A DNA stretch of 64,000 bases from Cyanobacteria bacterium SIG31 (GTDB lineage: Bacteria > Cyanobacteriota > Vampirovibrionia > Gastranaerophilales > Gastranaerophilaceae), in the NCBI GenBank assembly GCA_015152465.1, contig SUTX01000005.1, positions 10,528 to 74,527 on the forward strand, in the 5' to 3' direction. Below the pieces are notes generated by a model, which saw only the letters and a list, made by a program, of their open reading frames with translations, had not been told where the DNA came from and searched no databases. Positions 1-64,000 of this stretch are shown here, piece after piece. Within the stretch, counting starts at the first letter, position 1. Each line of letters begins with the position of its first letter. A program made the position numbers and the translations under genes.

Positions 1-915
1 AACTTTGCATTGCTATCTTTTTTGATTACAAAGTTAATAGACCTATCAGAATTTGAGATTCCAGATATTATTAAAGAACTACCTATTTATATTATGGCAG
101 GTGCTTTTTGCGTTACTGATAATCAAGTTAAGTTAGAAGAAAATATTGAGTTCAAAAAGGCAGAAACAATAGAAGAAGCCCGAAAATTTGCAGAAGAAAA
201 ACTTGGTATTAAAAAATTTAAAATTAATGACCTTGAATATGCAAATTGGATAAATGAGGGTTTAACTAATATTTCTAATAGATTTAAAGGTGAGGTCTAT
301 TTCCCTCAGAAAATAAAATTCCATTCTTATGATAGAAAAAATGCACTTGCTGATTATGTCGTTATAGCGGATACTATTAGGATTAATAAAAAAAGAATAG
401 AGGAGAGAGTAAGTGATTTGGATAATTTGCTAAAAGAAAATTCTTATGAAGAATTAACGAAATATAATCTCGGCAAAGGTTATGATGATTTTTGTAAAAA
501 ATTAACAAAAGCATATAATAGCCCTGAATCTTTAACCTTTTTTGAAAAATATTCTCTTGTTGGTTCTATTTATAAAGTAAAAGAGCGATTAAAACAATTA
601 GATAATAAAAAACCTAGTGAAATTAATACAAATGGCATAAATCTGTACGGTAATATTTATCAGAATGAATTTGAAACGATTTATCACGAAGTTGGGCATT
701 GTTTTGACTTTAAAAGCAAAACCTTAATTGATATATGCACTGACCGCATTAAATCTCAAAAAGATTTAAAACACCTTGTATTACCTAGATATCATAAAAA
801 AAATACCTTTGAGTTTGTAGCTTCAATATTTGCGGGTATTATGCAAGGTGAAAAATATCCAGACGATGTAATGAATTTGTATAAAAAATTAATCAAGTTC
901 AAAATGCCAGTTTAG
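1..915 (+). CDS. Hypothetical zincin-like (HEXXH) metalloprotein, probably 5'-truncated by the window edge
   Basis: IYHEVGH motif plus downstream EFVA..F; frame is open from base 1, so the TTG at 10 may not be the true start. Confidence 0.6.
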   Translation, partial: NFALLSFLITKLIDLSEFEIPDIIKELPIYIMAGAFCVTDNQVKLEENIEFKKAETIEEARKFAEEKLGIKKFKINDLEYANWINEGLTNISNRFKGEVYFPQKIKFHSYDRKNALADYVVIADTIRINKKRIEERVSDLDNLLKENSYEELTKYNLGKGYDDFCKKLTKAYNSPESLTFFEKYSLVGSIYKVKERLKQLDNKKPSEINTNGINLYGNIYQNEFETIYHEVGHCFDFKSKTLIDICTDRIKSQKDLKHLVLPRYHKKNTFEFVASIFAGIMQGEKYPDDVMNLYKKLIKFKMPV

Positions 916-923
916 TACCTATG

Positions 924-2345
924 TTAATCTTCTGGTGTGGAAATAATGGTGACATTCTCAATATGGTATGTATGTGGGAACATATCGAACGGCTGGATAA
1001 ATTCGACTTTACATCCTTTTTCTGTCAGGTATTTTAAATCCCTAGCTAGTGTTGCAGGGTTGCAAGAAACGTAAATGATTTTACCCCCAGATTTACCCCC
1101 TGATTTACCCCTAGTGAGTTTTAACGCATAATCCAAGCTTTCTTGTGTGCAACCTTTTCTTGGAGGGTCAAGCACTGTTACATCAAACTTACGGCCTTTT
1201 GTGTTTAATTCTTTTTCAAAGAACTTGCCTGCATCCATGTTATGAATTTCGACGTTTTTTATCCCATTTTCTTTAATTATTTTTGAAGCTAAATCTGTAG
1301 AAGCTTTTACTTCTTCTACAGTTACAACTTTTTTTGCGACATCACTTAAGCAAATCCCAAAAGTTGAAATCCCTGCGTAAGCATCAAGGATAAGCGGTGA
1401 TTCAAAGTTTTCTGAAATATATTTTTTTACAAACTCAAATATGTTATTTGCTGTATATGGATTTACTTGGAAAAATGTCTCTGCGCCGACTTTAAATACT
1501 TTATCGCAAAGCTTTTCTTCAATAAAACTTTCGCCCTCAAGAATTTGAGTTTCTTTTCCTAGAATAAGATTTGTTTTTTGTGGGTTGAAGTTTACCCCAA
1601 CGCCTACGATGTTATCCAGTTCATTATAAATCTTTGAAGCAAGTTTTTTGAGCTTATCAAATATACGAGTTGAATTAACGACCAAGATTACTAAAGATTT
1701 ACCATTATAAGCTGATGTTCTAATTACAACGTGTCGCAAATCTCCGGCATGTTTTTTCTCGTTATATCCACTTATTCCACATTCTTGCGCTGCAGTACGA
1801 ATAAAATCGATTATATTATCGCAATAACTAGGCTGAATTGGGCAGTATTTAATGTTTACTAGCTCATGGCTAGCTGGTTTATAGTATCCAGCTATGATTC
1901 TTTTTGAATCACGAGTCTCGGATATTGGGTACTGGATTTTATGACGGTATTCTTTAACCTTGGGACTAGGAATTGTATCTCTAATTTCTACCCAACGATT
2001 GCCATCCCCTTTGTTTATTCCAAAAGTATCTTCTACAATTTGTTTTTTGTATTTTAACTGTGCTTCGTAATCAATGAATTGCAGCTGGCATGCACCACAG
2101 ACTTTTTGCATAGGACAAATTGGCTCTACTCTATCTGGTGACTGCTCAATTATTTCAATAACTTTTGCATTAGCAAAATTTTTGTTCTTTTTACCAACTC
2201 TAATTTTGACTTTATCTCCAGGACAAGCTCCTTCTACAAAGATTACATAGCCATCTAAACGAGCTATTCCAAAGCCTAAGTTTGATAGCTTTTCAATCTT
2301 AACTATGAGCTCTTCTGGAATATCTTTTTTGTTGGTTATTTGCAT
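924..2345 (-). CDS. rlmD: 23S rRNA (uracil-C5)-methyltransferase RlmD
   Basis: N-terminal TRAM domain, C..Q.VCGACQLQ Fe-S motif, FFQVN, DAYAGISTFG, LDPPRKG, YVSCNPATLARD, DMFPHTYHIE. Confidence 0.95.
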   Translation of the reverse strand: MQITNKKDIPEELIVKIEKLSNLGFGIARLDGYVIFVEGACPGDKVKIRVGKKNKNFANAKVIEIIEQSPDRVEPICPMQKVCGACQLQFIDYEAQLKYKKQIVEDTFGINKGDGNRWVEIRDTIPSPKVKEYRHKIQYPISETRDSKRIIAGYYKPASHELVNIKYCPIQPSYCDNIIDFIRTAAQECGISGYNEKKHAGDLRHVVIRTSAYNGKSLVILVVNSTRIFDKLKKLASKIYNELDNIVGVGVNFNPQKTNLILGKETQILEGESFIEEKLCDKVFKVGAETFFQVNPYTANNIFEFVKKYISENFESPLILDAYAGISTFGICLSDVAKKVVTVEEVKASTDLASKIIKENGIKNVEIHNMDAGKFFEKELNTKGRKFDVTVLDPPRKGCTQESLDYALKLTRGKSGGKSGGKIIYVSCNPATLARDLKYLTEKGCKVEFIQPFDMFPHTYHIENVTIISTPED

Positions 2346-3253
2346 GGTTTTATAACCTGAATATTACGTGTTTCAGACAACTCTTGACGAGCGTCACGAA
2401 TAATTTGTTTGTATTCTTCTGACAAGCTTAAGCCGTTGCAAAGTCTATCAATAAAACCATTATTTAATTTTACAGCTTTTTCTAATGCACCGACGTTTTC
2501 AAGAACTTCTTTAACATCGCTAAATTCGTATCCAAAAGATTGTTTTGATTGATAAACCATTATTTCACCAGTTTCAGCTTCTAAAGGTTCTCCGCCAAGC
2601 TCAAAATGAAGTTTAAAAACAGATTTTAAATCTTGTAATTCAGCTTGCATAGTAGCAATGCTTTGTTGAATTCTTAAATATCTATCAAATAGATAGTCGA
2701 CATTTTCAAGTTGTTTTCTTTGCCAATCAAGTCTTTGTAGGTATAACTTTTTAAGTTTTGGATACGCTAAAGCTAGCCCCATTGTATCTGCCATAGCTCT
2801 GTGGTGGTTGTTTAGCTCTACATTGAACCTGTTTGTTAAAGCTTCTAGCCCGTGAGATTCTAAATCTGGAGCAATTTCTTTAAACATAACTTGGGTGTCG
2901 ATTCGAGGGTTAGTAAGTTCTTCGCCCATTACACGTTTTTTCGCTTCATTTAGGAATGAAAAGTCGAAGATTGCGTTGTGAGCGACAATTGGATAGTCTC
3001 CAATAAATTCTAAAATCTTAGGTAAAACTTCTTCTTCTGTAGGTGCATCTGCGACCATTTCTTCTGTAATATGGTGTACCGCCATAGAAGATTTTCTTAT
3101 GTGTTGTTGTGGATTAATTAATGTCTGAAATTCGTCTTTAATTTTCCCGTTTTCTAATCTTACGGCAGCAAATTCTATAATTCTTTCTCTTGTGTAATCA
3201 AGCCCTGTTGTTTCAGTATCTAATACTATTTCAATTTCTTTTTTTCTTGGCAT
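2336..3253 (-). CDS. DEDDh 3'-5' exonuclease (DNA polymerase III epsilon-like) with C-terminal extension
   Basis: VLDTETTG, HNAIFD, HHRAMAD motifs. Confidence 0.88.
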   Translation of the reverse strand: MPRKKEIEIVLDTETTGLDYTRERIIEFAAVRLENGKIKDEFQTLINPQQHIRKSSMAVHHITEEMVADAPTEEEVLPKILEFIGDYPIVAHNAIFDFSFLNEAKKRVMGEELTNPRIDTQVMFKEIAPDLESHGLEALTNRFNVELNNHHRAMADTMGLALAYPKLKKLYLQRLDWQRKQLENVDYLFDRYLRIQQSIATMQAELQDLKSVFKLHFELGGEPLEAETGEIMVYQSKQSFGYEFSDVKEVLENVGALEKAVKLNNGFIDRLCNGLSLSEEYKQIIRDARQELSETRNIQVIKPCK

Positions 3254-3371
3254 CTTCTATCCTCTGGGGGTAATTCTATTTACCCTTTCTACTCCCTTTG
3301 TAACATGTTAGCATAAACATATAATATATGCTAATATTAAGGAGTAAATTATATTTCATAAGGAGGTTATT

Positions 3372-3689
3372 ATGGTTTTAGAAATAAATACAGAAAGCTT
3401 TAATAGAGAAGTTTTATCGCAAGATGGTGTTGTAGTTGTTGATTTTTTTGCGAATTGGTGTGGTCCTTGCAGAAAGTTAGCACCTATTCTTGAAGAAGTC
3501 GAAGCTGAATTGGCTTCTAAAGTTAGGTTTGCAAAAATCAATACAGATGAAAACCTTGAAATGGCAAAACAATATCAAGTAAGTGGGTTGCCAACATTAA
3601 TGGTGTTTAAAAACGGAGAAGCTGTTGAACGCTTAGTTGGCTTGATGCCAAAAAGTTCTATAATCACAAATGTAGAAAAACATATCTAA
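3372..3689 (+). CDS. trxA: Thioredoxin
   Basis: WCGPC active site, 105 aa, strong RBS (aaggaggt). Confidence 0.97.
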   Translation: MVLEINTESFNREVLSQDGVVVVDFFANWCGPCRKLAPILEEVEAELASKVRFAKINTDENLEMAKQYQVSGLPTLMVFKNGEAVERLVGLMPKSSIITNVEKHI

Positions 3690-3696
3690 ATATATT

Positions 3697-3741
3697 CTAA
3701 TAAAACAATGCGGCCGCACAGCGGCCGCATTGTTTTATTAG
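3697..3741. terminator. Bidirectional intrinsic terminator between convergent trxA and galE
   Basis: Perfect 21-bp inverted repeat ctaataaaacaatgcggccgc-aca-gcggccgcattgttttattag. Confidence 0.85.
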
Positions 3742-3742
3742 G

Positions 3743-4735
3743 TTAAATCTTAGATTGAAGTTTTTGTTCCCACTTATAAGCGGTATCTATGCTATAGCTT
3801 AAATCTCTTTGAGGTTGCCAACCTAGTTCAGTTAGAACCTTTGTGTTATCAGCAACTAAAGAGGCAGGGTCTCCATCTCGTCTAGGCATAATATTTACTG
3901 AAATACTTTTTTGACATATCTTTTCACATTCGCTAAAAACATCTTTTACTGTGTTACCAGTTTTTGTCCCTAGATTAAAGAAGTTTGTTGAACCATTGTT
4001 ATTTAGGTATTTTAGAGCAAGTAAATGTGCTTCTGCAAGATCTTCAACATTGATATAATCTCTAACACAGGTACCATCTTTGGTTGGATAATCGCTACCA
4101 TACATTTCAAAAGTTTTGCTATTGCCGAAAGTTGATTTTAAAATGTTCGGTATTAAGTGTGTTTCAGGTTCATGCCATTCTCCTACTCTATTGTCTGAGT
4201 CTGCACCAGCTACGTTAAAATATCTAAGGCGTACAGATTTTAGCTCGTATGCTTTATCGTAATCATCCAATATTTTTTCAATAAATAGTTTTGTCTGCCC
4301 ATACGGATTAATTGGATTTTGCGGATGTTTTTCATCTATTGGTGTATATTGAGGTTCTCCATAAGTAGCTGCTGTTGAGGAGAATACAATTTTCTTAACG
4401 TTATTTTCTAGCATAGCTTCTAATAAGTTGAGCGTTCCGCAAACGTTGTTTAAATAATATTTTTGAGGATTTTTTACAGATTCTCCAACTTGTGAAAAAG
4501 CTGCAAAATGTATAACAGCATCAATTTTATATGATTTAAAAACATTTTTAATTTGTTCTTTGTTCTGCAAATCGCCTTTTGCAAAAGCCACGTTACCGTA
4601 TTGTTCTAGTGTATTAATAGTTTCTATATGTCCAGTTGATAAGTTGTCAAAAACAACAACGTCATAGTTTTGTTTTAATAAAGCTAAGACGCAATGACTT
4701 CCAATATATCCTGCACCACCTGTAACTAAAATCAT
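3743..4735 (-). CDS. galE: UDP-glucose 4-epimerase
   Basis: TGGAGYIGSH, FSSTAATYG, YGQTK, LRYFNVAGA, RDYI motifs. Confidence 0.96.
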   Translation of the reverse strand: MILVTGGAGYIGSHCVLALLKQNYDVVVFDNLSTGHIETINTLEQYGNVAFAKGDLQNKEQIKNVFKSYKIDAVIHFAAFSQVGESVKNPQKYYLNNVCGTLNLLEAMLENNVKKIVFSSTAATYGEPQYTPIDEKHPQNPINPYGQTKLFIEKILDDYDKAYELKSVRLRYFNVAGADSDNRVGEWHEPETHLIPNILKSTFGNSKTFEMYGSDYPTKDGTCVRDYINVEDLAEAHLLALKYLNNNGSTNFFNLGTKTGNTVKDVFSECEKICQKSISVNIMPRRDGDPASLVADNTKVLTELGWQPQRDLSYSIDTAYKWEQKLQSKI

Positions 4736-4779
4736 AAAATACTCCCTTTTTTTGTTTATTTTAGAACAATAATAAAAAA

Positions 4780-4995
4780 TAAAAAAGACCCCTTACGGAA
4801 TCTTCTTTAATCTGGGCCAAGGACTCCGAATGCGTCAGAAAAATAGTACTAAATGTACTATTTTTCGTGGAGTATTATTTATTTTTTTGAATTTAAACGT
4901 AAGCATTTGGAGGAAGACGAGAACCCATTGAGCTTTGCTCAATGCGTGAGAGTCTACTGCATTAAAAAAGACCCCTTACGGAGTCTTCTTTAATC

Positions 4996-5001
<6 letters not shown>
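4780..5001. repeat. 39-bp direct repeat (4780-4818 and 4963-5001, one mismatch, 183-bp period) containing the tRNA-Ile 3' end and its terminator
   Basis: taaaaaagaccccttacgga(a/g)tcttctttaatctgggcc seen twice. Confidence 0.9.
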
Positions 5002-5069
<68 letters not shown>

Positions 5070-5227
5070 TCGTGTTTTCGGCTATCCAAAAGTATGCTAT
5101 TCTTTCGGACAAGTTCTAATTTATCATGGACATTTTTTAAAATCAAGCTTTTTATTTTTTATTTTAAAACTCTTTAACTGGATTTTTATCTTTATTTGCA
5201 GTAAACTGGTTTCGGAGATAATTTTAT

Positions 5228-6736
5228 ATGACTTTATTATACTTGTATATCACACTATTTACTATTTATTTTATTGTTTTAGCAGCAGTATCTGCAAAAC
5301 CAGCTAGAAAAATTCGTGATAAATACACGTCGAGAGACGCAAATTTATGTGTTGTTTTATACGCTAGCGGTGTTAGCAATACGCTGGAAAATCTTATAAA
5401 ACAGCTTAAAAATCAATCTTATCCAAAACAAAATTATACAATTTACACAATATTAGATAAATGCGAAAATATATCTGAGGTTACTTTACAAAGCGATTTG
5501 AATGTTAATGTTATAAATATTGACAATTTAGAACCAATCGGTAAAAGTCAGGCATATTCTATAATTGCAGAAAAATTACATGATATCAAAGATTTGGATG
5601 CATATGTTTTTTTGGATGCAAAAAATTATGTTGACGCAGATTTTCTTGCTAATGTTAACTATTATCTAACTAAATACCAAGTATTTAATCCAATAATTAA
5701 TTATTTGCCTCAAGAAGATAGCTTAACTTTTTGGCAAAATGTACGTTCTGCATACTCAAGATATGTAACCAAGTTTATTAATGTTTCAAGAACTCGTCTT
5801 GGATTAACAAATATTATTAATACTGACGCTTTTGTTATCCGAAAAGATTTATTAAATAGAATTGCAACTTTTGATTTTAAAGATATGATTTCTGAAGTTG
5901 AGTATACTTTGAAATTAGCGAGAGAAAATGTAAAAGTCGCTTTTGTTGAAGATTTAAATGTGTATACTTGTATTGATAATTTTGATTTTAGGATTCCGTC
6001 ATTATCCAAACGATTAGAAGTTTGTAGAAGTGAAATTGCGAAATCTCAATCAATTTTATCTAAAGAGTTCTTATGCTCACTAGCTTTACCTAATTGGCTA
6101 GTGTGTGTATTGTCATACTATTTATTATTAAAGCATTCGTTTTATTTTCCGTTCTGGGTTGATTTTTCAACGATTTTAATTTCTTCAATTGTATTATTGA
6201 TAGCTTTTCTAACGAGTCTTTTGAATACAAAGTTATACTCAAAAGAGTGTTTATATTTATTTGTGTATCCATTACATTCAATAGCTCATATTGTATATAA
6301 TTTCCCGCCGATAAGAGGAATTAGAAATATTATAAAAAATACAACACGGAAACATGTTATTGAAACTATGACAACAAATGTTATTGTTAGTGATGGTGTG
6401 AGAGAATATCCATGCCAAATGGAGTTGATTTCTGACGATGGACTTGCTCGTGTAACTTTTATTAACAAAGGCAAGAAATATACTACTAAGAATAATCACT
6501 TAAGAATGGTAGATGCTGTAAGAGAATTGACTACAAAGCTTGCTGACTATGGTTTGACGCTTAAGGTTTGTCAATGTTGTAAATATTTTCAGCCTATTGT
6601 TGATGGCTCGACCAATATGGTTAAAGGCTGCTGTAATTGCCAATTCCAAGGTCGAACACCAGGAGATATGATTCCAACTCTTATTTGGAATACTTGTCCT
6701 AAATTTGAAGAACAGAATGTTGTAAATTTATTTTAA
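5228..6736 (+). CDS. GT2 glycosyltransferase-like membrane protein with degenerate motifs and a Cys-rich C-terminal domain
   Basis: N-terminal TM, LKNQSYP, YVFLDA, later TM helices, C-terminal CQCCKYF...GCCNC...TCPKFE. Confidence 0.7.
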   Translation: MTLLYLYITLFTIYFIVLAAVSAKPARKIRDKYTSRDANLCVVLYASGVSNTLENLIKQLKNQSYPKQNYTIYTILDKCENISEVTLQSDLNVNVINIDNLEPIGKSQAYSIIAEKLHDIKDLDAYVFLDAKNYVDADFLANVNYYLTKYQVFNPIINYLPQEDSLTFWQNVRSAYSRYVTKFINVSRTRLGLTNIINTDAFVIRKDLLNRIATFDFKDMISEVEYTLKLARENVKVAFVEDLNVYTCIDNFDFRIPSLSKRLEVCRSEIAKSQSILSKEFLCSLALPNWLVCVLSYYLLLKHSFYFPFWVDFSTILISSIVLLIAFLTSLLNTKLYSKECLYLFVYPLHSIAHIVYNFPPIRGIRNIIKNTTRKHVIETMTTNVIVSDGVREYPCQMELISDDGLARVTFINKGKKYTTKNNHLRMVDAVRELTTKLADYGLTLKVCQCCKYFQPIVDGSTNMVKGCCNCQFQGRTPGDMIPTLIWNTCPKFEEQNVVNLF

Positions 6737-7617
6737 TTAACCATAACATCTTCGTTGAGTTTGATTTTAAAATTGCTCCCTGCTGGTATTGAAACGTGTC
6801 CACCTTTTGAGAAAAAGGCTGAGATAGGGGAAAATATTGTATTTGCACCTAAGCAAATTGTTCCATAAGCAAGGGGAAATGGTGATAAGATAAAAGTAGA
6901 ACCTTCGGCTCCTAAATTGATTGTCATTGTCAACATTTTGTTAAATAAAGTTCTGCCCCAATTGCCTTTTTGCCATAATGTTTTAAGGTATGTACGCTGA
7001 CCTTTTATATTATTTAAGAAAACTTTTTTATCATTTGCTCTTATTACAAAAGCATTTATCGGAACTCTCTGACTCTTGTAAACCATTGAGTAAACTTTGA
7101 TTGCAACTAATCCTCCATTGCAAGATATTTGAGGTTGATGAGATTCAACAATTTCCCCTTGAAAAGTTGTACCTGCAGGAATTGAGTATCCCCTACCATG
7201 CTTGGCTTTCGGTAAAGAAAAAGTAACTTTGTTTCCTTTAACTTGCCAATCAGAAATTGTTCCCGAACTTATTACATCAAAAGTTGTTCCACTTTTTATT
7301 CTTATATTTCCGCCTTTGTAAGGTTGATACTGCTGGGCTGTGGTAGAAACCTTAGTGCTAGATGTATTTTTGTTTGTAACCGTCGGTAAAGAAGGTAAGT
7401 TTGGATCTACATTTATATTCGTAGCAGTAGATTCTATTTTTTTTTCTAATGCGTTATCTTGTAAACCAACATCATCAATTAGTTGAGTAGAGTTGTAATT
7501 TTTGCGAATTTCATCGTCAACGGTCTCATCAATATCAAAAGCATGCCCGAAATTAGTCATGGAACATGACAAAACTAACGCAATAAGTGTCTTTTTTACA
7601 ACTATTTTCATTCTCAA
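6733..7617 (-). CDS. Secreted hypothetical protein with TrbI/VirB10-like beta domain
   Basis: Signal peptide, IPAGTTFQGEIV..H......NGG.V.I pattern, C-terminal IPAGSNFKIKL. Confidence 0.55.
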   Translation of the reverse strand: MRMKIVVKKTLIALVLSCSMTNFGHAFDIDETVDDEIRKNYNSTQLIDDVGLQDNALEKKIESTATNINVDPNLPSLPTVTNKNTSSTKVSTTAQQYQPYKGGNIRIKSGTTFDVISSGTISDWQVKGNKVTFSLPKAKHGRGYSIPAGTTFQGEIVESHQPQISCNGGLVAIKVYSMVYKSQRVPINAFVIRANDKKVFLNNIKGQRTYLKTLWQKGNWGRTLFNKMLTMTINLGAEGSTFILSPFPLAYGTICLGANTIFSPISAFFSKGGHVSIPAGSNFKIKLNEDVMVN

Positions 7618-7700
7618 ACCTACTCTCTTACACTATTCTACCAGATTGTAACAAATTTGTTAAGAAGTAGCAAAAAATATTTTGCTTTGTTTTATGATTA

Positions 7701-9197
7701 ATGTGTAGACATTATTATATGAAAAATAGATTGGAAACTATGATGAAGATTCATACAACGCAAAATCTAAATTCTTTAAGTACAAATCAATCAACAAGTG
7801 TATCGAATACAAAGAATGATAGATTAAAACGAGCAGAAAATTCTTATTTGGGTTCGAATGGTTTAGCGAGTTTGCCTGATACCATTTCGTTTGAAGGCAA
7901 AGGTGAAGCTGTAGAAAAAATTGCAAAAGCTTTGCGTGAAGCAAAATTAGTTCAAAAAATAGAGAGTTCAAAAGTCGCGGGTAAAAAGAGTATAACAGAG
8001 AAGATTCTTTCAAGCGACTTTTTTGATGGTCTATTAGACTTAATGACTCACGAAACATTTATTCAGGCTGCTATTTCATTCTTAATTTGTGTATTCTTGA
8101 GACCATTGACTATTATGTCTTTGCCAACAAAAAAATCGAAAGAAGACAATAAGTATGCTTCTGCTCACTCAATGTCTTCTGGTTTTGTTGGGCTTGCATC
8201 TTCTGTTTTAATTGCAATTCCTTTTTCAAAAGGTTTAAAATATGCACAAAATAACATGATTGCAAATCTAAAAGAAGAAACTTTGAAAAGAATGTTTCCA
8301 CACTTAGATTTGAAATCTATAGTTGATTCAGCTGGCAAACGTATTACCGATATGAAACAATGGAAAGATAAATTCGGTAATGTCTTCTCAAAAGATATGA
8401 AGAATGCAATGCTAATTGCAAAACCAATTCATGCAACTGAAATCGGTGAAAAGACTTGGGAAAAATTCGGAATTAAACTTAATAAAGAAGCTAATAAAGG
8501 CAAGGCTATAGCTGAATGGATTGATTTAGATGGTAAAAGAGTGGTCGAAAAATTAGGGTTGAAAGATTTTTGTATTGCTGTTGAAGAAGCTGGTATGGGT
8601 TCAACACTTGGTAAAGGATATAAAAATACAAACTTTTTCTCATTGAAATATATAGGTGATGATTTGCTAGAAGCAGCATGTAAGGACTTAGACATTGCTT
8701 CTACTAAGGGGGCTAATGGTGAAAGACTACACCCTATTCATTGGAAGAACAAAGCAACAGGAAATGCTTATACAGAAATATTTGACGCAACACACTTGTC
8801 ATCATATACAGAAACTGCTGATTCAGTGCCTTTGTTCTTAAGTAAAGTTAGAACTGAATCAGGAACTGGTAAAACTAAATATACTGCTTTACAATCAAAT
8901 GTGGAATACCAAACTAGGGTTGGTGTTCCTGAAAAGATAGGCTCAGAAATTGAGCAAGCAAGTTTGGATGCAGATAAAGTTAGTGATATCCAAAATAAAT
9001 GGGTAGTTTGGTTGCCAGATATTATATCAAGACCGCTAGTTGCAACTGCTACTATTGCGTTGTTGCCTAAGATATTGAAAAACGTTTTTCACTTAGAAAA
9101 ACCTAAAAAACATCAAGCAACACCTGCTGTTCAACAAAACCAACTTGAAGGGGAAAATGCAAAACTTGCATTAACTTCCGGAAAGGAGGTGGCATAA
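7701..9197 (+). CDS. Hypothetical membrane protein (module A family, ISFEG leader); start probably 7740 or 7743
   Basis: Long ORF, Ser/Asn/Thr-rich N-terminus, hydrophobic hairpins near both ends. Confidence 0.75.
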   Translation: MCRHYYMKNRLETMMKIHTTQNLNSLSTNQSTSVSNTKNDRLKRAENSYLGSNGLASLPDTISFEGKGEAVEKIAKALREAKLVQKIESSKVAGKKSITEKILSSDFFDGLLDLMTHETFIQAAISFLICVFLRPLTIMSLPTKKSKEDNKYASAHSMSSGFVGLASSVLIAIPFSKGLKYAQNNMIANLKEETLKRMFPHLDLKSIVDSAGKRITDMKQWKDKFGNVFSKDMKNAMLIAKPIHATEIGEKTWEKFGIKLNKEANKGKAIAEWIDLDGKRVVEKLGLKDFCIAVEEAGMGSTLGKGYKNTNFFSLKYIGDDLLEAACKDLDIASTKGANGERLHPIHWKNKATGNAYTEIFDATHLSSYTETADSVPLFLSKVRTESGTGKTKYTALQSNVEYQTRVGVPEKIGSEIEQASLDADKVSDIQNKWVVWLPDIISRPLVATATIALLPKILKNVFHLEKPKKHQATPAVQQNQLEGENAKLALTSGKEVA

Positions 9198-9898
9198 TGA
9201 ATATCCAAGCAATTAGTAGAGCTCAACAATCTTATATGCTAAATAAACGATATGCTAATACTCCGTCTAGTAATCCAGTTGGTTCACTTGATACAGAGCA
9301 AAATGCAAATCAAGTTAATCCAAGCTTCAAAGGCTTAGGGGATTTTATTGGTAGAGTGTTTGGTGAACATTATGCAAAACGTATGCTTGATGCAAAATGG
9401 ACTCGTAACCTTGCTGAGTGGTTAACAAAAGCTCCTGGTAGTATGACTGAGCACATGGCAACACTAGGGTCATTAATTACAAGTAGCGTATATATGGGAA
9501 GAACTCTTTCTAATAAAGAGCTAGAAAATGATAAGAAAAAAACTCTTGCTATCAATCAGTTCTTATGTTTCTTGATTCCAACAGCAGCTGCTTATACAGT
9601 TAATAGTGTGCTTGCAGGGGTGAATAAAAAGCTTGAGCACAAGTACTCTGGTATACAATCGCAAAAAATAGCTTGGGGAGAAATATCTCAAGAAAAAGCT
9701 GCTGAAATCTTAAAGAAAAAGAGTGATAGACTAAAAGGTTTTAAAACACTATCAACATTAGCTACATTCACTCTAATTTACAGATACATAACACCAGTTA
9801 TTATTACGCCAGCTGCAAACTGGATTGGTGGAAAATTAAATAAGCGTAGCGAAGAGAAAAAAGCTAATGAGCAAAAATCTCAGGGGGCTGTGGCTTAA
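9197..9898 (+). CDS. Hypothetical membrane protein (module B family, PSFKG leader)
   Basis: TAATG overlap with upstream gene, RBS aaggaggtg, hydrophobic segments. Confidence 0.8.
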   Translation: MNIQAISRAQQSYMLNKRYANTPSSNPVGSLDTEQNANQVNPSFKGLGDFIGRVFGEHYAKRMLDAKWTRNLAEWLTKAPGSMTEHMATLGSLITSSVYMGRTLSNKELENDKKKTLAINQFLCFLIPTAAAYTVNSVLAGVNKKLEHKYSGIQSQKIAWGEISQEKAAEILKKKSDRLKGFKTLSTLATFTLIYRYITPVIITPAANWIGGKLNKRSEEKKANEQKSQGAVA

Positions 9899-9915
9899 AT
9901 AAATTAGTCTTCAAT

Positions 9916-9952
9916 AAAAGGACTGTTTCAATTGTTTGAGACAGTCCTTTTT
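9916..9952 (+). terminator. Intrinsic terminator
   Basis: aaaaggactgtttcaa-ttgt-ttgagacagtcctttt followed by T-run. Confidence 0.75.
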
Positions 9953-9968
9953 GTATTATAATAGTCAT

Positions 9969-10688
9969 ATGGAGCTTTTATTTTTAGATGTAGTTGATTC
10001 AACAAATAAATATGCGAAAGAGCATTTAAATGAATTAGAAGATGCAACTATTGTATATGCTGGATTGCAAACTGCGGGTAGGGGCCGAATGCAAAGAAAA
10101 TGGGATTCTAATTCTGGTGACAATATTTATGCCTCAATTGTTTTAAAACCATCAAATGAATTAAAAGAAGTCTATTCAAACTTAACTCAATATTTATCAC
10201 TAATACTAGCAGAGGTTTTTGAAGAGTACAATATATTACCTAAAATCAAGTGGCCAAATGATGTAAGAATAAATGGTAAAAAGATCTCAGGTATTCTTGC
10301 CGAAAGCGTGTTAGAGGGAAATGACTTAAAGGGTATAGTTTTAGGTTTCGGAGTAAATCTTAATTGTAAAAAAGACGATGTAGAAAAAATTGACCAACCT
10401 GCTACATCCTTAAATTTAGAAACTGGCATGAATATTGATAGAGAATTTTTCTTAAAAAAGGTCGTAGATAAGTTTTGTTTGAGGTATAATAAATTTATTG
10501 AGGAAGGATTTTTATTAATAAAAGAAGATTATATAAGAAGAGCCGAATTCCTTAATACCACTGTGACTGTAAAGGTTTTTGACAATGAAATTATAGGATT
10601 TGCTAAAGAAATTACAGATAACGGTGCTTTGAAGATAGTTGATAAAAACAATAAAGAACATGTACTGTTAATAGGAGATATTTTATGA
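9969..10688 (+). CDS. birA: Biotin--protein ligase
   Basis: VDSTN, QTAGRGR, IKWPND, KKISGIL, GFGVNLN; start refined to ATG 9969. Confidence 0.95.
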   Translation: MELLFLDVVDSTNKYAKEHLNELEDATIVYAGLQTAGRGRMQRKWDSNSGDNIYASIVLKPSNELKEVYSNLTQYLSLILAEVFEEYNILPKIKWPNDVRINGKKISGILAESVLEGNDLKGIVLGFGVNLNCKKDDVEKIDQPATSLNLETGMNIDREFFLKKVVDKFCLRYNKFIEEGFLLIKEDYIRRAEFLNTTVTVKVFDNEIIGFAKEITDNGALKIVDKNNKEHVLLIGDIL

Positions 10689-10921
10689 ATGAAACTTTAA
10701 TGCAAGGTGTTTCTGTAATGCTTATTGGTATGGGAACTGTAGTTGCATTTCTTTGCGTTACAATCATTTCGATGTTTGTAATGTCTTTTGTTATAGGAAA
10801 GTTAAATAAACTATTCCCAGAAGCTGTTCCTGCTGTTGCAGGCGGAGCTAAAAAAATTGCTACATCAAATGATGATAGCGAAGTTGCAGCTGCAATTGTA
10901 GCAGCATTATTTAAAAAATAA
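10685..10921 (+). CDS. oadG: Na+-translocating decarboxylase gamma subunit (OadG)
   Basis: Single TM (GMGTVVAFL), C-terminal EVAAAIVAAL, position before oadA. Confidence 0.85.
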   Translation: MNETLMQGVSVMLIGMGTVVAFLCVTIISMFVMSFVIGKLNKLFPEAVPAVAGGAKKIATSNDDSEVAAAIVAALFKK

Positions 10922-10947
10922 AATTTTAAGATAAAAGGAAGGTAAAA

Positions 10948-12753
10948 ATGTCAAAAAAGTTAATTAAGGTAATGGACACATCTTTCCGTGATGGTTTTCA
11001 ATCAATTTACGGAGCAAAGGTTTTAGTAGATGATTTTCTACCAGCTTTGAAAGCTGCTGTAGATGCTGGTCTTAAACACTTTGAAACTGCAGGTGGCGCA
11101 AGATTTCAAGTTCCTATTTTCTTCTGTAACGAAAATGCATTTGAAACTATGGACAAAATGAGAGAAGCAGTTGGACCAGATGTTAAATTACAATCACTTT
11201 CTCGTGGTGTAAACGTTGTTGGTCTTAACTCTCAACCAAGAGATGTAATTGATTTGCACGCAAAAATGTTTGCAAAACACGGTGTTAATGTAATCAGAAA
11301 CTTTGATGCATTAAATGATGTTAATAACTTGATTGATTCTGCTAATTCAATAAAAAAACACGGCTTAGAGCACGAAGTTACAATCACAATGATGGAACTA
11401 CCATATGGTTGTGAAGGAGCTCATGACGTAGCTTTCTATGAAAGAGTTTTAAGAAATATTTTAGATGCTGGAATCCCGTTTGATTCATTGGCATTCAAAG
11501 ACGCATCAGGCACATCTAATCCAAGAAAAGTTTACGAAACTGTTAAAATGGCTCGTGAAATTCTTGGTTCTGATGCTCATATTAGATTCCACTCCCACGA
11601 AACAGCTGGTACAGGCTTAGCTGCTTACTTAGCTGCTCTTGATGGTGGTGCTGATGGTATCGATTTAGCTATGAAACCTGTTTCAGGTGGTACAGGTCAA
11701 CCAGATATCGTTTCTATGTGGCACGCATTAAAAGGTACAGAATATGATTTAGGCTTAGATATTAAGAAAATTATGGAAGCTGAAGAAATATTTAAAGAAT
11801 GTATGAAAGACTACCCTCTAGATCCTGTATCTTTAGCTGTAAATCCAATTCTTATCCAAGCTCCACTTCCAGGTGGTGCAACAGCTACAACTGTTAACCA
11901 ATTAAAAGATATGGGGCAAATGGATAAATTCCCAGCATTAATTCAAGCTATGAAAGAATGTGTAGAAAGAGGCGGTTTTGGAACTTCTGTAACTCCTGTT
12001 TCTCAATTCTACGCTCAACAAGCTTTCTTAAATGCAACTCAAGGAGCTTGGAAAGTTGCTAACCCTGGTTATGCAAAAATGGTATTAGGTTACTTCGGTA
12101 AAACTCCTTGTGAACCTGATCCTGAATTAGTTAAATGGGCTGAAGAAAAAATGAATATGGCTCCTACAACTGAAAAAGTTGTTGATATTAACGAAAAAGA
12201 CCCTGAAAAAGGACTTAAGGCTGCTGAAGAAAGACTGAAAGCTGCAGGACTTCCTGTAACTGATGAAAACTTATTCATCGCAGCTGCTTGTAAAGATGGT
12301 AACGTTGATAAAGGTATTGACTTCTTGCTAGGTAAAGGTCAAGTATCAGTTAATAAAGGGGTAAATAAACCGGCTGGTAGTGCAACTCCATCATCAAATG
12401 GCGAATACACAGTTACTGTTAATGGTAAAAAATACTCTGTTAAAATTGATAGCGATTCAAAAGCTACAGTTAACGGAAAAGCGTATGATATCGCAGTTAA
12501 AGATGGTATTGATTCAGCTCCAGCTACATCAACAGGAGCTGGCGAAGCTGTTAATGCAAGCTTACCAGGTAACGTATTAAGAATTGAAACTTCTGAAGGC
12601 GCAAGTGTTGCGGAAGGTGATGTTCTTTTAGTTCTTGAAGCTATGAAAATGGAAATTGAAGTAAAAGCTCCAAAAGCTGGTACTGTTCAATCAATCTTAG
12701 TAGCTCAAGGTGATAAAGTTGTAAACGGAACTCCGTTGGTAACTATAGGTTAG
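10948..12753 (+). CDS. oadA: Oxaloacetate decarboxylase alpha subunit (carboxyltransferase + biotin carrier)
   Basis: DTSFRDGFQS, FKDASG, HSHET, C-terminal EAMKME biotinylation motif. Confidence 0.92.
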   Translation: MSKKLIKVMDTSFRDGFQSIYGAKVLVDDFLPALKAAVDAGLKHFETAGGARFQVPIFFCNENAFETMDKMREAVGPDVKLQSLSRGVNVVGLNSQPRDVIDLHAKMFAKHGVNVIRNFDALNDVNNLIDSANSIKKHGLEHEVTITMMELPYGCEGAHDVAFYERVLRNILDAGIPFDSLAFKDASGTSNPRKVYETVKMAREILGSDAHIRFHSHETAGTGLAAYLAALDGGADGIDLAMKPVSGGTGQPDIVSMWHALKGTEYDLGLDIKKIMEAEEIFKECMKDYPLDPVSLAVNPILIQAPLPGGATATTVNQLKDMGQMDKFPALIQAMKECVERGGFGTSVTPVSQFYAQQAFLNATQGAWKVANPGYAKMVLGYFGKTPCEPDPELVKWAEEKMNMAPTTEKVVDINEKDPEKGLKAAEERLKAAGLPVTDENLFIAAACKDGNVDKGIDFLLGKGQVSVNKGVNKPAGSATPSSNGEYTVTVNGKKYSVKIDSDSKATVNGKAYDIAVKDGIDSAPATSTGAGEAVNASLPGNVLRIETSEGASVAEGDVLLVLEAMKMEIEVKAPKAGTVQSILVAQGDKVVNGTPLVTIG

Positions 12754-12768
12754 TAAGGGAGGTAAACA

Positions 12769-13965
12769 ATGAATATTATTGATGGTTTACACAAACTTTG
12801 GGAATCAACAGGTATAATGTTGTTCCAAAAAAGCGCAGATGCTGCTTTTAATAACCCTAACCTAGAAGGCATGGATCAAATTTTCCAAGCACATGGACAA
12901 TGGATTATGATTCTAATATGTTTATTCCTATTATGGCTTGGTATCAAAAAACAATTTGAGCCTTTGTTACTTGTTCCGATTGCTTTTGGAGGTTTGTTAT
13001 CAAACATTCCAATGCTTCCAGGTGAAGCTATTGCCGGCCCTGATGGTTTCTTAGGTATTATCTTTGAAGCTGGTATTCATAAAGGTTTATTCCCATTAAT
13101 TATCTTTATGGGTGTAGGTGCAATGACAGACTTTGGTCCATTAATTGCAAACCCTAAAACAGCTTTACTAGGTGGTGCGGCTCAGTTTGGTATCTTTGGT
13201 GCTTTGTTAATGGCTTATTGTATTTTTGGCTTTACAATGCCAGAAGCTGGTTCAATCGGTATCATAGGTGGTGCTGATGGTCCAACTTCGATTTATGTAA
13301 CAAGTAAATTAGCGCCAGATTTACTAGGACCAATTGCAGTTGCCGCTTATTCTTATATGGCTTTAGTTCCAGTTATTCAGCCACCAATTATGAAACTGCT
13401 TACAACTGAAGCTCAAAGAAAAATTCAGATGACACAATTAAGAGAAGTTTCAAAAAGAGAAAAAATAGTATTCCCTCTAATGGTATTACTTCTTTGTGTA
13501 ATCTTCTTGCCAAGTGCTTGCCCGCTTTTGGGTGCATTATGTTTTGGTAATTTATGTAAAGAATGTGGTGTTGTGGAAAGACTTTCTGATACTATGCAAA
13601 ATGCTTTAATCAATATTGTTACAATCTTTTTAGGTTTATCAGTTGGTTCAAAACTTTCTGCAGAACAATTCTTAACGGTTCAAACATTATTTATTTTAAT
13701 TTTGGGTATTGTTGCATTCTCACTTGCAACTGCTGGTGGTGTAATAATGGCTCATATTATGAACTTATGCAGTAAAACTAAAATTAATCCGCTTATTGGC
13801 GCAGCTGGCGTATCAGCAGTTCCAATGGCTGCTCGTGTAGCTAACAAGGTAGGTTTAGAGGCTAATCCTCAAAACTTCTTGTTAATGCACGCAATGGGAC
13901 CAAACGTATCTGGTGTAATCGGTTCTGCTGTAGCTGCTGGTGTATTACTTGCTCTTTGTGGTTAG
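12769..13965 (+). CDS. oadB: Na+-translocating decarboxylase beta subunit
   Basis: [45 protein letters not shown]. Confidence 0.96.
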
Positions 13966-13984
13966 GGTTAAATATAAAAAATAT

Positions 13985-14030
13985 AAAAACGAGCTAGTGT
14001 TAATTATTCGCCACATAGCTCGTTTTTTTT
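13985..14030. terminator. Bidirectional terminator
   Basis: aaaaacgagcta ... tagctcgtttttttt. Confidence 0.7.
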
Positions 14031-14058
14031 GTATTTAATAGATTTACTAAAAAATACT

Positions 14059-14343
14059 CTACTTGTTCATGTTTTGTAGTTTATCGCAAGGATCACAAGG
14101 CTGTTGAACAGGACAAGGATTTGATTTTTGGCAAGGACAAGGTTGAATTACCTTTTTCTCGCAAGGATTACAAGGTGCTGCATAACCTGTTGCACATGGG
14201 TCACATTTTTTTTCACACTTGTTGCAACCACGGCCAAACCAGTTTGATGGATTCCAATTAGAATCATACCAAGCAGCTTGAGCTGTTTGTGCGCCTACTG
14301 CAATTATCCCTAATACAGCTAGCATAGATAATGTTTTTTTCAT
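14059..14343 (-). CDS. Small secreted cysteine-rich protein
   Basis: Signal peptide ending AQA, 11 Cys in CxxC/CxPC motifs, RBS aaggag. Confidence 0.8.
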   Translation of the reverse strand: MKKTLSMLAVLGIIAVGAQTAQAAWYDSNWNPSNWFGRGCNKCEKKCDPCATGYAAPCNPCEKKVIQPCPCQKSNPCPVQQPCDPCDKLQNMNK

Positions 14344-14443
14344 AAAATTTACTCCTTTTTTAAAAAATAAGTATGTATTCTATAGATACATACTTATTTT
14401 AAAAAGGTTTATTATAAAATCCATAACCCAATTGGGTATAGTT

Positions 14444-14650
14444 CTATTTTAAATTTAGAGAAACTAAAACTTGCTCTGCGGTAGGAACCGGTTTTTTAGC
14501 AATATTACCTAATACATCTGTTTGAATTTCTCTTAAAACTTTGCCTCTTTCAACTCCACCGATAACATATGTTTTACCGCCTAGTGGGTTAACTTTTGTT
14601 CCCATTATGCGTTCACCTTTTTGTAATAATTTTGATACATTGATGTTCAT
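14444..14650 (-). CDS. Small hypothetical protein (68 aa)
   Basis: RBS aggag upstream, own intergenic space. Confidence 0.6.
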   Translation of the reverse strand: MNINVSKLLQKGERIMGTKVNPLGGKTYVIGGVERGKVLREIQTDVLGNIAKKPVPTAEQVLVSLNLK

Positions 14651-14739
14651 ATTAATCTCCTACACTTTCTTGTTTTATATTTTTTTTAAGTTAAAGGAAG
14701 ATTAATAATTGACTAAAAAAGAGACAATCTTTACAAAAC

Positions 14740-15789
<1,050 letters not shown>

Positions 15790-15890
15790 TTATGTTTGAA
15801 AATTTTTAATTTTTGTAACAATATAATAAATAGCTAGCAAAAATATTGGTTATGGGGTTTGAGATTACTATATTAGAGAAAGGAGTATCT

Positions 15891-16493
15891 ATGGATAATT
15901 CTGTTAATAATATAAGTTTTAAAGCAAATATTGTTACTAAAATGAACGGACGTTATAGGCTAATTAATAAAGTAAGTAAATCTTTCGCTGAAAAAACAAA
16001 AAATATTCCAGGAGAGATGTGTATTTATCGTAATGCTAAGGAGTATCCTAAAGCAATAATTTTTTCTTATAAAAATAAAGATTATATTTTGCGTGATTAT
16101 GCAGATTTGATGGGGAACGATTTGTCTTCTAAGGCAGAAGTTACAGATAAACTAGTTGACAAGGTCACAAAAACTTTTGTAAACATTTTTAATGCATTAA
16201 AAGCAGATGTTATTTACGATATGCAAACAGCTGAGCTAGTTGCAAATATTCGAAGTACTAAAAATGCTTTAAAGAATAATACATATATGGCTAACAAACT
16301 GCAGGACAAAGGCTTAGATAAACTAGCAGAAAACTTTAAGGTGTTAGTTGGTCATAATGAAAGACGTTTAGCCAAGCTAAGAGCGGAATTAGAAAAATTT
16401 AATAATAATTATAGAACTAAGTTGGAAAAAATGGCCGAAAAAGAGCCAAAACTTGAAGTTTGGGCTTCAGTGATATCGTCAGATTTGAAATAA
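15891..16493 (+). CDS. Hypothetical coiled-coil protein with ISFKA leader
   Basis: RBS aaggag before ATG 15891; followed by terminator. Confidence 0.7.
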   Translation: MDNSVNNISFKANIVTKMNGRYRLINKVSKSFAEKTKNIPGEMCIYRNAKEYPKAIIFSYKNKDYILRDYADLMGNDLSSKAEVTDKLVDKVTKTFVNIFNALKADVIYDMQTAELVANIRSTKNALKNNTYMANKLQDKGLDKLAENFKVLVGHNERRLAKLRAELEKFNNNYRTKLEKMAEKEPKLEVWASVISSDLK

Positions 16494-16494
16494 T

Positions 16495-16529
16495 AAAAAA
16501 AATCTTGGTCCTAAGACCAAGATTTTTTT
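16495..16529. terminator. Bidirectional terminator
   Basis: aaaaaaatcttggtc-ctaa-gaccaagattttttt. Confidence 0.85.
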
Positions 16530-19091
16530 CTATTCTGTTACTTCTGGAGAAAGAAGTGTTGTCTGCTCACCCTGAACTTCGGCTTCTTGTTCTACAGAAG
16601 CGCTGGTCGCAGTCTCGTAATCATCGTCTTCTTTGTCAGTATTAACTATCTTATTAACACTTACAACAGTGTCATTTTCAAGTAGATTTTGTGCCCTTAC
16701 ACCAGTAGCAGGTCTACCTTGACAAGAAATATCTCCAGCTTTGATTCTTGTAACAATACCACTAGATGTTACTAACATGATTTCGTCTTTTTCTTCAACG
16801 ATTGTTAGTGCAACCAATCTTGACATACTTGATTTGAATTTAGTTGCAATTAAACCTATTCCACCCCTGTTTTGAGAACGGAACTCACTTAGTTTTGTAC
16901 GTTTTCCAAAACCGTCAGATGTGACAACCAATAAATCTGCGTCATAGTTTCTAGGAACTATATCACAACCGATAATTGTATCTGCAGAACGTAATTTCAT
17001 TGAGTTTACGCCCCTCGCACTTCTACCTAATGGTCTTAAATCTTCAATTGGGAATCTAATAGCCATACCGCAAGAAGTACCAATGATTATTTCATCATTT
17101 GGATTAGCTAGTTTAACCCAATTTAATCTGTCACCATCTTCAAGAGAAATTGCAATAATACCACTTCTTCTTATATTTGCAAAGTTATCTAGTTCAATTC
17201 TCTTAATGTAACCTTTTTGAGTTAACATAATTAAATTTAAACTATGGGAGAATGTGCTTACTGGTACAACCGCAGTTATTTTTTCGCCTTGTTCAATTGG
17301 AAGAACATTAACAATTGGTAAGCCTTTTGCTTGTCTACCACCTTCAGGGAAGTCATATACATTTAAGCTATATACGATACCTTTAGATGAGAAGAATAGT
17401 ACTTTATCATGCATCATTGCTGTAAAGAAGTGTTGAATATCATCATCATCCTTAGTTTTAATACCAGCTTTGCCTCTTGTTGCACGGTTTTGACGCTCAA
17501 ATGTGTCTAAAGAAATTCTCTTCAAGTAGCCTTGATGTGTTATGAACACAGCCATTGGAGTATTTGGAGTTAAATCTTCGATTGTAACTTCACCTTGTTC
17601 TGGTAAAATTTGAGTTTTTCTGTCATCTCCGTATTTTTCTTTATCTTCAATTAATTCAGTTTTAATGATATCAAGAACTTTTTGTCTGTCAGCAAGTATT
17701 CCTTCATATTCAGAAATCTTTTTCAATAACTCGTCATATTCATTCTTAATCTTATCTTGTTCTAAGCCTGTCAATCTTCTTAATTGCATTTCTAAGATAG
17801 CGTTTGCTTGATCTACATCTAATCCAAACTTGCTCATTAAGCCAACTCTTGCATCATCAGTTGTCTTTGACTTTTTGATTAGTTCAATTACTTCATCTAG
17901 AGAACCTAATGCAATTAGCAAACCTGCCAGAATATGAGCTCTTATTTTAGCTTTTTTCAAGAAATAAATTGTTCTTCTTGTTACAATTTCAACTCTGTGC
18001 TCAACGAACTCATTAAGAACTTCATATAGATTCAATAAGCGAGGTTGTTTACCACAAAGTGTAACCATATTGACCCCGAATGTTGTAGCAAGTTGAGTGT
18101 ATTTGAATAAGTTATTTTTAACAACTTCTGGCTTTGCATCACGTTTAAGTTCAATAACGATTCTCATACCGTCTCTATCAGATTCATCTCGCAAGTCCGA
18201 AATGCCGTTGATTCTTTGTTCTTTTACTAAATCAGCAATTTTTTCAATTAACTGAGCTTTATTAACTTGGTATGGTAGCTCTGTTACAATGATTGCAGTT
18301 CTAGATTGTCTTCCATTACCACCAGGTATTTCTTCAATAGTTGCTACTGCAGACATTTTTATAGAACCACGACCTGTTTCATATGCTTGTTTAATATCAT
18401 TTAAGCCTATAATTGTAGCTGCTGTTGGGAAATCAGGGCCTTTTATATGTTCCATTAATTCTGCAATTGTTATTTGTGGATTGTCGATTAAAGCAATTGT
18501 TCCGTCAACGATTTCTGATAGGTTATGTGGTGGAATGTTTGTTGCCATACCAACCGCAATACCAGAAACTCCATTAAGTAAAAGCATTGGTAACCTGACT
18601 GGTAGAACTGATGGTTCTTCTAATGATCCATCAAAGTTTGGAACAAAATCAACAGTTTCACAGTCTATATCAGCAAGCATTGAAGTTGTAATTTTGTGCA
18701 TGCGAGCTTCTGTATAACGCATTGCAGCTGCACCATCACCGTCCACAGAACCGAAGTTGCCATGACCGTCAACTACTAAATAACGAGTGTTGAAATCTTG
18801 TGCTAAACGAACTAGCGCTTCGTATACAGAGCTGTCGCCGTGTGGGTGATATTTACCAAGAACTTCACCAACAATACGAGCACATTTCTTAAATGGTTTA
18901 TCTGGAGTCATGCCCAATTCGTTCATCGCATATAAAATTCTTCTGTGAACAGGCTTTAAACCATCTCTTACATCAGGTAACGCACGTCCTACAATTACTG
19001 ACATCGCATAATCGATGTATGAACGTTTCATTTCTTCTCTTATATTGACAGGTACAATTTTACCGTCTGAAAACATATTTTGTTGACTCAA
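16530..19091 (-). CDS. gyrA: DNA gyrase subunit A
   Basis: [26 protein letters not shown], GyrA-box QNRATRG, beta-pinwheel repeats. Confidence 0.97.
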
Positions 19092-19515
19092 AATCTTTCT
19101 CCTCTATCCCAAATTTCCCATATTATCATTTTATCACAAAAAAACTCTGTGTAAAGCATTATTTAATACTTTTAGCCTATTTTGGGTGTTATTATATTAA
19201 AAATTTTATATATGTAGTATATATGCTTATAATGCTTATTATATACAGTTTTAAGGAGTGTAACAATTTTTTTTTAAAAGGCAATTTTTATGAAAAAAAA
19301 TACTTTATATAGATGTAAGGACAAAGGGAATTTATAAAAAACAAATAAATAATTATTAGACCTGATGAAGTTTATCAAAGGGTTTGGGAAAAAGCTTTCT
19401 TTTTATACTCTCTCTTAATATCCTCGTGTTTATTTAATGTTTGCTCGATGCTCTATCAAGCAAACTTTTTTTTGTGCTACGCACATAGATAATTGTCTCG
19501 CTTGGAAAATTTTGT

Positions 19516-21291
19516 TTATGAAGCTGAGGCTCTCTGTTTTTCAAGTTTTTCTAACTTCTTTTCAAGATTCTCAATGCGTTTTTCTAAATCATCAATTTTC
19601 TTTTGTTTTTGCTCTAATAAATCAAATTTGTTACTAAGTTCTTTTACAGCATTTACTAACGCATAGAACATATCTTCCATTCTTATGCGCAAAAATCCGT
19701 CATCTCCCTTGAATACGGCTTTAGGGAAGATTTTTTCTAAATCCTGTGCCATTACGCCTACATGAGGTGTTTTGTCAGGGTCTTTTTTGAACGTGTAATT
19801 GAATACTTCAAGCTTTTTGATTTCTTCAAGCCCACCAGTAAAAGCTTTGCCAACATTCTTTAATCGTTTATCTGAAAGATAAATATTTGATGAAGAGGGA
19901 TGTGACTCACCATAGTACCAGTCAATTAGTCGACCACCTTGATTACTATCTCTTTGAATTTTCATTAACATGCTTCCGTCATCGCCATATTCATCAGCCA
20001 TAATGATAACCCCACCTTTTGTACCGTTTGGGTCTGCTTTTATTGCAGCTTGGGTCCTTGATAAAACACAAGTTTTATCAACAACCAATCTTCCTGGAAT
20101 ATAAACTGTTGAATTAATATCTCCCAAAACAATTTGGTTATCTAATGTTGCTTTGGCATTATATCCAATTGCTGTTGAAAATTGTCCGCTTGCTTTAGCA
20201 GCATAACCAACAGCTGTTGTATAAATATTTGTAGCTTCTGCGTTTCTATCTTCGGATTCAGAAGAACCAATAGCAATGCCCCTTTGACCTGTTGCTTTAG
20301 CATGTCTACCTATTGCTATACCACCTAATGCACCATTAGCTTTAGCATTGTATCCAATTGATATGCTGTCTTGGGTTTGAGACATACTACTATTACCAAT
20401 AGCAATAGAGTTTTCACCGATTGCTTGAGTATTGTAACCTATAGCAGAAGAATATTTGCCTGTTGCTTTTGTAACTGTACTAGCATCGTTAACTCCTATT
20501 GCAATTGTATGAGTATTAGTTATTGTTTGAGCATTTCGACCAATAGCAATGGACGTATCGGTATCTGTGGTTGCACCACTACCAATTGCAATTGAGTCGG
20601 CACCTTTTGCTGTGGCTCTATAATTACGGTTAGCCCCTAAGGCAATAGCGCCAGATTTAGTTGCACTGGAGTAGCTACCAATAGATGTAGCACATACTGC
20701 GTCTGCAGTTGCATTACTTCCAATGGCTACAGAATCGTTACCAGTTTTTGTATTATGACCTACACTGACCGCTGTGGCAGAAGTCGTATTTGCCGTTGAG
20801 CCGATAACAACTGAATTGTGGACAAAATTTTGGTTATCACCTGTAATTTTTGCATTAGCACCGATTATAACGTTGTGCGATGTGTTACCAATATTACTAT
20901 GTTTGGTTAAATAGATGCTATTATTATTTGCTGCAAGAGATATAAGGTTATTGTCTCCGTCTCCGAATGTGATTTGAGGCTTGCCGGCAGCTGTTTTTAT
21001 AAACATAGCAGGTTTGTTTACATCGCTTCCATTTGTAGATTTTAGTGGAAATTTAAGAGCTCCAATAGTTGCTGTTTGGTTTTTACCAGCCAAATTGAAT
21101 GCAATATCATTGGTTGCATCTGATGTATAAACCCAAGGGGTTGTGTTTGCCGCTTGGTTTTCTAACATTTTTCGGTTAATCATTGGTGCTGTAGCAGCTG
21201 CAATAATTGCAGTAATCAACAACACAATCATCATTTCCATTAAAGAAAAACCTTTTAAAATGTTCTTGTTACGAACGCTTTTAAGAAGCAT
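19516..21291 (-). CDS. Type IV prepilin-like protein fused to YadA-like head repeats and C-terminal peptidase S74 chaperone domain
   Basis: KG|FSLME class III signal, about 17 (S/A)IAIG-type 14-aa repeats, SDKRLK...GVMAQDL...AVKEL, terminal coiled coil. Confidence 0.85.
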   Translation of the reverse strand: MLLKSVRNKNILKGFSLMEMMIVLLITAIIAAATAPMINRKMLENQAANTTPWVYTSDATNDIAFNLAGKNQTATIGALKFPLKSTNGSDVNKPAMFIKTAAGKPQITFGDGDNNLISLAANNNSIYLTKHSNIGNTSHNVIIGANAKITGDNQNFVHNSVVIGSTANTTSATAVSVGHNTKTGNDSVAIGSNATADAVCATSIGSYSSATKSGAIALGANRNYRATAKGADSIAIGSGATTDTDTSIAIGRNAQTITNTHTIAIGVNDASTVTKATGKYSSAIGYNTQAIGENSIAIGNSSMSQTQDSISIGYNAKANGALGGIAIGRHAKATGQRGIAIGSSESEDRNAEATNIYTTAVGYAAKASGQFSTAIGYNAKATLDNQIVLGDINSTVYIPGRLVVDKTCVLSRTQAAIKADPNGTKGGVIIMADEYGDDGSMLMKIQRDSNQGGRLIDWYYGESHPSSSNIYLSDKRLKNVGKAFTGGLEEIKKLEVFNYTFKKDPDKTPHVGVMAQDLEKIFPKAVFKGDDGFLRIRMEDMFYALVNAVKELSNKFDLLEQKQKKIDDLEKRIENLEKKLEKLEKQRASAS

Positions 21292-21313
21292 TTAGCCCTC
21301 CTTGTTTGATATC

Positions 21314-22696
21314 TTAACCTCTTTCGCAAATAGTTCTAGCTACATATACACCTGAGGCAGAAGCTTGAATTAGACCTCTTGTTACTCCTGCACCATCACC
21401 AATTGTGAATAGGTTTTTTACACCTTCGGTTTCAAGTTCGTTTGTTAATTTTACCCTTGCAGAGTAAAATTTAACTTCAATACCGTAAAGAAGTGTATAT
21501 CTAGATGCTGTACCTGGAGCAATTTTATCTAATGCAAAAAGCATTTCAATTATTGATTTCATTTGTCTATAAGGAATTACAAGGCTTAAATCACCAGGTG
21601 TTGCACAAGTAAGAGTTGGTTCTATTATACTAGATTTGATTCTATCTGGAGTAGATCTTCTTCCGTCTAATAAATCCCCAAATCTTTGCACTAGAATTCC
21701 GCCAGCAAGCATGTTAGCCAAGCTAGCTATGTGTTGACCATAAGCAATAGGTTCTTTAAACGGTTCTGTAAACTTCTTACTTACTAGTAAAGCGAAGTTT
21801 GTGTTTTTTGTTTTAATATTTGCATAGCTGTGACCGTTTACTGTTGCAATACCGTTATAGTTTTCTTGTACAACTTCTCCGTTAGGATTCATACAGAAAG
21901 TTCTAACTTCGTCTCCGAAAGTTGGAGAATGATATACTAATTTTGATTCGTATAATTTATCAGTTAATGGTGCAAATACTGGGGCTGGTAATTCAACTCT
22001 TACACCAACATCTACAGCGTTATTAACCATACCAATTTTGTTTTTAGCAAATTCTTGAGTAAGCCAATCAGCACCTTCTCTTCCTGGTGCAATAATTGTA
22101 TATTCAGCTTTGATAGTTTCTCCATTATCAAGAACAATACCTTTTACTTGTTCGCATTCAACAATTAAGCTTTGGGCTGCAACATTATTTAAAATTGTAA
22201 TCTTGTCATCTAAATAATCTTGCATGTGTTTTAGGACGTCTAAACTACGCTCAGTACCTAAATGTCTGACCGGAGAGTGAACGAGTTTTAGCTCAGCAAG
22301 AGCTGCTTGTCTTTCAATCTCTCTAAAAATTTCCATATTGGTGCCAAAAACTTCATCTGTCGCGCCGTGTTCAAGATATAAGTCATCAGCATATTTAATA
22401 TATTCTTCAACTTTTTCTCTCGACATATAGTCAACTAAGTGACCGCCAACATCTGGAGTTAGCGTAAGCTTTCCGTCGGAGAATGCACCAGCTCCTCCCC
22501 AACCGCAGAGCAGTCCACAACGTTTGCAATTTACACATTTAGGAGAGCCATTTCTAATAGGACAAACTCTCTTTTCTATCTTTTGGCCTTTTTCAATAAG
22601 TATTACTTTCCATTCTGGTCTTAGTTTAACTATTTCTAGAGCAGTAAAAATTCCAGCTGGTCCTGCTCCAATTATGGCAACATTATACATCCCCAT
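21314..22696 (-). CDS. NAD(P)/FAD-dependent oxidoreductase (uncharacterised family)
   Basis: IIGAGPAG, Cys cluster CPI...CVNCKRC, GGAGAFSDGKL, GDGAGVTRG. Confidence 0.85.
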   Translation of the reverse strand: MGMYNVAIIGAGPAGIFTALEIVKLRPEWKVILIEKGQKIEKRVCPIRNGSPKCVNCKRCGLLCGWGGAGAFSDGKLTLTPDVGGHLVDYMSREKVEEYIKYADDLYLEHGATDEVFGTNMEIFREIERQAALAELKLVHSPVRHLGTERSLDVLKHMQDYLDDKITILNNVAAQSLIVECEQVKGIVLDNGETIKAEYTIIAPGREGADWLTQEFAKNKIGMVNNAVDVGVRVELPAPVFAPLTDKLYESKLVYHSPTFGDEVRTFCMNPNGEVVQENYNGIATVNGHSYANIKTKNTNFALLVSKKFTEPFKEPIAYGQHIASLANMLAGGILVQRFGDLLDGRRSTPDRIKSSIIEPTLTCATPGDLSLVIPYRQMKSIIEMLFALDKIAPGTASRYTLLYGIEVKFYSARVKLTNELETEGVKNLFTIGDGAGVTRGLIQASASGVYVARTICERG

Positions 22697-22847
22697 TAAT
22701 CCCTTACTCCTAATTCACTATTACTTATTTATGTTAGCTTAAACAAAAGGGTAAATCAATAATTTAATACTTATTATTAAGTATTATTCATGATTAATTC
22801 TAAAGAATGATTTTTCCTAAAAACCTTAAAATATCGTAATATACAGC

Positions 22848-22876
22848 TTGCGAGGAATTGTTTTTTGTGCTAAAAT
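22848..22876 (+). promoter_or_regulatory. Putative sigma70 promoter for small ORF 22980
   Basis: TTGCGA-17 nt-TAAAAT with extended -10 TG. Confidence 0.55.
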
Positions 22877-22979
22877 AAGCTCATAAATTATAGTGTAGTT
22901 TAACTGTTTATCTCACCAGAAAAAGGTGTTTTCATATATTTACTAATTTAATGTTACTAATAATATAGGAGGAAACGTT

Positions 22980-23138
22980 ATGACCGTTGCCACTGTTACA
23001 GAAACTAAAAAAACAGTTAAATCTACTTTTAATGATGAGTTTGAAACTTATTTAAAGAAACAACAAGTAAAAACCACATTTAATGGTTCTGAATTAGAGT
23101 CATTTTCTTGGTATAAAAAAGCTTTAGGGCTTTTATAA
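22980..23138 (+). CDS. 52-aa small protein not in the ORF track
   Basis: RBS aggagg, ATG 22980, TAA 23136-23138, own promoter and terminator. Confidence 0.7.
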   Translation: MTVATVTETKKTVKSTFNDEFETYLKKQQVKTTFNGSELESFSWYKKALGLL

Positions 23139-23150
23139 GGTTTAATCAAC

Positions 23151-23189
23151 AAAAAGGCGGGACTTCTTTTTAGAAGTCCCGCCTTTTTT
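23151..23189 (+). terminator. Intrinsic terminator
   Basis: aaaaaggcgggactt ... aagtcccgcctttttt. Confidence 0.85.
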
Positions 23190-23268
23190 ATTATGTGATG
23201 TTTTGATAGAAATGTAAATTTTTAATAAAATGTTGTCTTTTTTGATTATAAAAGATTAAATTTTTACC

Positions 23269-23419
23269 GACAGGCATATTTATTTGATTAAACACGTTCG
23301 GTTTTGTAGCTCATTAATTAACCTTCTCCCTTGATGGGAGAAGGTGGTGCCTTGCACCGGATAAGGGTGGTCTTAATGTTTAGCCCCTCACTATCGTTAA
23401 TCAAACAAATATGCCTGTC
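23269..23419. repeat. 151-bp element bounded by 23-bp inverted repeats, containing a REP-like hairpin
   Basis: gacaggcatatttatttgattaa (23269-23291) vs ttaatcaaacaaatatgcctgtc (23397-23419), one mismatch; internal ccttctccc-ttgat-gggagaagg. Confidence 0.75.
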
Positions 23420-23624
23420 TCATAATAATAAAGTTAAGAAATAATGTTTTTGAGACGATAGCGAAGGGCAATACATATAGCTAGTTTAATTCTGCTACGC
23501 AAGCGTAGCGCACATCTCATTTTAGGAGATGTGCTTTTAAATATACGCCAAAACTGAGCGTGTTCTCAAAAATATTATTTCTTAATCCAATTAAATAGAG
23601 TTAGAATAAAAAGACAATATTTTA

Positions 23625-24350
23625 TTAATATTGTGCTTTTTTGTTACCAATTTCATTACCCGGTATCATTAGCGCAAATGGTACCAATCTGGAAATATAA
23701 TGTACTACTTGCGATCTTGGGGCAACGTATTTAGCTGATGCCAGTACGTCATCAAAGTGAGGTGCTAAATCTGTTGCTTTAACATCTCTTTCTTCTTTTT
23801 TATTTTTAAATAAGACATTTGAAAGTTTATTCATAGCAAAGTTTGCTAAATAAATTCCGCCGACTATAGCGCCCAAACAAGCAATGGCTCTTGTTGCTTG
23901 TCCTTTAGCAGTTTTTTCTGAAATTTTTATCAGATCACAAAGCTTATTAGTTCCTGCTACTGTTGCAATTGGAATCGTGATATTTCCTATTTGCATAACT
24001 GCTTCTCTGCGTTTAGCTTTTCTATTTTGAGGATTCTTGTCAATAATATAACCTCCGGCCAATCCTCCCAAGCAACTTCCAGCACCTAGTGCTACGATTT
24101 CTTTAAATAAGAAGTCAGCATTTTCAAAATATTTTCTAGCGTTTTTAAAATTAAGTTTATAACCTTGAGCTTTCGTAAGTGCTGCTAAGCTACTGACAAC
24201 ACCTATTACTGTTGTGCCGGCTACGATAAGTTTGTCTTTGGTTGTATAATCGCTTTTCCAAAAGCTTTCTCCGCCATGCTTAAAAGCAGGCTCTTTTTTT
24301 GAGACTGTGTTGTTTGATACTGTGTCATATTTTGCTAGCGTGATGTTCAT
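23625..24350 (-). CDS. Hypothetical multi-pass membrane protein with PAFK leader
   Basis: 241-aa ORF with Gly/Ala-rich hydrophobic segments. Confidence 0.75.
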   Translation of the reverse strand: MNITLAKYDTVSNNTVSKKEPAFKHGGESFWKSDYTTKDKLIVAGTTVIGVVSSLAALTKAQGYKLNFKNARKYFENADFLFKEIVALGAGSCLGGLAGGYIIDKNPQNRKAKRREAVMQIGNITIPIATVAGTNKLCDLIKISEKTAKGQATRAIACLGAIVGGIYLANFAMNKLSNVLFKNKKEERDVKATDLAPHFDDVLASAKYVAPRSQVVHYISRLVPFALMIPGNEIGNKKAQY

Positions 24351-24396
24351 TGTGACCTTCTTAATAGTCTAAAACACCTAAAAACATTTTTTGCTA

Positions 24397-24879
24397 TTAA
24401 ATAGTTGGGGAATAAAATTTTGAAATTTCTTCAAAATATCTTTCTAAAGCTTTATATCCGTTATGTATTTCATCTGTAACTGAAGCATATCTGCTTGCTA
24501 CAATGTATTTAAGCTCTTTGCAACGAATTTGTAGTAACATATCAGCATCTTTTCTTAAGAGTTCATTTGATGCAGTAGACCATTTTTTTAAATATGTCAA
24601 TTCGTCATTAATTTGTTTTATTGTTGAGTATTCTAAAGTGTTAAAATCATATTTTTGTAAAAGCTGTCTTTCTGTATTAGAAATACGGCTTTGAACTGCT
24701 TGGAATTTATAAATACGTTTGATAATAACGTAGTTATCAGCAATACGCCTGTGAGAATAAGGAACAGAACTCTTTGCCAATAAAGCAGATGTGGACAACG
24801 CCGTAAAAGCATCTTCCTCACTAGAAAAAGCACTTTGAACAGGATAAACAGTTTCAATCTTCTTACTATTACTAATCAC
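24397..24879 (-). CDS. Hypothetical protein
   Basis: 160-aa ORF, RBS-like ggggaag upstream. Confidence 0.55.
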   Translation of the reverse strand: MISNSKKIETVYPVQSAFSSEEDAFTALSTSALLAKSSVPYSHRRIADNYVIIKRIYKFQAVQSRISNTERQLLQKYDFNTLEYSTIKQINDELTYLKKWSTASNELLRKDADMLLQIRCKELKYIVASRYASVTDEIHNGYKALERYFEEISKFYSPTI

Positions 24880-24972
24880 TAGAGCTTCCCCTTTCCCTAA
24901 ATCTCCTAAGTTTATAATATATGAATCTCATCAAATTGTCATTATTATTGTAAAAAATATTTACATAAAATT

Positions 24973-25003
24973 AAAAAGGCGCTCTATTTAGAACGCCTTT
25001 TTT
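24973..25003 (-). terminator. Terminator after metK
   Basis: aaaaaggcg-ctctatttagaa-cgcctttttt. Confidence 0.7.
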
Positions 25004-25021
25004 GGTTATTTTTTATTCTTC

Positions 25022-26290
25022 TTAGCAACTTGCACATGCAGTTAAAGCTGATTTTAATATTTCAACTTTGTCTAATTGTTCCCAAGGTACGAATAAATCA
25101 GTTCTACCTAGGTGACCATAAGCTGCAAGTTTTTGATAGAATTTACCGCCGTTTTTAGCTGGCAAGTTTCTTAAATCAAAGTTTTTAATAATAGCAGCTG
25201 GTCTTAAATCAAAATGTTTGCTAACTAATGCTGAAATTTCATCATCTGAAATTTTACCAGTTCCGAAAGTATCTACAAATATTGAAACAGGTTCAGCAAC
25301 GCCGATAGCGTATGCTAATTCAATTTCACATTTGCTAGCAAGTCCTGCAGCAACAATGTTTTTAGCAACATATCTTGAAGCGTAAGCAGCAGATCTGTCA
25401 ACTTTTGTAGGATCTTTTCCAGAGAAAGCACCGCCACCGTGGCGAGAGTATCCGCCGTAAGTGTCAACGATGATTTTTCTACCAGTAAGACCTGTATCAC
25501 CTTGAGGACCACCAACTACAAATCTTCCTGATGGGTTAATAAGGATTTTTGTTTCAGAGTCTAATTTAATAGATTCTGTTTCAAAAACATAGTCAACAAC
25601 GTGTTTTTTAAGGTCATTATAAATAATTTCTTGAACTTTTGAATTATCAGAAATTCCATTGATTTCTGCTGCGTGTTGAGTAGAAAGAAGAACTGTATCG
25701 ATTCTTGAAGGTTTTCCATCAACATATTCAACAGAAACTTGAGATTTTCCGTCTGGTCTTAAATAAGTTAAAAGGCCTTCTTTTCTAACTTGAGTAAGTC
25801 TGTAAGCTAATTTGTGTGCTAAGCTTATTGGTAATGGCATTAATTCAGGTGTTTCGTCACAAGCGTAACCGAACATAATACCTTGGTCGCCAGCCCCAAT
25901 ATTTTCTGTTTCAGAAACTGAAGTATCAGCGTTATCGCTTCTTGTTTCAAAAGCTTTGTTAACACCACCTGCGATGTCGCAAGATTGTTCGTCAATACTT
26001 GTTAATACTGAGCAAGTGTCACAATCAAAACCACCGCCTTGAATTCCTTCGTAGCCAATGTTTCTAACGGTGTTTCTAACGATTTGTGGAATATCAACAT
26101 AACAATTAGATGTGATTTCACCACTTACAAGAACCATACCTGTTGTAGCAAGAGTTTCTGCTGCAACACGAGAGCTAGGGTCTTTTGTAAGAAATTCATC
26201 CAAAATTGCGTCAGAAATTTGGTCGCAAACTTTGTCAGGGTGTCCTTCTGTAACTGATTCAGAAGTAAATAAGAATTTTTTACTAGTCAT
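25022..26290 (-). CDS. metK: S-adenosylmethionine synthetase
   Basis: [35 protein letters not shown]. Confidence 0.98.
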
Positions 26291-26384
26291 TTTTCATATC
26301 TCCTTAATTTGATTTATCGGTAAGGTTTTTAATTCCGACCCGATGTACTATTCATATTAGCAATATTTTAAGATAAAGCATAGT

Positions 26385-26417
26385 AAAAAGCAAGTGTTAT
26401 ACAAACACTTGCTTTTT
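26385..26417 (-). terminator. Terminator after leuS
   Basis: aaaaagcaagtgtt-atac-aaacacttgcttttt. Confidence 0.75.
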
Positions 26418-26437
26418 AACATTGATTTAAATTTCCC

Positions 26438-28933
26438 CTAGCCTTTAACTACGATGTTAACTAGCTTTTTCGGAACTACAATTACTTTTACAATTTCTTT
26501 GCCGTCGGTAAGTTCTTTTACTCGTTCGCTAGCAAGAGCAAGAGCTTGTAGTTCATCGTTGCTAGCTCCCTCATCGGCTTCAAGTTTATCTTTAACCTTT
26601 CCGTTAACTTGAACAACCAAAGTTATTTTACTAGCTTTAGCTAGGTTTTCATCCCATTCGCACCAAGGCTCATCATGAATAGAAGTCTTGCCACCTAGTT
26701 CTGCCCAAATTTCTTCTGCCATGTGAACTGTAACAGGTGACATTAATTTAACTAAAGATATAATTGCAAAGCTCAATACATTCTTGTCTTCTTCGTTAAA
26801 TCCTACTTTACCCTTAGCCCCTACCCAATCGTAGATTGCGTTTGTAAGTTCACGATATTTAGAAATTACTGTATTGAATTGGAAATCGTTAGAGATATCG
26901 TTAGTAATACCCTTGATTGCCATATGAACAACACGAACTAAATCATCATTTTCACGAGTAAGCGGGAATGATAATTTATAAGCAAGAGTTAAATGTTCAG
27001 AATTATCTGCCACTAATCTCCAAACTCTGTTCAAGAATTTATAACAGCCTTCAACGCCAGCATCAGACCAGTCAAAGTCTCTTGCTGGAGGTGAATCTGA
27101 AAGAATAAATAATCTTGCGGTATCTGCGCCATAGTTTTCGAAGATTTCGTCTGGATCTACTGTATTACCTTTAGATTTTGACATTTTTGAGCCGTCTTTT
27201 AGTACCATACCTTGAGTTAGTAGGTTCTTAAATGGTTCGTCAAAGCTTAATAGGCCTAAATCTTTCATTGCTTTAGTAAAGAATCTTGAGTATAGCAAGT
27301 GAAGAATAGCGTGTTCAATACCTCCTACATATTGATCAATTGGTAACCATTGATCAACAAGAGATTTTGCAAATGGCATTTCTGTATTTTTAGCATCAGC
27401 AAATCTTAGATAATACCAGCTTGAGCATACAAATGTATCCATTGTATCTAATTCTCGTCTTGCTTTTGCGCCACAAATAGGACAAGTAGTTTCCGCAAAA
27501 GTTGGTGAAGTTGTGATTGGAGATTTCCCAACAACAGAGAAATCAACATCTTTAGGAAGAAGTACTGGTAAGTTCTCTTCTTTTTCTGGAACAATTCCGC
27601 ACTTATCGCAATAAATCATTGGGATAGGTGCACCCCAGTATCTTTGACGAGATATTAGCCAGTCTCTTAGTCTGTATTGTGTTTTGAATTCACCAAATCC
27701 ACCATCAACAGCCTTTTGTGTGATAGCTTTTTTAGCTTCTGTATTTTTCATACCATTGAATTCGTTTGAGTTAACCAATACTCCTTCTTCTGTGTAAGCT
27801 TCTGTTGAGCAGTCCGAAGGATTTTCTGGGTTTTGGATAACAACTTTCATTGGCATATTGTATTTTTTAGCGAAATCAAAGTCTCTTGTATCGTGAGTAG
27901 GAACTGCCATGACTGCACCAGTACCATATTCAACCAGAGCATAATCTGCTGTCCATAGAGGGAATGTTTCTCCTGTGAATGGATTTAAACAGTGTGTGCC
28001 AAGAGGAACCCCTGTCTTTACTCTATCTGTAGAAAGTCTTTCGATTTCAGTCATCTTGCGAGCATTTGCTCTATATTCTTCAACAGCAGGTCTATTATTT
28101 TCTGTTGTAAGTTTTTCTATATCTTTGTATTCAGGTGCAACTACAAGATAAGTTATGCCGTGTACAGTGTCAGGTCTTGTAGTGTATACCGGAACTTCCA
28201 TTTTTTCTCCGTTTGGAGCGTCTACAACAGGAAATCTAAAAATTGCACCCTCTGATTTTCCAATCCAGTTTGCTTGCATGGTCTTAACGTTATCGCCCCA
28301 GCCATCAAGTAAGTCTAAATCTTTTAGAAGTCTCTCTGCGTAATCGGTGATTTTAAAGAACCATTGAGAAAGGTATTTTTTCTCAACAACGCTGTCGCAT
28401 CTCCAGCACTTGCCGTCAATAACTTGTTCGTTTGCAAGAACTGTACCACATTTTTCACACCAGTTAACAGCAGCTTCTTTCTTGTATGCTAAGCCTTTTT
28501 TATAAAGCTGAATAAATAGCCATTGTGTCCATTTATAATAGTCAGGTTTGCAAGTTGTGACCTCTCTTTCCCAGTCATAAGACAATCCTAACATTTTTAA
28601 CTGTTGAGTCATATATGCTATGTTTTCATCTGTCCAAGTTTCAGGGTTTGCACCTCTCTGCATAGCAGCGTTTTCTGCAGGTAAACCAAAACTATCCCAG
28701 CCCATTGGATGTAGTACATTAAAACCCTGAGCTTTTTTAAATCTAGCTATTACGTCGGTTATTGTGTAGTTTCTAACGTGTCCCATATGCAATTTCCCTG
28801 ATGGGTATGGAAACATTGATAGTGCGTAATATTTTGGTTTATCTGTACTATCTGGTGTAAAGAAAGATTTGTTTTCTTCCCATTTAGCTTGCCATCTTTT
28901 TTCTATCTCTTGTGGAAAATATCCAGCTTTCAT
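26438..28933 (-). CDS. leuS: Leucine--tRNA ligase
   Basis: MFPYPSGKLHMGH (HIGH), WLISRQRYWG, KMSKS. Confidence 0.98.
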   Translation of the reverse strand: MKAGYFPQEIEKRWQAKWEENKSFFTPDSTDKPKYYALSMFPYPSGKLHMGHVRNYTITDVIARFKKAQGFNVLHPMGWDSFGLPAENAAMQRGANPETWTDENIAYMTQQLKMLGLSYDWEREVTTCKPDYYKWTQWLFIQLYKKGLAYKKEAAVNWCEKCGTVLANEQVIDGKCWRCDSVVEKKYLSQWFFKITDYAERLLKDLDLLDGWGDNVKTMQANWIGKSEGAIFRFPVVDAPNGEKMEVPVYTTRPDTVHGITYLVVAPEYKDIEKLTTENNRPAVEEYRANARKMTEIERLSTDRVKTGVPLGTHCLNPFTGETFPLWTADYALVEYGTGAVMAVPTHDTRDFDFAKKYNMPMKVVIQNPENPSDCSTEAYTEEGVLVNSNEFNGMKNTEAKKAITQKAVDGGFGEFKTQYRLRDWLISRQRYWGAPIPMIYCDKCGIVPEKEENLPVLLPKDVDFSVVGKSPITTSPTFAETTCPICGAKARRELDTMDTFVCSSWYYLRFADAKNTEMPFAKSLVDQWLPIDQYVGGIEHAILHLLYSRFFTKAMKDLGLLSFDEPFKNLLTQGMVLKDGSKMSKSKGNTVDPDEIFENYGADTARLFILSDSPPARDFDWSDAGVEGCYKFLNRVWRLVADNSEHLTLAYKLSFPLTRENDDLVRVVHMAIKGITNDISNDFQFNTVISKYRELTNAIYDWVGAKGKVGFNEEDKNVLSFAIISLVKLMSPVTVHMAEEIWAELGGKTSIHDEPWCEWDENLAKASKITLVVQVNGKVKDKLEADEGASNDELQALALASERVKELTDGKEIVKVIVVPKKLVNIVVKG

Positions 28934-28986
28934 TTATATTTCTCCTCTAATCAAAATTATTCTGAAACTCATTGTAGCATAAAAGC

Positions 28987-29334
28987 TTATACATCAACGT
29001 CTTCTTCATTATCAGAATCTGGTGCGTCTGGTTCTGCTACAGTTTTTGTAAGTTTTTCATTCAACTCTTGCAATGTAATTGATTTATCCATTTTCTTTAA
29101 AGCATTTAACACGGCTAGTTTATAGTCTGCATCGGCCCTGTTCTTAGGATTATCAACAATTTCGCCAATCTTTTGACCTAAGAACCCCATTACAACAACT
29201 GCTGGAATAAGTATTGAGCCGGTTGCAAGTATAGCGTGCAAGTCTATAGTGCCTATTTTAATGAAGCAAATAGTACCTATAACGAGCATCGTAATAACTA
29301 TAAAAAAACTTCTAATGTTTTCTGTGTAGTCCAT
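28987..29334 (-). CDS. Hypothetical membrane protein with acidic tail
   Basis: Two TM segments, TAATG coupling to the PilZ gene. Confidence 0.7.
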   Translation of the reverse strand: MDYTENIRSFFIVITMLVIGTICFIKIGTIDLHAILATGSILIPAVVVMGFLGQKIGEIVDNPKNRADADYKLAVLNALKKMDKSITLQELNEKLTKTVAEPDAPDSDNEEDVDV

Positions 29335-29924
29335 TATTTATTCAAATTCTCCATGTCTTTTTTCATACAGAATTGTACTAAAGTCATTTTATCTATATTT
29401 GAAAGGTTAGTAAATCTACCTGAAATCGTGTATAAACCATTATCACCTTTTTCAACTCTAATTAATTGGTATTTACAATTTATTATTTGTTCGTTGCTCA
29501 ATTTTAATGAAACTTTGTATTCTTTCTCCATATCGACATTGTCTTTTGTTTGAATTTTCATACCACCAGCAGAAATGTCTAATGTTCTAATTGGGTGAGT
29601 AACGTTATCATAAATAAGTTCTAAATCTTCCATAAATTTAATACGAGTAAATTTGCGTCTTTGTAAAAATCTATGCTTAACTGGATTTGCAATTGAAATA
29701 ACATTGTTTTCAAGCTCTTTAATATATGATTCAAAATATAAGTAGCCATTATCAGTCATTGAATAAAAGTCGCAGATGTGATTTTTTATTAAACCTTCGG
29801 GTTTATATTTTAATTCCATGCGGAAACCGTCCATGCCAACTTCTAGTATTTTCCCTTTGTTTGAATTTTTGAAGTCTTGTGGAACTATTGTTACAAGCTG
29901 ATCTTTTTTTATTAATTCTCTCAT
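29334..29924 (-). CDS. PilZ-domain protein (YcgR/flagellar brake-like, c-di-GMP binding)
   Basis: QRRKFTR (RxxxR) and DISAGG (DxSxxG); directly after flhA. Confidence 0.85.
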   Translation of the reverse strand: MRELIKKDQLVTIVPQDFKNSNKGKILEVGMDGFRMELKYKPEGLIKNHICDFYSMTDNGYLYFESYIKELENNVISIANPVKHRFLQRRKFTRIKFMEDLELIYDNVTHPIRTLDISAGGMKIQTKDNVDMEKEYKVSLKLSNEQIINCKYQLIRVEKGDNGLYTISGRFTNLSNIDKMTLVQFCMKKDMENLNK

Positions 29925-29938
29925 TGCTTCACCTCTTA

Positions 29939-32032
29939 CTAAGCTTTTATAACACCAACTGATTTAACTTTTACATTTGGACTAATTTCATTATATGACA
30001 TAATTGCAATTTGCGGATAAGTTCTTTCTACCAATTTTCTAAAAAGAAGTCTAATTGGTGAAGAACATAGTATAACAGGTTGATTACCGGTTGCTGTAAT
30101 TGCTTTTTCTAATTCTAAATTCATTTTGTCAAAAAGAGACCTTGTAAACGCTGGATCAAGCGTGACGCTAGTTCCATCTGGACTAGCACCTTTTGCAATA
30201 GTATTTTCTATATCAGGAGAGAGGGTTATTACATATAAATCTCCTGTATCTGCTAGGTTTTGTTTGCAAATATTTCTTGCTAATGCTTGACGTACATGCT
30301 CTGTTAAAAAGTTTGGATTCTTATTAACTTTTGATTGTAGGCTAATTGTTTCAAGGATACTTTTTAAATCTCTAATTGCAACACCTTCTTTAAGAAGATT
30401 TTGTATAACAATCTGTACATCACTTATGGATATATCTTTCATTATATCGTTGACATAATCTTCAGAAACTTCTTTTTTAAGATTATCAATAAGTTGTTGT
30501 ATATCATATCTTGATACGATTTCATAAGCACATTTTTTGATAACTTCTGTTATATGGGTTGAAATTACAGCAGATGCTGAAACAACGGTATAACCAGACA
30601 TTTCAGCTAAATCTTTATCTTTGTTTTCAATCCACAATGCAGGTAGGCCAAAAGCGGGCTCTATTGCGTGAATACCATTAATAGTTAAGTTCCCAACAGG
30701 GTCTCCAGCACACATCGCTAAATACCTTTCTGGATAAACTTCTCCCGATTCCAAAGCAACGCCTTTTAGCTTGATTTGATAAGAATTAGGTGACAATTGT
30801 AGGTTGTCTCTAACCCTTATTGATGGCAAAACAATACCAAGATCGAGGGCAGTTTGTCTGCGAATTTGTGCTATACGCTCAAGTAAATCTCCACCCATTT
30901 CAACGTTAAGTAATTGTACAAGTCTATAGCCAACTTCAATTTCAATTGTGTCAACATTAAGTAGTTCCATAACACTTTCTTTTGTTGCCTTTGCTCGTTT
31001 TTCTTTTTTGCCAATTTTTTCTTGTTGCTCCATTTCCACTTTTTTGGCTTCTTCATTTTGGATAGATTCAACTTTTTCTTTATTCTTTAAATAAGCCATA
31101 CCACCTGCTAAAGCAGCAATAAATAGAAATGGTGCAGTAGGCATACCTGGAACAAGCCCCATAAAACCTAATAACCCTGCGACAACACCGAGTACTCGAG
31201 GGTCAGAAAACATTTCATTTTTTATATCTGTAGAAAGTGACTCATCTTTTCCTGTAGCACGAGATACGATCAAACCAGTTGCAGTAGATATTAAAAGAGC
31301 TGGAATTTGAGATACAAGGCCATCACCTACAGTAAGTATTGTATATGTTCCTAATGCAGACTGTACCGACATGTGTAATTGAACAACTCCAATAATTAAA
31401 CCGCCTACAATATTAATAATTGTAATAACGATACCAGCTGTAGCATCACCTTTAACGAATTTAGAAGCACCATCCATTGTACCGTAGAAGTCGGTTTCTC
31501 TTTCTAGTTTACGTCTTCTTTCTTTTGCTTGCTCTTCATCAATTAGGCCAGAGTTTAAATCAGCGTCTATACTTAGTTGTTTACCAGGCATTTTATCCAA
31601 AGTGAAACGTGCAGAAACTTCAGCTACACGAGTGGCACCGCCGGTAATAACCATAAAGTTGATTAATACCAAAATACAAAATATAACCGCACCGACTACA
31701 TAATTACCACCAACAACAAATTCTCCAAATGAGCTGATTACATTACCAGCCTCACCATTTAGTAAAATCAAACGAGTTGAACTAACGTTTAAGCCTAATC
31801 TAAATAGTGTTGCAATTAAAAGAACAGTAGGAAATGAAGAATAATCTAATGGTTCCTGTGTGTATAAACAAACAAGTAATATGACAACTGCTAAAGATAT
31901 ATTTATGGTCAATAAAATATCTAAGACTGGAGCAGGTAGTGGAATTACCATCATACAGACAATAACAACTAAGCCTATTGCTAGGACTATATCGTTATTT
32001 TTCAGTATGTTTGATAATTTAGATAACTCCAT
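29939..32032 (-). CDS. flhA: Flagellar export apparatus protein FlhA
   Basis: FPTVLLIATLFRL, RVAEVSARFTLDKMPGKQ, FYGTMDGASKFVKGD. Confidence 0.96.
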   Translation of the reverse strand: MELSKLSNILKNNDIVLAIGLVVIVCMMVIPLPAPVLDILLTINISLAVVILLVCLYTQEPLDYSSFPTVLLIATLFRLGLNVSSTRLILLNGEAGNVISSFGEFVVGGNYVVGAVIFCILVLINFMVITGGATRVAEVSARFTLDKMPGKQLSIDADLNSGLIDEEQAKERRRKLERETDFYGTMDGASKFVKGDATAGIVITIINIVGGLIIGVVQLHMSVQSALGTYTILTVGDGLVSQIPALLISTATGLIVSRATGKDESLSTDIKNEMFSDPRVLGVVAGLLGFMGLVPGMPTAPFLFIAALAGGMAYLKNKEKVESIQNEEAKKVEMEQQEKIGKKEKRAKATKESVMELLNVDTIEIEVGYRLVQLLNVEMGGDLLERIAQIRRQTALDLGIVLPSIRVRDNLQLSPNSYQIKLKGVALESGEVYPERYLAMCAGDPVGNLTINGIHAIEPAFGLPALWIENKDKDLAEMSGYTVVSASAVISTHITEVIKKCAYEIVSRYDIQQLIDNLKKEVSEDYVNDIMKDISISDVQIVIQNLLKEGVAIRDLKSILETISLQSKVNKNPNFLTEHVRQALARNICKQNLADTGDLYVITLSPDIENTIAKGASPDGTSVTLDPAFTRSLFDKMNLELEKAITATGNQPVILCSSPIRLLFRKLVERTYPQIAIMSYNEISPNVKVKSVGVIKA

Positions 32033-32045
32033 CCTCTACTTCCAC

Positions 32046-33125
32046 CTAAGTCTCTCTTTTACTATTGTACACATAAGCTAAGATTTCAGCAACAGCTACA
32101 TATAAATCTGATGGTATTATACCATCAACAGGTACCGAATTATATAAAGCTCGTGCAACAGGTCTGTTTTCTACAATGGGGACATTATTGTTTTTTGCGA
32201 TATCTCTGATTTGAAAAGCTAGGTAATCAACACCTTTTGCTACAACGATAGGAGCGGGTGCTTTGGTTTTATCATATTGTATTGCAACCGCATAATGTGT
32301 AGGGTTTGTAACAACAACATCTGCTTGTGGAACTGCTGACATCATTCTTTGGCGAGCCATTTGCATCTGAATCGATTTAATCTTAGCTTTTATTTTTGGA
32401 TCCCCTTCGATATCTTTATGTTCGTCCTTGACTTCTTGTTTAGTCATTTTAATTGATTTTTCATATTCATAGGTTTGATATTTTTTATCAAGATAGCCTA
32501 AAACAAGCATCGCTAAACACATGTTGATAATCATGTTTATTAAAATTGAGCCTATTATATTTAGCGCAATAGGAACTTCTAACCCAACTAAGCCTAGTAA
32601 ATCGCCTTTTCTACTATTAACAGCTGAATAACCGCAAGCTCCTACGATAATTATTTTTAGAATAGATTTCGCAAATTCAACCATTGAGCGTGGTTGGAAA
32701 GGATTTATAATTCGTTTAGCATTTTCTAGCATTCTTCTTGGGCTCAAGTTCTCAAGATTAAATTTTGCTTTTTCTAACGAGAAAACGTGACCAATGTCCA
32801 TTCTAATAACTATAATTGCTAATATTGCGAGTAATACAAAGAATGGAACAACGATTATACCCAAATATTTAAAATACGGATATAAAATTGCTGAGATGCT
32901 AGTTATGTCGACAGAATCTGGGTTTAGATTTGTAAAAGTTTCGTGCATCATTCTAATAATATAGTCATACATGTATTTGAAAAAAACAGCAAGTAAAGCT
33001 ATACCGCCAACCATTACCATTGCGGATTCCATATCTTTACTTTTTGCTACGTTCCCACGCTCTCGTTCTTTTTGGCGCCGTCGGGAGGTGGCTTCTTCAG
33101 TTTTTTCTGCTGCGTCGTTACCCAT
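32046..33125 (-). CDS. flhB: Flagellar export switch protein FlhB
   Basis: EKTEEAT, KMTKQEVKDE, NPTH autocleavage motif. Confidence 0.96.
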   Translation of the reverse strand: MGNDAAEKTEEATSRRRQKERERGNVAKSKDMESAMVMVGGIALLAVFFKYMYDYIIRMMHETFTNLNPDSVDITSISAILYPYFKYLGIIVVPFFVLLAILAIIVIRMDIGHVFSLEKAKFNLENLSPRRMLENAKRIINPFQPRSMVEFAKSILKIIIVGACGYSAVNSRKGDLLGLVGLEVPIALNIIGSILINMIINMCLAMLVLGYLDKKYQTYEYEKSIKMTKQEVKDEHKDIEGDPKIKAKIKSIQMQMARQRMMSAVPQADVVVTNPTHYAVAIQYDKTKAPAPIVVAKGVDYLAFQIRDIAKNNNVPIVENRPVARALYNSVPVDGIIPSDLYVAVAEILAYVYNSKRET

Positions 33126-33142
33126 TTTTTGACCTTATATCT

Positions 33143-33922
33143 TTAGAATATCGTTGCAATTTTTGTTACAAATTGTTCTATTATTACTGCCATATGTTCT
33201 GCCATTGGACGCATAAACATAAGAGATAATAGTAAACCTAAGTATATTTTAAGTGGTAGTGAAACCATGAATATGTTCATTTGAGGCATCATTTTTGAAG
33301 TAAAACCAAGCAATACGTCGGTAATAAAAAGTATCCCAAATATTGGCAATGCTACTCCGAGTCCGACTGAAAAAAGTTGGCTTGTAATGATTACGATTTG
33401 ATCAACCACACCTGGTGAAAAATTCATAACATAACCAATAGGCATGCTTTTAAAGCTGTTGTATATGGCTGAAAATAACCACTGGTGAGCCCCTAAGCCA
33501 ATAAACACCATTGAAGCTAAATATGTAAATGCTTGAGTAATAACTGGAGAGTTCCCTCCTGAGGTCGGGTTTAATGCTTGGTCTGCAGACAAACCCATTT
33601 GAACAGTAAAGGTGTTAACTCCAAGTTCAATACCTACAAAAATAATGTTTGCGCAAAAGCCAATAGCATATCCGATTAAATACTCTTTAAATAAAATTAA
33701 GCTTAATGCTGGAACTGAATTTGGTGTTACAAAATTAGTACTAAGTTGTACTATTGGAAACAAAATAAATGCAATTGCTGCTGATAACCAAACTTTTACC
33801 TGTGCAGGTATAGGGTAAGTCGAGAATAATGGTGCGGATGCAAACAAGCCTGACAATCTTGTGAATATTGCCATAAATAAGATTATATTACTAACAGAGA
33901 ATAATACATCTAAGTTGAACAT
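33143..33922 (-). CDS. fliR: Flagellar export protein FliR
   Basis: Hydrophobic, QMGL, PQMNIFMVSLPLK; context. Confidence 0.93.
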   Translation of the reverse strand: MFNLDVLFSVSNIILFMAIFTRLSGLFASAPLFSTYPIPAQVKVWLSAAIAFILFPIVQLSTNFVTPNSVPALSLILFKEYLIGYAIGFCANIIFVGIELGVNTFTVQMGLSADQALNPTSGGNSPVITQAFTYLASMVFIGLGAHQWLFSAIYNSFKSMPIGYVMNFSPGVVDQIVIITSQLFSVGLGVALPIFGILFITDVLLGFTSKMMPQMNIFMVSLPLKIYLGLLLSLMFMRPMAEHMAVIIEQFVTKIATIF

Positions 33923-34194
33923 TACATCGCACCTATTAACTGCGGAATCATTGAATTAAACTCGTTTACGGTTGTTATAAAAACTCCCATCATCCAAGGT
34001 AGTAAAAATATTAATAATACAACACAACCTACAATTTTAGGTACAAAAGTTAACGTAGATTCTTGGATTTGTGTAACTGTTTGAAATATACTAACCATTA
34101 AACCTATTACAACCCCTACTAAGAGAATTGGAACAGACATTTGTAAGGTCAATATAAACATTTTTTGTAAAAGTGTTATTACTATATCTTGCAT
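33922..34194 (-). CDS. fliQ: Flagellar export protein FliQ
   Basis: VSIFQTVTQIQESTLTFVPK. Confidence 0.95.
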   Translation of the reverse strand: MQDIVITLLQKMFILTLQMSVPILLVGVVIGLMVSIFQTVTQIQESTLTFVPKIVGCVVLLIFLLPWMMGVFITTVNEFNSMIPQLIGAM

Positions 34195-34206
34195 ATTATA
34201 TTACTC

Positions 34207-34962
34207 CTACCTCACAAAGCTTTCGACTAAAGATTTAACTATCAGATACCAGCCATCAACCATAACAAACATAATCAGCTTAAAAGGTAAAGCAATCATA
34301 GATGGAGGCAAAAACATCATCCCCATTGATACTAGAACTGATGAAACAACAATATCTATAACTAAGAATGGCAAGTATACGACAAAGCCTATTGTAAAAG
34401 CTGTTTTAAGCTCACTCATAATAAATGATGGTAATAGAACGTAAGTCGGAACATCATCTTTCGTTTTAGGTTTTTCGATTTTAGCCATTCTGACAAAAAG
34501 TGCAAGTTCTTTTTCGTGAGTTTGCTTAAACATGAAGTTTCTTATAGGCTGTATCCCACGGTCAATTGCGACTTGTTGTGTTATTTGGTTTTTCATGTAT
34601 GGCTGAAGAGCTTTTTCATTAATTTCATTGAAAGTTGGAGCCATAATAAAAAAGGTTAAAATTAGGGCTAGGCCTGTGATAACTTGATTAGGTGGTAAAG
34701 TCCCTGCTCCTAAAGCTTGTCTTGTAAGGGCTAAAACGACTACTAATCGTACAAAACAGGTTGTAAGGATTAATATACTTGGGGCTAAAGTTAGTATTGT
34801 TAACCAAATTAGGATTTGTAGTCCGTTTGTAAAATCTTGTGGTGTGTTAGCATTCTGTAAGCCAATATTTATATTCGGAAACGACATTGCCGCACTAGAA
34901 GGCAACATAGTCATAAATAGGCCTAAGAATAAATATCCCCACTTTCTCATAATATTCATCAT
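34207..34962 (-). CDS. fliP: Flagellar export protein FliP (start refined from 35025)
   Basis: LTILTLAPSI, PPNQV, SELKTAF.IGF, FVMVDGW. Confidence 0.95.
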   Translation of the reverse strand: MMNIMRKWGYLFLGLFMTMLPSSAAMSFPNINIGLQNANTPQDFTNGLQILIWLTILTLAPSILILTTCFVRLVVVLALTRQALGAGTLPPNQVITGLALILTFFIMAPTFNEINEKALQPYMKNQITQQVAIDRGIQPIRNFMFKQTHEKELALFVRMAKIEKPKTKDDVPTYVLLPSFIMSELKTAFTIGFVVYLPFLVIDIVVSSVLVSMGMMFLPPSMIALPFKLIMFVMVDGWYLIVKSLVESFVR

Positions 34963-35117
34963 TAATTCCTCAAAAAAATCAACTATCAATAAGGAGCTAC
35001 TATACTCCCCCACACAAGCATACACTATATATAATTTTCTGACAAAATGTTAAGTTATATGTACTGTTTTAGCAAATAAAATTTTTAGTTGTGTTATAAC
35101 ATTTGAAGGAGTTTACT

Positions 35118-35414
35118 ATGAAAATCAATAATAACAGTATTACTTTTAAAAAACTAACAATGCCATCTCAAGCTGAAATAAGTAAGATATTAGGTCAAGA
35201 GGCAGGGTTCAAAGCTGAAAGAGTGCGTGAGCCTCTAGAAAAGTTAGGCCGCTCGTTAGACTTATCTATTACTCCGGTTAAACTATGGGATAATGGATGT
35301 TTTGTTATTGTTGCAAAAAAGTTTGATGATATATCACCAAAATATGTATTACAAGCAAAAGAAAATAATTTATTAAAACAGGCAAGACGTCTAGTTAAAT
35401 CTATTGGTGTTTAA
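35118..35414 (+). CDS. Hypothetical protein with ITFKK leader
   Basis: RBS aaggag before ATG 35118; divergent from fliP. Confidence 0.65.
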   Translation: MKINNNSITFKKLTMPSQAEISKILGQEAGFKAERVREPLEKLGRSLDLSITPVKLWDNGCFVIVAKKFDDISPKYVLQAKENNLLKQARRLVKSIGV

Positions 35415-35420
35415 ATATCT

Positions 35421-37016
35421 TTATTTTGATACTCGCAAATGTCTGCTTTCTCCCTCGCCTATTGAGGTACTTTGTAGCCCATACTGCTCAATTAATTCAT
35501 GCTGAAGTTTTCTTGTTTGTGTGTTTTGTGGTGTTAGTTCTACACAAGGTGCCCCATCTTGAATCTGTTTAATTGCGTTTTTTGCTTCATCTAGTGCCTG
35601 TTCAGACTCATCACAATACCCAGTATCTTCAGGATTGTCATAAGGACGTATGTCTAGAGCATCTTTTAGTACCTTTTGAATCTGAGCCATAGAGTTTGTT
35701 TTTACATAGAATATTTGTGCTCTATATTCTTTTGCTGTGTTTAAAACTTTTGCACCGCCTTTTGCAAAGTTTTTGTGAGCTAATACAATATCAGCGTCAT
35801 CAACATTACGAGTGATTTCTACGTTAAAGTCTAGCCTTTCAATAATTTTTTCGACAATCGTTCTTGAAACTGCGTATAAATATAGTTTTCTAAGAGGCTT
35901 GTTTTGCTCGCAGTACTTTTGACGTGAGAACGAAAAATTCATTTGATTTTCTTCTGGTTTCTGTACTTGTTGAGCGACAGGAGTTACAACATTTTCTTGC
36001 GGTGTAATTGTTTCACCAACAGGATTTTTTGTGTATTCTTTATCAACCTTTCTTAGTTCAGGTCTAATTGGCCAACCTCTTAATATGTAGTCAACGGCCT
36101 CTGAAGTGTTTTTATACACAGCTAAAGTGTTTCTATCTATAATTTCAATAACAATATCAAAAGTAGGTTGTTTTTCTCTTTCCAATACTGTTTTTTGGGA
36201 AGCTCTTCTTTTTGCTTCATCATCACCTAGTGTTACTGACTGGATTCCACCAACTAAATCCGATAAGGTTGGGTTTTTTATCAAGCTTTCTAAACTATTA
36301 CCGTGAGCAGTAGCTATAAGCATTACACCCCGTTCTGCAATAGTTCTTGCCGCTTGAGCCTCTGCTTCAGTACCAATTTCGTCGACTACAATAACTTCAG
36401 GTGTATGGTTCTCTACAGCTTCAATCATAATATCTTTTTGAAATTCAGGTTGAGGTACTTGCATTCTACGAGCAGCTCCAATAGCTGGATGAGGAGTGTC
36501 TCCATCGCCTGCTATTTCGTTTGAAGTGTCTACAATAACAACACGTTTGCCGAGTTCATCAGCAACTAATCTCGATATTTCCCTTAACTTAGTTGTTTTA
36601 CCTACTCCAGGACGACCTAGAAATAATATGCTCTTACCTTGTGTACATATATCTTTTATACAAGCAATTGTACCTGTTACAACACGACCGATACGACAGG
36701 TAAGACCTACAACTTTCCCTTGCCTGTTGCGTATTGCACTTATACGGTGTAAAGTACCAGGTATTCCAGATCTGTTATCATGTGTAAATTCTTGTAAGTG
36801 TGATGTTACAAAATCAATATCTTCTTCTGTGATAAGATTATTCCCGAGCTTGTCAATTTTACCGCCAGCGTGCCTAATCTCAGCAGCCCTACCAATATCT
36901 AACACTATTTCGATGACATCCTGTAGTTCATCCTTAGATAGGTACTTTACAACCTTCTGGGGCATAATACTGATTAATCGTTCAAGATCATTTTGAAGTT
37001 GCAGATTATTTGTCAT
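35421..37016 (-). CDS. Ycf45/SpoIIIAA-like AAA ATPase with C-terminal R3H domain
   Basis: GRPGVGKTT, IVDTSNEIAGDGD, DEIG, ATAHG, C-terminal RKLQHELIEQYGL.S.S.G....R. Confidence 0.85.
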   Translation of the reverse strand: MTNNLQLQNDLERLISIMPQKVVKYLSKDELQDVIEIVLDIGRAAEIRHAGGKIDKLGNNLITEEDIDFVTSHLQEFTHDNRSGIPGTLHRISAIRNRQGKVVGLTCRIGRVVTGTIACIKDICTQGKSILFLGRPGVGKTTKLREISRLVADELGKRVVIVDTSNEIAGDGDTPHPAIGAARRMQVPQPEFQKDIMIEAVENHTPEVIVVDEIGTEAEAQAARTIAERGVMLIATAHGNSLESLIKNPTLSDLVGGIQSVTLGDDEAKRRASQKTVLEREKQPTFDIVIEIIDRNTLAVYKNTSEAVDYILRGWPIRPELRKVDKEYTKNPVGETITPQENVVTPVAQQVQKPEENQMNFSFSRQKYCEQNKPLRKLYLYAVSRTIVEKIIERLDFNVEITRNVDDADIVLAHKNFAKGGAKVLNTAKEYRAQIFYVKTNSMAQIQKVLKDALDIRPYDNPEDTGYCDESEQALDEAKNAIKQIQDGAPCVELTPQNTQTRKLQHELIEQYGLQSTSIGEGESRHLRVSK

Positions 37017-37198
37017 GTTTTATATAGAATGCCTTTCTGCTTTCGCATTTGGCTAGGAACTATACAAGCTTATCTCCTACCACTATTATAACATATTTTT
37101 ACATCCCTTTGAACTCTTTGTCACGATTATTAAGAAATATTAACAATGTTTAAGTGTCCAAAAAACCCTTTTAATGGAGCTTTTTACTGTTTATATAT

Positions 37199-37226
37199 AA
37201 AAAACGGAGCTTGTGCTCCGTTTTTT
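37199..37226 (-). terminator. Terminator
   Basis: aaaaaacggagc-ttgt-gctccgtttttt. Confidence 0.8.
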
Positions 37227-37271
37227 CTCTGTCTTTTTTTTCTCTCTTTTTTTGCTCTCTCTCAACGATTG

Positions 37272-37568
37272 TTAAACGCCTGCATTATTTTTGTCTTTGA
37301 CTTGCATCTGCTCTTCTTTTTCTTGTTCCTTATCTTTAGCTGCTTGTTCTTTTTCTTGTTTTTCTACATACATTGTTGCAAACTGTGCGTATAAATCTTC
37401 GTCTTGAAGTATCTCATCAAGCTCTAGATAATTATTTTCATCTACATTTGCCTCTTCATATTTATCTGCATCTATGCCATGTTTTTGTGCTTGTCCTTGA
37501 GCTACTTTAGTTCCAACTGTTTGTAATATAAAATTTTTCAATACATTCGGATTAATATTAGTTGACAT
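37272..37568 (-). CDS. Small acidic protein with EF-hand-like loop
   Basis: NVDENNYLELDE loop, RBS aggag, terminator downstream. Confidence 0.65.
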   Translation of the reverse strand: MSTNINPNVLKNFILQTVGTKVAQGQAQKHGIDADKYEEANVDENNYLELDEILQDEDLYAQFATMYVEKQEKEQAAKDKEQEKEEQMQVKDKNNAGV

Positions 37569-37718
37569 ATTAAAGCTCCTATTATTACATCTTACATATC
37601 TATAAAGTGTTTAAATTTTCTTTGATTTCAGAAGGTGTTTTTTTTGTTACAAATCTTAATATTGAAAATATCTACTTTGGTAATTGTAGATTATTTATTT
37701 TAATAAAAAGATTTATAT

Positions 37719-38366
37719 ATGAAAAAAATAATAATATTATTAATGTTGCTCATAAATTTACCAACATTTGCTCTTGATAGAGAAGAACAAGCTATAATTT
37801 CTTTGTATAAAAAAATAAATCCAGCAATTGTATGCGTTGATTCACAGGCCTCTGATGGTCTTTCCTGCGGGACCGGGTGTGTTATTCATAAAAGCGGAAT
37901 AATTTTAACAAGTGCTCATGTTATTGAAGATGCAGGCAATGTAATAGTAACGATGTTTAATGGTAAGGATTATAAAGCTAGGGTTTTAAAACGTTTTGGT
38001 GAAAATAAAGATATTGCTTTGTTGAAAATAGAGTCTACTGATGAATTAAAAACTGTTAAGTTTGGTGACTCCGAAAGAATAGAAGTCGGGCAAAAAGTAT
38101 TAGCTATAGGCAACCCTTTTGGGTTTAATGGAACATTAACACAAGGGATTATTTCAAGAATTGATTATGCAAAAAATAGGATTCAAACAGACGCTGCTAT
38201 TAATCCAGGCTCTTCTGGTGGGCCACTACTTAATAAGAATGGTGAAATTATTGGGATAAATCAAGCAATTTATAATCCAGATAATAATATTTCAAATATA
38301 GGAATTGGGTTTGCTATACCAATAAATTCTGTTAAAGAGTATTTAAAAAGTTGTTCATTACTTTAA
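37719..38366 (+). CDS. Secreted trypsin-like (HtrA/Deg family) serine protease lacking PDZ
   Basis: Signal peptide; triad SAHV, KDIA, INPGSSGGPL; 215 aa. Confidence 0.9.
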   Translation: MKKIIILLMLLINLPTFALDREEQAIISLYKKINPAIVCVDSQASDGLSCGTGCVIHKSGIILTSAHVIEDAGNVIVTMFNGKDYKARVLKRFGENKDIALLKIESTDELKTVKFGDSERIEVGQKVLAIGNPFGFNGTLTQGIISRIDYAKNRIQTDAAINPGSSGGPLLNKNGEIIGINQAIYNPDNNISNIGIGFAIPINSVKEYLKSCSLL

Positions 38367-38410
38367 TCAATATTTATTTACATTTTTGTAAAAAATATTA
38401 TAATGTTTAT

Positions 38411-38989
38411 ATGTTAAAACGATTATTAACAGTTGTATTACTATTATTCATCGGTTCTTGTATTGCATCAGAACCGAACTTAAGAGACTATGATGAGTTT
38501 ACAATACCATCAGGGTACTTTATTCCAATAATGTCGTTACAAGAATTTTCAACAGCATATACGGAAGAAGGAGAACAACTGAATTTTGTAACGACAAATG
38601 ACATATTTATGTTTGATAAAAAAGTTATACCTCAAGGTTCAAAACTAACAGGTTATATTGAAAAGAAGAATGAACCTATAAAAGGTACAAATGCGTCAAT
38701 GACGGTTTTTATAAATAAGCTATATCTAACGGACGGTTTTGAACTTCCTATTAAAGCTTATGTTAATACTTCTGCTGGTAATAAAATTGGCGGTGAATTA
38801 ACACCACCATTGACATATAATAGAATCCCACATTATCAACGTTGGACAATGTTTAAAGCGATGGGAGTGTTACAGTGCGTTCCAGGTGCAGAAAGAAGAA
38901 TGGGGGAGCATGTTACAATTTCTTCTGGAGCAAATTTGACAATAGTATTAGTAGCTCCTATTAATATGACACACACTGTAATAAATTGA
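38411..38989 (+). CDS. Secreted hypothetical protein, TrbI/VirB10-like beta domain
   Basis: Signal peptide, IPQGSKLTGYIE.K.....G.N..M pattern. Confidence 0.6.
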   Translation: MLKRLLTVVLLLFIGSCIASEPNLRDYDEFTIPSGYFIPIMSLQEFSTAYTEEGEQLNFVTTNDIFMFDKKVIPQGSKLTGYIEKKNEPIKGTNASMTVFINKLYLTDGFELPIKAYVNTSAGNKIGGELTPPLTYNRIPHYQRWTMFKAMGVLQCVPGAERRMGEHVTISSGANLTIVLVAPINMTHTVIN

Positions 38990-39038
38990 CAAATTCAATC
39001 AAGGATATAGAATATTATTATAGAGAGGGGATTGGAGT

Positions 39039-39776
39039 ATGAAAAAACAATTAATAGCTGTTTTGTTAATATCAAGTGTTATGTCTGTGAATTCTGCACT
39101 TGCAGCTACTAACTATTCTTATCAAGCAACACAAGTTCAACCAGTTCAAAATAGTCAATATTATCAGCAACCGTTACAATATCCTAAAAATAATACATTA
39201 CAAGGTAGTGTAGTGATGGTTCCTGCTGGAGCGACAGTGAAAGCTATGTTGACCTCTCCGTTATCGTCTCAATATACAACATCAGGCCAGACAGTTAGTT
39301 TAGCTTTAAATGATGATTTTTACTATGATGATAAACTAATCGCACCAGCTGGTAGTGTTATTTATGGTACAGTTATTGAATCATCTAAAGCTAAGAGAGG
39401 TAGTATTAATGGTAAACTATGTGTTAGATTTACGCAAATATATACACCATACGGAACGCAGATTCCTATTTCAGCTGTGATTAAAACTCAAGATTCTACT
39501 GGAGTTTTAGTCGGTGGAACAAAACTTGATGTTACAAAAGAATATGCAAAGGATTTAACTGCTGGTTCAGCTGCTGGAGCACTTTCTGGTTTAGTATTTG
39601 GTGCTCTTGCTGGTGGCGATGTTGGTAGAGGTGCTGCCCTCGGTACTGCAGTTGGTGCTGGTGGTGGTTTAGTTAAATCAGTTTGGGATAAAGGTAATGA
39701 TGTAGAAATTCCAGCAAATGCTAGTATTGATTTAGTTCTAACTCAGCCAATTACTGTGAATGCTGCTTCTTACTAA
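39039..39776 (+). CDS. Secreted protein with TrbI-like beta domain and glycine-zipper hairpin
   Basis: Signal peptide, APAGSVIYGTV..S.K.....NG.L, GAALGTAVGAGGG. Confidence 0.7.
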   Translation: MKKQLIAVLLISSVMSVNSALAATNYSYQATQVQPVQNSQYYQQPLQYPKNNTLQGSVVMVPAGATVKAMLTSPLSSQYTTSGQTVSLALNDDFYYDDKLIAPAGSVIYGTVIESSKAKRGSINGKLCVRFTQIYTPYGTQIPISAVIKTQDSTGVLVGGTKLDVTKEYAKDLTAGSAAGALSGLVFGALAGGDVGRGAALGTAVGAGGGLVKSVWDKGNDVEIPANASIDLVLTQPITVNAASY

Positions 39777-39864
39777 AATTAGTAGATAAATCTATTCTAT
39801 AGGATAATTTAAAAATATTTCTTACAAATTATTCTGTTTATGTATTATAAGAGAGAAATAATAA

Positions 39865-41064
39865 GTGTCATTAATAAGTAATAAAAGTTTTATACTAGAC
39901 GATGAAGATGATAAGGATATAGAGTCATATACCCTCCCATCGCTTGTTACAAATAAAGCTGAGGTTATACCTATAGAGAAATCTGTAACAGGCTCAGTAT
40001 TGCTTCACATTTTGACACCGACTCTCATATGGATAATTTCTGTTGTATTGCTTCTTATGGGGATTAATTTAAGCTTATTTAACAAGGTTAAACCCCAACC
40101 AAAACGTGATATAGAGTTTGTACTTGTTGATAAACCTGGTAAGCCACGAGATCCAAATACAAAAAATCGCTCTGACATGGACTCAAGAAGTGGAGGAGTA
40201 AATGATCCAAAACGCAAGGTATCTATGCCATCACCTAAACCTCAGAAGCAACAAAAACCTTCTGCGGCTGCCAATAGTGCAAATCAGATTATAAAGAAAC
40301 AACAACAGCAAGTAAAACAGCAAGCGGTACAGAAACCTAAACCAGTTGCTCAACCACAACCAAAACCAATGCCACAAACTAAGCAGGTTGCGCCTGTTGA
40401 AAAACCATCGCCAACAAAGCCTGCTCCACCGAGTGCAAGACCTAGTGCTAGACCGGTGTCAGCACCAGCCCCAGTAACTAAGCCAACGACACCGTTTAGT
40501 GTCCCAATACCGTCAAACGCACCTGTTGGTAAAACTTTGTCAACTGGACCTGTGGGTGGAACTTCTGCTCCTTCTGGAGTTGCAAAATCCGGTAGTGTTG
40601 GTGGTCCAGTAACAAGCTCTGGAGCTTATGCACCAAGGCCATCTCTATCACCATCAACTGGTAGTAGTGGTAATGGTCAATTGGCAAGAGGGACTGCTCC
40701 GAGTGGCACTGGGAATGTAGGTAATCCTGGTGGTGGTGGCGGAGCCCCAGGTATTGATGCTCTTAGAGAACCTGATTTCGGGCCGTATATGAGAGAACTT
40801 CAAAGACGTATTAAATTGAACTGGGATCCACCAAAAGGCAATGAAAGTAAAACGGTTGTATTATTATTTAAGATAGCTCGTGATGGACGCTTGTTGTCTT
40901 GCAGGGTGCACCGAAGCTCAGGCTTGCCGTCTGCGGATCAAGCTGCTCTAAAAGCTGTGGAGCTAACAGCTCCGTTTAGACCATTGCCGGCAGATTTTAA
41001 AGGCCAAAATATTGATATTCAGTTTACATTTGACTATAGAGTATTTGGAGCATCAAAATATTAG
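39865..41064 (+). CDS. TonB/TolA-family energy transducer
   Basis: TM anchor, Pro/Gln/Gly-rich spacer, C-terminal YMRELQRRIK.NW.PP...F.I.RDG...SSG...D.AAL.AV...PF.PLP. Confidence 0.88.
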   Translation: MSLISNKSFILDDEDDKDIESYTLPSLVTNKAEVIPIEKSVTGSVLLHILTPTLIWIISVVLLLMGINLSLFNKVKPQPKRDIEFVLVDKPGKPRDPNTKNRSDMDSRSGGVNDPKRKVSMPSPKPQKQQKPSAAANSANQIIKKQQQQVKQQAVQKPKPVAQPQPKPMPQTKQVAPVEKPSPTKPAPPSARPSARPVSAPAPVTKPTTPFSVPIPSNAPVGKTLSTGPVGGTSAPSGVAKSGSVGGPVTSSGAYAPRPSLSPSTGSSGNGQLARGTAPSGTGNVGNPGGGGGAPGIDALREPDFGPYMRELQRRIKLNWDPPKGNESKTVVLLFKIARDGRLLSCRVHRSSGLPSADQAALKAVELTAPFRPLPADFKGQNIDIQFTFDYRVFGASKY

Positions 41065-41121
41065 AGATAAATAAAAACTTAAAATAGAAATAAATTATTA
41101 TAAAAATAAGGGGATTTAATT

Positions 41122-41769
41122 ATGGATTTATTATTACACTCAATTCAACTAGACTGGCCGGTATTATTACCAATTTTCTTATGCTCTTTAGCAACAGTTG
41201 CAGTTGCAATTGACAGAATTGCTTTTTATAAAGCAAATAAAAGAAATGTTATTGAATTTATACCAAGATTGCAAAAGGAGCTAGTTAAGAATAATTTAAT
41301 GGGTGCCCAGAACTTAGCAGTACAATGTGGTGGTATTATCGGAGAAGTGACGGAAGAAGCTGTGAGAATTTTTTCTGAACAGAAAAAAGGATTCTCTCGA
41401 TCATTTGACATCGCATCAGCACTTGCTACAAGAAAACTAGAGCATAGGCTTACAATTCTTGGTACAATTGGTGGCGTTGCACCATTTTTAGGTTTGTTTG
41501 GTACTGTTGTAAGAATTCTTTATACATTCCAAGATTTAGCATCTCAAGGAAACCAATCTGCTGCTGTAGCAATGGGTATTGGTTCTGCACTTATTGCGAC
41601 GGCATTTGGTCTTGGAGTTGCGATTGTAGCGGTTGTATGTTACAACTCTTTCCAATCAACTGTGAGAAGATTTGAAGATGACTTCCAGTTGATAAAGTTA
41701 TTATTCTTGAGTTTTGCAGATTCTGATGAAGAAGCTGCTCTTCAATCTAAATCAAGCGTTGCATTATAA
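41122..41769 (+). CDS. ExbB/TolQ-family proton channel
   Basis: LGTIGGVAPFLGLFGTV, ALIATAFGLGVAI. Confidence 0.92.
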   Translation: MDLLLHSIQLDWPVLLPIFLCSLATVAVAIDRIAFYKANKRNVIEFIPRLQKELVKNNLMGAQNLAVQCGGIIGEVTEEAVRIFSEQKKGFSRSFDIASALATRKLEHRLTILGTIGGVAPFLGLFGTVVRILYTFQDLASQGNQSAAVAMGIGSALIATAFGLGVAIVAVVCYNSFQSTVRRFEDDFQLIKLLFLSFADSDEEAALQSKSSVAL

Positions 41770-41876
41770 GGGTAAATGTAAACCCGTATAGAGTCCGTTC
41801 AAAAGGCGTACGGACGGACTAAATGGCAAACTGGTAGAATTACGAAATGTACGCCGCCCAAAGGTTGTAAAAAAAA

Positions 41877-42410
41877 ATGGGAATAAAAACAGGGAAAAAA
41901 GCTTTATTTACAGAGATTAATATCACTCCGTTGACTGATATTTTCTTGGTGTTACTTATTATTATGATGGTAGTTGCACCTACGTTTCAATCAGTAGACA
42001 ATACAATAACTATTCCAGAGGTTAACAGCGGTGTATCTATTGAACAAGGTAAAGTTGTTGTTTCTGTTACTAAAGATGGAACAATATATGTAGATTCGAA
42101 GCGTTCTTCAGCAGAGACCTTAGTAGCTGATTTAGAAGCTGTGAAAATCCCAAGTGAAGAATTAGCAGAAGTGGTTGTTAAAGCTGATGAAAAAGTTAAA
42201 AGTTCCGTAATTATGACTATAATGGATGCTGCTCAAGATGCACATTATAAAAAATTAATTGTTGCAGGTGAACCTTTGAATAAAAAAGACCAAAAAAAGC
42301 TTGAAGAAAATTCAAAAACTGAAACTTCAAAATATACTTCAAATAATGTTATAAATGGTGCATCAACACCTTTACCACAAGATTCTCAATATGAAGATTG
42401 GAGTAACTAA
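41877..42410 (+). CDS. ExbD/TolR-family protein
   Basis: EINITPLTDIFLVLLIIMMV, VKADE. Confidence 0.92.
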   Translation: MGIKTGKKALFTEINITPLTDIFLVLLIIMMVVAPTFQSVDNTITIPEVNSGVSIEQGKVVVSVTKDGTIYVDSKRSSAETLVADLEAVKIPSEELAEVVVKADEKVKSSVIMTIMDAAQDAHYKKLIVAGEPLNKKDQKKLEENSKTETSKYTSNNVINGASTPLPQDSQYEDWSN

Positions 42411-42790
42411 TGAGAGATAGTTTTAATGAAATAAATATAACACCTCTAACGGACATATTTTTAGTATTGTTAATTATAATGATGGTGATTGCTCCTATGC
42501 TTGATCAACAGGGGTTGAATTTAGCTGTGCCAGAAGTTGTTAATGCTGAACAAATTAAAAAAGATACAAAAATAATGAGCATTGTTGTTACATCAGATAA
42601 TAGGTTTTTATTCAATGGTGAAGATGTGCAGTCTGTTGATTTAGAAATGTTCTTTAGTAAGCATTTTAAAGATTATCCTGATGGGCTTTTAATTCAGGCT
42701 GATGACAATTCTGAACACGGAGCTATTGTTCGAGTAATGGATTCAGCTAGAAATGTTGGTATAACAAGCATTTCTTTATCTAGAGGGTAG
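42410..42790 (+). CDS. Second ExbD/TolR-family protein
   Basis: EINITPLTDIFLVLLIIMMV, IQADD, TAATG overlap. Confidence 0.92.
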   Translation: MRDSFNEINITPLTDIFLVLLIIMMVIAPMLDQQGLNLAVPEVVNAEQIKKDTKIMSIVVTSDNRFLFNGEDVQSVDLEMFFSKHFKDYPDGLLIQADDNSEHGAIVRVMDSARNVGITSISLSRG

Positions 42791-42808
42791 TTATAATTTT
42801 TTTAGTAA

Positions 42809-43654
42809 TTATTTTATTAGTTTTAAACATAAATCATCAAATATGTTCACAGGTTTGATACCCAATTGAGCTTGCTTTATACAGTTTTCAATAATAGATA
42901 TATGTTCTATTAATTGAGTCTGTTTAGGATTTGTTTTTAGGATTTGTAAAATATAATTTTGTATGCATTGCAAAATCTCAATTGTTGAATACTCCTTTGT
43001 TAAATCTTGCAAGTTTTGTGAATGGTCAAATACATCTTTTCTTTCAAAATCCCAATAATTGTCAAAAATTCCAATAATAGGAGCATAATTGTAATCTGTT
43101 CTTACTGTAGATGGGACAAAGAAACATTGAGATCTGGAGACTATTGTAGTGAGTAAATCTTCTAAATATCTTGTAAGGAAAATGAAAGTTACACCATGTT
43201 GAGGTTCTTCAATAATTTTTAATAGTGAGTTTGCAGTTTCTTCTTGGAAGTTTGTGTGATTTAATCCAGAAATATTACCATTATCATCTCTGTCACAGAA
43301 AATGAAAACTCTATGAAATTCCGATGCGCTCATAAGAGTTTCTTTTATTAGCGTAGATTGTTTTAATGATATAACTGTCTTTGAATCGTCATCATCGGGT
43401 TTGTTGTCAAATTTTGAAATAGTCATTACAGCAGGATGAGAATTTTCATTTATCCATTTACAATTAAGGCAAGTGCAGTTATCATCCTTATCTTCTTTGC
43501 AATTTAAATATCTAGCAATTTCTTTAGCTAACACATATTGTGCATCTAGGTCGTTGCCATAAAACATTATGCATTGTGGTTTAGGCTTTTCTGTTGAATT
43601 TAATGCAAGCGTAAAGTAGTCTGTTAAAAATGGATATTTATTTGATAAGAGCAA
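42809..43654 (-). CDS. holB: DNA polymerase III delta-prime subunit
   Basis: C...CTCLNC zinc site, ANSLLKIIEEP, TIVSRSQ; adjacent to holA. Confidence 0.85.
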   Translation of the reverse strand: MLLSNKYPFLTDYFTLALNSTEKPKPQCIMFYGNDLDAQYVLAKEIARYLNCKEDKDDNCTCLNCKWINENSHPAVMTISKFDNKPDDDDSKTVISLKQSTLIKETLMSASEFHRVFIFCDRDDNGNISGLNHTNFQEETANSLLKIIEEPQHGVTFIFLTRYLEDLLTTIVSRSQCFFVPSTVRTDYNYAPIIGIFDNYWDFERKDVFDHSQNLQDLTKEYSTIEILQCIQNYILQILKTNPKQTQLIEHISIIENCIKQAQLGIKPVNIFDDLCLKLIK

Positions 43655-44639
43655 TTTCCACCTCCGAAATTATATCTAAGACTTCTCCAGACTTTATTCT
43701 GCACTCAACTTCATATAAATTTTGTTTTAATTTTACTAAGTCTGATAAATTTGTTGATTTAAGCTTTGTAAAAGTTTGTTTAATTAAAAAATCTTGCATT
43801 CCTGTAAGTTTTACGATTTCCAAGGTCGGATTTTTTCCATATTTTGTTTTGATGATAATCCATTTCCTTACTAAAGTTTGTAGTGTTGCAAGTATTTTGA
43901 GTGGATGGGTTTTTTCTGCAAGTTTTTTAAACTCTAATAAAGCTTTGTCCTTTTGATCTTTCATAATTAGTTCTGTGATGTTAAACAAATCTTGAGTCGA
44001 AACTATAATTTCTTTAACTAATAGTTCTGTTATGTTTTTTTCAGGATAAGCGATAAGTTTTAGTTTTTCTAGTTCTGTGTTGAGTAATCTTAAATCGTTG
44101 CCATTACTTTCAATAAGTAGTTTAATTGCATCTTCTTTTAATGTTATATCATTTTTTTTCGCCTGTTGCTTTATCCAATAGGCTATTTCATCTGTTTTAT
44201 AAGTTTTAAATACTGGAAACTCTTGAGTGTTAAACTGGTTCAGAATTTTGTAAATTTTTCTTCTGCTATCTATTTTTTTGTTTTCGTCTCTTGGTAATTT
44301 GACCACAAAAACAATGTTTAAGCTTTCTGGGTTGTTTTTTAAAGCATTTTCTATATCTTCAAGTTCTTTCTCTTCAAAAAAATTCTTTTGTGAATTAAAA
44401 TATTTTTCAGCATTTATTACAACAAGCATGTCTCCAAACATCATTGGAGGAGTTCTTAATGCAGTAATTAATTCAGGGTACTGTGGATTATCCAAAGTTT
44501 GATAATTCATTGCAAGAAAATCTTTATTAAGCTTAGATTTCATTTCATTAAGCTTAAGTTCAATATTAAAATCTTCATCCCCGTAAAAAAAATAAACTGC
44601 CATATTTGGATTATACAATAAAAAAAGAAAAGCTCCCAA
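43638..44639 (-). CDS. holA: DNA polymerase III delta subunit
   Basis: YFFYGDEDF, GNDLRLLNTELEKL, length and context. Confidence 0.88.
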   Translation of the reverse strand: MGAFLFLLYNPNMAVYFFYGDEDFNIELKLNEMKSKLNKDFLAMNYQTLDNPQYPELITALRTPPMMFGDMLVVINAEKYFNSQKNFFEEKELEDIENALKNNPESLNIVFVVKLPRDENKKIDSRRKIYKILNQFNTQEFPVFKTYKTDEIAYWIKQQAKKNDITLKEDAIKLLIESNGNDLRLLNTELEKLKLIAYPEKNITELLVKEIIVSTQDLFNITELIMKDQKDKALLEFKKLAEKTHPLKILATLQTLVRKWIIIKTKYGKNPTLEIVKLTGMQDFLIKQTFTKLKSTNLSDLVKLKQNLYEVECRIKSGEVLDIISEVEIALIK

Positions 44640-44702
44640 TGGGAGCCAAAAACTTTGTAAGATGTAAGATAGTTATATAAGAGAGTTTTAATAAAATCTT
44701 TC

Positions 44703-44945
44703 TTAAACTGCTTCTGTTTGGACATACTTCGCCGACTTTGCGACGACGCCATAACAGACAACAGTCAACCTGTTATTTAATGCTAACATTGTTCGATAGG
44801 TGTCTGCAGATGCTTTCATTGCTTCTAGCATCTCATCGGCCGATACTCTTGATACTAAGGAATCCGCATCATGATTATCAACTTTTTCTTGTGCGTATTT
44901 TTCTACTAATAATTTGTCAATAAAATCTCTTGCACCAATTGCCAT
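44703..44945 (-). CDS. Small hypothetical protein
   Basis: RBS aggagag, 80 aa. Confidence 0.6.
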   Translation of the reverse strand: MAIGARDFIDKLLVEKYAQEKVDNHDADSLVSRVSADEMLEAMKASADTYRTMLALNNRLTVVCYGVVAKSAKYVQTEAV

Positions 44946-45199
44946 AAGTGTACTCTCCTATTTAATAACTATTCTCTTTTGATAGTATAAATTTAAAGCA
45001 ACGGTTAATTGCTAAAAACTTATTTTTTATCTCTCTTGTATATATAAAGTATATTAATGTAAAAAAATTGCTTTTTTTTTATAGTTTTCTTAACAATTCT
45101 TAATATATGTGTTAAATTTTTTAGTTTTTAAGAGTAAATTGTAAATTTTTATGTTTTTTATCTTCAATTTAGTATTTCAATGTTATATAATATGGGTAT

Positions 45200-45418
45200 A
45201 TGTATATCGTTAAGAATCTGAAGGACTATGATTTGTCCCAGAAGCAAAGAATTTTTGCTGGCTATATTAAGGATAATGTGGATTCGTTTGTATGCTATGA
45301 AAAAGTGACAAACCGTAATGCTTTGCGTAAATATTTTGCTTCAGATAATGATTATGAAATTTATTCTACTGCAATTGCTGATCCTGCGTTGTTACTTAAG
45401 CGAGCAATTGCTGGTTAG
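45200..45418 (+). CDS. Small hypothetical protein
   Basis: 72-aa ORF in its own intergenic space, TATAAT upstream. Confidence 0.55.
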   Translation: MYIVKNLKDYDLSQKQRIFAGYIKDNVDSFVCYEKVTNRNALRKYFASDNDYEIYSTAIADPALLLKRAIAG

Positions 45419-45521
45419 TTTGAGCTGAATTTTTTCTTATTTTTTGCTTAAAAATTCTTGACTATGTCATATTTTTTAGCTATTCTAAATAGTTGAAAGA
45501 TAGGGATTTTACGGAGAGCTA

Positions 45522-46715
45522 ATGAGAAAAAATGTTATTATAATAATCTTAATTGCGATAATATTAATTTTAGGTCGCATGTTTCTATCTAATTGGGATA
45601 GAATAAAGACAGCTAAGGCTAGAGCTGGTGCCAGTGTTCCTGTTGTATCGGTTGAACCAATAGCTAGTGAAAATGTAATCAGGCAATTTGAAGCTCCTGC
45701 AAGAGTTGTTGCAAAATATAGAGTAGATGTACTAGCTCGTATTAGTGGGTATTTAACTAAAAGTTATTTTAAAGAAGGCGATTATGTAAAAGCTGGGCAG
45801 GTGTTGTTTGAAATAGAACCTGAACAATACCAATATGCTGCATCACAGGCAAAGGCTAATCTTGACAATATTCAATCGCAAGCAGATTATTATCAAAAAC
45901 AATTATCTCGTTATGAAGAGTTAGTGAAGCAAGATTATGTAGCTAAATCAGACTACGATAATATATTAGCGCAGAAAAATGCGTATAATGCACAAGTTGA
46001 AAGTGCAATAAGTGCTTATCGAGATGCTCAAAGAAATTTAGGGTATACAAAAGTAAAATCACCTGTTAATGGAAGAGTCGGCTTAATCTCAGTTACTGTA
46101 GGGAACTTTGTTTCAATGGCAAGTCAACCATTGACAACTATTAATAGCTCAGAACCAATGTATGTAACTTTTCCGCTAGACGCAAAAGATTATGTTGAAT
46201 TGGTTAGAGTTGATAAATCTGCAAACGTAGATCGCAATGTTGATTTTATATTCAGTACGGGAAGAAAATATGAGTTGCAAGGAGTTCAGGATTTTCATGA
46301 TAACAAAATTGATGAAACTACGGGTACTATTATTTTGAGAGCAACATTCCCTAATCCTAATGACGAATTGATACAAGGTGATTTTGGAACAGTCATAATC
46401 TACTCTAAATCTAAAGACGAGGTCCCTGTTGTACCACAAAGTGCGACAATGGAAAATCAGGAAGGCAGATTTGTTTATGTACTTGATGAACAAGATTTAC
46501 CAAGGATGGTTTATATAAAAACAGGTGGTCAAACAAATGATGGCAAATGGATTATCTCAAGTGGCGTTAAAGCTGGTGAGAGGATTGTAACAAGTGGGTT
46601 GCAAAAAATCATGCCAGGTAGACCTGTAAAAATTATCAATACCTCTACTGAAAAACCAGTAGAAAAAGAGAATGTTACTTTATTGAAAAAGTTGAGTAAA
46701 AAGGTTAAAAAGTAA
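45522..46715 (+). CDS. RND efflux periplasmic adaptor subunit
   Basis: ARISGYL, VKAGQVLFEI, LGYTKVKSPVNGRVG, TGTIILRATFPNP. Confidence 0.93.
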   Translation: MRKNVIIIILIAIILILGRMFLSNWDRIKTAKARAGASVPVVSVEPIASENVIRQFEAPARVVAKYRVDVLARISGYLTKSYFKEGDYVKAGQVLFEIEPEQYQYAASQAKANLDNIQSQADYYQKQLSRYEELVKQDYVAKSDYDNILAQKNAYNAQVESAISAYRDAQRNLGYTKVKSPVNGRVGLISVTVGNFVSMASQPLTTINSSEPMYVTFPLDAKDYVELVRVDKSANVDRNVDFIFSTGRKYELQGVQDFHDNKIDETTGTIILRATFPNPNDELIQGDFGTVIIYSKSKDEVPVVPQSATMENQEGRFVYVLDEQDLPRMVYIKTGGQTNDGKWIISSGVKAGERIVTSGLQKIMPGRPVKIINTSTEKPVEKENVTLLKKLSKKVKK

Positions 46716-46726
46716 GGGATATATAA

Positions 46727-49700
46727 ATGGCAGGTAATTTATTTATAAAAAGACCAAAGTTTGCGATAGTTATATCGTTAGCAATTATATTAGCTGGTTT
46801 GATTTCAATGACTACATTGCCATTAGAACAATATCCGTCAATAACGCCTCCTCAAGTTATTGTTACGGCCAATTATGCTGGTGCAAGTTCAGATGTAATA
46901 ACATCAACAATTGCTGCTCCGGTCGAGCTACAATTAAACGGCGTAGAAGACATGATATATATGACATCTGAGTCTTCAAACGGACAATATAAATTAACTT
47001 TGTTTTTTGAGGTTGGTTCAGATCCTGATATGGCTTTAGTAAATGTTCAGAATAGGTTACAGCTTGTTACTCCACGTTTACCGGAAGAAGTTAAACGATA
47101 TGGGTTAACTGTTCGTAAATCAACTGGCGGTCCTGGCTGTTTAATGATATCATTAACCTCTCCTAATAAAACATACAATTCATTGTTTCTAGCTAACTAT
47201 GCAACAATGTTTGTAAAAGATGAAATTGCTCGTATAAAAGGCTGTGGTATAGTAAACGTATTTGGTGCGGGTGATTATTCTATGCGTATCTGGTTAAAAC
47301 CAGATAAAATGGCAAGTTTGGGAGTATCAACTTCAGATATTAGCAATGCTGTAAATTATCAAAATATACAAACTCCAGCTGGTAATATTGGGGTTGAGCC
47401 GATGGAATCTCCTCAGGTAATGAAGTTTACTTTACGAACCAAAGGTCGTTTAAAGACAGTTGAAGAATTTGAAAATATTGTAGTTAAGTCAAATAGAGAC
47501 GGTTCAAACGTTAAATTGAAAGATGTTGCTAGAGTTGAGTTAGGAGCTGAAATGTATTCGTCATCTGCAACTATTGCAGGGGCTGATTCTGCAATGATTT
47601 CAATTGCACAATTACCAGAAGCTAATACAATTGATTTGGTAAATAGAATTGAAGCAAAAATGGAAGAACTAAGTAAAGGTTTTCCAAATGACTTAGTTTA
47701 TAATGTACAGTACGATGATACAGAGTTCGTTAGAGAATCTATTAAGGAAGTTGTTCACGCTATAGTTCTTGCAATCATATTAGTAAGTGCGGTTACTTAT
47801 TTGTTCTTAGGTACTGCTAGAGCTTCATTTATACCTTTCTGTGCAATTCCGGTATCTCTAATTGGTGTGTTTATATTTATGGCTTTAATGGGCTTTTCTA
47901 TAAATTTACTGATATTGTTTGGTCTTGTATTAGCTGTTGGGCTTGTTGTTGACGATGCTATTGTTGTGCTTGAGAATACTCAAAGGCATATTCAAGATGG
48001 TAAAAATCCAAAAGAAGCAACAGAGATTACAATGGTAGAAGTTTTTGGTGCGGTTGTTGCAACATCTTTGGTTCTGATGGCTGTTTTTGTACCGGTCTCT
48101 TTTATGACTGGTATAACAGGACAAATGTTTAGACAGTTTGCAGTTTGTATTGCCACTTCTATAGGGTTGTCGACAGTTGTTGCATTGACTTTATCACCAG
48201 CGTTATGTTCTATGATTTTAAAATCTGGAGATGAACAGACCGATTTTGAATTTATTAAAAAATTTGAAAATTGGTTTAATGGAGTTCGTGATAAGTACTT
48301 GTTAGGTGTTGAATATTTTGTTAGGTCCCCGAAAAAAACAATCTCTGTTTTAGGTGGGGTTGTTGTATTTATTTTATTTATGTTCTGGATAACTCCAACA
48401 GGATTTTTACCTGATGAAGATAGGGGTGCGTTTTTTACACAGGTTCAATTGCCCGATGGAGCGACTCTTTCAAGAACCGGTGAAATTGCACAGGGTATTA
48501 CTGATCAAATTATGCAAATACCAGGTGTAGCAAGTATAATTCAAGTTAATGGATTTAATGGCGAAAATACTGCCTTTATTGTCACTAGATTAAAACCTTG
48601 GAGTGAAAGAAAATCTAAGAAACTTTCAATAAATAATATAATCTCTCAAGTAAATGCAATTACGGCAAAAGAGATTAATGCTGTTTCGTTTACTACACAA
48701 CCTCCAGCAATATCAGGAATGGGTATGTTCGGTGGTTTTGAATATCAACTATTAGATAAAGGTGATAGAACGTCTGATGAATTATTTAAAGAAGCTCAGG
48801 GATTTTTAGGTGTTGCAAGACAAGATTCAGCTTTTGCAAGTTTATATACTTCTTTTACATCTTCTTTACCACAAGTAGTAGTAAATGTTGAAGAAGAAAA
48901 AGCTTTGGCTCAAGGGGTTCCTATTTCAGAAATTTATGCTACTTTAGCTGCACAATTTGGAGCTTCTTATATAAATGACTTTAATAAATATGGTAGAGTT
49001 TACCGTGTTTATATGCAAGCAGATGCACCTTACCGTGCGACTATGGGTGATTTAAATAAAGTTTATGTAAAGAATAATCAAGGTAAAATGTTGCCGATTA
49101 CTTCTGTAATAACAACAAAAAATATTGTAGGGCCATATAAATTAACAAGATTTAATATGTATCCAGCAATAACAATTAATGGTACACCTGCAAATGGAGT
49201 TAGCTCGGGTAAGGCTATGGAAGAGATGGAAATTCTTTCTGATAAGAATTTGCCAAAAGATATGAGTTATGCTTGGTCAGGTACTTCATTACAAGAGAAA
49301 AATTCAGCTGGACAAATTGGTCCAATTCTAACAATGGCTTTGACTTTTGTATATCTATTTTTAGTTGCATTATATGAAAGTTGGACCTTACCTATCGCAG
49401 TATTGATGATTTCACCAATAGCTTTATTAGGGGCTTTATTCTTCCAATATGTTTCTGGTTTGGTTCTTGATATATATGCTCAAGTAGGTTTAGTTATGTT
49501 GATTGGTTTAAGTACTAAACAAGCAATTCTTATTGTTGAATTTGCGAAAGATGCAATGGAAAAAGATGGAGTTAATTATGTAGAAGCTGCAATGCAAGCA
49601 GCATCATTACGTTTTAGAGCTGTTATGATGACAAATATAGCATTTATCTTGGGTCTTTTACCTTTGGTATTTGCTCATGGTGCTGGTGCAGGTAGTAGAC

Positions 49701-49843
49701 ATTCTATAGGTGTTTCAGTCTTTGGTGGAATGATGGCTGTTGCTTTTATAGGTAGTCTTTTAGTGCCTGCTTTCTTTGTTGCAATTAATGTAATGAAAGA
49801 AAAATCAGCGGATTATATCCAAAAGTTAAGGAATAAAAAATAA
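46727..49843 (+). CDS. RND efflux permease (AcrB/HAE1 family)
   Basis: [37 protein letters not shown]; 1038 aa. Confidence 0.96.
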
Positions 49844-51301
49844 ATGAAGAATAAGGTAATTGCACTCTTAATATTATTGTTAATAACAAATTCTATGCCT
49901 ATTTGGGCTGGGGATTCTGATTATAGTATAGGTAATGAAATCCAGAAAGAGGAATTCCCTGAAAGTGAAGATGTAGAACCAACATCTCCAACCTTTGTTA
50001 TTAAAGGGGGTGTAGAAGAAGTAACAGATATAAACTTAGAGGAATGTTTGCGCTGTGCTTTAGGGAATAATCCAAGGATACAAGCTGCATTACAAGATGT
50101 TTTTGCATCTGATGCAAGAATTAAGCAAGCTTGGTCTGCATATTTCCCTCAGTTTAGTTGGCAAACAGGTTATACTCGTATCAAACAGTTACAATTATCA
50201 GATGCATTAGGGCGTAATTTGATATTTAACTATTATGTACTAGGGCAAATTACTGCTTCTCAGATGCTTTATGACTTTGGTGTGACTCAAAACATTGCAA
50301 CAATTCGTAAATTAGACAATCAAGGCTATAAAATAATGTTAACTGGTACTGTTAATGATGTCGTTTGTGAAGTAAAAAAAGCCTATTATAACTTACAGTA
50401 TGCGTTAGAAGCTAAAAAAGTAGCGCAAGAAATGGTTTTGCGATATGAGGCGTTTTATAATCAGGCTAAAGGCTTCTATGTGGCGGGAACTTCACCCAAA
50501 GTTGATGTGACGATAGCAGAAGTGAATTTGAGTAATTCTAAACTTATGCTTATACAAGCTGAGAATGCTGTAGAAATTGCTATGGCAAAGCTTAATAACG
50601 CAATGGGCTTACCTTATTCTAATAGATATAATATTTCAGATAACTTAAAATACAATCCTTGTGATATAACACTTACAGAAGCTATTGATGTCGCAAGAGA
50701 ATCTAGACCAGAATTTCAACTAGCAGAGGTGAAAGTTGAAGAAGCCCGACAAAATGTTAAACTTGTTAAGAAATCATACTTCCCTCAACTTACTGTTGAA
50801 GGACAGTATCAGATTGGTGGTCGCTCGTTTACTTCTAATTATGGTTACAATGTTGGTAGCTATTTAAACTTTCCAACGATTAACGGTATGTTGATAAGAA
50901 ATGAAATAAAAGAAGCTAAGGCTCTGCACTCAAGGGAACAAGCACAGGCTTCTAATACAAAAAATAATATTTATTATGAAATTCAACAAGCTTTTTATTC
51001 TATGGTTGAGAAGAAAAATTCAATACCAGTTTCTTTTTTAGGTTTAAAACAAGCTAAAGAAAACTATGATTTGTCATATGGACGTTATAAAGTTGGGGTC
51101 GGTAATCCTGTAGAATTGAAAGAAGCTCAGGTCCAATATCAAAATGCAATGCTTCAATATTATAATTCACTTTATCAATTTAATTCAGCAAGAGCTGATT
51201 TAGAAAAGTATATCGGTAAAAATTTAGCTAACGGGGAAGTGCAACTCGATTCTCAACAAAATAATTTAAATACAAAAAAACGATCAAAGAAAAAATCTTA
51301 G
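49844..51301 (+). CDS. TolC-family outer membrane efflux protein
   Basis: Signal peptide, NNPRI, YFPQ, RYKVGVG...EL. Confidence 0.92.
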   Translation: MKNKVIALLILLLITNSMPIWAGDSDYSIGNEIQKEEFPESEDVEPTSPTFVIKGGVEEVTDINLEECLRCALGNNPRIQAALQDVFASDARIKQAWSAYFPQFSWQTGYTRIKQLQLSDALGRNLIFNYYVLGQITASQMLYDFGVTQNIATIRKLDNQGYKIMLTGTVNDVVCEVKKAYYNLQYALEAKKVAQEMVLRYEAFYNQAKGFYVAGTSPKVDVTIAEVNLSNSKLMLIQAENAVEIAMAKLNNAMGLPYSNRYNISDNLKYNPCDITLTEAIDVARESRPEFQLAEVKVEEARQNVKLVKKSYFPQLTVEGQYQIGGRSFTSNYGYNVGSYLNFPTINGMLIRNEIKEAKALHSREQAQASNTKNNIYYEIQQAFYSMVEKKNSIPVSFLGLKQAKENYDLSYGRYKVGVGNPVELKEAQVQYQNAMLQYYNSLYQFNSARADLEKYIGKNLANGEVQLDSQQNNLNTKKRSKKKS

Positions 51302-51364
51302 TATATTTAATGTATTGAGCCAAAATTTAATATGTAATATAATTAAATAAATAGGAGATAGAGC

Positions 51365-51616
51365 ATGTTACCAATCATAACAGAGGAAATTTCAACAGAA
51401 ATTTTTGGTGAAGTATTTCAAGATGTTCAAGCATGGCGTAAAAATATGGTTCAATATCTAAAAGAAGAAAATCCTGAAATTAATACAGCTATTCTTGAAG
51501 TCGCAAAATATGATGAAGGTATTGATTTAAAAGCTGTAGCTTTAGGAGCTTACCTCTCATATAGATTAATTGAAATTGCAACTGAAAATGATACCTTGAT
51601 GACTATTGAGGAATAG
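51365..51616 (+). CDS. Small acidic hypothetical protein
   Basis: RBS aggagata, 83 aa. Confidence 0.7.
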   Translation: MLPIITEEISTEIFGEVFQDVQAWRKNMVQYLKEENPEINTAILEVAKYDEGIDLKAVALGAYLSYRLIEIATENDTLMTIEE

Positions 51617-52613
51617 AGTTCTCGTTCTTCTTTTTAACGCTATCGATTCTATCAGCAGCAAAAGTTGATAGTACTGGTATTATAATGTAATAAACAACAG
51701 CCATGATTAGTATTGGTTTTGCAATTTTAATCCCCTCTAAGTATTCAGGGAGCTTCTTATCGTTTTTATTAGCTAACTTAAATTTTTCAATAAATTTTTT
51801 TGCTGGATTTTCGGTTATTTTATCTATAAAATAACTTGTTATAATGCTAAGTCCGGTAGATATAGCTGAGTTATAAATTAAAGGTTTCTTGTCTTTTTCT
51901 TCAAGTTTTTTATTTTTTGCTGTTTGATAGATAAATGTTGCTGTGGTTAAACTATCTGTTGCGGCTATAATATGCATTGGGAAGTTAGAATCTTTATATT
52001 TATTAGAAAATTCTTGTATAGTTTTTTTATTTAAAATTTTACTAATGCCTTTAGAAAGCTTATCATTACCTTTAAAAGTTAAATTATTAACCTGCTTTTT
52101 GTCCTTTATATCATTATTTTCTGCATTCTCTTTTATAAATATATTAAGGATAAACGGTGTGGTCGCTGCTGTTAAAATAGCCTTAGGTACTGCTATTATG
52201 AAACCTAATCCCAGTTTAAAAAGTTGTGTTGCCAACGAGTAAACTTTTGATTCTTTTAAGCTAGAAGCTCCATTTTTTAAGCTACTTATTGCTTCTTTTG
52301 TTAAGTATTTATCGGGGTTTTTATCAATATTCTTAATGGATTTAGCTAATGGTAAAGAAAAAGCTAACATCATAAAATAACCGATAGCCGTTGATGATAT
52401 TGATTTTGCACATGCGACTTGTTTATTTTTTTTGTCTGTTTTTGGGGTTGCTAATATTGCAATAGGTCTTACGGTGGTTGAGAACACTAAAGATGTTGTG
52501 CCAGCAAATAATGTACCGTTTTTAGCAGCAAATTCTAAGCCTTTTTTTAAGACTTTGCTATCCCATAATCCGGCAAAAGAAATATTTCGTTTATCTGTAT
52601 AATTTACTTTCAT
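51603..52613 (-). CDS. Hypothetical membrane protein, fusion of module A and module B families
   Basis: ISFAG leader, internal LTFKG, similarity by eye to 7701-9197 and 9197-9898. Confidence 0.8.
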   Translation of the reverse strand: MKVNYTDKRNISFAGLWDSKVLKKGLEFAAKNGTLFAGTTSLVFSTTVRPIAILATPKTDKKNKQVACAKSISSTAIGYFMMLAFSLPLAKSIKNIDKNPDKYLTKEAISSLKNGASSLKESKVYSLATQLFKLGLGFIIAVPKAILTAATTPFILNIFIKENAENNDIKDKKQVNNLTFKGNDKLSKGISKILNKKTIQEFSNKYKDSNFPMHIIAATDSLTTATFIYQTAKNKKLEEKDKKPLIYNSAISTGLSIITSYFIDKITENPAKKFIEKFKLANKNDKKLPEYLEGIKIAKPILIMAVVYYIIIPVLSTFAADRIDSVKKKNENSIPQ

Positions 52614-52637
52614 CTTTTTTTATTAGATAACATAAAT

Positions 52638-53318
52638 ATGGATAAGATTAAAGTTGGAAATAAAAAGATATTTGAAATACTATTTTTGCTATCTATAATA
52701 GTGTTTATTATTTTTCATGCGTATTATAGAAATGACAACCCTATTGCGGTAATTTCTGCTATTTGTGGAATTACATATACTTTTATTGCAGGTAAAGGTA
52801 ATCCTATTTGCTATTTATTTGGTGTTACTGGTTCTGCATTTTATTGTATTTTATCGTTTCAAAATAACCTCTGGGGAAATTTGTTATTGTATGCTGTGTA
52901 TTATTTGCCAATGCAAATTGTCGGCTTTTTTAAATGGAATAAAAATCTTAAAGATGGAGAAAATACTATAATAAAAATTAAATTACCCAAAAAGGAACTT
53001 TGTCTTTTGATTTCATTACTTACAATTATTTCATTTTTTGTATATATAACTTTAGTTTTTTCACACGATGCGAACCCTATATTGGATAGCATCACAACCG
53101 TGTTTTCGATAGGTGGAATGTATCTGACTGTAAGAAGAGCAATTGAACAATGGCTCTTCTGGTTAGGCGTAAATATTTTAACCTTAGCTATGTGGATATC
53201 AATTGCTATGAGTGGTGTGAGAGTTTATTCTACAATTATAATGTGGGCAGTTTATTTAGTTTTAGCAGTATATTTTTACTTTGACTGGAAAAAAGAACTA
53301 AATACAAGAACTATTTAA
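52638..53318 (+). CDS. pnuC: PnuC-family nucleoside/vitamin transporter
   Basis: Multi-TM, GFFKW, P.LDSITTVFS, EQWLFW..VN. Confidence 0.88.
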   Translation: MDKIKVGNKKIFEILFLLSIIVFIIFHAYYRNDNPIAVISAICGITYTFIAGKGNPICYLFGVTGSAFYCILSFQNNLWGNLLLYAVYYLPMQIVGFFKWNKNLKDGENTIIKIKLPKKELCLLISLLTIISFFVYITLVFSHDANPILDSITTVFSIGGMYLTVRRAIEQWLFWLGVNILTLAMWISIAMSGVRVYSTIIMWAVYLVLAVYFYFDWKKELNTRTI

Positions 53319-53937
53319 TTATAGTCTCAAAATTAAGTAATTTTAATCCCTTTTTAGCCTTTTCATGCTTTATATCAGGAAGTTCATAACATTTAATGCA
53401 ACGAGCTTCGTATGTTTCATCTCCACCTATCATTATAAGGGGCGAACTTTTGTCTGCAGGTTTACCGTCGATTAACCTTTGTGTTCTCGTACCGTGATCG
53501 CAGCCACATTTCATGCAAACTGCGTGGAGTTTATCAACTTTTGTTGCTATGCACATAAGCTCTGGCATACTTCCAAATGGCTCAGCTTTAAAGTCTAATT
53601 CTAATCCTGTGCCTATAACTCTCTTCCCCTCTGCCATTAATGTTGATATAACTTTTACAATATTTGAATCAAAAAATTGGAGCTCATCTATCGCTATAAT
53701 TTCGTCTTCAGGTTTTACTACACTCATTATCTGTATAGCGTGTTTGACCTTTATAGCATCGAGCCAAAGTCCATTACGGGATTTTATGTAATCACCCTTT
53801 TCTCTAGTATCTATTTCCGGTGAAATTACTTTGACTTTCTTTTTTGCGATAATACAACGTCTAATTCTTCTTAAAAGTTCTTCAGTTTTACCGCAACTCA
53901 TTGGACCTGTAATTAACTCAAAACTATACCCCTGCAT
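53311..53937 (-). CDS. tdk: Thymidine kinase (start refined from 54072)
   Basis: GPMSCGKTEEL, IDELQF, GLELDF, C..C zinc sites, YEARC. Confidence 0.95.
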   Translation of the reverse strand: MQGYSFELITGPMSCGKTEELLRRIRRCIIAKKKVKVISPEIDTREKGDYIKSRNGLWLDAIKVKHAIQIMSVVKPEDEIIAIDELQFFDSNIVKVISTLMAEGKRVIGTGLELDFKAEPFGSMPELMCIATKVDKLHAVCMKCGCDHGTRTQRLIDGKPADKSSPLIMIGGDETYEARCIKCYELPDIKHEKAKKGLKLLNFETIIK

Positions 53938-54030
53938 TATTTTATCCCCAAAATTTGTAATAGCTAAATTTCGTTTATAATAATAACATAAAATTATTTT
54001 TAAGTATATGTTTATTTTATAATTAATAAT

Positions 54031-54936
54031 ATGAATAATAATGATAGAACTAATGAAATAGCATCGAAACATTTAGGTAAAAAGTCTTCAGGTAGCGAGT
54101 TGTATGATCCGTCATTGCTTGTGGCTGTTCCTAGAATCTTAAATAGAGAGCAATATTCAATCTCAAATGAAAAAATACCTTTTGCTGGGTATGATGTTTG
54201 GCATGCATACGAGTTCTCTTGTCTAACAGAAAATGGTGTACCTGTTACCAGAGTATTGAAACTTAAGTATAACTGTAATAATGAGTTTTTAATTGAATCT
54301 AAATCTTTGAAATTGTATTTAAACTCGTTCAATATGTCAAAATTTGGTAGAAATGTTGATGAAGCTTTGAATATATGTAAAAAAATAATACAAAAAGATT
54401 TGTCAGAAAAACTTGTAACTGATGTTGAGGTTAATTTTTTAAATAAAAAAATAAAACAAATCTCAATATTTGCAGATTTTATTGATTTGATGGATTATGT
54501 TGATGAGGACTCTATTTTAATTGAGTCTTTCAAGGAATCTCCTGAATATCTAAAATGTATTCAAACTAATGAACAAAAGGAACATTTTTTAATGTTCGAT
54601 TCATTACGTTCTAACTGTAGAGTTACGCATCAACCTGATTTTGGTAAAGCTTTTATCTACTACAAATCTAATAAGCTAATTGACGAACAATCGCTAGTTA
54701 TGTATTTAACTTCTTTTAGATCAGAATATCATTTTCACGAAGAATGTTGCGAAATGATTTTTAAACGTATAGCAGATATTCTTGATAATGATGACGAATT
54801 ATTAGTATGTGCTCTCTATACAAGAAGAGGGGGGATTGATATTTGCCCTGCCCGTTGGAGAGTGAATACAAATTATGAACAAATACTGTCTCTTTTGGAA
54901 ATGGATACATACGCTTCTTATGGGGTTAGTTTTTAG
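54031..54936 (+). CDS. queF: NADPH-dependent preQ0 reductase QueF (bimodular type)
   Basis: D.WHAYE.S.L, ESKSLKLYLNSF, LRSNCRVTHQPD, FHEECCE, YTRRGGIDI.P.R. Confidence 0.93.
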   Translation: MNNNDRTNEIASKHLGKKSSGSELYDPSLLVAVPRILNREQYSISNEKIPFAGYDVWHAYEFSCLTENGVPVTRVLKLKYNCNNEFLIESKSLKLYLNSFNMSKFGRNVDEALNICKKIIQKDLSEKLVTDVEVNFLNKKIKQISIFADFIDLMDYVDEDSILIESFKESPEYLKCIQTNEQKEHFLMFDSLRSNCRVTHQPDFGKAFIYYKSNKLIDEQSLVMYLTSFRSEYHFHEECCEMIFKRIADILDNDDELLVCALYTRRGGIDICPARWRVNTNYEQILSLLEMDTYASYGVSF

Positions 54937-54952
54937 TTTATTGTAAATTTAT

Positions 54953-54985
54953 AAAAAAGTCGGTAGGATTACTACCGACTTTTTT
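54953..54985. terminator. Bidirectional terminator between queF and tRNA-Arg
   Basis: aaaaaagtcggtag-gatta-ctaccgactttttt. Confidence 0.85.
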
Positions 54986-54988
54986 ATT

Positions 54989-55062
<74 letters not shown>

Positions 55063-55270
55063 TTATTTTTCTGTAGAAAAAGTGAGCAGAATACTTTATA
55101 ATCACTTTTTCTCGCTCTAGCTAAATAAAAATTTCGCTAACTATTTGACTATACCAGCAACATAAAAACATTTCAAGCAAATCTTTTGTTTACGTTTCTT
55201 AAATAATTATTGAGGTAAGTACTTGTTTCTTTTAAGATAAACCTATCACAAATCGTTTATAGGAGAGAGA

Positions 55271-55492
55271 ATGCAAGAATTTACACCTCGTAGCTCTTTT
55301 ATGGATTACAGAAATTCTGTGCCATTTATGGATTTATCAGGGTTTGTTTCGAACCAACCGCAAGCAATTGAAGAATTACCGGCGATATCATTACGACAAC
55401 ATTTGCTAAAAAAGAAATTATCAACTATGATTAACTTAAGGCGTTTACAATATAGAAAACGTGTTGAGGATTATAGAAATGGCAGAATGTAA
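55271..55492 (+). CDS. Small hypothetical protein overlapping the proA start
   Basis: RBS aggagag, 73 aa, basic C-terminus. Confidence 0.55.
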   Translation: MQEFTPRSSFMDYRNSVPFMDLSGFVSNQPQAIEELPAISLRQHLLKKKLSTMINLRRLQYRKRVEDYRNGRM

Positions 55493-56723
55493 TTTTGTAG
55501 AAATTGCCAAAAATGCAAAACTTGCATCTAAAAAGTTAGCAACTTTATCAACTGATATAAAAAATAAAGCTCTTCTTGCAATCGCAGAAGCTTTAGATTT
55601 AAATCAATCGTTGATATTTGAAGCAAATAAAAAAGATTTGGAATTGGCTAAAGACACCCTATCAGCATCGGTTTTTAATCGTCTCAAGCTTGATGCTAAT
55701 AAGATGCGTGATATGATTCAAGGGGTAATTGATATCTATAATTTAGAAGATCCAATAGGAAAATTTTTGATGCAAAGATCTCTTGATACAGGCTTAATTC
55801 TTTCAAAAGTGTCTTGTCCAATCGGAGTTTTAGGGATAATTTTTGAAGCTCGTCCCGATGTTATTTCACAAATTACAGCTTTAGCTATTAAATCTTCGAA
55901 TGCTATTATTTTAAAAGGTGGGAAAGAGGCTGTAAACACAAATAAAGCTATATTTAAAATAATTAATGATGCATTAGCTTCAATTAAAATATTCCCTCCG
56001 CATTCTATTACACAAGTTTTCTCGAGAGAAGACGTGCAAGAGATGCTTAAATGTGATGCCTATATTGATTTAATTATACCTAGAGGTGGTAATGATTTAG
56101 TTAAATATATAAAAGAAAACACTAACATACCTGTATTAGGGCATGCGGATGGAGTTTGTCATATTTTTGTTGATGAATTTGCTGATTTAGAGAAAGCTAA
56201 ACGTATAATTATTGATGCCAAAACTCAATATCCGAGTGCTTGCAATTCTGTTGAGACTCTTTTAATTCATGAAAGATTTATGTATAAGGAAGAATTACAA
56301 AAAGTATTATTAAGTTCCGGTATAGAGCTAATTTATAATGTTGAGAATTGGCATGTTGAGTATTCTGACACGAAGTTGTCTGTAAAATTTGTATCGTCTT
56401 TAGAGGAGGCTGTTGAGCATATTAATAATTATTCGTCAGGACATACCGAATCAATAATTACTGATAGCAGGGAAAATGCTGCTGTTTTCTTGAAAACAGT
56501 CGATTCTGCTGGAGTATATCACAATGCATCAACTCGTTTTGCTGATGGCTTTAGATATGGTTTTGGGGCAGAGGTCGGGATTTCAACAAATAAAATTCAT
56601 GCAAGAGGGCCTGTAGGCTTGCAAGGTTTAACTATATATAAGTATACATTACAAGGTAATGGCGATATTGTTAACGATTATATAGAAGGTGTAAAACATT
56701 TTAACCATAAGGATTTAATATGA
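55479..56723 (+). CDS. proA: Gamma-glutamyl phosphate reductase
   Basis: GIIFEARP, IPRGG, CNSVETLL, HNASTRFADG, GAEVGIST. Confidence 0.96.
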   Translation: MAECNFVEIAKNAKLASKKLATLSTDIKNKALLAIAEALDLNQSLIFEANKKDLELAKDTLSASVFNRLKLDANKMRDMIQGVIDIYNLEDPIGKFLMQRSLDTGLILSKVSCPIGVLGIIFEARPDVISQITALAIKSSNAIILKGGKEAVNTNKAIFKIINDALASIKIFPPHSITQVFSREDVQEMLKCDAYIDLIIPRGGNDLVKYIKENTNIPVLGHADGVCHIFVDEFADLEKAKRIIIDAKTQYPSACNSVETLLIHERFMYKEELQKVLLSSGIELIYNVENWHVEYSDTKLSVKFVSSLEEAVEHINNYSSGHTESIITDSRENAAVFLKTVDSAGVYHNASTRFADGFRYGFGAEVGISTNKIHARGPVGLQGLTIYKYTLQGNGDIVNDYIEGVKHFNHKDLI

Positions 56724-57487
56724 AAATAGGTGTTATAGGTTTAGGTTTAATAGGCGGTTCCATATTTAAAGAATTATCTCTTAATGTGGAGTATGAACTC
56801 GTTGGAATCTCTCGCACATTAAAAGCAAAAAATGTGTATACAGATTATAATAACCTTAAGGACTGCGATTTAGTATTTGTTTGTACACCTATAAATGCGA
56901 CATTAGAGATCCTTGATGCTTTAAATGATTTACTACCAGAAACTACGATTGTTACAGATGTTTGTAGTTTGAAAAATTTTGTTTCTAATAAAGAGTACAA
57001 ATATAATTTTATACCGTCACACCCGATGGCGGGTACAGAAAAATCTGGCTGGGAGAACTCTTTTGTTGGACTTTTCAAAGGAGCTAAATGGGCAATAACT
57101 CCTATTGGTGGGAATATAACACCTGCTCAAGATGCTTTGGAGAAAATAATAAAAGAACTTGGGGCAGAGCCTGTAGTGACTTCGCCAGAAGAACATGATA
57201 GGGCTGTAGCTTTAATTTCGCACTTTCCACTAGTTGTTGCTCAAGCTTTGTGTGAGAATATTAAGGACAATAAGCTTGCTCAATTACTTGTTTCAACGGG
57301 TTTTAAGGATACGACTCGTCTTGCTTTGTCAAATATAGAAATGGCCACTGATATGGTTGATTTTAATAGAAAAAATATTGTTGAAGCATTAAAACTTTTT
57401 GAAAAAAATATTAATGAAATCTTAAATGATGACTATAAGTTAAAGGCTACAGAACTAAAAGACTTTAGAGCAAACCTATATAATTAA
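56720..57487 (+). CDS. tyrA: Prephenate/arogenate dehydrogenase
   Basis: GLGLIGGS, TDVCSLK, HPMAGTE, HDRAVALISHFP, GFKDTTRLA. Confidence 0.9.
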   Translation: MKIGVIGLGLIGGSIFKELSLNVEYELVGISRTLKAKNVYTDYNNLKDCDLVFVCTPINATLEILDALNDLLPETTIVTDVCSLKNFVSNKEYKYNFIPSHPMAGTEKSGWENSFVGLFKGAKWAITPIGGNITPAQDALEKIIKELGAEPVVTSPEEHDRAVALISHFPLVVAQALCENIKDNKLAQLLVSTGFKDTTRLALSNIEMATDMVDFNRKNIVEALKLFEKNINEILNDDYKLKATELKDFRANLYN

Positions 57488-60291
57488 GATTTTAAACTTT
57501 CAAAATAGGTTTGGTTAGCTTTTAGCGTGTCTTCACTTCCAACTACAAAATACGTTGGAGGGTTTTTGAATACTTTTTGTGCAAGTGTATCAATGTCTTC
57601 TCTTGTAATTTTATCAATTAGTTTGTATTTAATATTATCTCTGTAAACTCCCATTTCATCATTTAAAGCACCAGATAGTATTGATACTTTTGATGGAATA
57701 CCTTCATTATCAAGCAATACAGCTTTATAAGCTTTTTTGACGCTCATTAAGTCGTCATCTGTGTATTCTGAATTTAGTAAGCATTGAATTTGTCTGTGGA
57801 AACCGTTTATAGATTTTTGCACGTTTTCAAAGCTTTGTTCGCCTGTTTCTTTGTTGTCAGTTGTTGTTAAAATATTTAGTGATAATTCTCCTGTATCGCC
57901 AACTCTGTCGATGTCAGAATATACAGAATATGCCAATTTTTCTTTTTCTCTAAGGGTGTTAAATAGGCCAATTGTAGAAGAAGATGTTAGTAGCGAATTC
58001 AATAATCTTAGAGTGATTTTTTCTTTAGGCGTATCTACTGCTGGGAATGTATATAGTTGTATAATATCTGCTTGTGAAGCATCTTTATTTTTTGTAATAA
58101 CTACGGGTTTTGAGTTTTCAATATAACCGTGTTCTTTAATATAACGAAAAGGTTTTACTTTGTTTAATCCATTAAATTCTTTAATAGCAATTTCTTTTAT
58201 TTTATCATTTTTTTCTGGTACATTTATTGCTATTGTTGCACAAGAGTTTTCAAGGATATATTTATGCAAATTTTTTATATCGTCAAGTGTTAAGGTTTTT
58301 AATCCTGCTTTGATCTTTTCATTAGATATAACCAATTCTGAAGATTTGCCAAAATAATCATAATAAAGTGATTCAGCTGTAACTTCTTGCTGTTTTAATT
58401 TATCTAGGGCTCTTTCAACAGCATCGTTAAATTCTTTTTGGGTTAATCTTGGGTTGACAATAAGTTCTTTTGCGCTGTCTACAGCTTCTTTGAAATTATC
58501 GCAATTGGCGGAACCTTTTAATGATAGTGATGTAAGCCTATTTCCAGCGAAAATGCTGTAGTTATTATCTTCTTGAACTCTTTTAAATTCTTCTTCTGTC
58601 TTTGTTGAAGTCCCTTGCCCAAAGAGCTCATCTAATATAATAAAAGCTGCAGGATTAATGTTTTTAGGAAGTTTGTACGAGTATTTAATACTAAACTTCA
58701 AGTTGTTATTATTTTTTGTTTTAATAAACCCTATTTTATAATTATTATCTAGTACTGTTTCGCTAATATTTTCTGGATTTACAGGGGTTCTATCTTTGCC
58801 TTTAAAGCTTATGTTGTTTGTTTTATTATAATTTTTATTGATTTCTTCAATAGTGGTTTTAGGGTGCACAACAGTTATTGCTGCTCGACTTAGGTCAATA
58901 TACTTTTCAATGTAGTTATTTACATCTTCTTCTGTAATACTACTAACGATTTCAGGATATTTAGTTAAATATTCTAAAGAATTGTCAAATGTTGATTTAC
59001 CTACAATATCATTAATGTAGCCAGAATAACTAAGTCTATTGTCATAATTTTCTAGTAAACGTTTTTTTAGTATTTCTAAATTCTTTTTGTTTGGTGATTT
59101 TAGGGATGCAAGTTTTTCATGTAATATTTTTAATGCTTTTTCAGAGTTTTCTTCAGATGTCTCTATGTCAACAGTGATTAAACTTGAACCGTTTTTCTCA
59201 TTTGTAATTTTATTATTAGAAACGATAGCTTGGGTATTTAATGGTTTTAAAGCTTTGTTGAAACCTGAATAAACGCTAGAAATGTATTCCTCTAATAATT
59301 CGTGTATTACTTTAGATTTAACATCACTGTTTTTAGGCCCCACAAAACCCAATTCAATCATTGTTGACGTCGCTGTTTTATTGATAAAATCCTTTCTTAC
59401 AGTACTTTTTATTGGGGTTAAACTTTCATGATAAAGTTCAGAGCTGCTTGTTTTTTTAGAATGGAAATTTTTTGCAACTAACTTTATAACCTCATCTGGG
59501 TCGACATCTCCAGTAATTACTAAATTCATATTATCAGGAGTATAGTGTTTGTCATAATATTCTTTTACATCTTTTTTTGTTAGATTCTGAATATGCTTTG
59601 TGCTACCTGCGATTAACTCATCTGCAGAGCTTCTGATGTTAAATAGAGTGCGGAGTGTTTGGTCATAAGTTGTTGTTTCTGGACGATCCATTATCATGTT
59701 TATCTCTGAACAAACAGGACCTTTCTCTTTTTCTATCATTTCTTCTGTTAATGCAAGATCTTCTGTCATCGCAGCTATGACTTTAATTTGTTCTTCTAAA
59801 TCTCTATCTTCTAATAATGGTGTTGAATTCACATAATCAGTAAGGGCATGACTTGTGCTTGCATTTGTCCATCCACCCAAAATCTCTATTTTTTTAAAAC
59901 TGTCACCTTGATTGAGTTTTAAATGATTATAACCATTTGTGCCATTGAATGCCATGTGTTCTAAAAAGTGGCTGATTCCTTTGATATTATCAGGCTCGTT
60001 AAAAGCACCAACGTTAACATAATTTTTAACCGTAGCTGGAGAACTTTCCATTGGTATTATTGATACCCTATATCCATTTGCAAGTTTATAAGAATGGATT
60101 TTTAAACCATTTGGGATATCTGTTTCGCTAATTTTTTTGTAACTTTGTGGCGTGCGTACAGCAAAATCTGGAGTTACATTACTAAGTTCCTTTATTTCAG
60201 TTTTACTGTTAAGGTTTTCATCTAAGGGTTTTGTAACAGCCTGTGAGCTTTTGAATGCAATACTATTAATATTTGAAACTTTCATCACCAT
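57484..60291 (-). CDS. M16-family (pitrilysin-like) zinc peptidase with two fused halves
   Basis: GISHFLEHMAF (HXXEH), NASTS, C-terminal LREKEKLAYSV; 935 aa. Confidence 0.9.
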   Translation of the reverse strand: MVMKVSNINSIAFKSSQAVTKPLDENLNSKTEIKELSNVTPDFAVRTPQSYKKISETDIPNGLKIHSYKLANGYRVSIIPMESSPATVKNYVNVGAFNEPDNIKGISHFLEHMAFNGTNGYNHLKLNQGDSFKKIEILGGWTNASTSHALTDYVNSTPLLEDRDLEEQIKVIAAMTEDLALTEEMIEKEKGPVCSEINMIMDRPETTTYDQTLRTLFNIRSSADELIAGSTKHIQNLTKKDVKEYYDKHYTPDNMNLVITGDVDPDEVIKLVAKNFHSKKTSSSELYHESLTPIKSTVRKDFINKTATSTMIELGFVGPKNSDVKSKVIHELLEEYISSVYSGFNKALKPLNTQAIVSNNKITNEKNGSSLITVDIETSEENSEKALKILHEKLASLKSPNKKNLEILKKRLLENYDNRLSYSGYINDIVGKSTFDNSLEYLTKYPEIVSSITEEDVNNYIEKYIDLSRAAITVVHPKTTIEEINKNYNKTNNISFKGKDRTPVNPENISETVLDNNYKIGFIKTKNNNNLKFSIKYSYKLPKNINPAAFIILDELFGQGTSTKTEEEFKRVQEDNNYSIFAGNRLTSLSLKGSANCDNFKEAVDSAKELIVNPRLTQKEFNDAVERALDKLKQQEVTAESLYYDYFGKSSELVISNEKIKAGLKTLTLDDIKNLHKYILENSCATIAINVPEKNDKIKEIAIKEFNGLNKVKPFRYIKEHGYIENSKPVVITKNKDASQADIIQLYTFPAVDTPKEKITLRLLNSLLTSSSTIGLFNTLREKEKLAYSVYSDIDRVGDTGELSLNILTTTDNKETGEQSFENVQKSINGFHRQIQCLLNSEYTDDDLMSVKKAYKAVLLDNEGIPSKVSILSGALNDEMGVYRDNIKYKLIDKITREDIDTLAQKVFKNPPTYFVVGSEDTLKANQTYFESLKS

Positions 60292-60349
60292 ATATTATAT
60301 AAAACCATGAGTGCTTGAAAATTGCTTTTTTGTTGCGTTTTCTTTACAC

Positions 60350-60378
60350 AAAAAAGCCACCTAAAAGGTGGCTTTTTT
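60350..60378 (-). terminator. Terminator after speD
   Basis: aaaaaagccacc-taaaa-ggtggctttttt. Confidence 0.8.
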
Positions 60379-60391
60379 ATGTAAAATGATT

Positions 60392-60850
60392 TTAACCTTC
60401 AAACTGCTCGGCAACTTCAAAAGGTTGCTCTGCTAGCTTAAGAGTTTCTCTATCGATAATGCCTCTTTTAAGCTCTGTAAAAGAAGCTTTTTTAGAATTA
60501 AACATTTTCTTTAAGAATTCGTAAGCTACTTTAGGGTCACATTTTGTTCCGCAAGTAAATAAATCTACTGCTGCATATCCTAATTCTGGCCAAGTATGAA
60601 TTGCTAAATGACTTTCTGAAATAATAACAACACCACTAACTCCGTATGGGTTGAACATGTGGAAACATTTTTGAACGATGGTAGCTCCGCATTCAAGGGC
60701 TGCATCAACCATGTGTTTTTCAACTTTATCAATACTATTCAGAACATTTGAATCACATTCAAAAAACTCTGCAAGGACGTGTTGTCCAAGATTAACTTTA
60801 TCAAGTTGTTGCTCTTCTAAAGCGTCAATTGAAGATGAAACTATTGCCAA
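60392..60850 (-). CDS. speD: S-adenosylmethionine decarboxylase proenzyme
   Basis: LGQHVLAEF, GVSGVVIISESHLAIHTWPE, DLFTCG. Confidence 0.95.
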   Translation of the reverse strand: MAIVSSSIDALEEQQLDKVNLGQHVLAEFFECDSNVLNSIDKVEKHMVDAALECGATIVQKCFHMFNPYGVSGVVIISESHLAIHTWPELGYAAVDLFTCGTKCDPKVAYEFLKKMFNSKKASFTELKRGIIDRETLKLAEQPFEVAEQFEG

Positions 60851-61120
60851 TTCATGTGCCTCCTTATATATTTTTGTGTGTACAAATTTATTTTCTAATA
60901 CATTTTACTATAAAAATCAAAAAATTTGTATTTTTTACACTTTTTAGAGGAGAGCTTAACAAAATGTTACATCTATAAAAGTTTTTTCTGTACAAATTCT
61001 TTATTTGTAAGCATATTAGATAGTTTGATGCCGATATAAAGATTAGATAAAGAAATCCTTTTTTTAAAAAATTTTACATTATAATGTGAATAATAAAAGA
61101 AATAAAAGGAGAAAGATAAT

Positions 61121-61402
61121 ATGCATTTAGTGGACGAAATTCTTTGTAAATTAGAAACAGCAGATAATACAACTAAGAACCAATTAGAAAATAAATTAGT
61201 AGAACAAGGCTCAGCTGTTGTACCAGCATTGGTAGATAAATTACAAAGCATTAGTGGTGTTAAAAGAGGTGTTGTTGCTATGACACTTATAAGAATTGGT
61301 GAAGCTTCTGTGGAATATTTAAGAAGAGCGGCTTCTGACAATAAAGATTTTGAATGGGTTGCTAAATATCTTATTTCAGAAATTCAAGGTATTGCAGCTT
61401 AA
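61121..61402 (+). CDS. Small HEAT-repeat-like helical protein
   Basis: G..VVPALVDKL....R..VA.TL.RIG...V.YL pattern; RBS aggag. Confidence 0.6.
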   Translation: MHLVDEILCKLETADNTTKNQLENKLVEQGSAVVPALVDKLQSISGVKRGVVAMTLIRIGEASVEYLRRAASDNKDFEWVAKYLISEIQGIAA

Positions 61403-61415
61403 GTAAAGCTTTAAT

Positions 61416-61447
61416 AAAAAAGCCGAGTATTAACTCGGCTTTTTTTT
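61416..61447 (+). terminator. Terminator
   Basis: aaaaaagccgagt-atta-actcggctttttttt. Confidence 0.8.
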
Positions 61448-61461
61448 GTTAGAATAACATT

Positions 61462-61941
61462 ATGAGTGATAAAACAAAAGTTACATTATATACTGATGGT
61501 GCTTGTAGCGGTAATCCCGGTACTGGCGGTTATGGTGCTGTCTTGGTGCATGTTGATAACAATGGTGCGAAGCATGAAAAAGAGTTTTCACAAGGTTATA
61601 GGATGACTACTAATAATCAAATGGAACTATTAGCTGTTATTGTTGGCCTTGAAGCTCTTAAAAAACCTTGTGATGTAACTGTTTATTCAGATAGTAAATA
61701 TGTTGTAGACGCATTTAATAACAAATGGATTGATGGTTGGATTGCTAAGGGCTGGAAAACTGCAGGTAAATCTCCTGTTAAAAATGTTGATTTATGGAAA
61801 CGTCTTTTAAAAGCAAAGGAACAACATGATGTTAATTTTGTATGGGTAAAAGGTCATGCTGGGCATGAATATAATGAGCGTTGTGATTTATTAGCTGTAA
61901 ATGCAAGCAAAAGTGAAAATTTAATGGATGATATTCTTTAG
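61462..61941 (+). CDS. rnhA: Ribonuclease HI
   Basis: YTDGACSGNPG, TTNNQMEL, YSDSKYV, WVKGHAG, NERCD. Confidence 0.97.
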   Translation: MSDKTKVTLYTDGACSGNPGTGGYGAVLVHVDNNGAKHEKEFSQGYRMTTNNQMELLAVIVGLEALKKPCDVTVYSDSKYVVDAFNNKWIDGWIAKGWKTAGKSPVKNVDLWKRLLKAKEQHDVNFVWVKGHAGHEYNERCDLLAVNASKSENLMDDIL

Positions 61942-62928
61942 AGCTTTTTGAAGTTTGTTTATTTTTTTTAAATTAGTGCCTACGCCACAAAGCAACATTG
62001 TAGTTTTCTCGTTTGTGCGTTCATCTTCTATAAAATAATTGTTAAACAAATCTTCTGAAAGTTTATATCCACCTTTTAAAAGAATTTTCGTTGGGTCGTC
62101 ATTTAGTTGTCGTATGTTCAATTTTCTTATGTCTTTTATTAAATTTTTTATATGTGATTTACCTCTATTAGAGTTCAAAAATTTTATATTAGCTTCTATT
62201 GACGCAAGCATAGGGTATGACGGTGATGTTGTGGTTATCATTTTTAGTGCTTCTGTTGGGTCAATATTGTTTGAGTGTAAAAGTGCTGTGGGATTCAATC
62301 CACCAGCTGTTTTATGCAGTGATTGGATTGTGAAATCTGCAAATTTTACTGCTGACATAGGGAGTTCATCGCAAAATGGATATAAAGCACCATGAGCTTC
62401 ATCAACAATTAGTGTGACGTTTTTAGCTTTGCAGAGCTCGCTAATTCTTTTTATGTCAGCTACAAATCCCTCGTATGTAGGTGAGGTTATTATAATAGCG
62501 TCTGCTTGGTGTTTGTTTAATAATTCTTCGACCTTTTGAACAGTAATAGCACGGTATATTCCAAGCTCGTTATCTTTGGATAATGTGTATTTTATGCTAT
62601 TTGCACCACAGAGCTTTGCACCATTTTCATGGCAAGGATGAGCATTGTCCCATATAAGAACAGATTTTGGCTTTGTTGCAAGTAGTGCAGTAATTATGCC
62701 GCTTGAGGAACCATTGGTTAAAAATTTTGTATATTTTGTTCCGTATATTTTTGAAGCATGTTCTTCGGCTTTTATTAAAGCTTCTTGTGGTGCAAAAGTA
62801 TCGACTTCAGAAATATCGGCTTTGTACCATTGATAAAATTTATGAAGAATGCAAAAGCTACCACCGTGACTTGGTGTTGTATAAAGTGTATTTTTAGTTT
62901 TCTTTTTTAAAATGCTCATTATTGACAT
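61921..62928 (-). CDS. PLP-dependent Orn/Lys/Arg decarboxylase-like protein (short form)
   Basis: TPSHGG, LTNGSS, TSPTYEG, VDEAHGA, QSLHK, TTSPSYPMLAS. Confidence 0.85.
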   Translation of the reverse strand: MSIMSILKKKTKNTLYTTPSHGGSFCILHKFYQWYKADISEVDTFAPQEALIKAEEHASKIYGTKYTKFLTNGSSSGIITALLATKPKSVLIWDNAHPCHENGAKLCGANSIKYTLSKDNELGIYRAITVQKVEELLNKHQADAIIITSPTYEGFVADIKRISELCKAKNVTLIVDEAHGALYPFCDELPMSAVKFADFTIQSLHKTAGGLNPTALLHSNNIDPTEALKMITTTSPSYPMLASIEANIKFLNSNRGKSHIKNLIKDIRKLNIRQLNDDPTKILLKGGYKLSEDLFNNYFIEDERTNEKTTMLLCGVGTNLKKINKLQKALKNIIH

Positions 62929-63310
62929 ACCTAAATTTTATCACAGTTTAATAAATCTTTACAAATTTAAAAAAATAGAATGCAATGGTAGGTGCTTTTT
63001 TAGCTTGTGCGTTAACTTATGTAACAATTTTTAGCGATTGGCGTTACAAAGTATTAAACATGTGGAATTAAGAAACTAAGGACAGTATAATAAATGTAGG
63101 GTATATGGATATCGTACAAATAAGAAGAGCAAAATTAGATAAAGATAAACTAGCTACAACCCGCTTGCGATCATGCTTTGAGCTGACTAGGGGCAGTCTT
63201 GGCGTACCTTTTGGGAGGTGCGCTATGAATGAATTGCAAGTTGCAAGCGAAAAAGCTGTACAAACTTTATCCCTCTCCCATAAGGGGCGAGGGACTAGAG
63301 GAGGTGTTTT

Positions 63311-64000
63311 ATGATATCAATAAACACCAACCTCTCAAGCCTTATCACCCAACGCTCACTTACCAAGAGCACCGATGCACTCAATCTAGCGATTGAGCGA
63401 ATGACAACGGGCTTTAAGATAAACCATGCAAGCGATAACGCAGCTAACTATTCGATATCCACCAATTTAACAACAAAGATTAGCTCATATATGGTAGCAG
63501 AAGAAAACGCATCAATGGGACTTGATATGCTATATTCTGCAAACGGAAGTCTTGATCAAATAACAGATAAACTAGAACGACTACGAGCTCTAGCAACCCA
63601 AGCAAACAACGGAACCTATGGTGCACAATCTTTAGAAGCTATTAACTCAGAAGCGAATGCATTAGTAGATGAAATAGAACGTATATACTCAAATACAGAG
63701 TATAACGATATTAAACTTTATAATAATTCTTCTATTGAAAGGCCGAAACCAGGTAAAGATGGTTTTATTGAAGATATTGTTAGACGTGATGTTACTGCGA
63801 TTGATAGATTTTCAGAGGTTAATGATGAAGTCGCTTTAAATACTGGTGAGTATTCAATATCATCGGCACAAGATTTAACCAAATTGGCACAAATGACTAA
63901 TGATGGATTAATTGGCGAGGATTGTGTATTTATATTGGCTAATGATATTGATTTATCTGGAATAGAAAATTGGGAACCAATAGGAAACTCGACAAACAAA
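63311..64000 (+). CDS. Flagellin-like protein, 5' partial, running off the window
   Basis: MISINTNLSSL...ERMTTGFKINHASDNAA...RLRALATQANNGT...EIERI; RBS gaggaggtg; open to base 64000. Confidence 0.92.
   Translation, partial: MISINTNLSSLITQRSLTKSTDALNLAIERMTTGFKINHASDNAANYSISTNLTTKISSYMVAEENASMGLDMLYSANGSLDQITDKLERLRALATQANNGTYGAQSLEAINSEANALVDEIERIYSNTEYNDIKLYNNSSIERPKPGKDGFIEDIVRRDVTAIDRFSEVNDEVALNTGEYSISSAQDLTKLAQMTNDGLIGEDCVFILANDIDLSGIENWEPIGNSTNK

Follow-up and report, generated by a model that had tools for sequence, protein, structure and literature searches.

The DNA analysed here (the window, 64,000 nucleotides) comes from an uncultured gut relative of cyanobacteria, of the order Gastranaerophilales, and raises the question of why unrelated proteins begin with a similar polar leader and what reads it. 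A sequence-only reading had reported such leaders on seven proteins of the window, and all these N-termini (7743, 9197, 15891, 24350, 35118, 52613 and 60285) were found to read as it described. The leader has two conserved parts, an N-terminal cap, M-[KQNR]-[IV]-x-x-[IV]-[NS], and an F-box, [PTIV]-[SNTA]-F-[KQ]-[GSA]. They are joined by a disordered, acid-poor linker (tether) of 0-55 residues, which is highly variable in length, low in complexity, rich in N/Q/S/Y/P and depleted in Leu, Val, Ile and Ala. In short form, the leader can be written Met-Lys-Ile-x-x-Ile ... Pro-Ser-Phe-Lys-Gly. The features of the window are listed below, with the score of a 9-residue PSSM where one was noted.

7743..7898, plus strand: leader of a 484-aa membrane protein (ORF 7701/7743-9197), with the cap MKIHTTQN and a polar linker
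7884-7898, plus strand: F-box ISFEG of the 484-aa membrane protein
9197..9334, plus strand: leader of a 233-aa membrane protein (9197-9898), with the cap MNIQAIS and a 34-aa polar linker (PSSM 18.3)
9320-9334, plus strand: F-box PSFKG of the 233-aa membrane protein
15891..15926, plus strand: short leader MDNSVNNISFKA of a 200-aa protein (ORF to 16493; PSSM 16.8)
24276..24350, minus strand: leader MNITLAKYDTVSNNTVSKKEPAFKH (MNITLA...PAFKH) of a 241-aa protein
29939..35025, minus strand: A-type export-gate operon fliPQR-flhBA (context)
29939-32032, minus strand: flhA
32046-33125, minus strand: flhB
33143-33922, minus strand: fliR
33922-34194, minus strand: fliQ
34207-35025, minus strand: fliP
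35118..35153, plus strand: short leader MKINNNSITFKK of a 98-aa protein (PSSM 15.2; leader HMM match)
52068..52082, minus strand: internal F-box LTFKG of the 336-aa protein, between its two modules (residue 180; PSSM 14.2)
52569..52613, minus strand: leader MKVNYTDKRNISFAG of a 336-aa two-module membrane protein (51603-52613)
58798..58812, minus strand: internal F-box ISFKG at the junction of the M16 halves (residues 492-496)
60247..60285, minus strand: leader MKVSNINSIAFKS of a 933-aa M16 peptidase (57484-60285)

Orthologues of the 484-aa protein in two relatives (G005 and G008) retain the leader as MKIHTTQN/MNIHTTQN ... VSFKG. A locus search with the 233-aa protein found no relatives, and the 200-aa protein has no Pfam family. 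In the 241-aa protein, the leader is followed by a lysine-flanked transmembrane segment.

The spread of the leader over unrelated proteins proved larger than originally claimed. Genome-wide, about 74 proteins carry it (4.8 per 100 genes, ~5% of the proteome), and after removal of the motif they fall into 70 families (BLAST, E < 1e-5). Only proteins in which no 12-residue window ahead of the motif had a mean hydropathy above 2.0 were taken as carriers, and most of these have no predicted transmembrane segment. The density of the F-box in the first 50-60 residues is 11-12 times that in the remaining protein, a fold-enrichment that is somewhat optimistic since N-terminal regions of the same genome served to train the PSSM. 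At a PSSM score above 12, 72 matches lie within the first 50 residues and ~32 everywhere else; an independent length-based gene call gave 75 and 29, respectively (density ratio 11.2). The looser expression [ILPVAMT][STA]F[KEARQ][GASHKN], in the style of the original reading, matches 69 times within the first 50 residues of 1534 ORFs and about 3 times per 10-residue bin deeper in the ORFs. A few of the hits are chance matches (ribosomal protein S20, FlgD, and ISFSG in FliD).

The two parts are strongly associated with each other (Fisher odds ratio 20, p = 2e-18, with an identical start-choice rule for all genes). Position 3 is Ile/Val in all 32 of the 32 best caps, and position 6 in 29 of them. 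The Phe of the F-box is invariant and the neighbouring positions are specific; some leaders contain tandem F-boxes (TNFKS...VSFKG, INFKG...VAFKG, VSFKG..ISFNG). The choice among synonymous codons at the motif matches that of the genome, with serine encoded from both codon families, so the motif is a protein signal and its reading as a DNA or RNA element is ruled out. This shows that selection on the motif acts at the protein level; the cap and the F-box are under purifying selection and the tether is free to drift. The G+C content of the genome is 33%, and the cap codons AAA, ATT and AAT are AT-rich. Two other approaches were dropped: cross-genome counts of IUPAC DNA patterns for the cap and F-box, in which six-frame noise was as strong as the signal and controls with swapped codons yielded as many matches or more, and exact k-mer enrichment, which was dominated by signal-peptide hydrophobic residues and 11 flagellin paralogues.

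The two parts behave differently when proteins are fused. The 7701/9197 gene pair is a single gene in G008 and G010, where an internal F-box survives (VTFKG; VSFKG..ISFNG) without the cap, whereas the split forms carry the cap. The cap is found only at true N-termini, and the F-box is also retained inside proteins at fusion junctions. In the M16 peptidase, F11 and F494 are each at least 90% conserved among 81 aligned orthologues (47-61% identity) and form sharp conservation peaks within variable linkers. The F-box at the junction is retained at 31-34% identity across all families of Gastranaerophilales. According to AlphaFold2, the folded body has a pLDDT of 85.8 and residues 1-41 and 477-497 fall below 50; both F-box copies are therefore predicted to lie in disordered segments, and the idea that the F-box forms a structural strand in the M16 fold was rejected. 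The F-box also works internally. M16 homologues from other orders carry classical Sec signal peptides, as does a second M16 copy within Gastranaerophilales; the leader-bearing copy never does.

Outside this genome, the leader is present across Gastranaerophilales, with wholly diverged linkers between its two parts. A search of nine other families of the class, of which seven possess flagellar-type export gates, did not detect it, although divergence could account for part of this apparent absence, since both the HMM and the PSSM had this genome as their training set. Relatives from other orders with 44-46% G+C have no leader, and a flagellin-less genus with 33% G+C has fewer leaders, yet still has them. 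Pfam and NCBIfam gave no match of any curated model to the N-terminal region in the 47 carriers scanned, NCBIfam gave no leader model for 10 carriers scanned, and a full-text literature search found no description of the motif. The order-wide conservation, the predicted disorder and the 70 unrelated families bear out one half of the sequence-only reading, namely, that this is a lineage-specific recognition signal.

Most carriers are orphans. Two are 5'-nucleotidase/metallophosphatase proteins according to Pfam, enzymes that usually carry a signal peptide, and others contain RHS or AvrB_AvrC domains. Together with the M16 pattern, these hint at an extracytoplasmic or translocated destination. 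The carriers also include three AAA ATPases, three CheR-like SAM methyltransferases and one HNH nuclease, which depend on cofactors found in the cytoplasm and would have no use in the periplasm or medium. Some leaders come before lysine-flanked transmembrane segments or Sec-like signal peptides, an arrangement that fits cytoplasmic docking and export alike.

Our preferred reading, to which we give somewhat less than an even chance, takes the leader as a short linear recognition peptide, built of two parts and specific to Gastranaerophilales, that routes its clients to one common pathway. The tag probably marks its carriers for a shared export, processing or docking step. A trans-acting factor would read the F-box in the cytoplasm, whatever its position, and the cap would contribute a step specific to the N-terminus. 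The form that we favour is non-Sec export or translocation coupled to putative processing at the F-box; the cap and tether would then resemble a targeting peptide that is taken off, and cleavage would separate fused proteins into their modules. As the machine, the prime candidate is the flagellin-independent second (B-type) type III system, through which export is possible, perhaps with the assistance of a soluble paralogue of the FlhA C-domain (FlhA_C).

The same tag could serve inside the cell. The F-box, in a flexible N-terminal or inter-domain linker, would tether its clients to one putative cytoplasmic hub (a scaffold, polar landmark, chaperone or protease), and the clients would be neither exported nor cleaved. 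The conservation of internal F-boxes within disorder, the tandem copies and the ATP- or SAM-dependent carriers all agree with such docking, and the F-boxes of membrane proteins adjoin lysine-rich stretches before transmembrane hairpins, which suggests that they face the cytoplasm. Docking leaves unexplained, however, the restriction of the cap to true N-termini, its strong association with the F-box and the replacement of a Sec signal by the leader in the M16 and 5'-nucleotidase families, and we consider it a rather unlikely alternative.

The preferred reading has to be separated from the other half of the sequence-only reading, in which the gate of the window would read the leader as a flagellar type III export signal. 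The genome contains two complete export gates, one of them the fliPQR-flhBA operon of the window. This A-type gate co-occurs with flagellin genes and therefore belongs to the true flagellum; its presence does not follow that of the leader. The gate is missing from 51 genomes that belong to other genera of the same family, and nine genomes from five other genera of that family lack both the gate and flagellin. The comparison of gate-lacking relatives covered the absence of the A-type gate and other orders. All eight gate-less, flagellin-less genomes searched with the leader model gave matches (1-11 at E <= 1), with a density in one of them of 1.1-2.0 leaders per 100 genes (400-kb sample); conversely, other orders carry the gate and have no leader. 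The flagellar gate of the window is not an obligatory reader, and as an exclusive reader it is already contradicted. Its supporters are the architecture, which resembles the bipartite signal of early flagellar subunits (PMC8983047), the polar, acid-poor tether, as in type III signals, and the 98-aa leader gene that adjoins fliP and is transcribed divergently from it. The cap also resembles the flagellin N-terminus of this genome (MISINTN); flagellin N-termini elsewhere are of the MRINHN type. Nevertheless, the F-box does not follow the FxxxPhi consensus (Phe+4 is hydrophobic in 36% of 74 leaders vs 35.5% of the proteome background), 43 of 74 leaders place the Phe at positions 7-19 from the initiator Met, and the conserved internal F-boxes also argue against any purely N-terminal type III signal. 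Recognition by this gate is accordingly very improbable.

As for the second system, it is retained in every Gastranaerophilales genome searched for it, with B-type FliI in every genome tested, and B-type FlhA or FliI in every leader-bearing genome searched for them; a Gastranaerophilales genome devoid of FlhA was not encountered among those searched. Leader-less orders also have the B-type system and the A-type gate, so co-occurrence singles out no reader. Seven families from other orders do not have soluble FlhA_C, which is present in 16 of 16 Gastranaerophilales genomes tested; it is also present in family f10, which has no leader, and in families f3 and f4, which gave no leader-HMM matches. 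An operon-like gene order, fliI followed by a 1513-aa leader protein and an AAA leader protein, is kept in the close relative G002 and is not found in G008 or other genera; synteny with fliI as a general link to the leader was rejected, being limited to close relatives. Most Gastranaerophilales retain only partial flagellar sets, for which a role in secretion was "postulated" (preprint 10.64898/2026.04.24.720558).

That the leader has no common function and reflects AT-rich codon bias, low-complexity N-termini and selection for weakly structured translation starts is scarcely credible: the low G+C content, AT-rich cap codons and simple tether speak for it, but conservation of the motif, both inside proteins and from orthologue to orthologue, has already refuted it. 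The F-box is retained in orthologues down to 31% identity while the flanks drift, and the idea also conflicts with the invariant Phe and its specific flanks, the N-terminal density, the ordinary codon usage, and the distribution of leaders among relatives of 33% and 44-46% G+C.

A more specific version of the preferred reading, which we regard as quite unlikely in its entirety, is that Gastranaerophilales sort proteins by an undescribed pathway that has a consensus "transit peptide" of its own. The cap would engage a re-purposed flagellin-independent type III apparatus or another translocon, and the F-box would be a docking and cleavage site, with soluble FlhA_C as a candidate receptor and the leader-bearing M16 protein as a candidate peptidase. 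Some 75-100 proteins might leave the cytoplasm by this route, perhaps to enter another cell; among them would be peptidases, nucleotidases, AAA ATPases, methyltransferases, AvrB-like/RHS proteins and Inc-like hairpin membrane proteins.

Gastranaerophilales are common gut bacteria that have not been cultured, and to our knowledge their cell biology is essentially undescribed. A consensus tag on ~5% of the proteome offers a ready-made list of shared-fate proteins, mostly orphans. If these are exported or translocated, the leader would be the first signal, type III-like or wholly new, that can be recognised by a sequence consensus; metagenomes would then allow a direct prediction of secretomes, and there would be a function for the "partial flagellar" genes that these bacteria retain. 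A docking or processing motif would instead reveal a large hub or maturation system.

The leader matches no described sorting signal. The Sec/lipoprotein h-region (~10-15 residues after a basic n-region) is not found in the carriers, which were preselected without a hydrophobic window; the lack of a Sec signal peptide noted for the original seven leaders holds with this qualification. The Tat consensus is S/T-R-R-x-F-L-K followed by an h-region; the leader consensus has no RR, Lys dominates after its Phe, and NCBIfam gave no signal model. The class III type IV prepilin pattern G|F-T-L-I-E does not apply either: the order in the leader is F-K-G with no hydrophobic helix after it, and the genuine prepilins of this genome (GFTLAEVLITL, KGFSLMEMMIVLL) look unlike it.

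The early flagellar signal combines an N-terminal small-hydrophobic signal with a gate recognition motif (GRM), FxxxPhi; in Salmonella FlgD these are 2-SIAV-5 and the FlhB-binding 36-FLTLL-40 (PMC8983047). [quoted passage not shown] The leader shares with this signal two short elements within a disordered N-terminus, small non-polar residues at positions 3-7 with a Phe-centred motif downstream, a polar linker and the absence of a hydrophobic core. The B-type FliK-like proteins of the same genome, which start with MNI-x-T followed by an S/T linker and a Phe motif, represent the classical version. The leader differs in its non-hydrophobic Phe+4, in a Phe that in more than half of the leaders lies less than 19 residues from the N-terminus, in much stricter preferences (Pro/Thr/Ile at -2, Ser/Asn at -1, Lys at +1, Gly/Ser/Ala at +2), in the conservation of the F-box at internal positions and in its occurrence on ~5% of the proteome, on non-flagellar proteins.

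Like the beta-clamp-binding motif QLxLF and the SSB C-terminal tip, which sit on flexible tails and bind a hub, the F-box is a conserved 5-residue aromatic motif in disorder that can move among unrelated proteins, is accepted at internal positions and is sometimes present in several copies. The partners of QLxLF and of the SSB tip are known, and neither motif is tied to an N-terminal cap. In contrast to hub-binding motifs, it has ~74 clients, most with unassigned functions, and is almost always N-terminal. Compared with cleavable organellar and bacterial targeting peptides that have a processing site (the mitochondrial presequence with its M16 processing peptidase, and the Sec signal peptide with Ala-x-Ala), the leader lacks an amphipathic helix, a hydrophobic core and Arg at -2 or -3. 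It shares with them the character of an N-terminal add-on on unrelated proteins, in which a variable tether is combined with a conserved short site with a small residue near its end. The likeness extends to the M16 peptidase, which itself bears the tag, just as the subunits of the mitochondrial processing peptidase themselves carry a targeting tag.

The window lies at C22:10528-74527 of the source genome, Cyanobacteria bacterium SIG31 (designated G000; relatives carry other G-numbers and its contigs C-numbers), which comprises 1.68 Mb in 31 contigs with 33% G+C. The close relatives of the window-encoded FlhA all come from gut metagenome-assembled genomes labelled Gastranaerophilales, Melainabacteria or Vampirovibrio. 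Each of the seven N-termini quoted in the sequence-only reading was found at its coordinate. In addition, the ORF at 1-915 (+), cut by the left edge of the window, starts 132 bases upstream (C22:10396); its complete leader, MKVFAISSYNHKTRSFKYSQEPSFEG, makes it the eighth leader carrier at this locus.

A regular expression generalised from the seven examples was applied to 1534 ORFs called genome-wide with a codon-usage model, and gave 69 matches in residues 1-50 versus about 3 per 10-residue bin downstream. Refining these sites into a 9-residue PSSM (score >12) gave 72 N-terminal and ~32 internal matches in the same gene set. With a second, length-based gene call, the motif was again commoner at N-termini than internally (75 versus 29, density ratio 11.2), carriers amounting to 4.8 per 100 genes. 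The final carrier set, defined by the lack of a hydrophobic stretch preceding the motif, contained 74 proteins, including a few chance matches (S20, FlgD, FliD). Once the leader was stripped, these 74 carriers fell into 70 BLAST families, which bears out the earlier claim that the leader occurs on unrelated proteins.

The leader consists of a cap, M-[KQNR]-[IV]-x-[PSAN]-[IV]-[NS], a tether of 0-55 residues and a Phe-centred F-box, [PTIV]-[SNTA]-F-[K>QNGR]-[GSA]. The tether is enriched in Asn (2.2-fold) and also in Pro, Tyr, Gln and Ser, and is depleted in Asp (0.38-fold), Glu, Leu, Ala and Val. Cap and F-box show a strong tendency to occur together (odds ratio 20, p = 2e-18). Since the F-boxes of many additional cap-bearing proteins are weaker (NFEA, TFRD, SFRN), the true leader family is probably nearer 100 proteins. 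The motif codons match genome-wide usage, both Ser codon families being used, which indicates that selection acts on the peptide.

Tandem F-boxes were observed at C9:64312-65184, C14:135870-136250 and C27:49090-50217 of G000 and at locus L005 of G010 (pairs TNFKS...VSFKG, INFKG...VAFKG, LSFAN..INFRA and VSFKG..ISFNG); the TNFKS...VSFKG leader has a second cap-like segment, SINGVKAIN, as if the entire leader were duplicated. In four other proteins (G000 C23:36118-38830 and C26:4128-4517), caps such as MKINAIKTP... and MKIQSILPT... directly precede a Sec-like hydrophobic segment that ends in AKAQE or SKAQEA, with no F-box.

The F-box works independently of its position. Genes 7701-9197 and 9197-9898 form a single gene in G008 and G010, and the junction retains VTFKG or VSFKG...ISFNG with the cap missing; in G005 the pair is split, as in G000, and the second gene begins with MNISGL...VSFKG. 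Paralogous membrane proteins contain internal F-boxes downstream of K/Q/N-rich linkers.

As for the M16 peptidase, nearly all of the 40 orthologues inspected among 120 listed (47-61% identity) keep the motif at both sites, N-terminal and internal. Across the alignment of 81 orthologues, conservation reaches at least 90% at both F11 and F494, which stand out as sharp peaks within otherwise variable segments. The junction motif [IV]-[SN]-F-[KGS]-[GS] persists order-wide at 31-34% identity, including family f4, in which the N-terminus is Q/Y-rich without a recognisable cap. The AlphaFold2 model based on the M16 alignment has a confident body (mean pLDDT 85.8, pTM 0.80), and pLDDT is below 50 in residues 1-41 and 477-497. 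Conservation of the motifs within these low-pLDDT segments indicates short linear motifs in disorder, outside the fold; on this model, the F-box copies would have to be read in trans by something. No Sec signal peptide was found in the order-wide orthologues at 31-34% identity. Since classical Sec signal peptides are carried by two-half M16 homologues in other orders and by a second within-order copy, the leader-bearing M16 lineage thus swapped its Sec signal or never had one.

Pfam scans covered 47 carriers, the majority of which matched no Pfam family.

Carrier proteins assigned by Pfam
Peptidases: M16; M29; M3; an FtsH-like AAA+M41 protein
ATPases: two AAA ATPases besides the FtsH-like protein
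Phosphatases: two metallophosphatase/5'-nucleotidase proteins
Amylase type: a 1513-aa protein with an alpha-amylase domain
Methyltransferases: three CheR-like SAM methyltransferases
Others: one HNH nuclease; one RHS-repeat protein
G000 C9:58504-59370, +: 288-aa protein with an AvrB_AvrC domain (E = 7.5e-11, passing the cut-off)

Other known occurrences of the AvrB_AvrC domain are in the type III effectors that plant pathogens produce. A further group of carriers are membrane proteins that contain transmembrane hairpins (7701, 9197, 51603 and their paralogues). The main rival explanation is a purely intracellular docking role for the leader: some carriers need ATP or SAM, which speaks against their simply ending up in the periplasm or outside the cell. 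Some other carrier families are normally exported. The best-supported reading is that the leader combines a cap with a position-independent F-box that would be read in trans, and that it would route the client proteins into a common export-and-processing pathway.

The phyletic range was analysed using a 20-position HMM built from 30 short leaders of G000.

Leader-HMM matches by lineage (f-numbers denote families)
G000 itself: 31 at E <= 10; 23 at E <= 1
Same genus: 3-20 at E <= 1
Other genera of the same family: 1-11
Families f8, f9, f20, f5 and f2 of the order: 1-6
Families f3 and f4 of the order: 0
Nine families of other orders: 0-4, all at E > 0.3 (background)

About half of the other-order matches fell in ORFs shorter than 100 codons. 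Genuine leaders, e.g., MQINSINQNYSSMNFSG, MNINKINNFNTQPIAFKG and MHINSIQSNYQSNYQPNFKA, were confirmed by translation in six more genomes from five families. The density of cap-bearing genes, for which 400 kb was sampled from each of four genomes, was 3.7 per 100 genes in G000, 2.4 in G020 (family f9), 1.1 in G050 (another genus of the same family) and 0 in G024 and G083, both from other orders, the former with both export gates and the latter with no FlhA. The leader is a trait of the Gastranaerophilales order, and a diverged version may occur elsewhere, as both the HMM and the PSSM were trained on G000.

G000 encodes two complete export gates sharing 30-44% identity, the compact A-type operon of the window and a dispersed B-type set.

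Type III loci of G000
29939-35025, -: A-type gate, compact operon fliPQR-flhBA (window)
C27:34569-39343: A-type partner fliFGHI
C19:34279: B-type FlhA
C1:58558-59625: B-type FlhB
C14:65614-67916: B-type FliPQR
C19:30359-36366 (spanning C19:34279) and C19:72772-74118: also assigned to the two systems

FliF, FliE, FlgB/C, FliJ and FliK are also duplicated, and FliI is present as two. The A-type FlhA occurs within this genus as well as in the other families of the order; among the remaining genera of the same family, 51 genomes lack it. Across the class, flagellin genes (PF00669) track the A-type gate exactly, with 5-24 copies where the gate is present; no copy was found in B-only genomes, whether in the same family (nine genomes from five genera) or in two other orders. 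The second FliI shares the distribution of the A-type gate, and the B-type FliI occurs in every genome tested. Since flagellin genes and the second FliI track the A-type gate, the gate of the window belongs to a true flagellum. The B-type set is present in all genomes tested for it, including flagellin-less ones (nine of the same family, two of other orders), and appears to be a type III apparatus that Vampirovibrionia conserve independently of flagellin. Its retention regardless of flagellin agrees with a preprint (10.64898/2026.04.24.720558), according to which a full flagellar set is found in only ~25% of Gastranaerophilales, the remainder retaining flhB, fliI, flgG, etc., "postulated" to serve secretion.

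Eleven flagellin paralogues are encoded in G000 (window 63311-64000, +, and 10 other loci), six of them very long (645-935 aa) with a near-identical N-terminus, MISINTNLSSLITQRSL, along with three FliD paralogues. The B-type fliI is followed by the 1513-aa alpha-amylase-domain leader protein and an AAA-ATPase leader protein (C19:66631-74118, -; gaps of 148 bp and 26 bp); the order of fliI and the giant protein recurs in G002 and is not found in G008 or other genera.

The sequence-only reading had proposed a lineage-specific targeting signal, plausibly read by the flagellar-type gate of the window. Lineage specificity of the recognition signal holds, and the link to this gate does not: leader matches were obtained in all eight searched genomes lacking both flagellin and the A-type gate, so this gate is not required as the reader. 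The B-type system, being universal in the order, stays a candidate reader; other orders also have it, without the leader. Another candidate is a soluble FlhA_C paralogue (G000 C23:12942-14414, -; 490 aa), which consists of a small N-terminal domain and an FlhA C-terminal domain (FHIPEP 321-655) and lacks a membrane portion. Each of the 16 Gastranaerophilales genomes tested has it at full length, as does family f10, and it is absent from seven families of other orders, its correlation with the leader being imperfect. Its candidacy rests on the role of FlhA_C as the platform on which type III substrates dock (PMC10965912). No published description of the leader motif was found in the literature searched in full text.

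The leader resembles the known bipartite flagellar signal (PMC8983047) in that small non-polar residues at positions 3-7 are followed by a polar linker and, downstream, a Phe motif. However, the leader departs from the GRM consensus of the flagellar signal, the residue four positions after Phe being hydrophobic in 36%, which equals background. In addition, Phe lies at most 19 residues from Met in 43 of the 74 leaders, whereas the flagellar signal requires a spacing of at least 19-30 residues (PMC8983047). As both the GRM consensus and the spacing fail, membership of the leader in this signal class was rejected. The B-type FliK-like proteins of G000 begin with MNI-x-T, followed by an S/T linker and [SK]-F-x-[DE]-E-[LM] at residues ~30-45; the classical signal therefore exists in this genome and is distinct from the F-box.

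What the first reader, a model, noticed from the sequence alone, without database searches (positions are those of the whole stretch)
19516..21291. Type IV pilin fused to a YadA-like head and a phage-type self-cleaving S74 chaperone
Seen in sequence: class III prepilin signal (K13-G14|F15-S-L-M-E19 plus hydrophobic helix), about 17 14-aa (S/A)IAIG repeats ending in NQIVLG, then S473-D-K-R-L-K, GVMAQDL, AVKEL and a terminal coiled coil. Established knowledge: these repeats form trimeric beta-roll heads in trimeric autotransporter adhesins, and S74 domains are intramolecular chaperones of phage tailspikes/fibres that drive trimer folding and are released by Ser/Lys autocleavage at S|D. There is no beta-barrel translocator and no phage or pilus genes flank it. 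Inference: a trimeric adhesin or fibre is displayed by the type IV pilus/T2SS machinery instead of by autotransport. Pilins normally polymerise as monomers, so this implies an unusual tip or triple-anchor assembly.
Basis: partly seen in the sequence, partly recalled or inferred. Interest (0 to 1): 0.88.

Follow-up and report, generated by a model that had tools for sequence, protein, structure and literature searches.

The report
Pilin-anchored self-cleaving trimeric fibre gene
A gut relative of cyanobacteria (Gastranaerophilales) encodes a surface-fibre protein that begins like a type IV pilus subunit, continues as a YadA-type adhesin rod and ends with the self-removing folding cap of phage tail fibres; it is a real member of a large family that was listed in a 2021 survey but has never been studied.

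Summary
Pfam finds all three parts above threshold: N_methyl (21.8 bits, barely), YadA_head (99 bits) and Peptidase_S74 (49 bits). The mature N-terminus keeps the pilin hallmarks F1, E5 and P22. S473 and K478 form the S74 catalytic pair. AlphaFold gives a confident beta-roll that matches trimeric autotransporter heads.

The genome (1.68 Mb, Gastranaerophilaceae) has PilD, PilB, PilC, PilT and a secretin. It also has nine or ten other prepilin-type genes and one paralog of this gene.

The family is large: 595 representatives at 50% identity. It is multi-copy and almost confined to this one bacterial family. It has conserved ends and a hypervariable middle and tip.

Most likely it is a homotrimeric adhesin that folds in the periplasm, cuts itself and is carried at a type IV pilus tip, as CofB and TcpB trimers are.

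No pilin globular domain is detectable and there is no beta-barrel anchor. It is therefore neither a classical pilin nor an autotransporter. Its polarity is that of a phage fibre.

The architecture is already listed in Raynaud et al. 2021, Dataset S1. Display, cleavage and trimerisation are untested.

The parts
19516..21291 (-). Whole gene, 591 aa plus stop: prepilin signal, N-domain, YadA-like beta-roll, variable tip, S74 chaperone, coiled coil
   Evidence: ORF list and translation; Pfam and NCBIfam
21297..21303 (-). Ribosome-binding site AAGGAGG, 5 nt before the ATG
   Evidence: Read from the sequence
21250..21291 (-). Leader peptide, residues 1-14 (basic, ends K13-G14); predicted PilD cut G14|F15
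   Evidence: N_methyl and TIGR02532 matches over 13-34; G or A at -1 in relatives
21151..21249 (-). Alpha1 helix of the mature protein, residues 15-47: F1, E5, P22 in mature numbering, Met-rich FSLMEMM signature
   Evidence: F15/S16/L17/M18/E19/P36 invariant in 47 sequences. AF2 helix 17-47. Best PDB profile matches are type IV pilins, aligned in register
20887..21150 (-). Family-specific beta-rich N-domain, residues 48-135 (W53, N66, G77 conserved); fold unassigned
   Evidence: Alignments. AF2 strands at pLDDT 50-85. No PDB fold match. No profile similarity to the head repeats
20092..20886 (-). YadA-like head: 17-18 repeats of 14 residues, residues 136-400, ending NQIVLG...TVYIPG
   Evidence: YadA_head 99.3 bits. 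Repeat spacing. AF2 pLDDT > 90. Foldseek matches BpaC 2.8e-8 and YadA 2.3e-5
19876..20091 (-). Hypervariable distal tip, residues 401-472, exposed after the cut
   Evidence: Mean pairwise identity 0.18, the lowest of all regions; AF2 pLDDT < 50 as a monomer
19657..19875 (-). Peptidase_S74 intramolecular chaperone, residues 473-545. Ser473 is at 19873-19875 and Lys478 at 19858-19860. Predicted cut L472|S473
   Evidence: Pfam 49 bits. PDB sequence matches 8jov tail fibre and MyRF ICA. Region identity 0.78. S473/K478 conserved in at least 90% of 90 sequences. Cut position from PMC8326128
19519..19656 (-). C-terminal heptad coiled coil, residues 546-591, part of the released fragment
   Evidence: AF2 helix 538-590. 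Coiled-coil-type Pfam matches. The MyRF C-terminal triple coiled coil drives trimerisation (PMC8326128)
21314..22696 (-). Upstream FAD-dependent oxidoreductase gene; it ends 22 bp before the fibre gene and is probably co-transcribed with it
   Evidence: Pfam; spacing from the ORF list
22887..22916 (-). Best sigma-70-like promoter candidate for the oxidoreductase-fibre pair (GTGAGA-18-TATAAT)
   Evidence: Consensus scan only; not evidence of function

Best explanation
The gene encodes a modular 'tip pilin'. It is a homotrimeric, phage-fibre-like adhesin whose only pilin part is the class III signal peptide and the alpha1-N helix.

Proposed steps (all inferred unless marked):
1. The prepilin is inserted into the inner membrane with its N-terminus inside and its C-terminus outside.
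2. PilD removes the 14-residue leader at G14|F15 and methylates F15. The motif and the enzyme gene are shown; the reaction is not.
3. In the periplasm the C-terminal S74 domain and coiled coil bring three chains together. They nucleate folding of the tip, the YadA-like beta-roll and the N-domain from the C-terminus towards the N-terminus.
4. The Ser473/Lys478 pair then cuts at L472|S473. This releases a 119-aa cap and exposes the hypervariable tip.
5. The mature trimer (residues 15-472) is held by three alpha1-N helices. It primes or caps a type IV filament built by PilB/PilC and leaves through the PilQ secretin, as the CofB and TcpB homotrimers do in type IVb pili.
6. The variable head and tip bind ligands in the gut, such as host or microbial surfaces. 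Several paralogs per genome give a repertoire of tips.
For: **Domains and motifs**
- All three domains pass Pfam cut-offs. The paralog shows the same three domains.
- F1, E5 and P22 of the mature protein are invariant in 47 relatives. They are in the same register as the genome's other prepilins and as solved type IV pilins.
- The S473/K478 dyad and the S74 core are nearly invariant.
- The beta-roll is modelled at pLDDT > 90 and matches the heads of the obligate trimers BpaC, YadA, EibD, CbpF and BoaA.

**Machinery in the genome**
- PilD, PilB (T2SSE + MshEN), PilC (T2SSF), a secretin and PilT-like ATPases are all present.

**Family pattern**
- The N-module is coupled to the rest. Of 90 proteins found with the N-terminal profile alone, 84 carry S74 and 85 carry YadA_head.
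- Region identities are alpha1 0.75, S74 0.78, head 0.36 and tip 0.18.
- The two paralogs in this genome share 94% (N-terminal end) and 91% (S74 end) nucleotide identity, but no alignable head DNA. Conserved ends with a variable middle is the pattern of receptor-binding fibres.

**Precedents**
- Trimeric tip pilins and modular pilins are described in PMC8179133.
- S74 cleavage needs trimerisation and a C-terminal coiled coil (PMC8326128).
Against: - There is no experimental or expression evidence of any kind.
- No pilin globular domain was detected in residues 48-135.
- N_methyl passes its cut-off by only 0.6 bits.
- The gene is not next to pilus genes, and no conserved neighbour exists in 80 related loci.
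- To my knowledge, all characterised S74 domains fold in a cytoplasm, not a periplasm.
- Only monomers could be modelled. The S74 and tip regions are low-confidence in those models.
- The major pilin of this organism is not identified.
Confidence: 0.55

Rival explanations
1. It is an envelope fibre that is not part of a pilus. The prepilin signal serves only for export and as an inner-membrane anchor, with or without PilD processing. The trimer then sits in the periplasm, or reaches the surface as a very short pseudopilus-like stub.
For: No pilin globular domain was found. The genes are dispersed, away from the pilQ-pilB-pilC cluster on another contig. The distinctive Met-rich FSLMEMM helix differs from the FTLAEVL helices of the genome's other prepilins.
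Against: F1, E5 and P22 are invariant; these residues matter for processing and filament packing, not for mere anchoring. A fibre of 17-18 beta-roll turns is, by my estimate, too short to cross a diderm envelope alone. A hypervariable tip makes little sense if it is hidden in the periplasm.
Confidence: 0.2
2. It is a released product. The fibre is pushed out through the secretin by a pseudopilus, or shed, and acts free in the medium. It could be a soluble lectin or adhesin, or a bacteriocin- or tailocin-like receptor-binding protein derived from a phage.
For: Phage tail-fibre families match the S74 end and part of the head (phrog_1980 over residues 236-580, phrog_5668 over 59-567). NCBI names relatives 'tail fiber domain-containing protein'.
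Against: There are no phage or tailocin genes in the window or in 80 related loci. Only distant, partial matches exist among 50,697 phage records. The hydrophobic alpha1-N helix would remain attached after PilD cleavage. No lytic or toxic domain is present.
Confidence: 0.1
3. The S74 domain is a working peptidase module presented by the pilus and acting on other substrates. This is the reading implied in the 2021 survey.
For: PMC8179133 lists IPR012902-IPR030392 under 'peptidase activity'.
Against: In the characterised S74 domains reviewed here the dyad cuts the protein's own chain, at the serine itself, inside the trimer (PMC8326128). Here the serine sits exactly at the junction with the fibre, and the domain is C-terminal with a coiled coil, as in phage fibres.
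Confidence: 0.03

Closest known systems
Modular type IV pilins (S. sanguinis PilB and PilC; survey of Raynaud et al. 2021, PNAS, PMC8179133), including the listed architectures IPR012902-IPR030392 and IPR012902-IPR008640-IPR030392
   Same: An N-terminal class III signal and alpha1-N are joined to a non-pilus functional module, with proposed presentation at the pilus tip. This exact domain order is in their Dataset S1 (29 + 4 + 3 proteins).
   Different: PilB and PilC have a complete small pilin module and are monomers. Here no pilin globular domain is detectable, the module is an obligate trimer, and it carries a self-removing chaperone. The survey read S74 as 'peptidase activity' and did not analyse these proteins.
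CofB (ETEC CFA/III) and TcpB (V. cholerae TCP), type IVb minor pilins
   Same: They are homotrimeric pilin-like proteins placed at the pilus tip. They initiate assembly and carry the binding function (as summarised in PMC8179133).
   Different: CofB and TcpB have a pilin domain followed by beta-repeat and beta-sandwich domains, and no S74 or YadA repeats. They are encoded within their pilus operons. No sequence relationship was found here.
Phage tailspikes and tail fibres with a C-terminal intramolecular chaperone (endosialidase endoNF of K1F, T5 L-shaped fibre, GA-1 gp12; Peptidase_S74)
   Same: The polarity is the same: N-terminal attachment part, variable trimeric beta-structure, and a C-terminal S74 domain with a Ser-x4-Lys dyad and a coiled coil. 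The ends are conserved and the receptor-binding middle is variable.
   Different: The virion-attachment domain is replaced by a prepilin signal and alpha1-N. The gene is chromosomal, in a housekeeping context, with no phage genes nearby. Folding would have to occur outside the cytoplasm.
Trimeric autotransporter adhesins (YadA, BpaC, AtaA, EibD, CbpF)
   Same: The head is a 14-residue-repeat left-handed beta-roll, supported by sequence and by predicted structure.
   Different: There is no YadA_anchor beta-barrel and no neck, stalk or Sec signal. The polarity relative to the anchor is reversed: the anchor is N-terminal here and C-terminal in autotransporters.
MyRF / MrfA membrane-bound transcription factors (ICA domain)
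   Same: They share the S74-type Ser/Lys self-cleavage, which is activated only in the trimer, and a C-terminal triple coiled coil (one search match to 7dc3; PMC8326128).
   Different: They are eukaryotic and act in the cytosol and at the ER. Cleavage releases a transcription factor, not a fibre.

Membership tests
Type IV pilin / class III signal peptide protein | Short basic leader ending in Gly (rarely Ala), then F/M at +1 and Glu at +5 | tested here: met
   K13-G14|F15-S-L-M-E19. N_methyl scores 21.8 bits (cut-off 21.2) and TIGR02532 23.9 (cut-off 16.3). F15 and E19 are invariant in 47 relatives. Three relatives have Ala at -1.
Type IV pilin / class III signal peptide protein | About 20 hydrophobic residues forming alpha1-N, with Pro22 as in type IVa pilins | tested here: met
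   AF2 helix 17-47. P36 (mature P22) is invariant. The profile aligns in register with solved PilA, MshA, PAK and gonococcal pilins.
Type IV pilin / class III signal peptide protein | Globular pilin domain (alpha1-C packed on an antiparallel beta-sheet) | tested here: inconclusive
   The model of residues 1-140 (mean pLDDT 70) has no PDB fold match at E < 1. The helix ends at about residue 47. A monomer model of a probable trimer may mislead.
Type IV pilin / class III signal peptide protein | Prepilin peptidase and filament assembly machinery in the same genome | tested here: met
   PilD on C30 (A24_N_bact 2e-31 + Peptidase_A24); PilB, PilC and a secretin clustered on C31; PilT-like ATPases on C7 and C5.
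Type IV pilin / class III signal peptide protein | Leader cleavage, N-methylation and incorporation into a filament | not testable with these tools
   Needs experiment.
Trimeric autotransporter adhesin (type Vc) | YadA-like head: 14-residue repeats forming a left-handed beta-roll | tested here: met
   YadA_head 1.2e-28. 17-18 repeats. AF2 pLDDT > 90 and Foldseek matches to BpaC, YadA, EibD, CbpF and BoaA.
Trimeric autotransporter adhesin (type Vc) | C-terminal YadA_anchor 12-stranded beta-barrel translocator | tested here: not met
   No YadA_anchor match even at E <= 1. The C-terminus is S74 plus a coiled coil. It is therefore not a member of this family.
Peptidase S74 intramolecular chaperone (CIMCD/ICA) | Profile match above the curated threshold, at the C-terminus after a trimeric beta-structure | tested here: met
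   Peptidase_S74 scores 49 bits (cut-off 22) over residues 473-526. PDB sequence matches to the tail fibre 8jov and MyRF 7dc3. PHROG tail-fibre families match.
Peptidase S74 intramolecular chaperone (CIMCD/ICA) | Ser-x4-Lys catalytic dyad at the domain start | tested here: met
   S473-D-K-R-L-K478. S473 and K478 are conserved in at least 90% of 90 relatives. They correspond to MyRF S587/K592 and endoNF S911/K916 (PMC8326128).
Peptidase S74 intramolecular chaperone (CIMCD/ICA) | Trimer-dependent autocleavage and release of the domain | not testable with these tools
   Only monomer prediction was available. The S74 region is low-confidence in the monomer model.
Modular pilins (Raynaud et al. 2021) | N-terminal IPR012902 motif plus a domain not specific to pilus biology | tested here: met
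   The same architecture is listed in their Dataset S1.

The most novel reading that the evidence does not exclude
Gut Gastranaerophilaceae would use homotrimeric fibres resembling phage receptor-binding proteins as interchangeable pilus tips. These fibres have three bare alpha1-N helices and no pilin globular domain. Each trimer would nucleate and cap a type IV filament in place of the usual minor-pilin/PilY1 tip complex. It would be folded by an S74 chaperone working in the periplasm. Each genome would hold a repertoire of 2 to 10 or more tips that diversify by exchanging the middle part between conserved ends.
Probability: 0.25. Interest if true: 0.8.

Novelty: new variant of a known kind. 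Interest (0 to 1): 0.5.

Why it matters
If the model holds, it shows a second, independent route to a trimeric pilus tip. It would also show that the phage way of building receptor-binding fibres (a C-terminal self-cleaving chaperone) has been taken over by a cellular surface organelle and works outside the cytoplasm.

It would give a handle on how uncultured, non-photosynthetic relatives of cyanobacteria attach in animal guts. The family is multi-copy and fast-evolving in its binding parts, so it may be one of their main host- or microbe-contact factors.

It also corrects a database reading: 'peptidase activity' should read 'assembly chaperone'.

The value is tempered. The architecture is already catalogued, this gene is one of thousands, and nothing is shown experimentally.

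Tried and rejected
**Ideas tested and rejected**
- Prophage or tailocin origin of the locus: rejected. The neighbours are gyrA, an FAD oxidoreductase, ilvC, metK and leuS. There is no conserved neighbour in 80 related loci. Only weak, partial matches exist among 50,697 phage records.
- Trimeric autotransporter: rejected because there is no anchor barrel.
- Residues 48-135 as a pilin globular domain: no support from fold search.
- Residues 48-135 as degenerate YadA repeats: hhalign probability 1.3%.
  - The gene follows the oxidoreductase by 22 bp.
  - The nearest inverted repeats (23269-23585) lie beyond a small plus-strand ORF and a strong terminator.
  - They are copies of a dispersed repeat.
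  - No recombinase domain was found next to them.
  - Inversion could not be tested with reads.

**Searches that gave no usable result**
- Rfam on 19000-24500: nothing near the gathering scores.
- PilY1 search: uninformative, because the control genomes did not ring.
- Literature search for 'Peptidase_S74' with 'pilin': no paper.
- A look-alike search in this scan's index by sequence: empty.
Full report
**1. The observation**

The interval 19516-21291 is open only on the minus strand and encodes 591 aa. An AAGGAGG ribosome-binding site lies 5 nt upstream of the ATG.

Pfam gives three matches above their curated cut-offs:

| Domain | Score / E-value | Residues |
|---|---|---|
| YadA_head | 99.3 bits, E = 1.2e-28 | head region (best stretch 276-302) |
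| Peptidase_S74 | 49 bits, E = 7.3e-13 | 473-526 |
| N_methyl | 21.8 bits (cut-off 21.2) | 13-34 |

- NCBIfam TIGR02532 (IV_pilin_GFxxxE) scores 23.9 against a cut-off of 16.3. Several trimeric autotransporter models match the repeat region well below their whole-protein thresholds.
- A simple motif count finds 17-18 units of about 14 residues (xIAIG...) between residues 140 and 400, ending in NQIVLG...TVYIPG.
- No beta-barrel anchor family appears even at E <= 1.

**2. The surroundings**

- The neighbours are housekeeping genes: gyrA (16530-19091, minus strand), an FAD-dependent oxidoreductase that ends 22 bp upstream (21314-22696, minus strand), ilvC, metK, leuS and oxaloacetate decarboxylase subunits. 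There are no phage or pilus genes.
- The gene is probably co-transcribed with the oxidoreductase. The best promoter-like site is at 22916-22887 (consensus only).

**3. The organism and its pilus machinery**

- The window lies in a 1.68 Mb assembly of 31 contigs with 32.7% G+C.
- Close relatives of the protein come from Candidatus Gastranaerophilales / Melainabacteria gut MAGs.
- The genome encodes a bifunctional-type prepilin peptidase (A24_N_bact 2e-31 + Peptidase_A24).
- It has a compact cluster of secretin, PilB (T2SSE + MshEN) and PilC (T2SSF).
- It has PilT-like ATPases.
- It has ten further ORFs with a prepilin-type N-terminus, 190-340 aa long. Nine of them pass N_methyl, and none has another known domain.

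**4. The family**

- A word-indexed search found more than 1,200 relatives, nearly all with the same three Pfam domains. NCBI names the few named ones 'tail fiber domain-containing protein'.
- In one-genome-per-species GTDB representatives, 515 stretches encode a relative. The 80 best are all from Gastranaerophilales / Melainabacteria / 'Vampirovibrio' or unnamed gut MAGs of human, yak, deer, sheep, horse and chicken.
- In a sample of 151 genomes of the class, 28 of 33 genomes of the window's own family have the gene. Only one weak match lies outside that family.
- This genome has two copies.
- A profile of the first 140 residues alone finds 595 representatives (50% identity clusters) at E <= 1e-10 among 1.84 billion proteins.
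- Of 90 of these that are at least about 400 aa long, 84 carry S74, 85 carry YadA_head and 69 carry N_methyl. The N-module and the fibre/chaperone are therefore a fixed combination, not an occasional fusion.
- The 80 closest loci share no conserved neighbour. Fifteen have another prepilin ORF within 10 kb.
- Some more distant genomes hold tandem triads (G143:C2, G087:C10, G150:C3).

**5. Conservation pattern**

- F15, S16, L17, M18, E19, L24, I26, A32, A33, A35, P36, W53 and G77 are invariant in 47 N-termini.
- In mature numbering these include F1, E5 and P22, the hallmarks of type IVa pilins. They are in the same register as the genome's other prepilins and as solved pilins (PilA, MshA, geopilin, PAK, gonococcal pilin, PpdD), which are the best PDB profile matches.
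- The S74 block is nearly invariant, including S473 and K478.

Mean pairwise identity by region:

| Region | Mean pairwise identity |
|---|---|
| alpha1 | 0.75 |
| N-domain | 0.36 |
| head | 0.36 (repeat number is also variable) |
| tip, residues 401-472 | 0.18 |
| S74 | 0.78 |
| coiled coil | 0.50 |

The two paralogs of this genome are almost identical over residues 12-135, with three substitutions (94% at the nucleotide level). They are identical over residues 482-555 (91% at the nucleotide level). Their heads are only about 35-40% identical, with no alignable DNA. Conserved attachment and chaperone ends with a variable binding middle is the pattern of phage receptor-binding proteins.

**6. 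Structure**

- AlphaFold2, as a monomer with a 37-sequence alignment, gives the following:
  - a helix over residues 17-47;
  - strands over 53-129 (pLDDT 50-80);
  - a beta-roll over 140-390 at pLDDT > 90;
  - low confidence over 414-514;
  - a long helix over 538-590.
- Foldseek against the PDB returns heads of trimeric autotransporters: BpaC 2.8e-8, YadA 2.3e-5, then EibD, CbpF and BoaA.
- By sequence, the S74 end matches a phage tail fibre (8jov) and the MyRF ICA domain (7dc3). PHROG tail-fibre families match the S74 end and, in two cases, much of the head.
- A separate model of residues 1-140 (pLDDT 70) has no significant PDB neighbour. The N-domain profile does not resemble the head repeats.
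- A pilin globular domain is therefore not shown. What is pilin-like is the signal and alpha1-N.

**7. Mechanism (inference)**

- Prepilins have their N-terminus in the cytoplasm and the rest outside. The fibre must therefore fold in the periplasm.
- S74 domains trimerise, template the upstream trimeric beta-structure, and then cut their own chain N-terminal to the serine. In MyRF the cut is P586|S587 with the dyad S587/K592, equivalent to endoNF S911/K916. Cleavage needs the trimer, and the C-terminal triple coiled coil drives trimerisation (PMC8326128).
- Here that predicts a cut at L472|S473 and release of 119 aa, not S|D and about 118 aa.
- The mature trimer would expose the most variable segment (401-472) at its far end and keep three alpha1-N helices at its near end.
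- Homotrimeric pilin-like proteins at a pilus tip have a precedent in CofB and TcpB (PMC8179133).
- Relative to autotransporters the polarity is reversed, with the anchor at the N-terminus. Relative to phage fibres it is the same. The design is a phage-type fibre whose virion adaptor has been replaced by a pilin helix.
- I put 0.55 on tip display by the type IV pilus machinery, 0.2 on a pilus-independent envelope fibre, 0.1 on a released product and 0.03 on a true peptidase module.

**8. What is known**

- Raynaud et al. 2021 surveyed 'modular pilins' in InterPro.
- Their Dataset S1 lists IPR012902-IPR030392 (29 proteins), IPR012902-IPR008640-IPR030392 (4) and the same with two IPR008640 entries (3).
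- Their text reads the S74 module as 'peptidase activity' and goes no further.
- No paper in the library joins Peptidase_S74 with pilin.
- Papers on Gastranaerophilales mention only the presence of pil genes.
- Earlier notes of this scan describe the same family in other genomes with the same conclusion. I treated these as leads, not as support.

**9. Verdict**

This gene is one ordinary member of a large, catalogued but unstudied family.
- It is a variant of modular pilins. It is an obligate trimer, it cleaves itself, and it has no detectable pilin head domain. It is not a new kind of system.

Noticed in passing
window 23269-23419 and 23434-23585 (outer inverted repeat 23210-23242 / 23608-23640): Two adjacent elements of about 151 bp, each bounded by terminal inverted repeats of 22-23 bp (95-96% complementary). 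The pair recurs together on contig C13 (96-97% identity) and on C23 (81-91%). It therefore looks like a dispersed, MITE-like composite repeat rather than a local regulatory structure. There is no Rfam match. This is the element of the first-stage note e1-5271438.
   Followed up: partly
window about 22978-23137 (+) and 23151-23188: A small plus-strand ORF of about 52 aa (MTVATVTETKK...KKALGLL) with its own GGAGG ribosome-binding site. It is followed by a strong bidirectional terminator-like hairpin with a 17-bp stem. It lies in the 928-bp gap upstream of the oxidoreductase-fibre gene pair.
   Followed up: no
own genome, contig C7:28216-30090 and C7:30153-34496 (L094): The paralogous fibre gene (624 aa, same three domains) is followed 63 bp downstream by a 1447-aa TamB-like protein (Pfam TamB, 1e-7). 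A PilT-like ATPase lies about 6.6 kb further on. The proximity to an outer-membrane assembly factor may be coincidence.
   Followed up: no
own genome, contigs C1, C3, C9 (two), C14, C15, C19, C21, C25, C28: Ten further ORFs with a prepilin-type N-terminus, 190-340 aa long. Nine pass N_methyl, and none has any other Pfam domain. Several share a C-terminal motif of the form D(V/I)NG..(K)PN..G.D.F.F....G...P.G. One (C21) has a long Thr/Asn/Asp-rich low-complexity insert. No obvious short major pilin was identified.
   Followed up: partly
related genomes G143:C2:26127-30692, G087:C10:53836-58455, G150:C3:195315-200647: In some genera of the same bacterial family, three S74-ending family members lie within about 5 kb of each other as tandem or divergent triads. 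The 80 closest relatives of this gene are all singletons.
   Followed up: no
homologs P0060, P0069, P0100 (alignment A1): A subgroup has Ala instead of Gly at the -1 position of the prepilin cleavage site (DA|FSLMEMM). It also carries a ZapB-like coiled-coil annotation at the C-terminus.
   Followed up: no

Follow-up and report, generated by a model that had tools for sequence, protein, structure and literature searches.

The window analysed here is a stretch of 64,000 nucleotides from the Gastranaerophilales genome Cyanobacteria bacterium SIG31. It contains two distant loci, one encoding a single protein, F, and the other encoding two adjacent proteins, A and B. The three open reading frames had been picked out from the letters alone (the sequence-only reading) and all of them are present as described. 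The features of the two loci are as follows.

51603–52613, minus strand: F, fused two-module protein of 336 aa, F-type paralogue (open reading frame, homologues, AF2 model)
52104–52613, minus strand: N-type module of F, residues 1–170 (hhalign, HMM against shuffles, invariant columns)
51606–52103, minus strand: C-type module of F, residues 171–336 (hhalign, BLASTP, HMM)
52068–52088, minus strand: internal tag remnant NNLTFKG at the module junction of F (translation check)
52600–52653, no strand assigned: 55-nt near-invariant DNA block over the start codons of F and pnuC (column identity in 48 loci)
52638–53318, plus strand: pnuC, nicotinamide riboside/NMN transporter family (Pfam PF04973, E = 2.7e-41)
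7701–9197, plus strand: A, N-type module with insert (open reading frame, homologues, family consensus)
8298–8990, plus strand: insert domain of A, mixed alpha/beta, about residues 200–430 (AF2 model of the natural fusion P0219)
9184–9199, plus strand: A/B junction, AGGAGG ribosome-binding site and stop/start overlap (sequence)
9197–9898, plus strand: B, C-type module with its own tag MNIQAIS...PSFKG (open reading frame, 76 homologues)

The N-terminal half of F is homologous to A and its C-terminal half is homologous to B. Comparison of family profiles with hhalign gives a probability of 98.3% (E = 1.2e-14) for the N-half of F against the A family and of 97.3% (E = 2e-11) for the C-half against the B family, whereas the crossed pairings are at noise level (0.27 for the N-half against B and 0.021 for the C-half against A). 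Pairwise BLASTP recovers the similarity of F to B (E = 7e-6) but falls short of significance for F against A (E = 0.24), so that family profiles are required, and the alignments become decisive once family information is included. In a control with 1000 composition-preserving shuffles in 12-residue windows, the A-family HMM scores 51.9 bits on the real F (shuffle maximum 7.1, z = 22) and the B-family HMM scores 36.4 bits (shuffle maximum 11.2, z = 18). Reciprocal scoring yields z-values of 17.7 and 19.5, compared with 2.0 and -0.7 for the crossed combinations. A lack of significance against composition-matched shuffles had been named beforehand as grounds for giving up the proposed homology; with family HMM scores 18–22 SD above the shuffles, the homology holds. 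The matches do not overlap, since the A HMM aligns to residues 15–110 of F and the B HMM to residues 162–288. Two separate proteins accordingly match non-overlapping parts of one protein, which is the Rosetta-stone relation of Marcotte and Enright.

The four peptide pairs quoted in the sequence-only reading are all in register. The F/A pair covering TM1, loop and TM2 and both F/B pairs lie in the BLASTP alignments, and the third-helix F/A pair has an E-value of 3.7e-4 in a sliced profile comparison, against 0.2 when crossed. F is indeed an A-type module followed by a B-type module, and orthologous A-B fusions occur in the window's own genus. The further claim that this gene joins the very genes at 7701–9898 has to be modified: the homology of the modules stands, but F is a separate and older paralogue of the A+B unit and not a fusion of A and B themselves. 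Nearly every genome sampled has an F-type gene in addition to an A/B locus, and more than 900 homologues of F are 300–350 aa in length (homologue search; also counted as sequence clusters). Internal stops, suspected in three F-type genes, were rejected, as these reading frames are intact.

The AF2 model of F (pLDDT 81, pTM 0.71) shows two sets of short helices plus three long helices, and the model of a natural A-B fusion is of similar quality (pLDDT 81, pTM 0.77). Each comes out as one confidently predicted assembly, in which the two halves repeat the same pattern of helices and are joined by a disordered linker. The N-type module of F contains, in order, the tag MKVN...ISFAG, amphipathic helices, a hydrophobic hairpin and a third hydrophobic helix; within the hairpin the family columns Arg49, Pro57, Ala67, Ser74 and Pro88 are invariant. 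The long helices comprise 38–45 residues, and the hairpins are moderately hydrophobic and rich in Ser and Thr. Family-averaged Kyte-Doolittle values of the hydrophobic helices are 1.6–2.0 in A and 1.65 and 2.16 in F, while several helices of C-type modules are only marginally hydrophobic (0.9–1.5). All loops of F, A and B carry a net positive charge without alternation, a result of low power in a Lys-rich proteome, so that no positive-inside signal is seen and an attempt to orient the modules in this way was uninformative.

The two module types themselves probably derive from an ancient duplication, as judged from their sequences. Broad profiles of the N-type and C-type modules align with a probability of 82% (E = 1.1e-5, 83 columns in register), and narrow profiles with one of 5% (E = 0.007). 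Helical membrane segments can inflate such scores, and the support of 82% is moderate.

A differs from the N-type half of F by an insert of ∼240 residues, placed between the second and third hydrophobic helices. In the model of P0219 the corresponding alpha/beta domain spans residues 181–387 (pLDDT about 90); it has no PDB match in a Foldseek search with the A-B fusion model. The full-length form of A that bears this insert is limited to the genus of the window; elsewhere, A-type proteins are 244–382 residues long and lack the insert domain. Translation of A probably starts at the ATG at 7743 (MKIHTT...), and the family consensus begins with MKIHTTQNL. Among the 90 homologues of A, 32 are A-B fusions of 660–770 aa, whose B part is 36–54% identical to the window's B. 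Three proteins of 334–342 aa (P0286–P0288) were considered as short fused forms and rejected; they are A-like proteins with a shorter insert. At the junction of the two genes the TAATG overlap remarked on earlier is real: the stop codon of A (TAA, 9195–9197) and the start codon of B (ATG, 9197–9199) share one nucleotide, and AGGAGG precedes them at 9184–9189.

The proposal that A and B form one obligate unit was examined through the survey of split and fused forms that the sequence-only reading had suggested, comprising 39 A/B-type loci (38 fetched loci and the window). In 39/39 the N-type module immediately precedes the C-type module, either as separate genes (28 split) or within one chain (11 fused), and 23 of the 28 split pairs have the 1-nt stop/start overlap. 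Split and fused forms occur side by side even inside the window's own genus, where two congeners encode direct A-B fusions of 696–708 aa and the window's split pair is sister (support 99) to a fused congener. On the maximum-likelihood tree the state has changed at least eight times, and supported branches by themselves require at least six changes; along the tree these show no more clustering than shuffled labels do. In one family (f8) the situation is reversed, with a split F-type copy and a fused A/B-type copy. Homologues were found in 98 of 99 Gastranaerophilaceae genomes sampled and in none of ∼150 other genomes sampled from the phylum; on this sequence evidence the family is restricted to the Gastranaerophilales, the gut relatives of cyanobacteria.

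The resemblance of F to A and B might be a compositional artefact of Lys-rich, hydrophobic low-complexity sequence, or A and B might be independent tandem duplicates. The weak pairwise score of F against A, the AT-rich genome with its Lys-rich loops and a possible descent of A and B from a duplication all agree with this, but the HMM scores lie 18–22 SD above window shuffles, crossed pairings give noise, and the profile comparisons reach E-values of 1e-14 and 2e-11. In addition, the invariant order and adjacency in 39 loci, the at least six independent changes of state and the 1-nt coupling are not expected of independent proteins. An artefact or independence is therefore extremely improbable.

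Homology, invariant adjacency and order, repeated fission and fusion, and translational coupling are all shown by the comparisons above. With a probability of about 0.8, F, A and B represent one unannotated family of helical membrane-type proteins, whose working unit is an N-type module (A, or residues 1–170 of F) followed by a C-type module (B, or residues 171–336 of F), paired 1:1. The obligate nature of this pairing is well supported by the comparative sequence data, modules being adjacent or fused in every locus surveyed while the state flips repeatedly. Each module has an x-S-F-K-G tag motif, followed by short amphipathic helices, a hydrophobic helical hairpin whose turn is rich in Lys, and lastly a long third hydrophobic helix. 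The window holds two paralogous copies of the unit, an F-type copy made as a single polypeptide and an A/B-type copy made from two translationally coupled genes, with the alpha/beta domain inserted into A. The modules may assemble 1:1 into one pseudo-symmetric six-helix membrane assembly, which would place the C-terminus of A and the N-terminus of B on the same side of the membrane.

The F-K-G-type motif had been regarded as a mark at the start of each half. It is present there, NNLTFKG being encoded exactly at 52068–52088, but it is not specific to the modules: F-K-G makes up the latter half of an N-terminal tag used throughout the order, MKINxI...SFKG, which is found on ∼25 unrelated proteins of this genome, many of which are ordinary cytoplasmic-type enzymes. 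F, A and B each begin with a tag of this type, the motif of B lying at 9320–9334, and the same tag also occurs inside a two-domain M16 peptidase of the window. What distinguishes the present family is that the second half of the tag is also conserved internally, at module junctions, a placement that a purely N-terminal address signal would not predict. Phe180 and Gly182 are at least 90% conserved in the F family, and an equivalent motif recurs at 10 of the 11 junctions of A/B-type fusions, the one left out being that of L093. The first half (MNIxxI) decays to a low-complexity linker at the fusion junctions. To our knowledge x-S-F-K-G matches no described cleavage or sorting signal, and no description of the MKINxI...SFKG tag was found in the literature searched.

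These observations bear on a different view of the family, in which the internal motif is a processing or recognition site, so that fused proteins are cut there or their modules are recognised separately by a tag-reading machinery. Split and fused genes would then yield the same mature products and the state could flip freely. Such a site would account for the conservation of the motif at the junctions of F and of the fused A/B-type proteins, the decay of the first tag half, the predicted disorder of the junction linkers, the occurrence of the tag on unrelated proteins and within the M16 peptidase, and the lack of clustering of the state changes. On the other hand, both cleavage and the protease are hypothetical, and the motif could be a structural part of each module, as a short strand is predicted for it in the model of the A-B fusion. 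We consider a processing site decidedly unlikely. A broader and speculative version, which we also hold to be unlikely although slightly less so, is that x-S-F-K-G is read by an uncharacterised routing or processing system common to the Gastranaerophilales, with the two-module family as a client or even its membrane component. If so, this system would recognise or cut the fused proteins (F, fused A-B and the M16 peptidase) at their internal motif, which would make gene fission and fusion selectively neutral. The internal copies would then offer a direct handle on the action of the tag, its second half being position-independent and its first half acting only at a free N-terminus.

The tag could also serve in export, possibly as a signal for the flagellar type III apparatus, and A/B and F could be exported, membrane-active helical proteins forming a two-component pore or translocon in another membrane, close to the function first suggested for A and B. 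The leaders of F, A and B are non-hydrophobic and carry no Sec signal, and the long helices with moderately hydrophobic, Ser/Thr-rich hairpins are as in alpha-helical toxins that pass from a soluble to a membrane form. Many Gastranaerophilales are moreover reported in a preprint to retain flagellar export genes that are postulated to work in secretion (10.64898/2026.04.24.720558). However, the Foldseek matches of the F model to tripartite alpha-pore-forming toxins are insignificant (SmhB, 7a0g: E = 0.21, probability 0.28, TM 0.16; AhlB, 6h2f: E = 0.84, TM 0.13), no chaperone or secretion gene adjoins, and export of tagged proteins is putative, many of them being enzymes of a cytoplasmic type. 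The family also differs from accessory toxins in being part of the core gene set of nearly all genomes, in two copies each. An exported pore is therefore very unlikely. As a separate observation, the flagellar gate-recognition motif (F-x-x-x-hydrophobic) fits the tag inconsistently by eye.

Returning to the paired membrane unit, the only leads to its function are weak links to NAD genes. F and pnuC are divergent neighbours in family f1 (76 of 80 loci) and in family f9 (2 of 2 loci). A near-invariant block of DNA covers their two divergent start codons with the 24-bp spacer and extends into the first codons of either gene. In 48 loci the column identity is 98–100% at nearly all positions from -27 to +12 and also from -39 to -37, the exceptions being two positions at 77–83%; the flanks are at 40–70%. 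The block is unique in the genome, with no operator shared with nadB or other loci, and an Rfam scan of the region gave nothing. A leaderless bidirectional promoter within the block is unsupported, because a scan for the sigma-70 consensus finds no strong promoter inside it. The A/B-type copy is linked to NAD synthesis genes as well: the genes follow each other as nadB-nadC-A-B, all on the same strand and with a gap of about 170 bp, in seven genera (g2, g5, g7, g9, g10, g11 and g12).

These links raise the possibility that the family serves NAD-precursor uptake or salvage as a membrane component, either as a partner of PnuC or as a separate niacin or quinolinate carrier. Co-regulation with the NAD genes would then be the reason why the two paralogous loci stay next to them. 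The probability of finding two paralogous loci next to NAD genes by chance is ∼1e-4, a rough value before correction for the post-hoc choice of theme. However, the nadBC block may be inherited synteny, as NadB and NadC are 72–83% identical among those genera; it also contains HEAT, queC (queuosine) and DUF366 genes, and it is dispersed in the window's own genome and genus and in others. Furthermore, no common operator motif occurs upstream of nadB, the split F-type genes of family f8 have no pnuC neighbour, and the Foldseek matches listed show no fold similarity to PnuC/SWEET or another transporter. A role in NAD-precursor handling is therefore tentative and, on balance, unlikely. For the activity of the unit itself we can offer only a weak guess, a small-solute channel, a transporter or a transporter accessory, possibly tied to NAD precursors.

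Despite the confident AlphaFold models, the family has no detectable relative or known fold. The best Pfam matches have E-values of 0.06–0.12, far under the cut-offs, and NCBIfam gives only matches with an E-value of 0.01 at 15 bits against cut-offs of 55–361. PADLOC and PHROGs give nothing, and a profile hmmsearch of PDB sequences has no match at E ≤ 1. With Foldseek against the PDB, the best E-value is 0.13 for the F model (TM 0.22) and 0.9 for that of the A-B fusion, and the best BFVD match of the F model has E = 0.06. The Foldseek and BFVD matches are generic helical-bundle noise, including for example GPCRs. None of the sequence or structure searches reveals similarity to pore-forming, translocator, transporter or channel families.

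The organisation of the family can nevertheless be compared with known systems. Members of the ClyA superfamily (Hbl, Nhe, AhlABC, SmhABC) and type III translocator pairs are long-helix proteins that act together and are encoded by adjacent paralogous genes. The F/A/B proteins resemble them in their moderately hydrophobic helical hairpin, their long helices and their adjacent, probably paralogous genes, but they are encoded by a core, two-copy, lineage-wide gene and not by an accessory toxin locus. SemiSWEET proteins are three-helix units that function as dimers, and SWEET and PnuC contain fused repeats of such units. F shares the three-helix unit and adjoins pnuC, yet its helices are much longer and its polar loops are large. 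No SWEET, SemiSWEET or PnuC structure is among the Foldseek matches listed for the F model, and the family has no Pfam signal for MtN3, PQ-loop or NMN_transporter.

The closest parallel is with half-size membrane families found either as pairs of adjacent genes or as fused proteins with two repeats, such as the UPF0016/Gdt1-type, DUF606-type and SMR/EmrE-like pairs. In both cases two modules of about three helices, probably related to each other in the present family, are encoded by coupled adjacent genes or by one fused chain, here as 28 split and 11 fused loci with a single order, and fission and fusion recur within a lineage, consistent with a pseudo-symmetric functional pair. The present family differs in that it has no sequence or fold similarity to these proteins, its modules are barely recognisable as homologues of each other, and a tag motif specific to the lineage stands at the N-terminus of each module. 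Antiparallel membrane protein pairs are defined by an opposite Lys+Arg bias, which is not seen between the module partners, in what is a low-power comparison for a Lys-rich proteome. That membrane heterodimers evolve between split and fused forms is already known, and specialists will find little surprise in the arrangement as such. What the comparison adds is a core gene family, so far without annotation, of the Gastranaerophilales of the gut, present in two copies per genome, with unusually clean comparative evidence that its two parts act as one unit, so that A and B should be expressed together. The conserved association of F with pnuC across an invariant control block of 55 nt provides a concrete and testable first functional hypothesis, and the recurrent fission and fusion with retention of the junction motif amounts to a natural experiment on the MKINxI...SFKG tag.

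The three reading frames on which the sequence-only reading was built are all present as ORFs in the window:

51603-52613, minus strand: F, the two-module protein, 336 aa
7701-9197, plus strand: A, the N-type module protein, 498 aa under the longest-ORF rule
9197-9898, plus strand: B, the C-type module protein, 233 aa

The TAATG overlap described between A and B is also found, as a shared stop and start that is preceded by AGGAGG. The longest-ORF start of A at 7701 is probably too far upstream (7701-7745). The A-family consensus start, MKIHTTQNL, corresponds to the ATG at 7743, and the N-terminus that then results is of the type usual for the tagged proteins discussed below; the database gene call for an identical A protein is 492 aa, as against 498.

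In direct pairwise BLASTP the C-half of F (residues 171-336) matches B with an E-value of 7e-6, but the N-half (residues 1-170) against A gives an E-value of only 0.24; the peptides originally quoted for F, A and B lie in register in both alignments. When the source genome (1.68 Mb) is searched with F, A and B are the sole weak relatives, matched in the correct order. Metagenome-assembled genomes from gut and rumen supply unnamed homologues of all three proteins (F, more than 900; A, 90; B, 76), and in BLAST of F against these sets the N-half matches the A-family (down to 7e-13) and the C-half the B-family (down to 2e-9). Profile-profile comparison bears out the proposed correspondence, pairing the N-half with A (98.3%, E 1.2e-14) and the C-half with B (97.3%, E 2e-11), while neither crossed comparison reaches significance (0.27 and 0.021). 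As a control, F was shuffled 1000 times inside 12-residue windows, so that its hydrophobic segments stayed where they were. With the A-family HMM the real F reaches 51.9 bits against a shuffle maximum of 7.1 (z = 22), and with the B-family HMM 36.4 bits against 11.2 (z = 18). The matches are thus significant relative to composition-matched sequences, and the original observation is confirmed. Reciprocal tests gave z = 17.7 and 19.5, and crossed tests 2.0 and -0.7. The third helices likewise pair specifically (E 3.7e-4 and 2.5e-4; crossed, 0.2 and 0.06).

Direct fusions of A and B occur as well. About a third of the A homologues (32 of 90) are 660-770 aa long, with a C-terminal part 36-54% identical to the B of the window, and of three congeners sampled two carry open frames of 696-708 aa and the third a split pair with a 17-nt gap. 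For a survey of split and fused forms, 38 A/B-type loci were fetched that represent four families and about 25 genera of the Gastranaerophilales, hand-picked to span genera and frame lengths rather than taken at random. An A-type module is directly followed by a B-type module in all 38. Including the window, 28 loci are split and 11 fused (411-708 aa), the split ones showing a 1-nt stop/start overlap (23 loci), overlaps of 10-14 nt (four) or the 17-nt gap (one). On the maximum-likelihood tree at least eight changes of state are needed, at least six of them forced by well-supported branches, and the split and fused labels cluster no more than shuffled labels do; the split pair of the window is sister to a fused gene of its own genus (99% support). 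The Rosetta-stone interpretation is thereby supported, and extended by direct A-B fusions and invariant adjacency. That F joins the neighbouring A and B is correct with regard to its two-module make-up, but F is a separate paralogue of the A/B unit, coexisting with the A/B locus in nearly every genome. The F-type lineage is fused in families f1 and f9 and split in f8, where one gene encodes 265-267 aa and the other 188-192 aa, the two overlapping by 1 nt or standing 2 nt apart, and where the A/B-type copy is a single fused protein, the reverse of the situation in the window:

L127 4250-5625 and L128 3917-5289: split F-type pair of f8, two coupled genes
L099 and L100: fused A/B-type copy of f8, 570 aa

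Both paralogue lineages thus show both states.

AlphaFold2 models of F (pLDDT 81, pTM 0.71) and of the natural A-B fusion homologue P0219 (pLDDT 81, pTM 0.77) are confident. In each module a disordered leader is predicted to be followed by two short helices, a hairpin of helices (23 and approximately 38 residues) and a third helix of approximately 40 residues, the modules being connected by a disordered linker. The residues invariant in the F family (R49, P57, A67, S74 and P88) gather at the hairpin. A contains in addition a well-predicted mixed alpha/beta domain (approximately residues 200-430), an insert limited to the genus of the window; A-type proteins of other genera measure 244-382 aa. 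Broad profiles align N-type with C-type modules (82% probability, E 1.1e-5) with the amphipathic helix, the first hydrophobic helix, the Lys-rich turn and the second hydrophobic helix in register, so that A and B probably go back to a very old duplication of one module. In family-averaged hydropathy A shows three clear hydrophobic helices (1.6-2.0); the C-type module is less hydrophobic, a single strong helix (2.16 in F; 1.47 at best in split B) being accompanied by others at 0.9-1.3. All loops are net positive in the family averages, so that charge gives no orientation of the modules. Repeated fusion through short disordered linkers nevertheless implies that, in the predicted arrangement, the C-terminus of A and the N-terminus of B must face the same side of the membrane. 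Obligate 1:1 pairing of N-type and C-type modules is the best-supported mechanism, with a probability of about 0.8.

The F-K-G-type motif noted at the start of each half does occur internally in F (NNLTFKG, 52068-52088), but it is not specific to the modules. Approximately 25 proteins of the genome with unrelated downstream parts start with M-K-I-x-P-I-N ... [PIV]-[ST]-F-K-[GAS], in an N/S/T-rich, non-hydrophobic leader, and the motif is therefore no signature of A, B or F:

9197, 15852, 24350, 52613 and 60291 of the window: starts of tagged genes, with about 20 more on other contigs

Judged by sequence motifs rather than by a family scan, the set includes AAA+ ATPase-like, metallophosphatase-like and methyltransferase-like proteins, several peptidases and small membrane proteins. 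In the tagged M16 peptidase (start 60291, minus strand) a second copy of the motif, NNISFKG, lies between the two halves of the protein. Internal retention of the second half of the tag is new here: in the F family, conservation of F180 and G182 is at least 90%; of the 11 fused A/B-type proteins, 10 have x-[STAGN]-F-x-G just ahead of the C-type module (the remaining one is L093, with an uninspected junction); and at the fusion junctions the tag's first half has degenerated into low-complexity linker. A further tagged gene on contig C9 (start 119403, minus strand, 556 aa; SSPSFKG) is hydrophobic in its N-terminal part, polar over a long central stretch and closed by a hydrophobic C-terminal helix containing I-I-P, a layout that to the eye is reminiscent of A; it was not found as a homologue in the own-genome search with F.

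F is divergently flanked by pnuC (52638-53318, plus strand; PF04973, E 2.7e-41), of the nicotinamide riboside/NMN transporter family. The two genes adjoin in 76 of 80 loci and in f9, pnuC being absent beside the split F-type genes of f8, and in 47 of 56 loci 24 bp separate their start codons.

52600-52653: 55-nt F/pnuC block, with divergent starts, the 24-bp spacer and the first 4-5 codons of each gene

Across 48 loci, nearly all positions of this block are 98-100% identical, although the encoded proteins share just 50-60% identity. The block occurs once in the genome, without an Rfam match or a strong sigma-70 consensus. Such invariance implies joint control of F and pnuC and explains the invariant MKVN start of F; possibly the block acts as a compact bidirectional control region. 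Within the pnuC ORF, in its first 60 nt, TTGAAA-16-TATAAT (52672-52699, plus strand) agrees with the sigma-70 consensus at 11 of 12 positions; sigma-70-like sites in the region are as numerous as shuffles predict, and this one may be due to chance.

NAD genes also accompany the A/B locus, which in seven genera follows directly after nadB and nadC:

L084-L089, L102, L103 and L106-L110 (g2, g5, g7, g9, g10, g11, g12), same strand: nadB-nadC-(A-B)-HEAT repeat protein-queC-DUF366

In the genome of the window this block is dispersed, with nadBC on contig C1, HEAT-queC-DUF366 on C8 and A/B on C22. Inherited synteny may account for the nadBC-A-B arrangement. That both paralogous loci are associated with NAD genes is suggestive without being compelling, and a role of the family in NAD-precursor handling seems rather unlikely.

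The family, with typically three module matches per genome, is present in 98 of 99 Gastranaerophilaceae genomes sampled and absent from approximately 150 other sampled genomes of the phylum. It has no match in Pfam, NCBIfam, PADLOC, PHROGs or PDB sequences, nor do the models in Foldseek searches of the PDB and BFVD, and no description was found in the literature searched. Neither the SWEET/PnuC families nor the alpha-pore-forming-toxin families detectably include it. The F/A/B family can be likened in kind to those half-size membrane proteins that are encoded either by paired genes or as fused repeats: the opposite charge bias of such proteins is not found here and internal homology is only probable, but adjacency and fusion of the two halves are shared. 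Overall, a new lineage-specific family is solidly described, and its evolutionary behaviour is of a known type; two useful side leads come with it, the tag motif retained internally and the invariant, putative F/pnuC control block.
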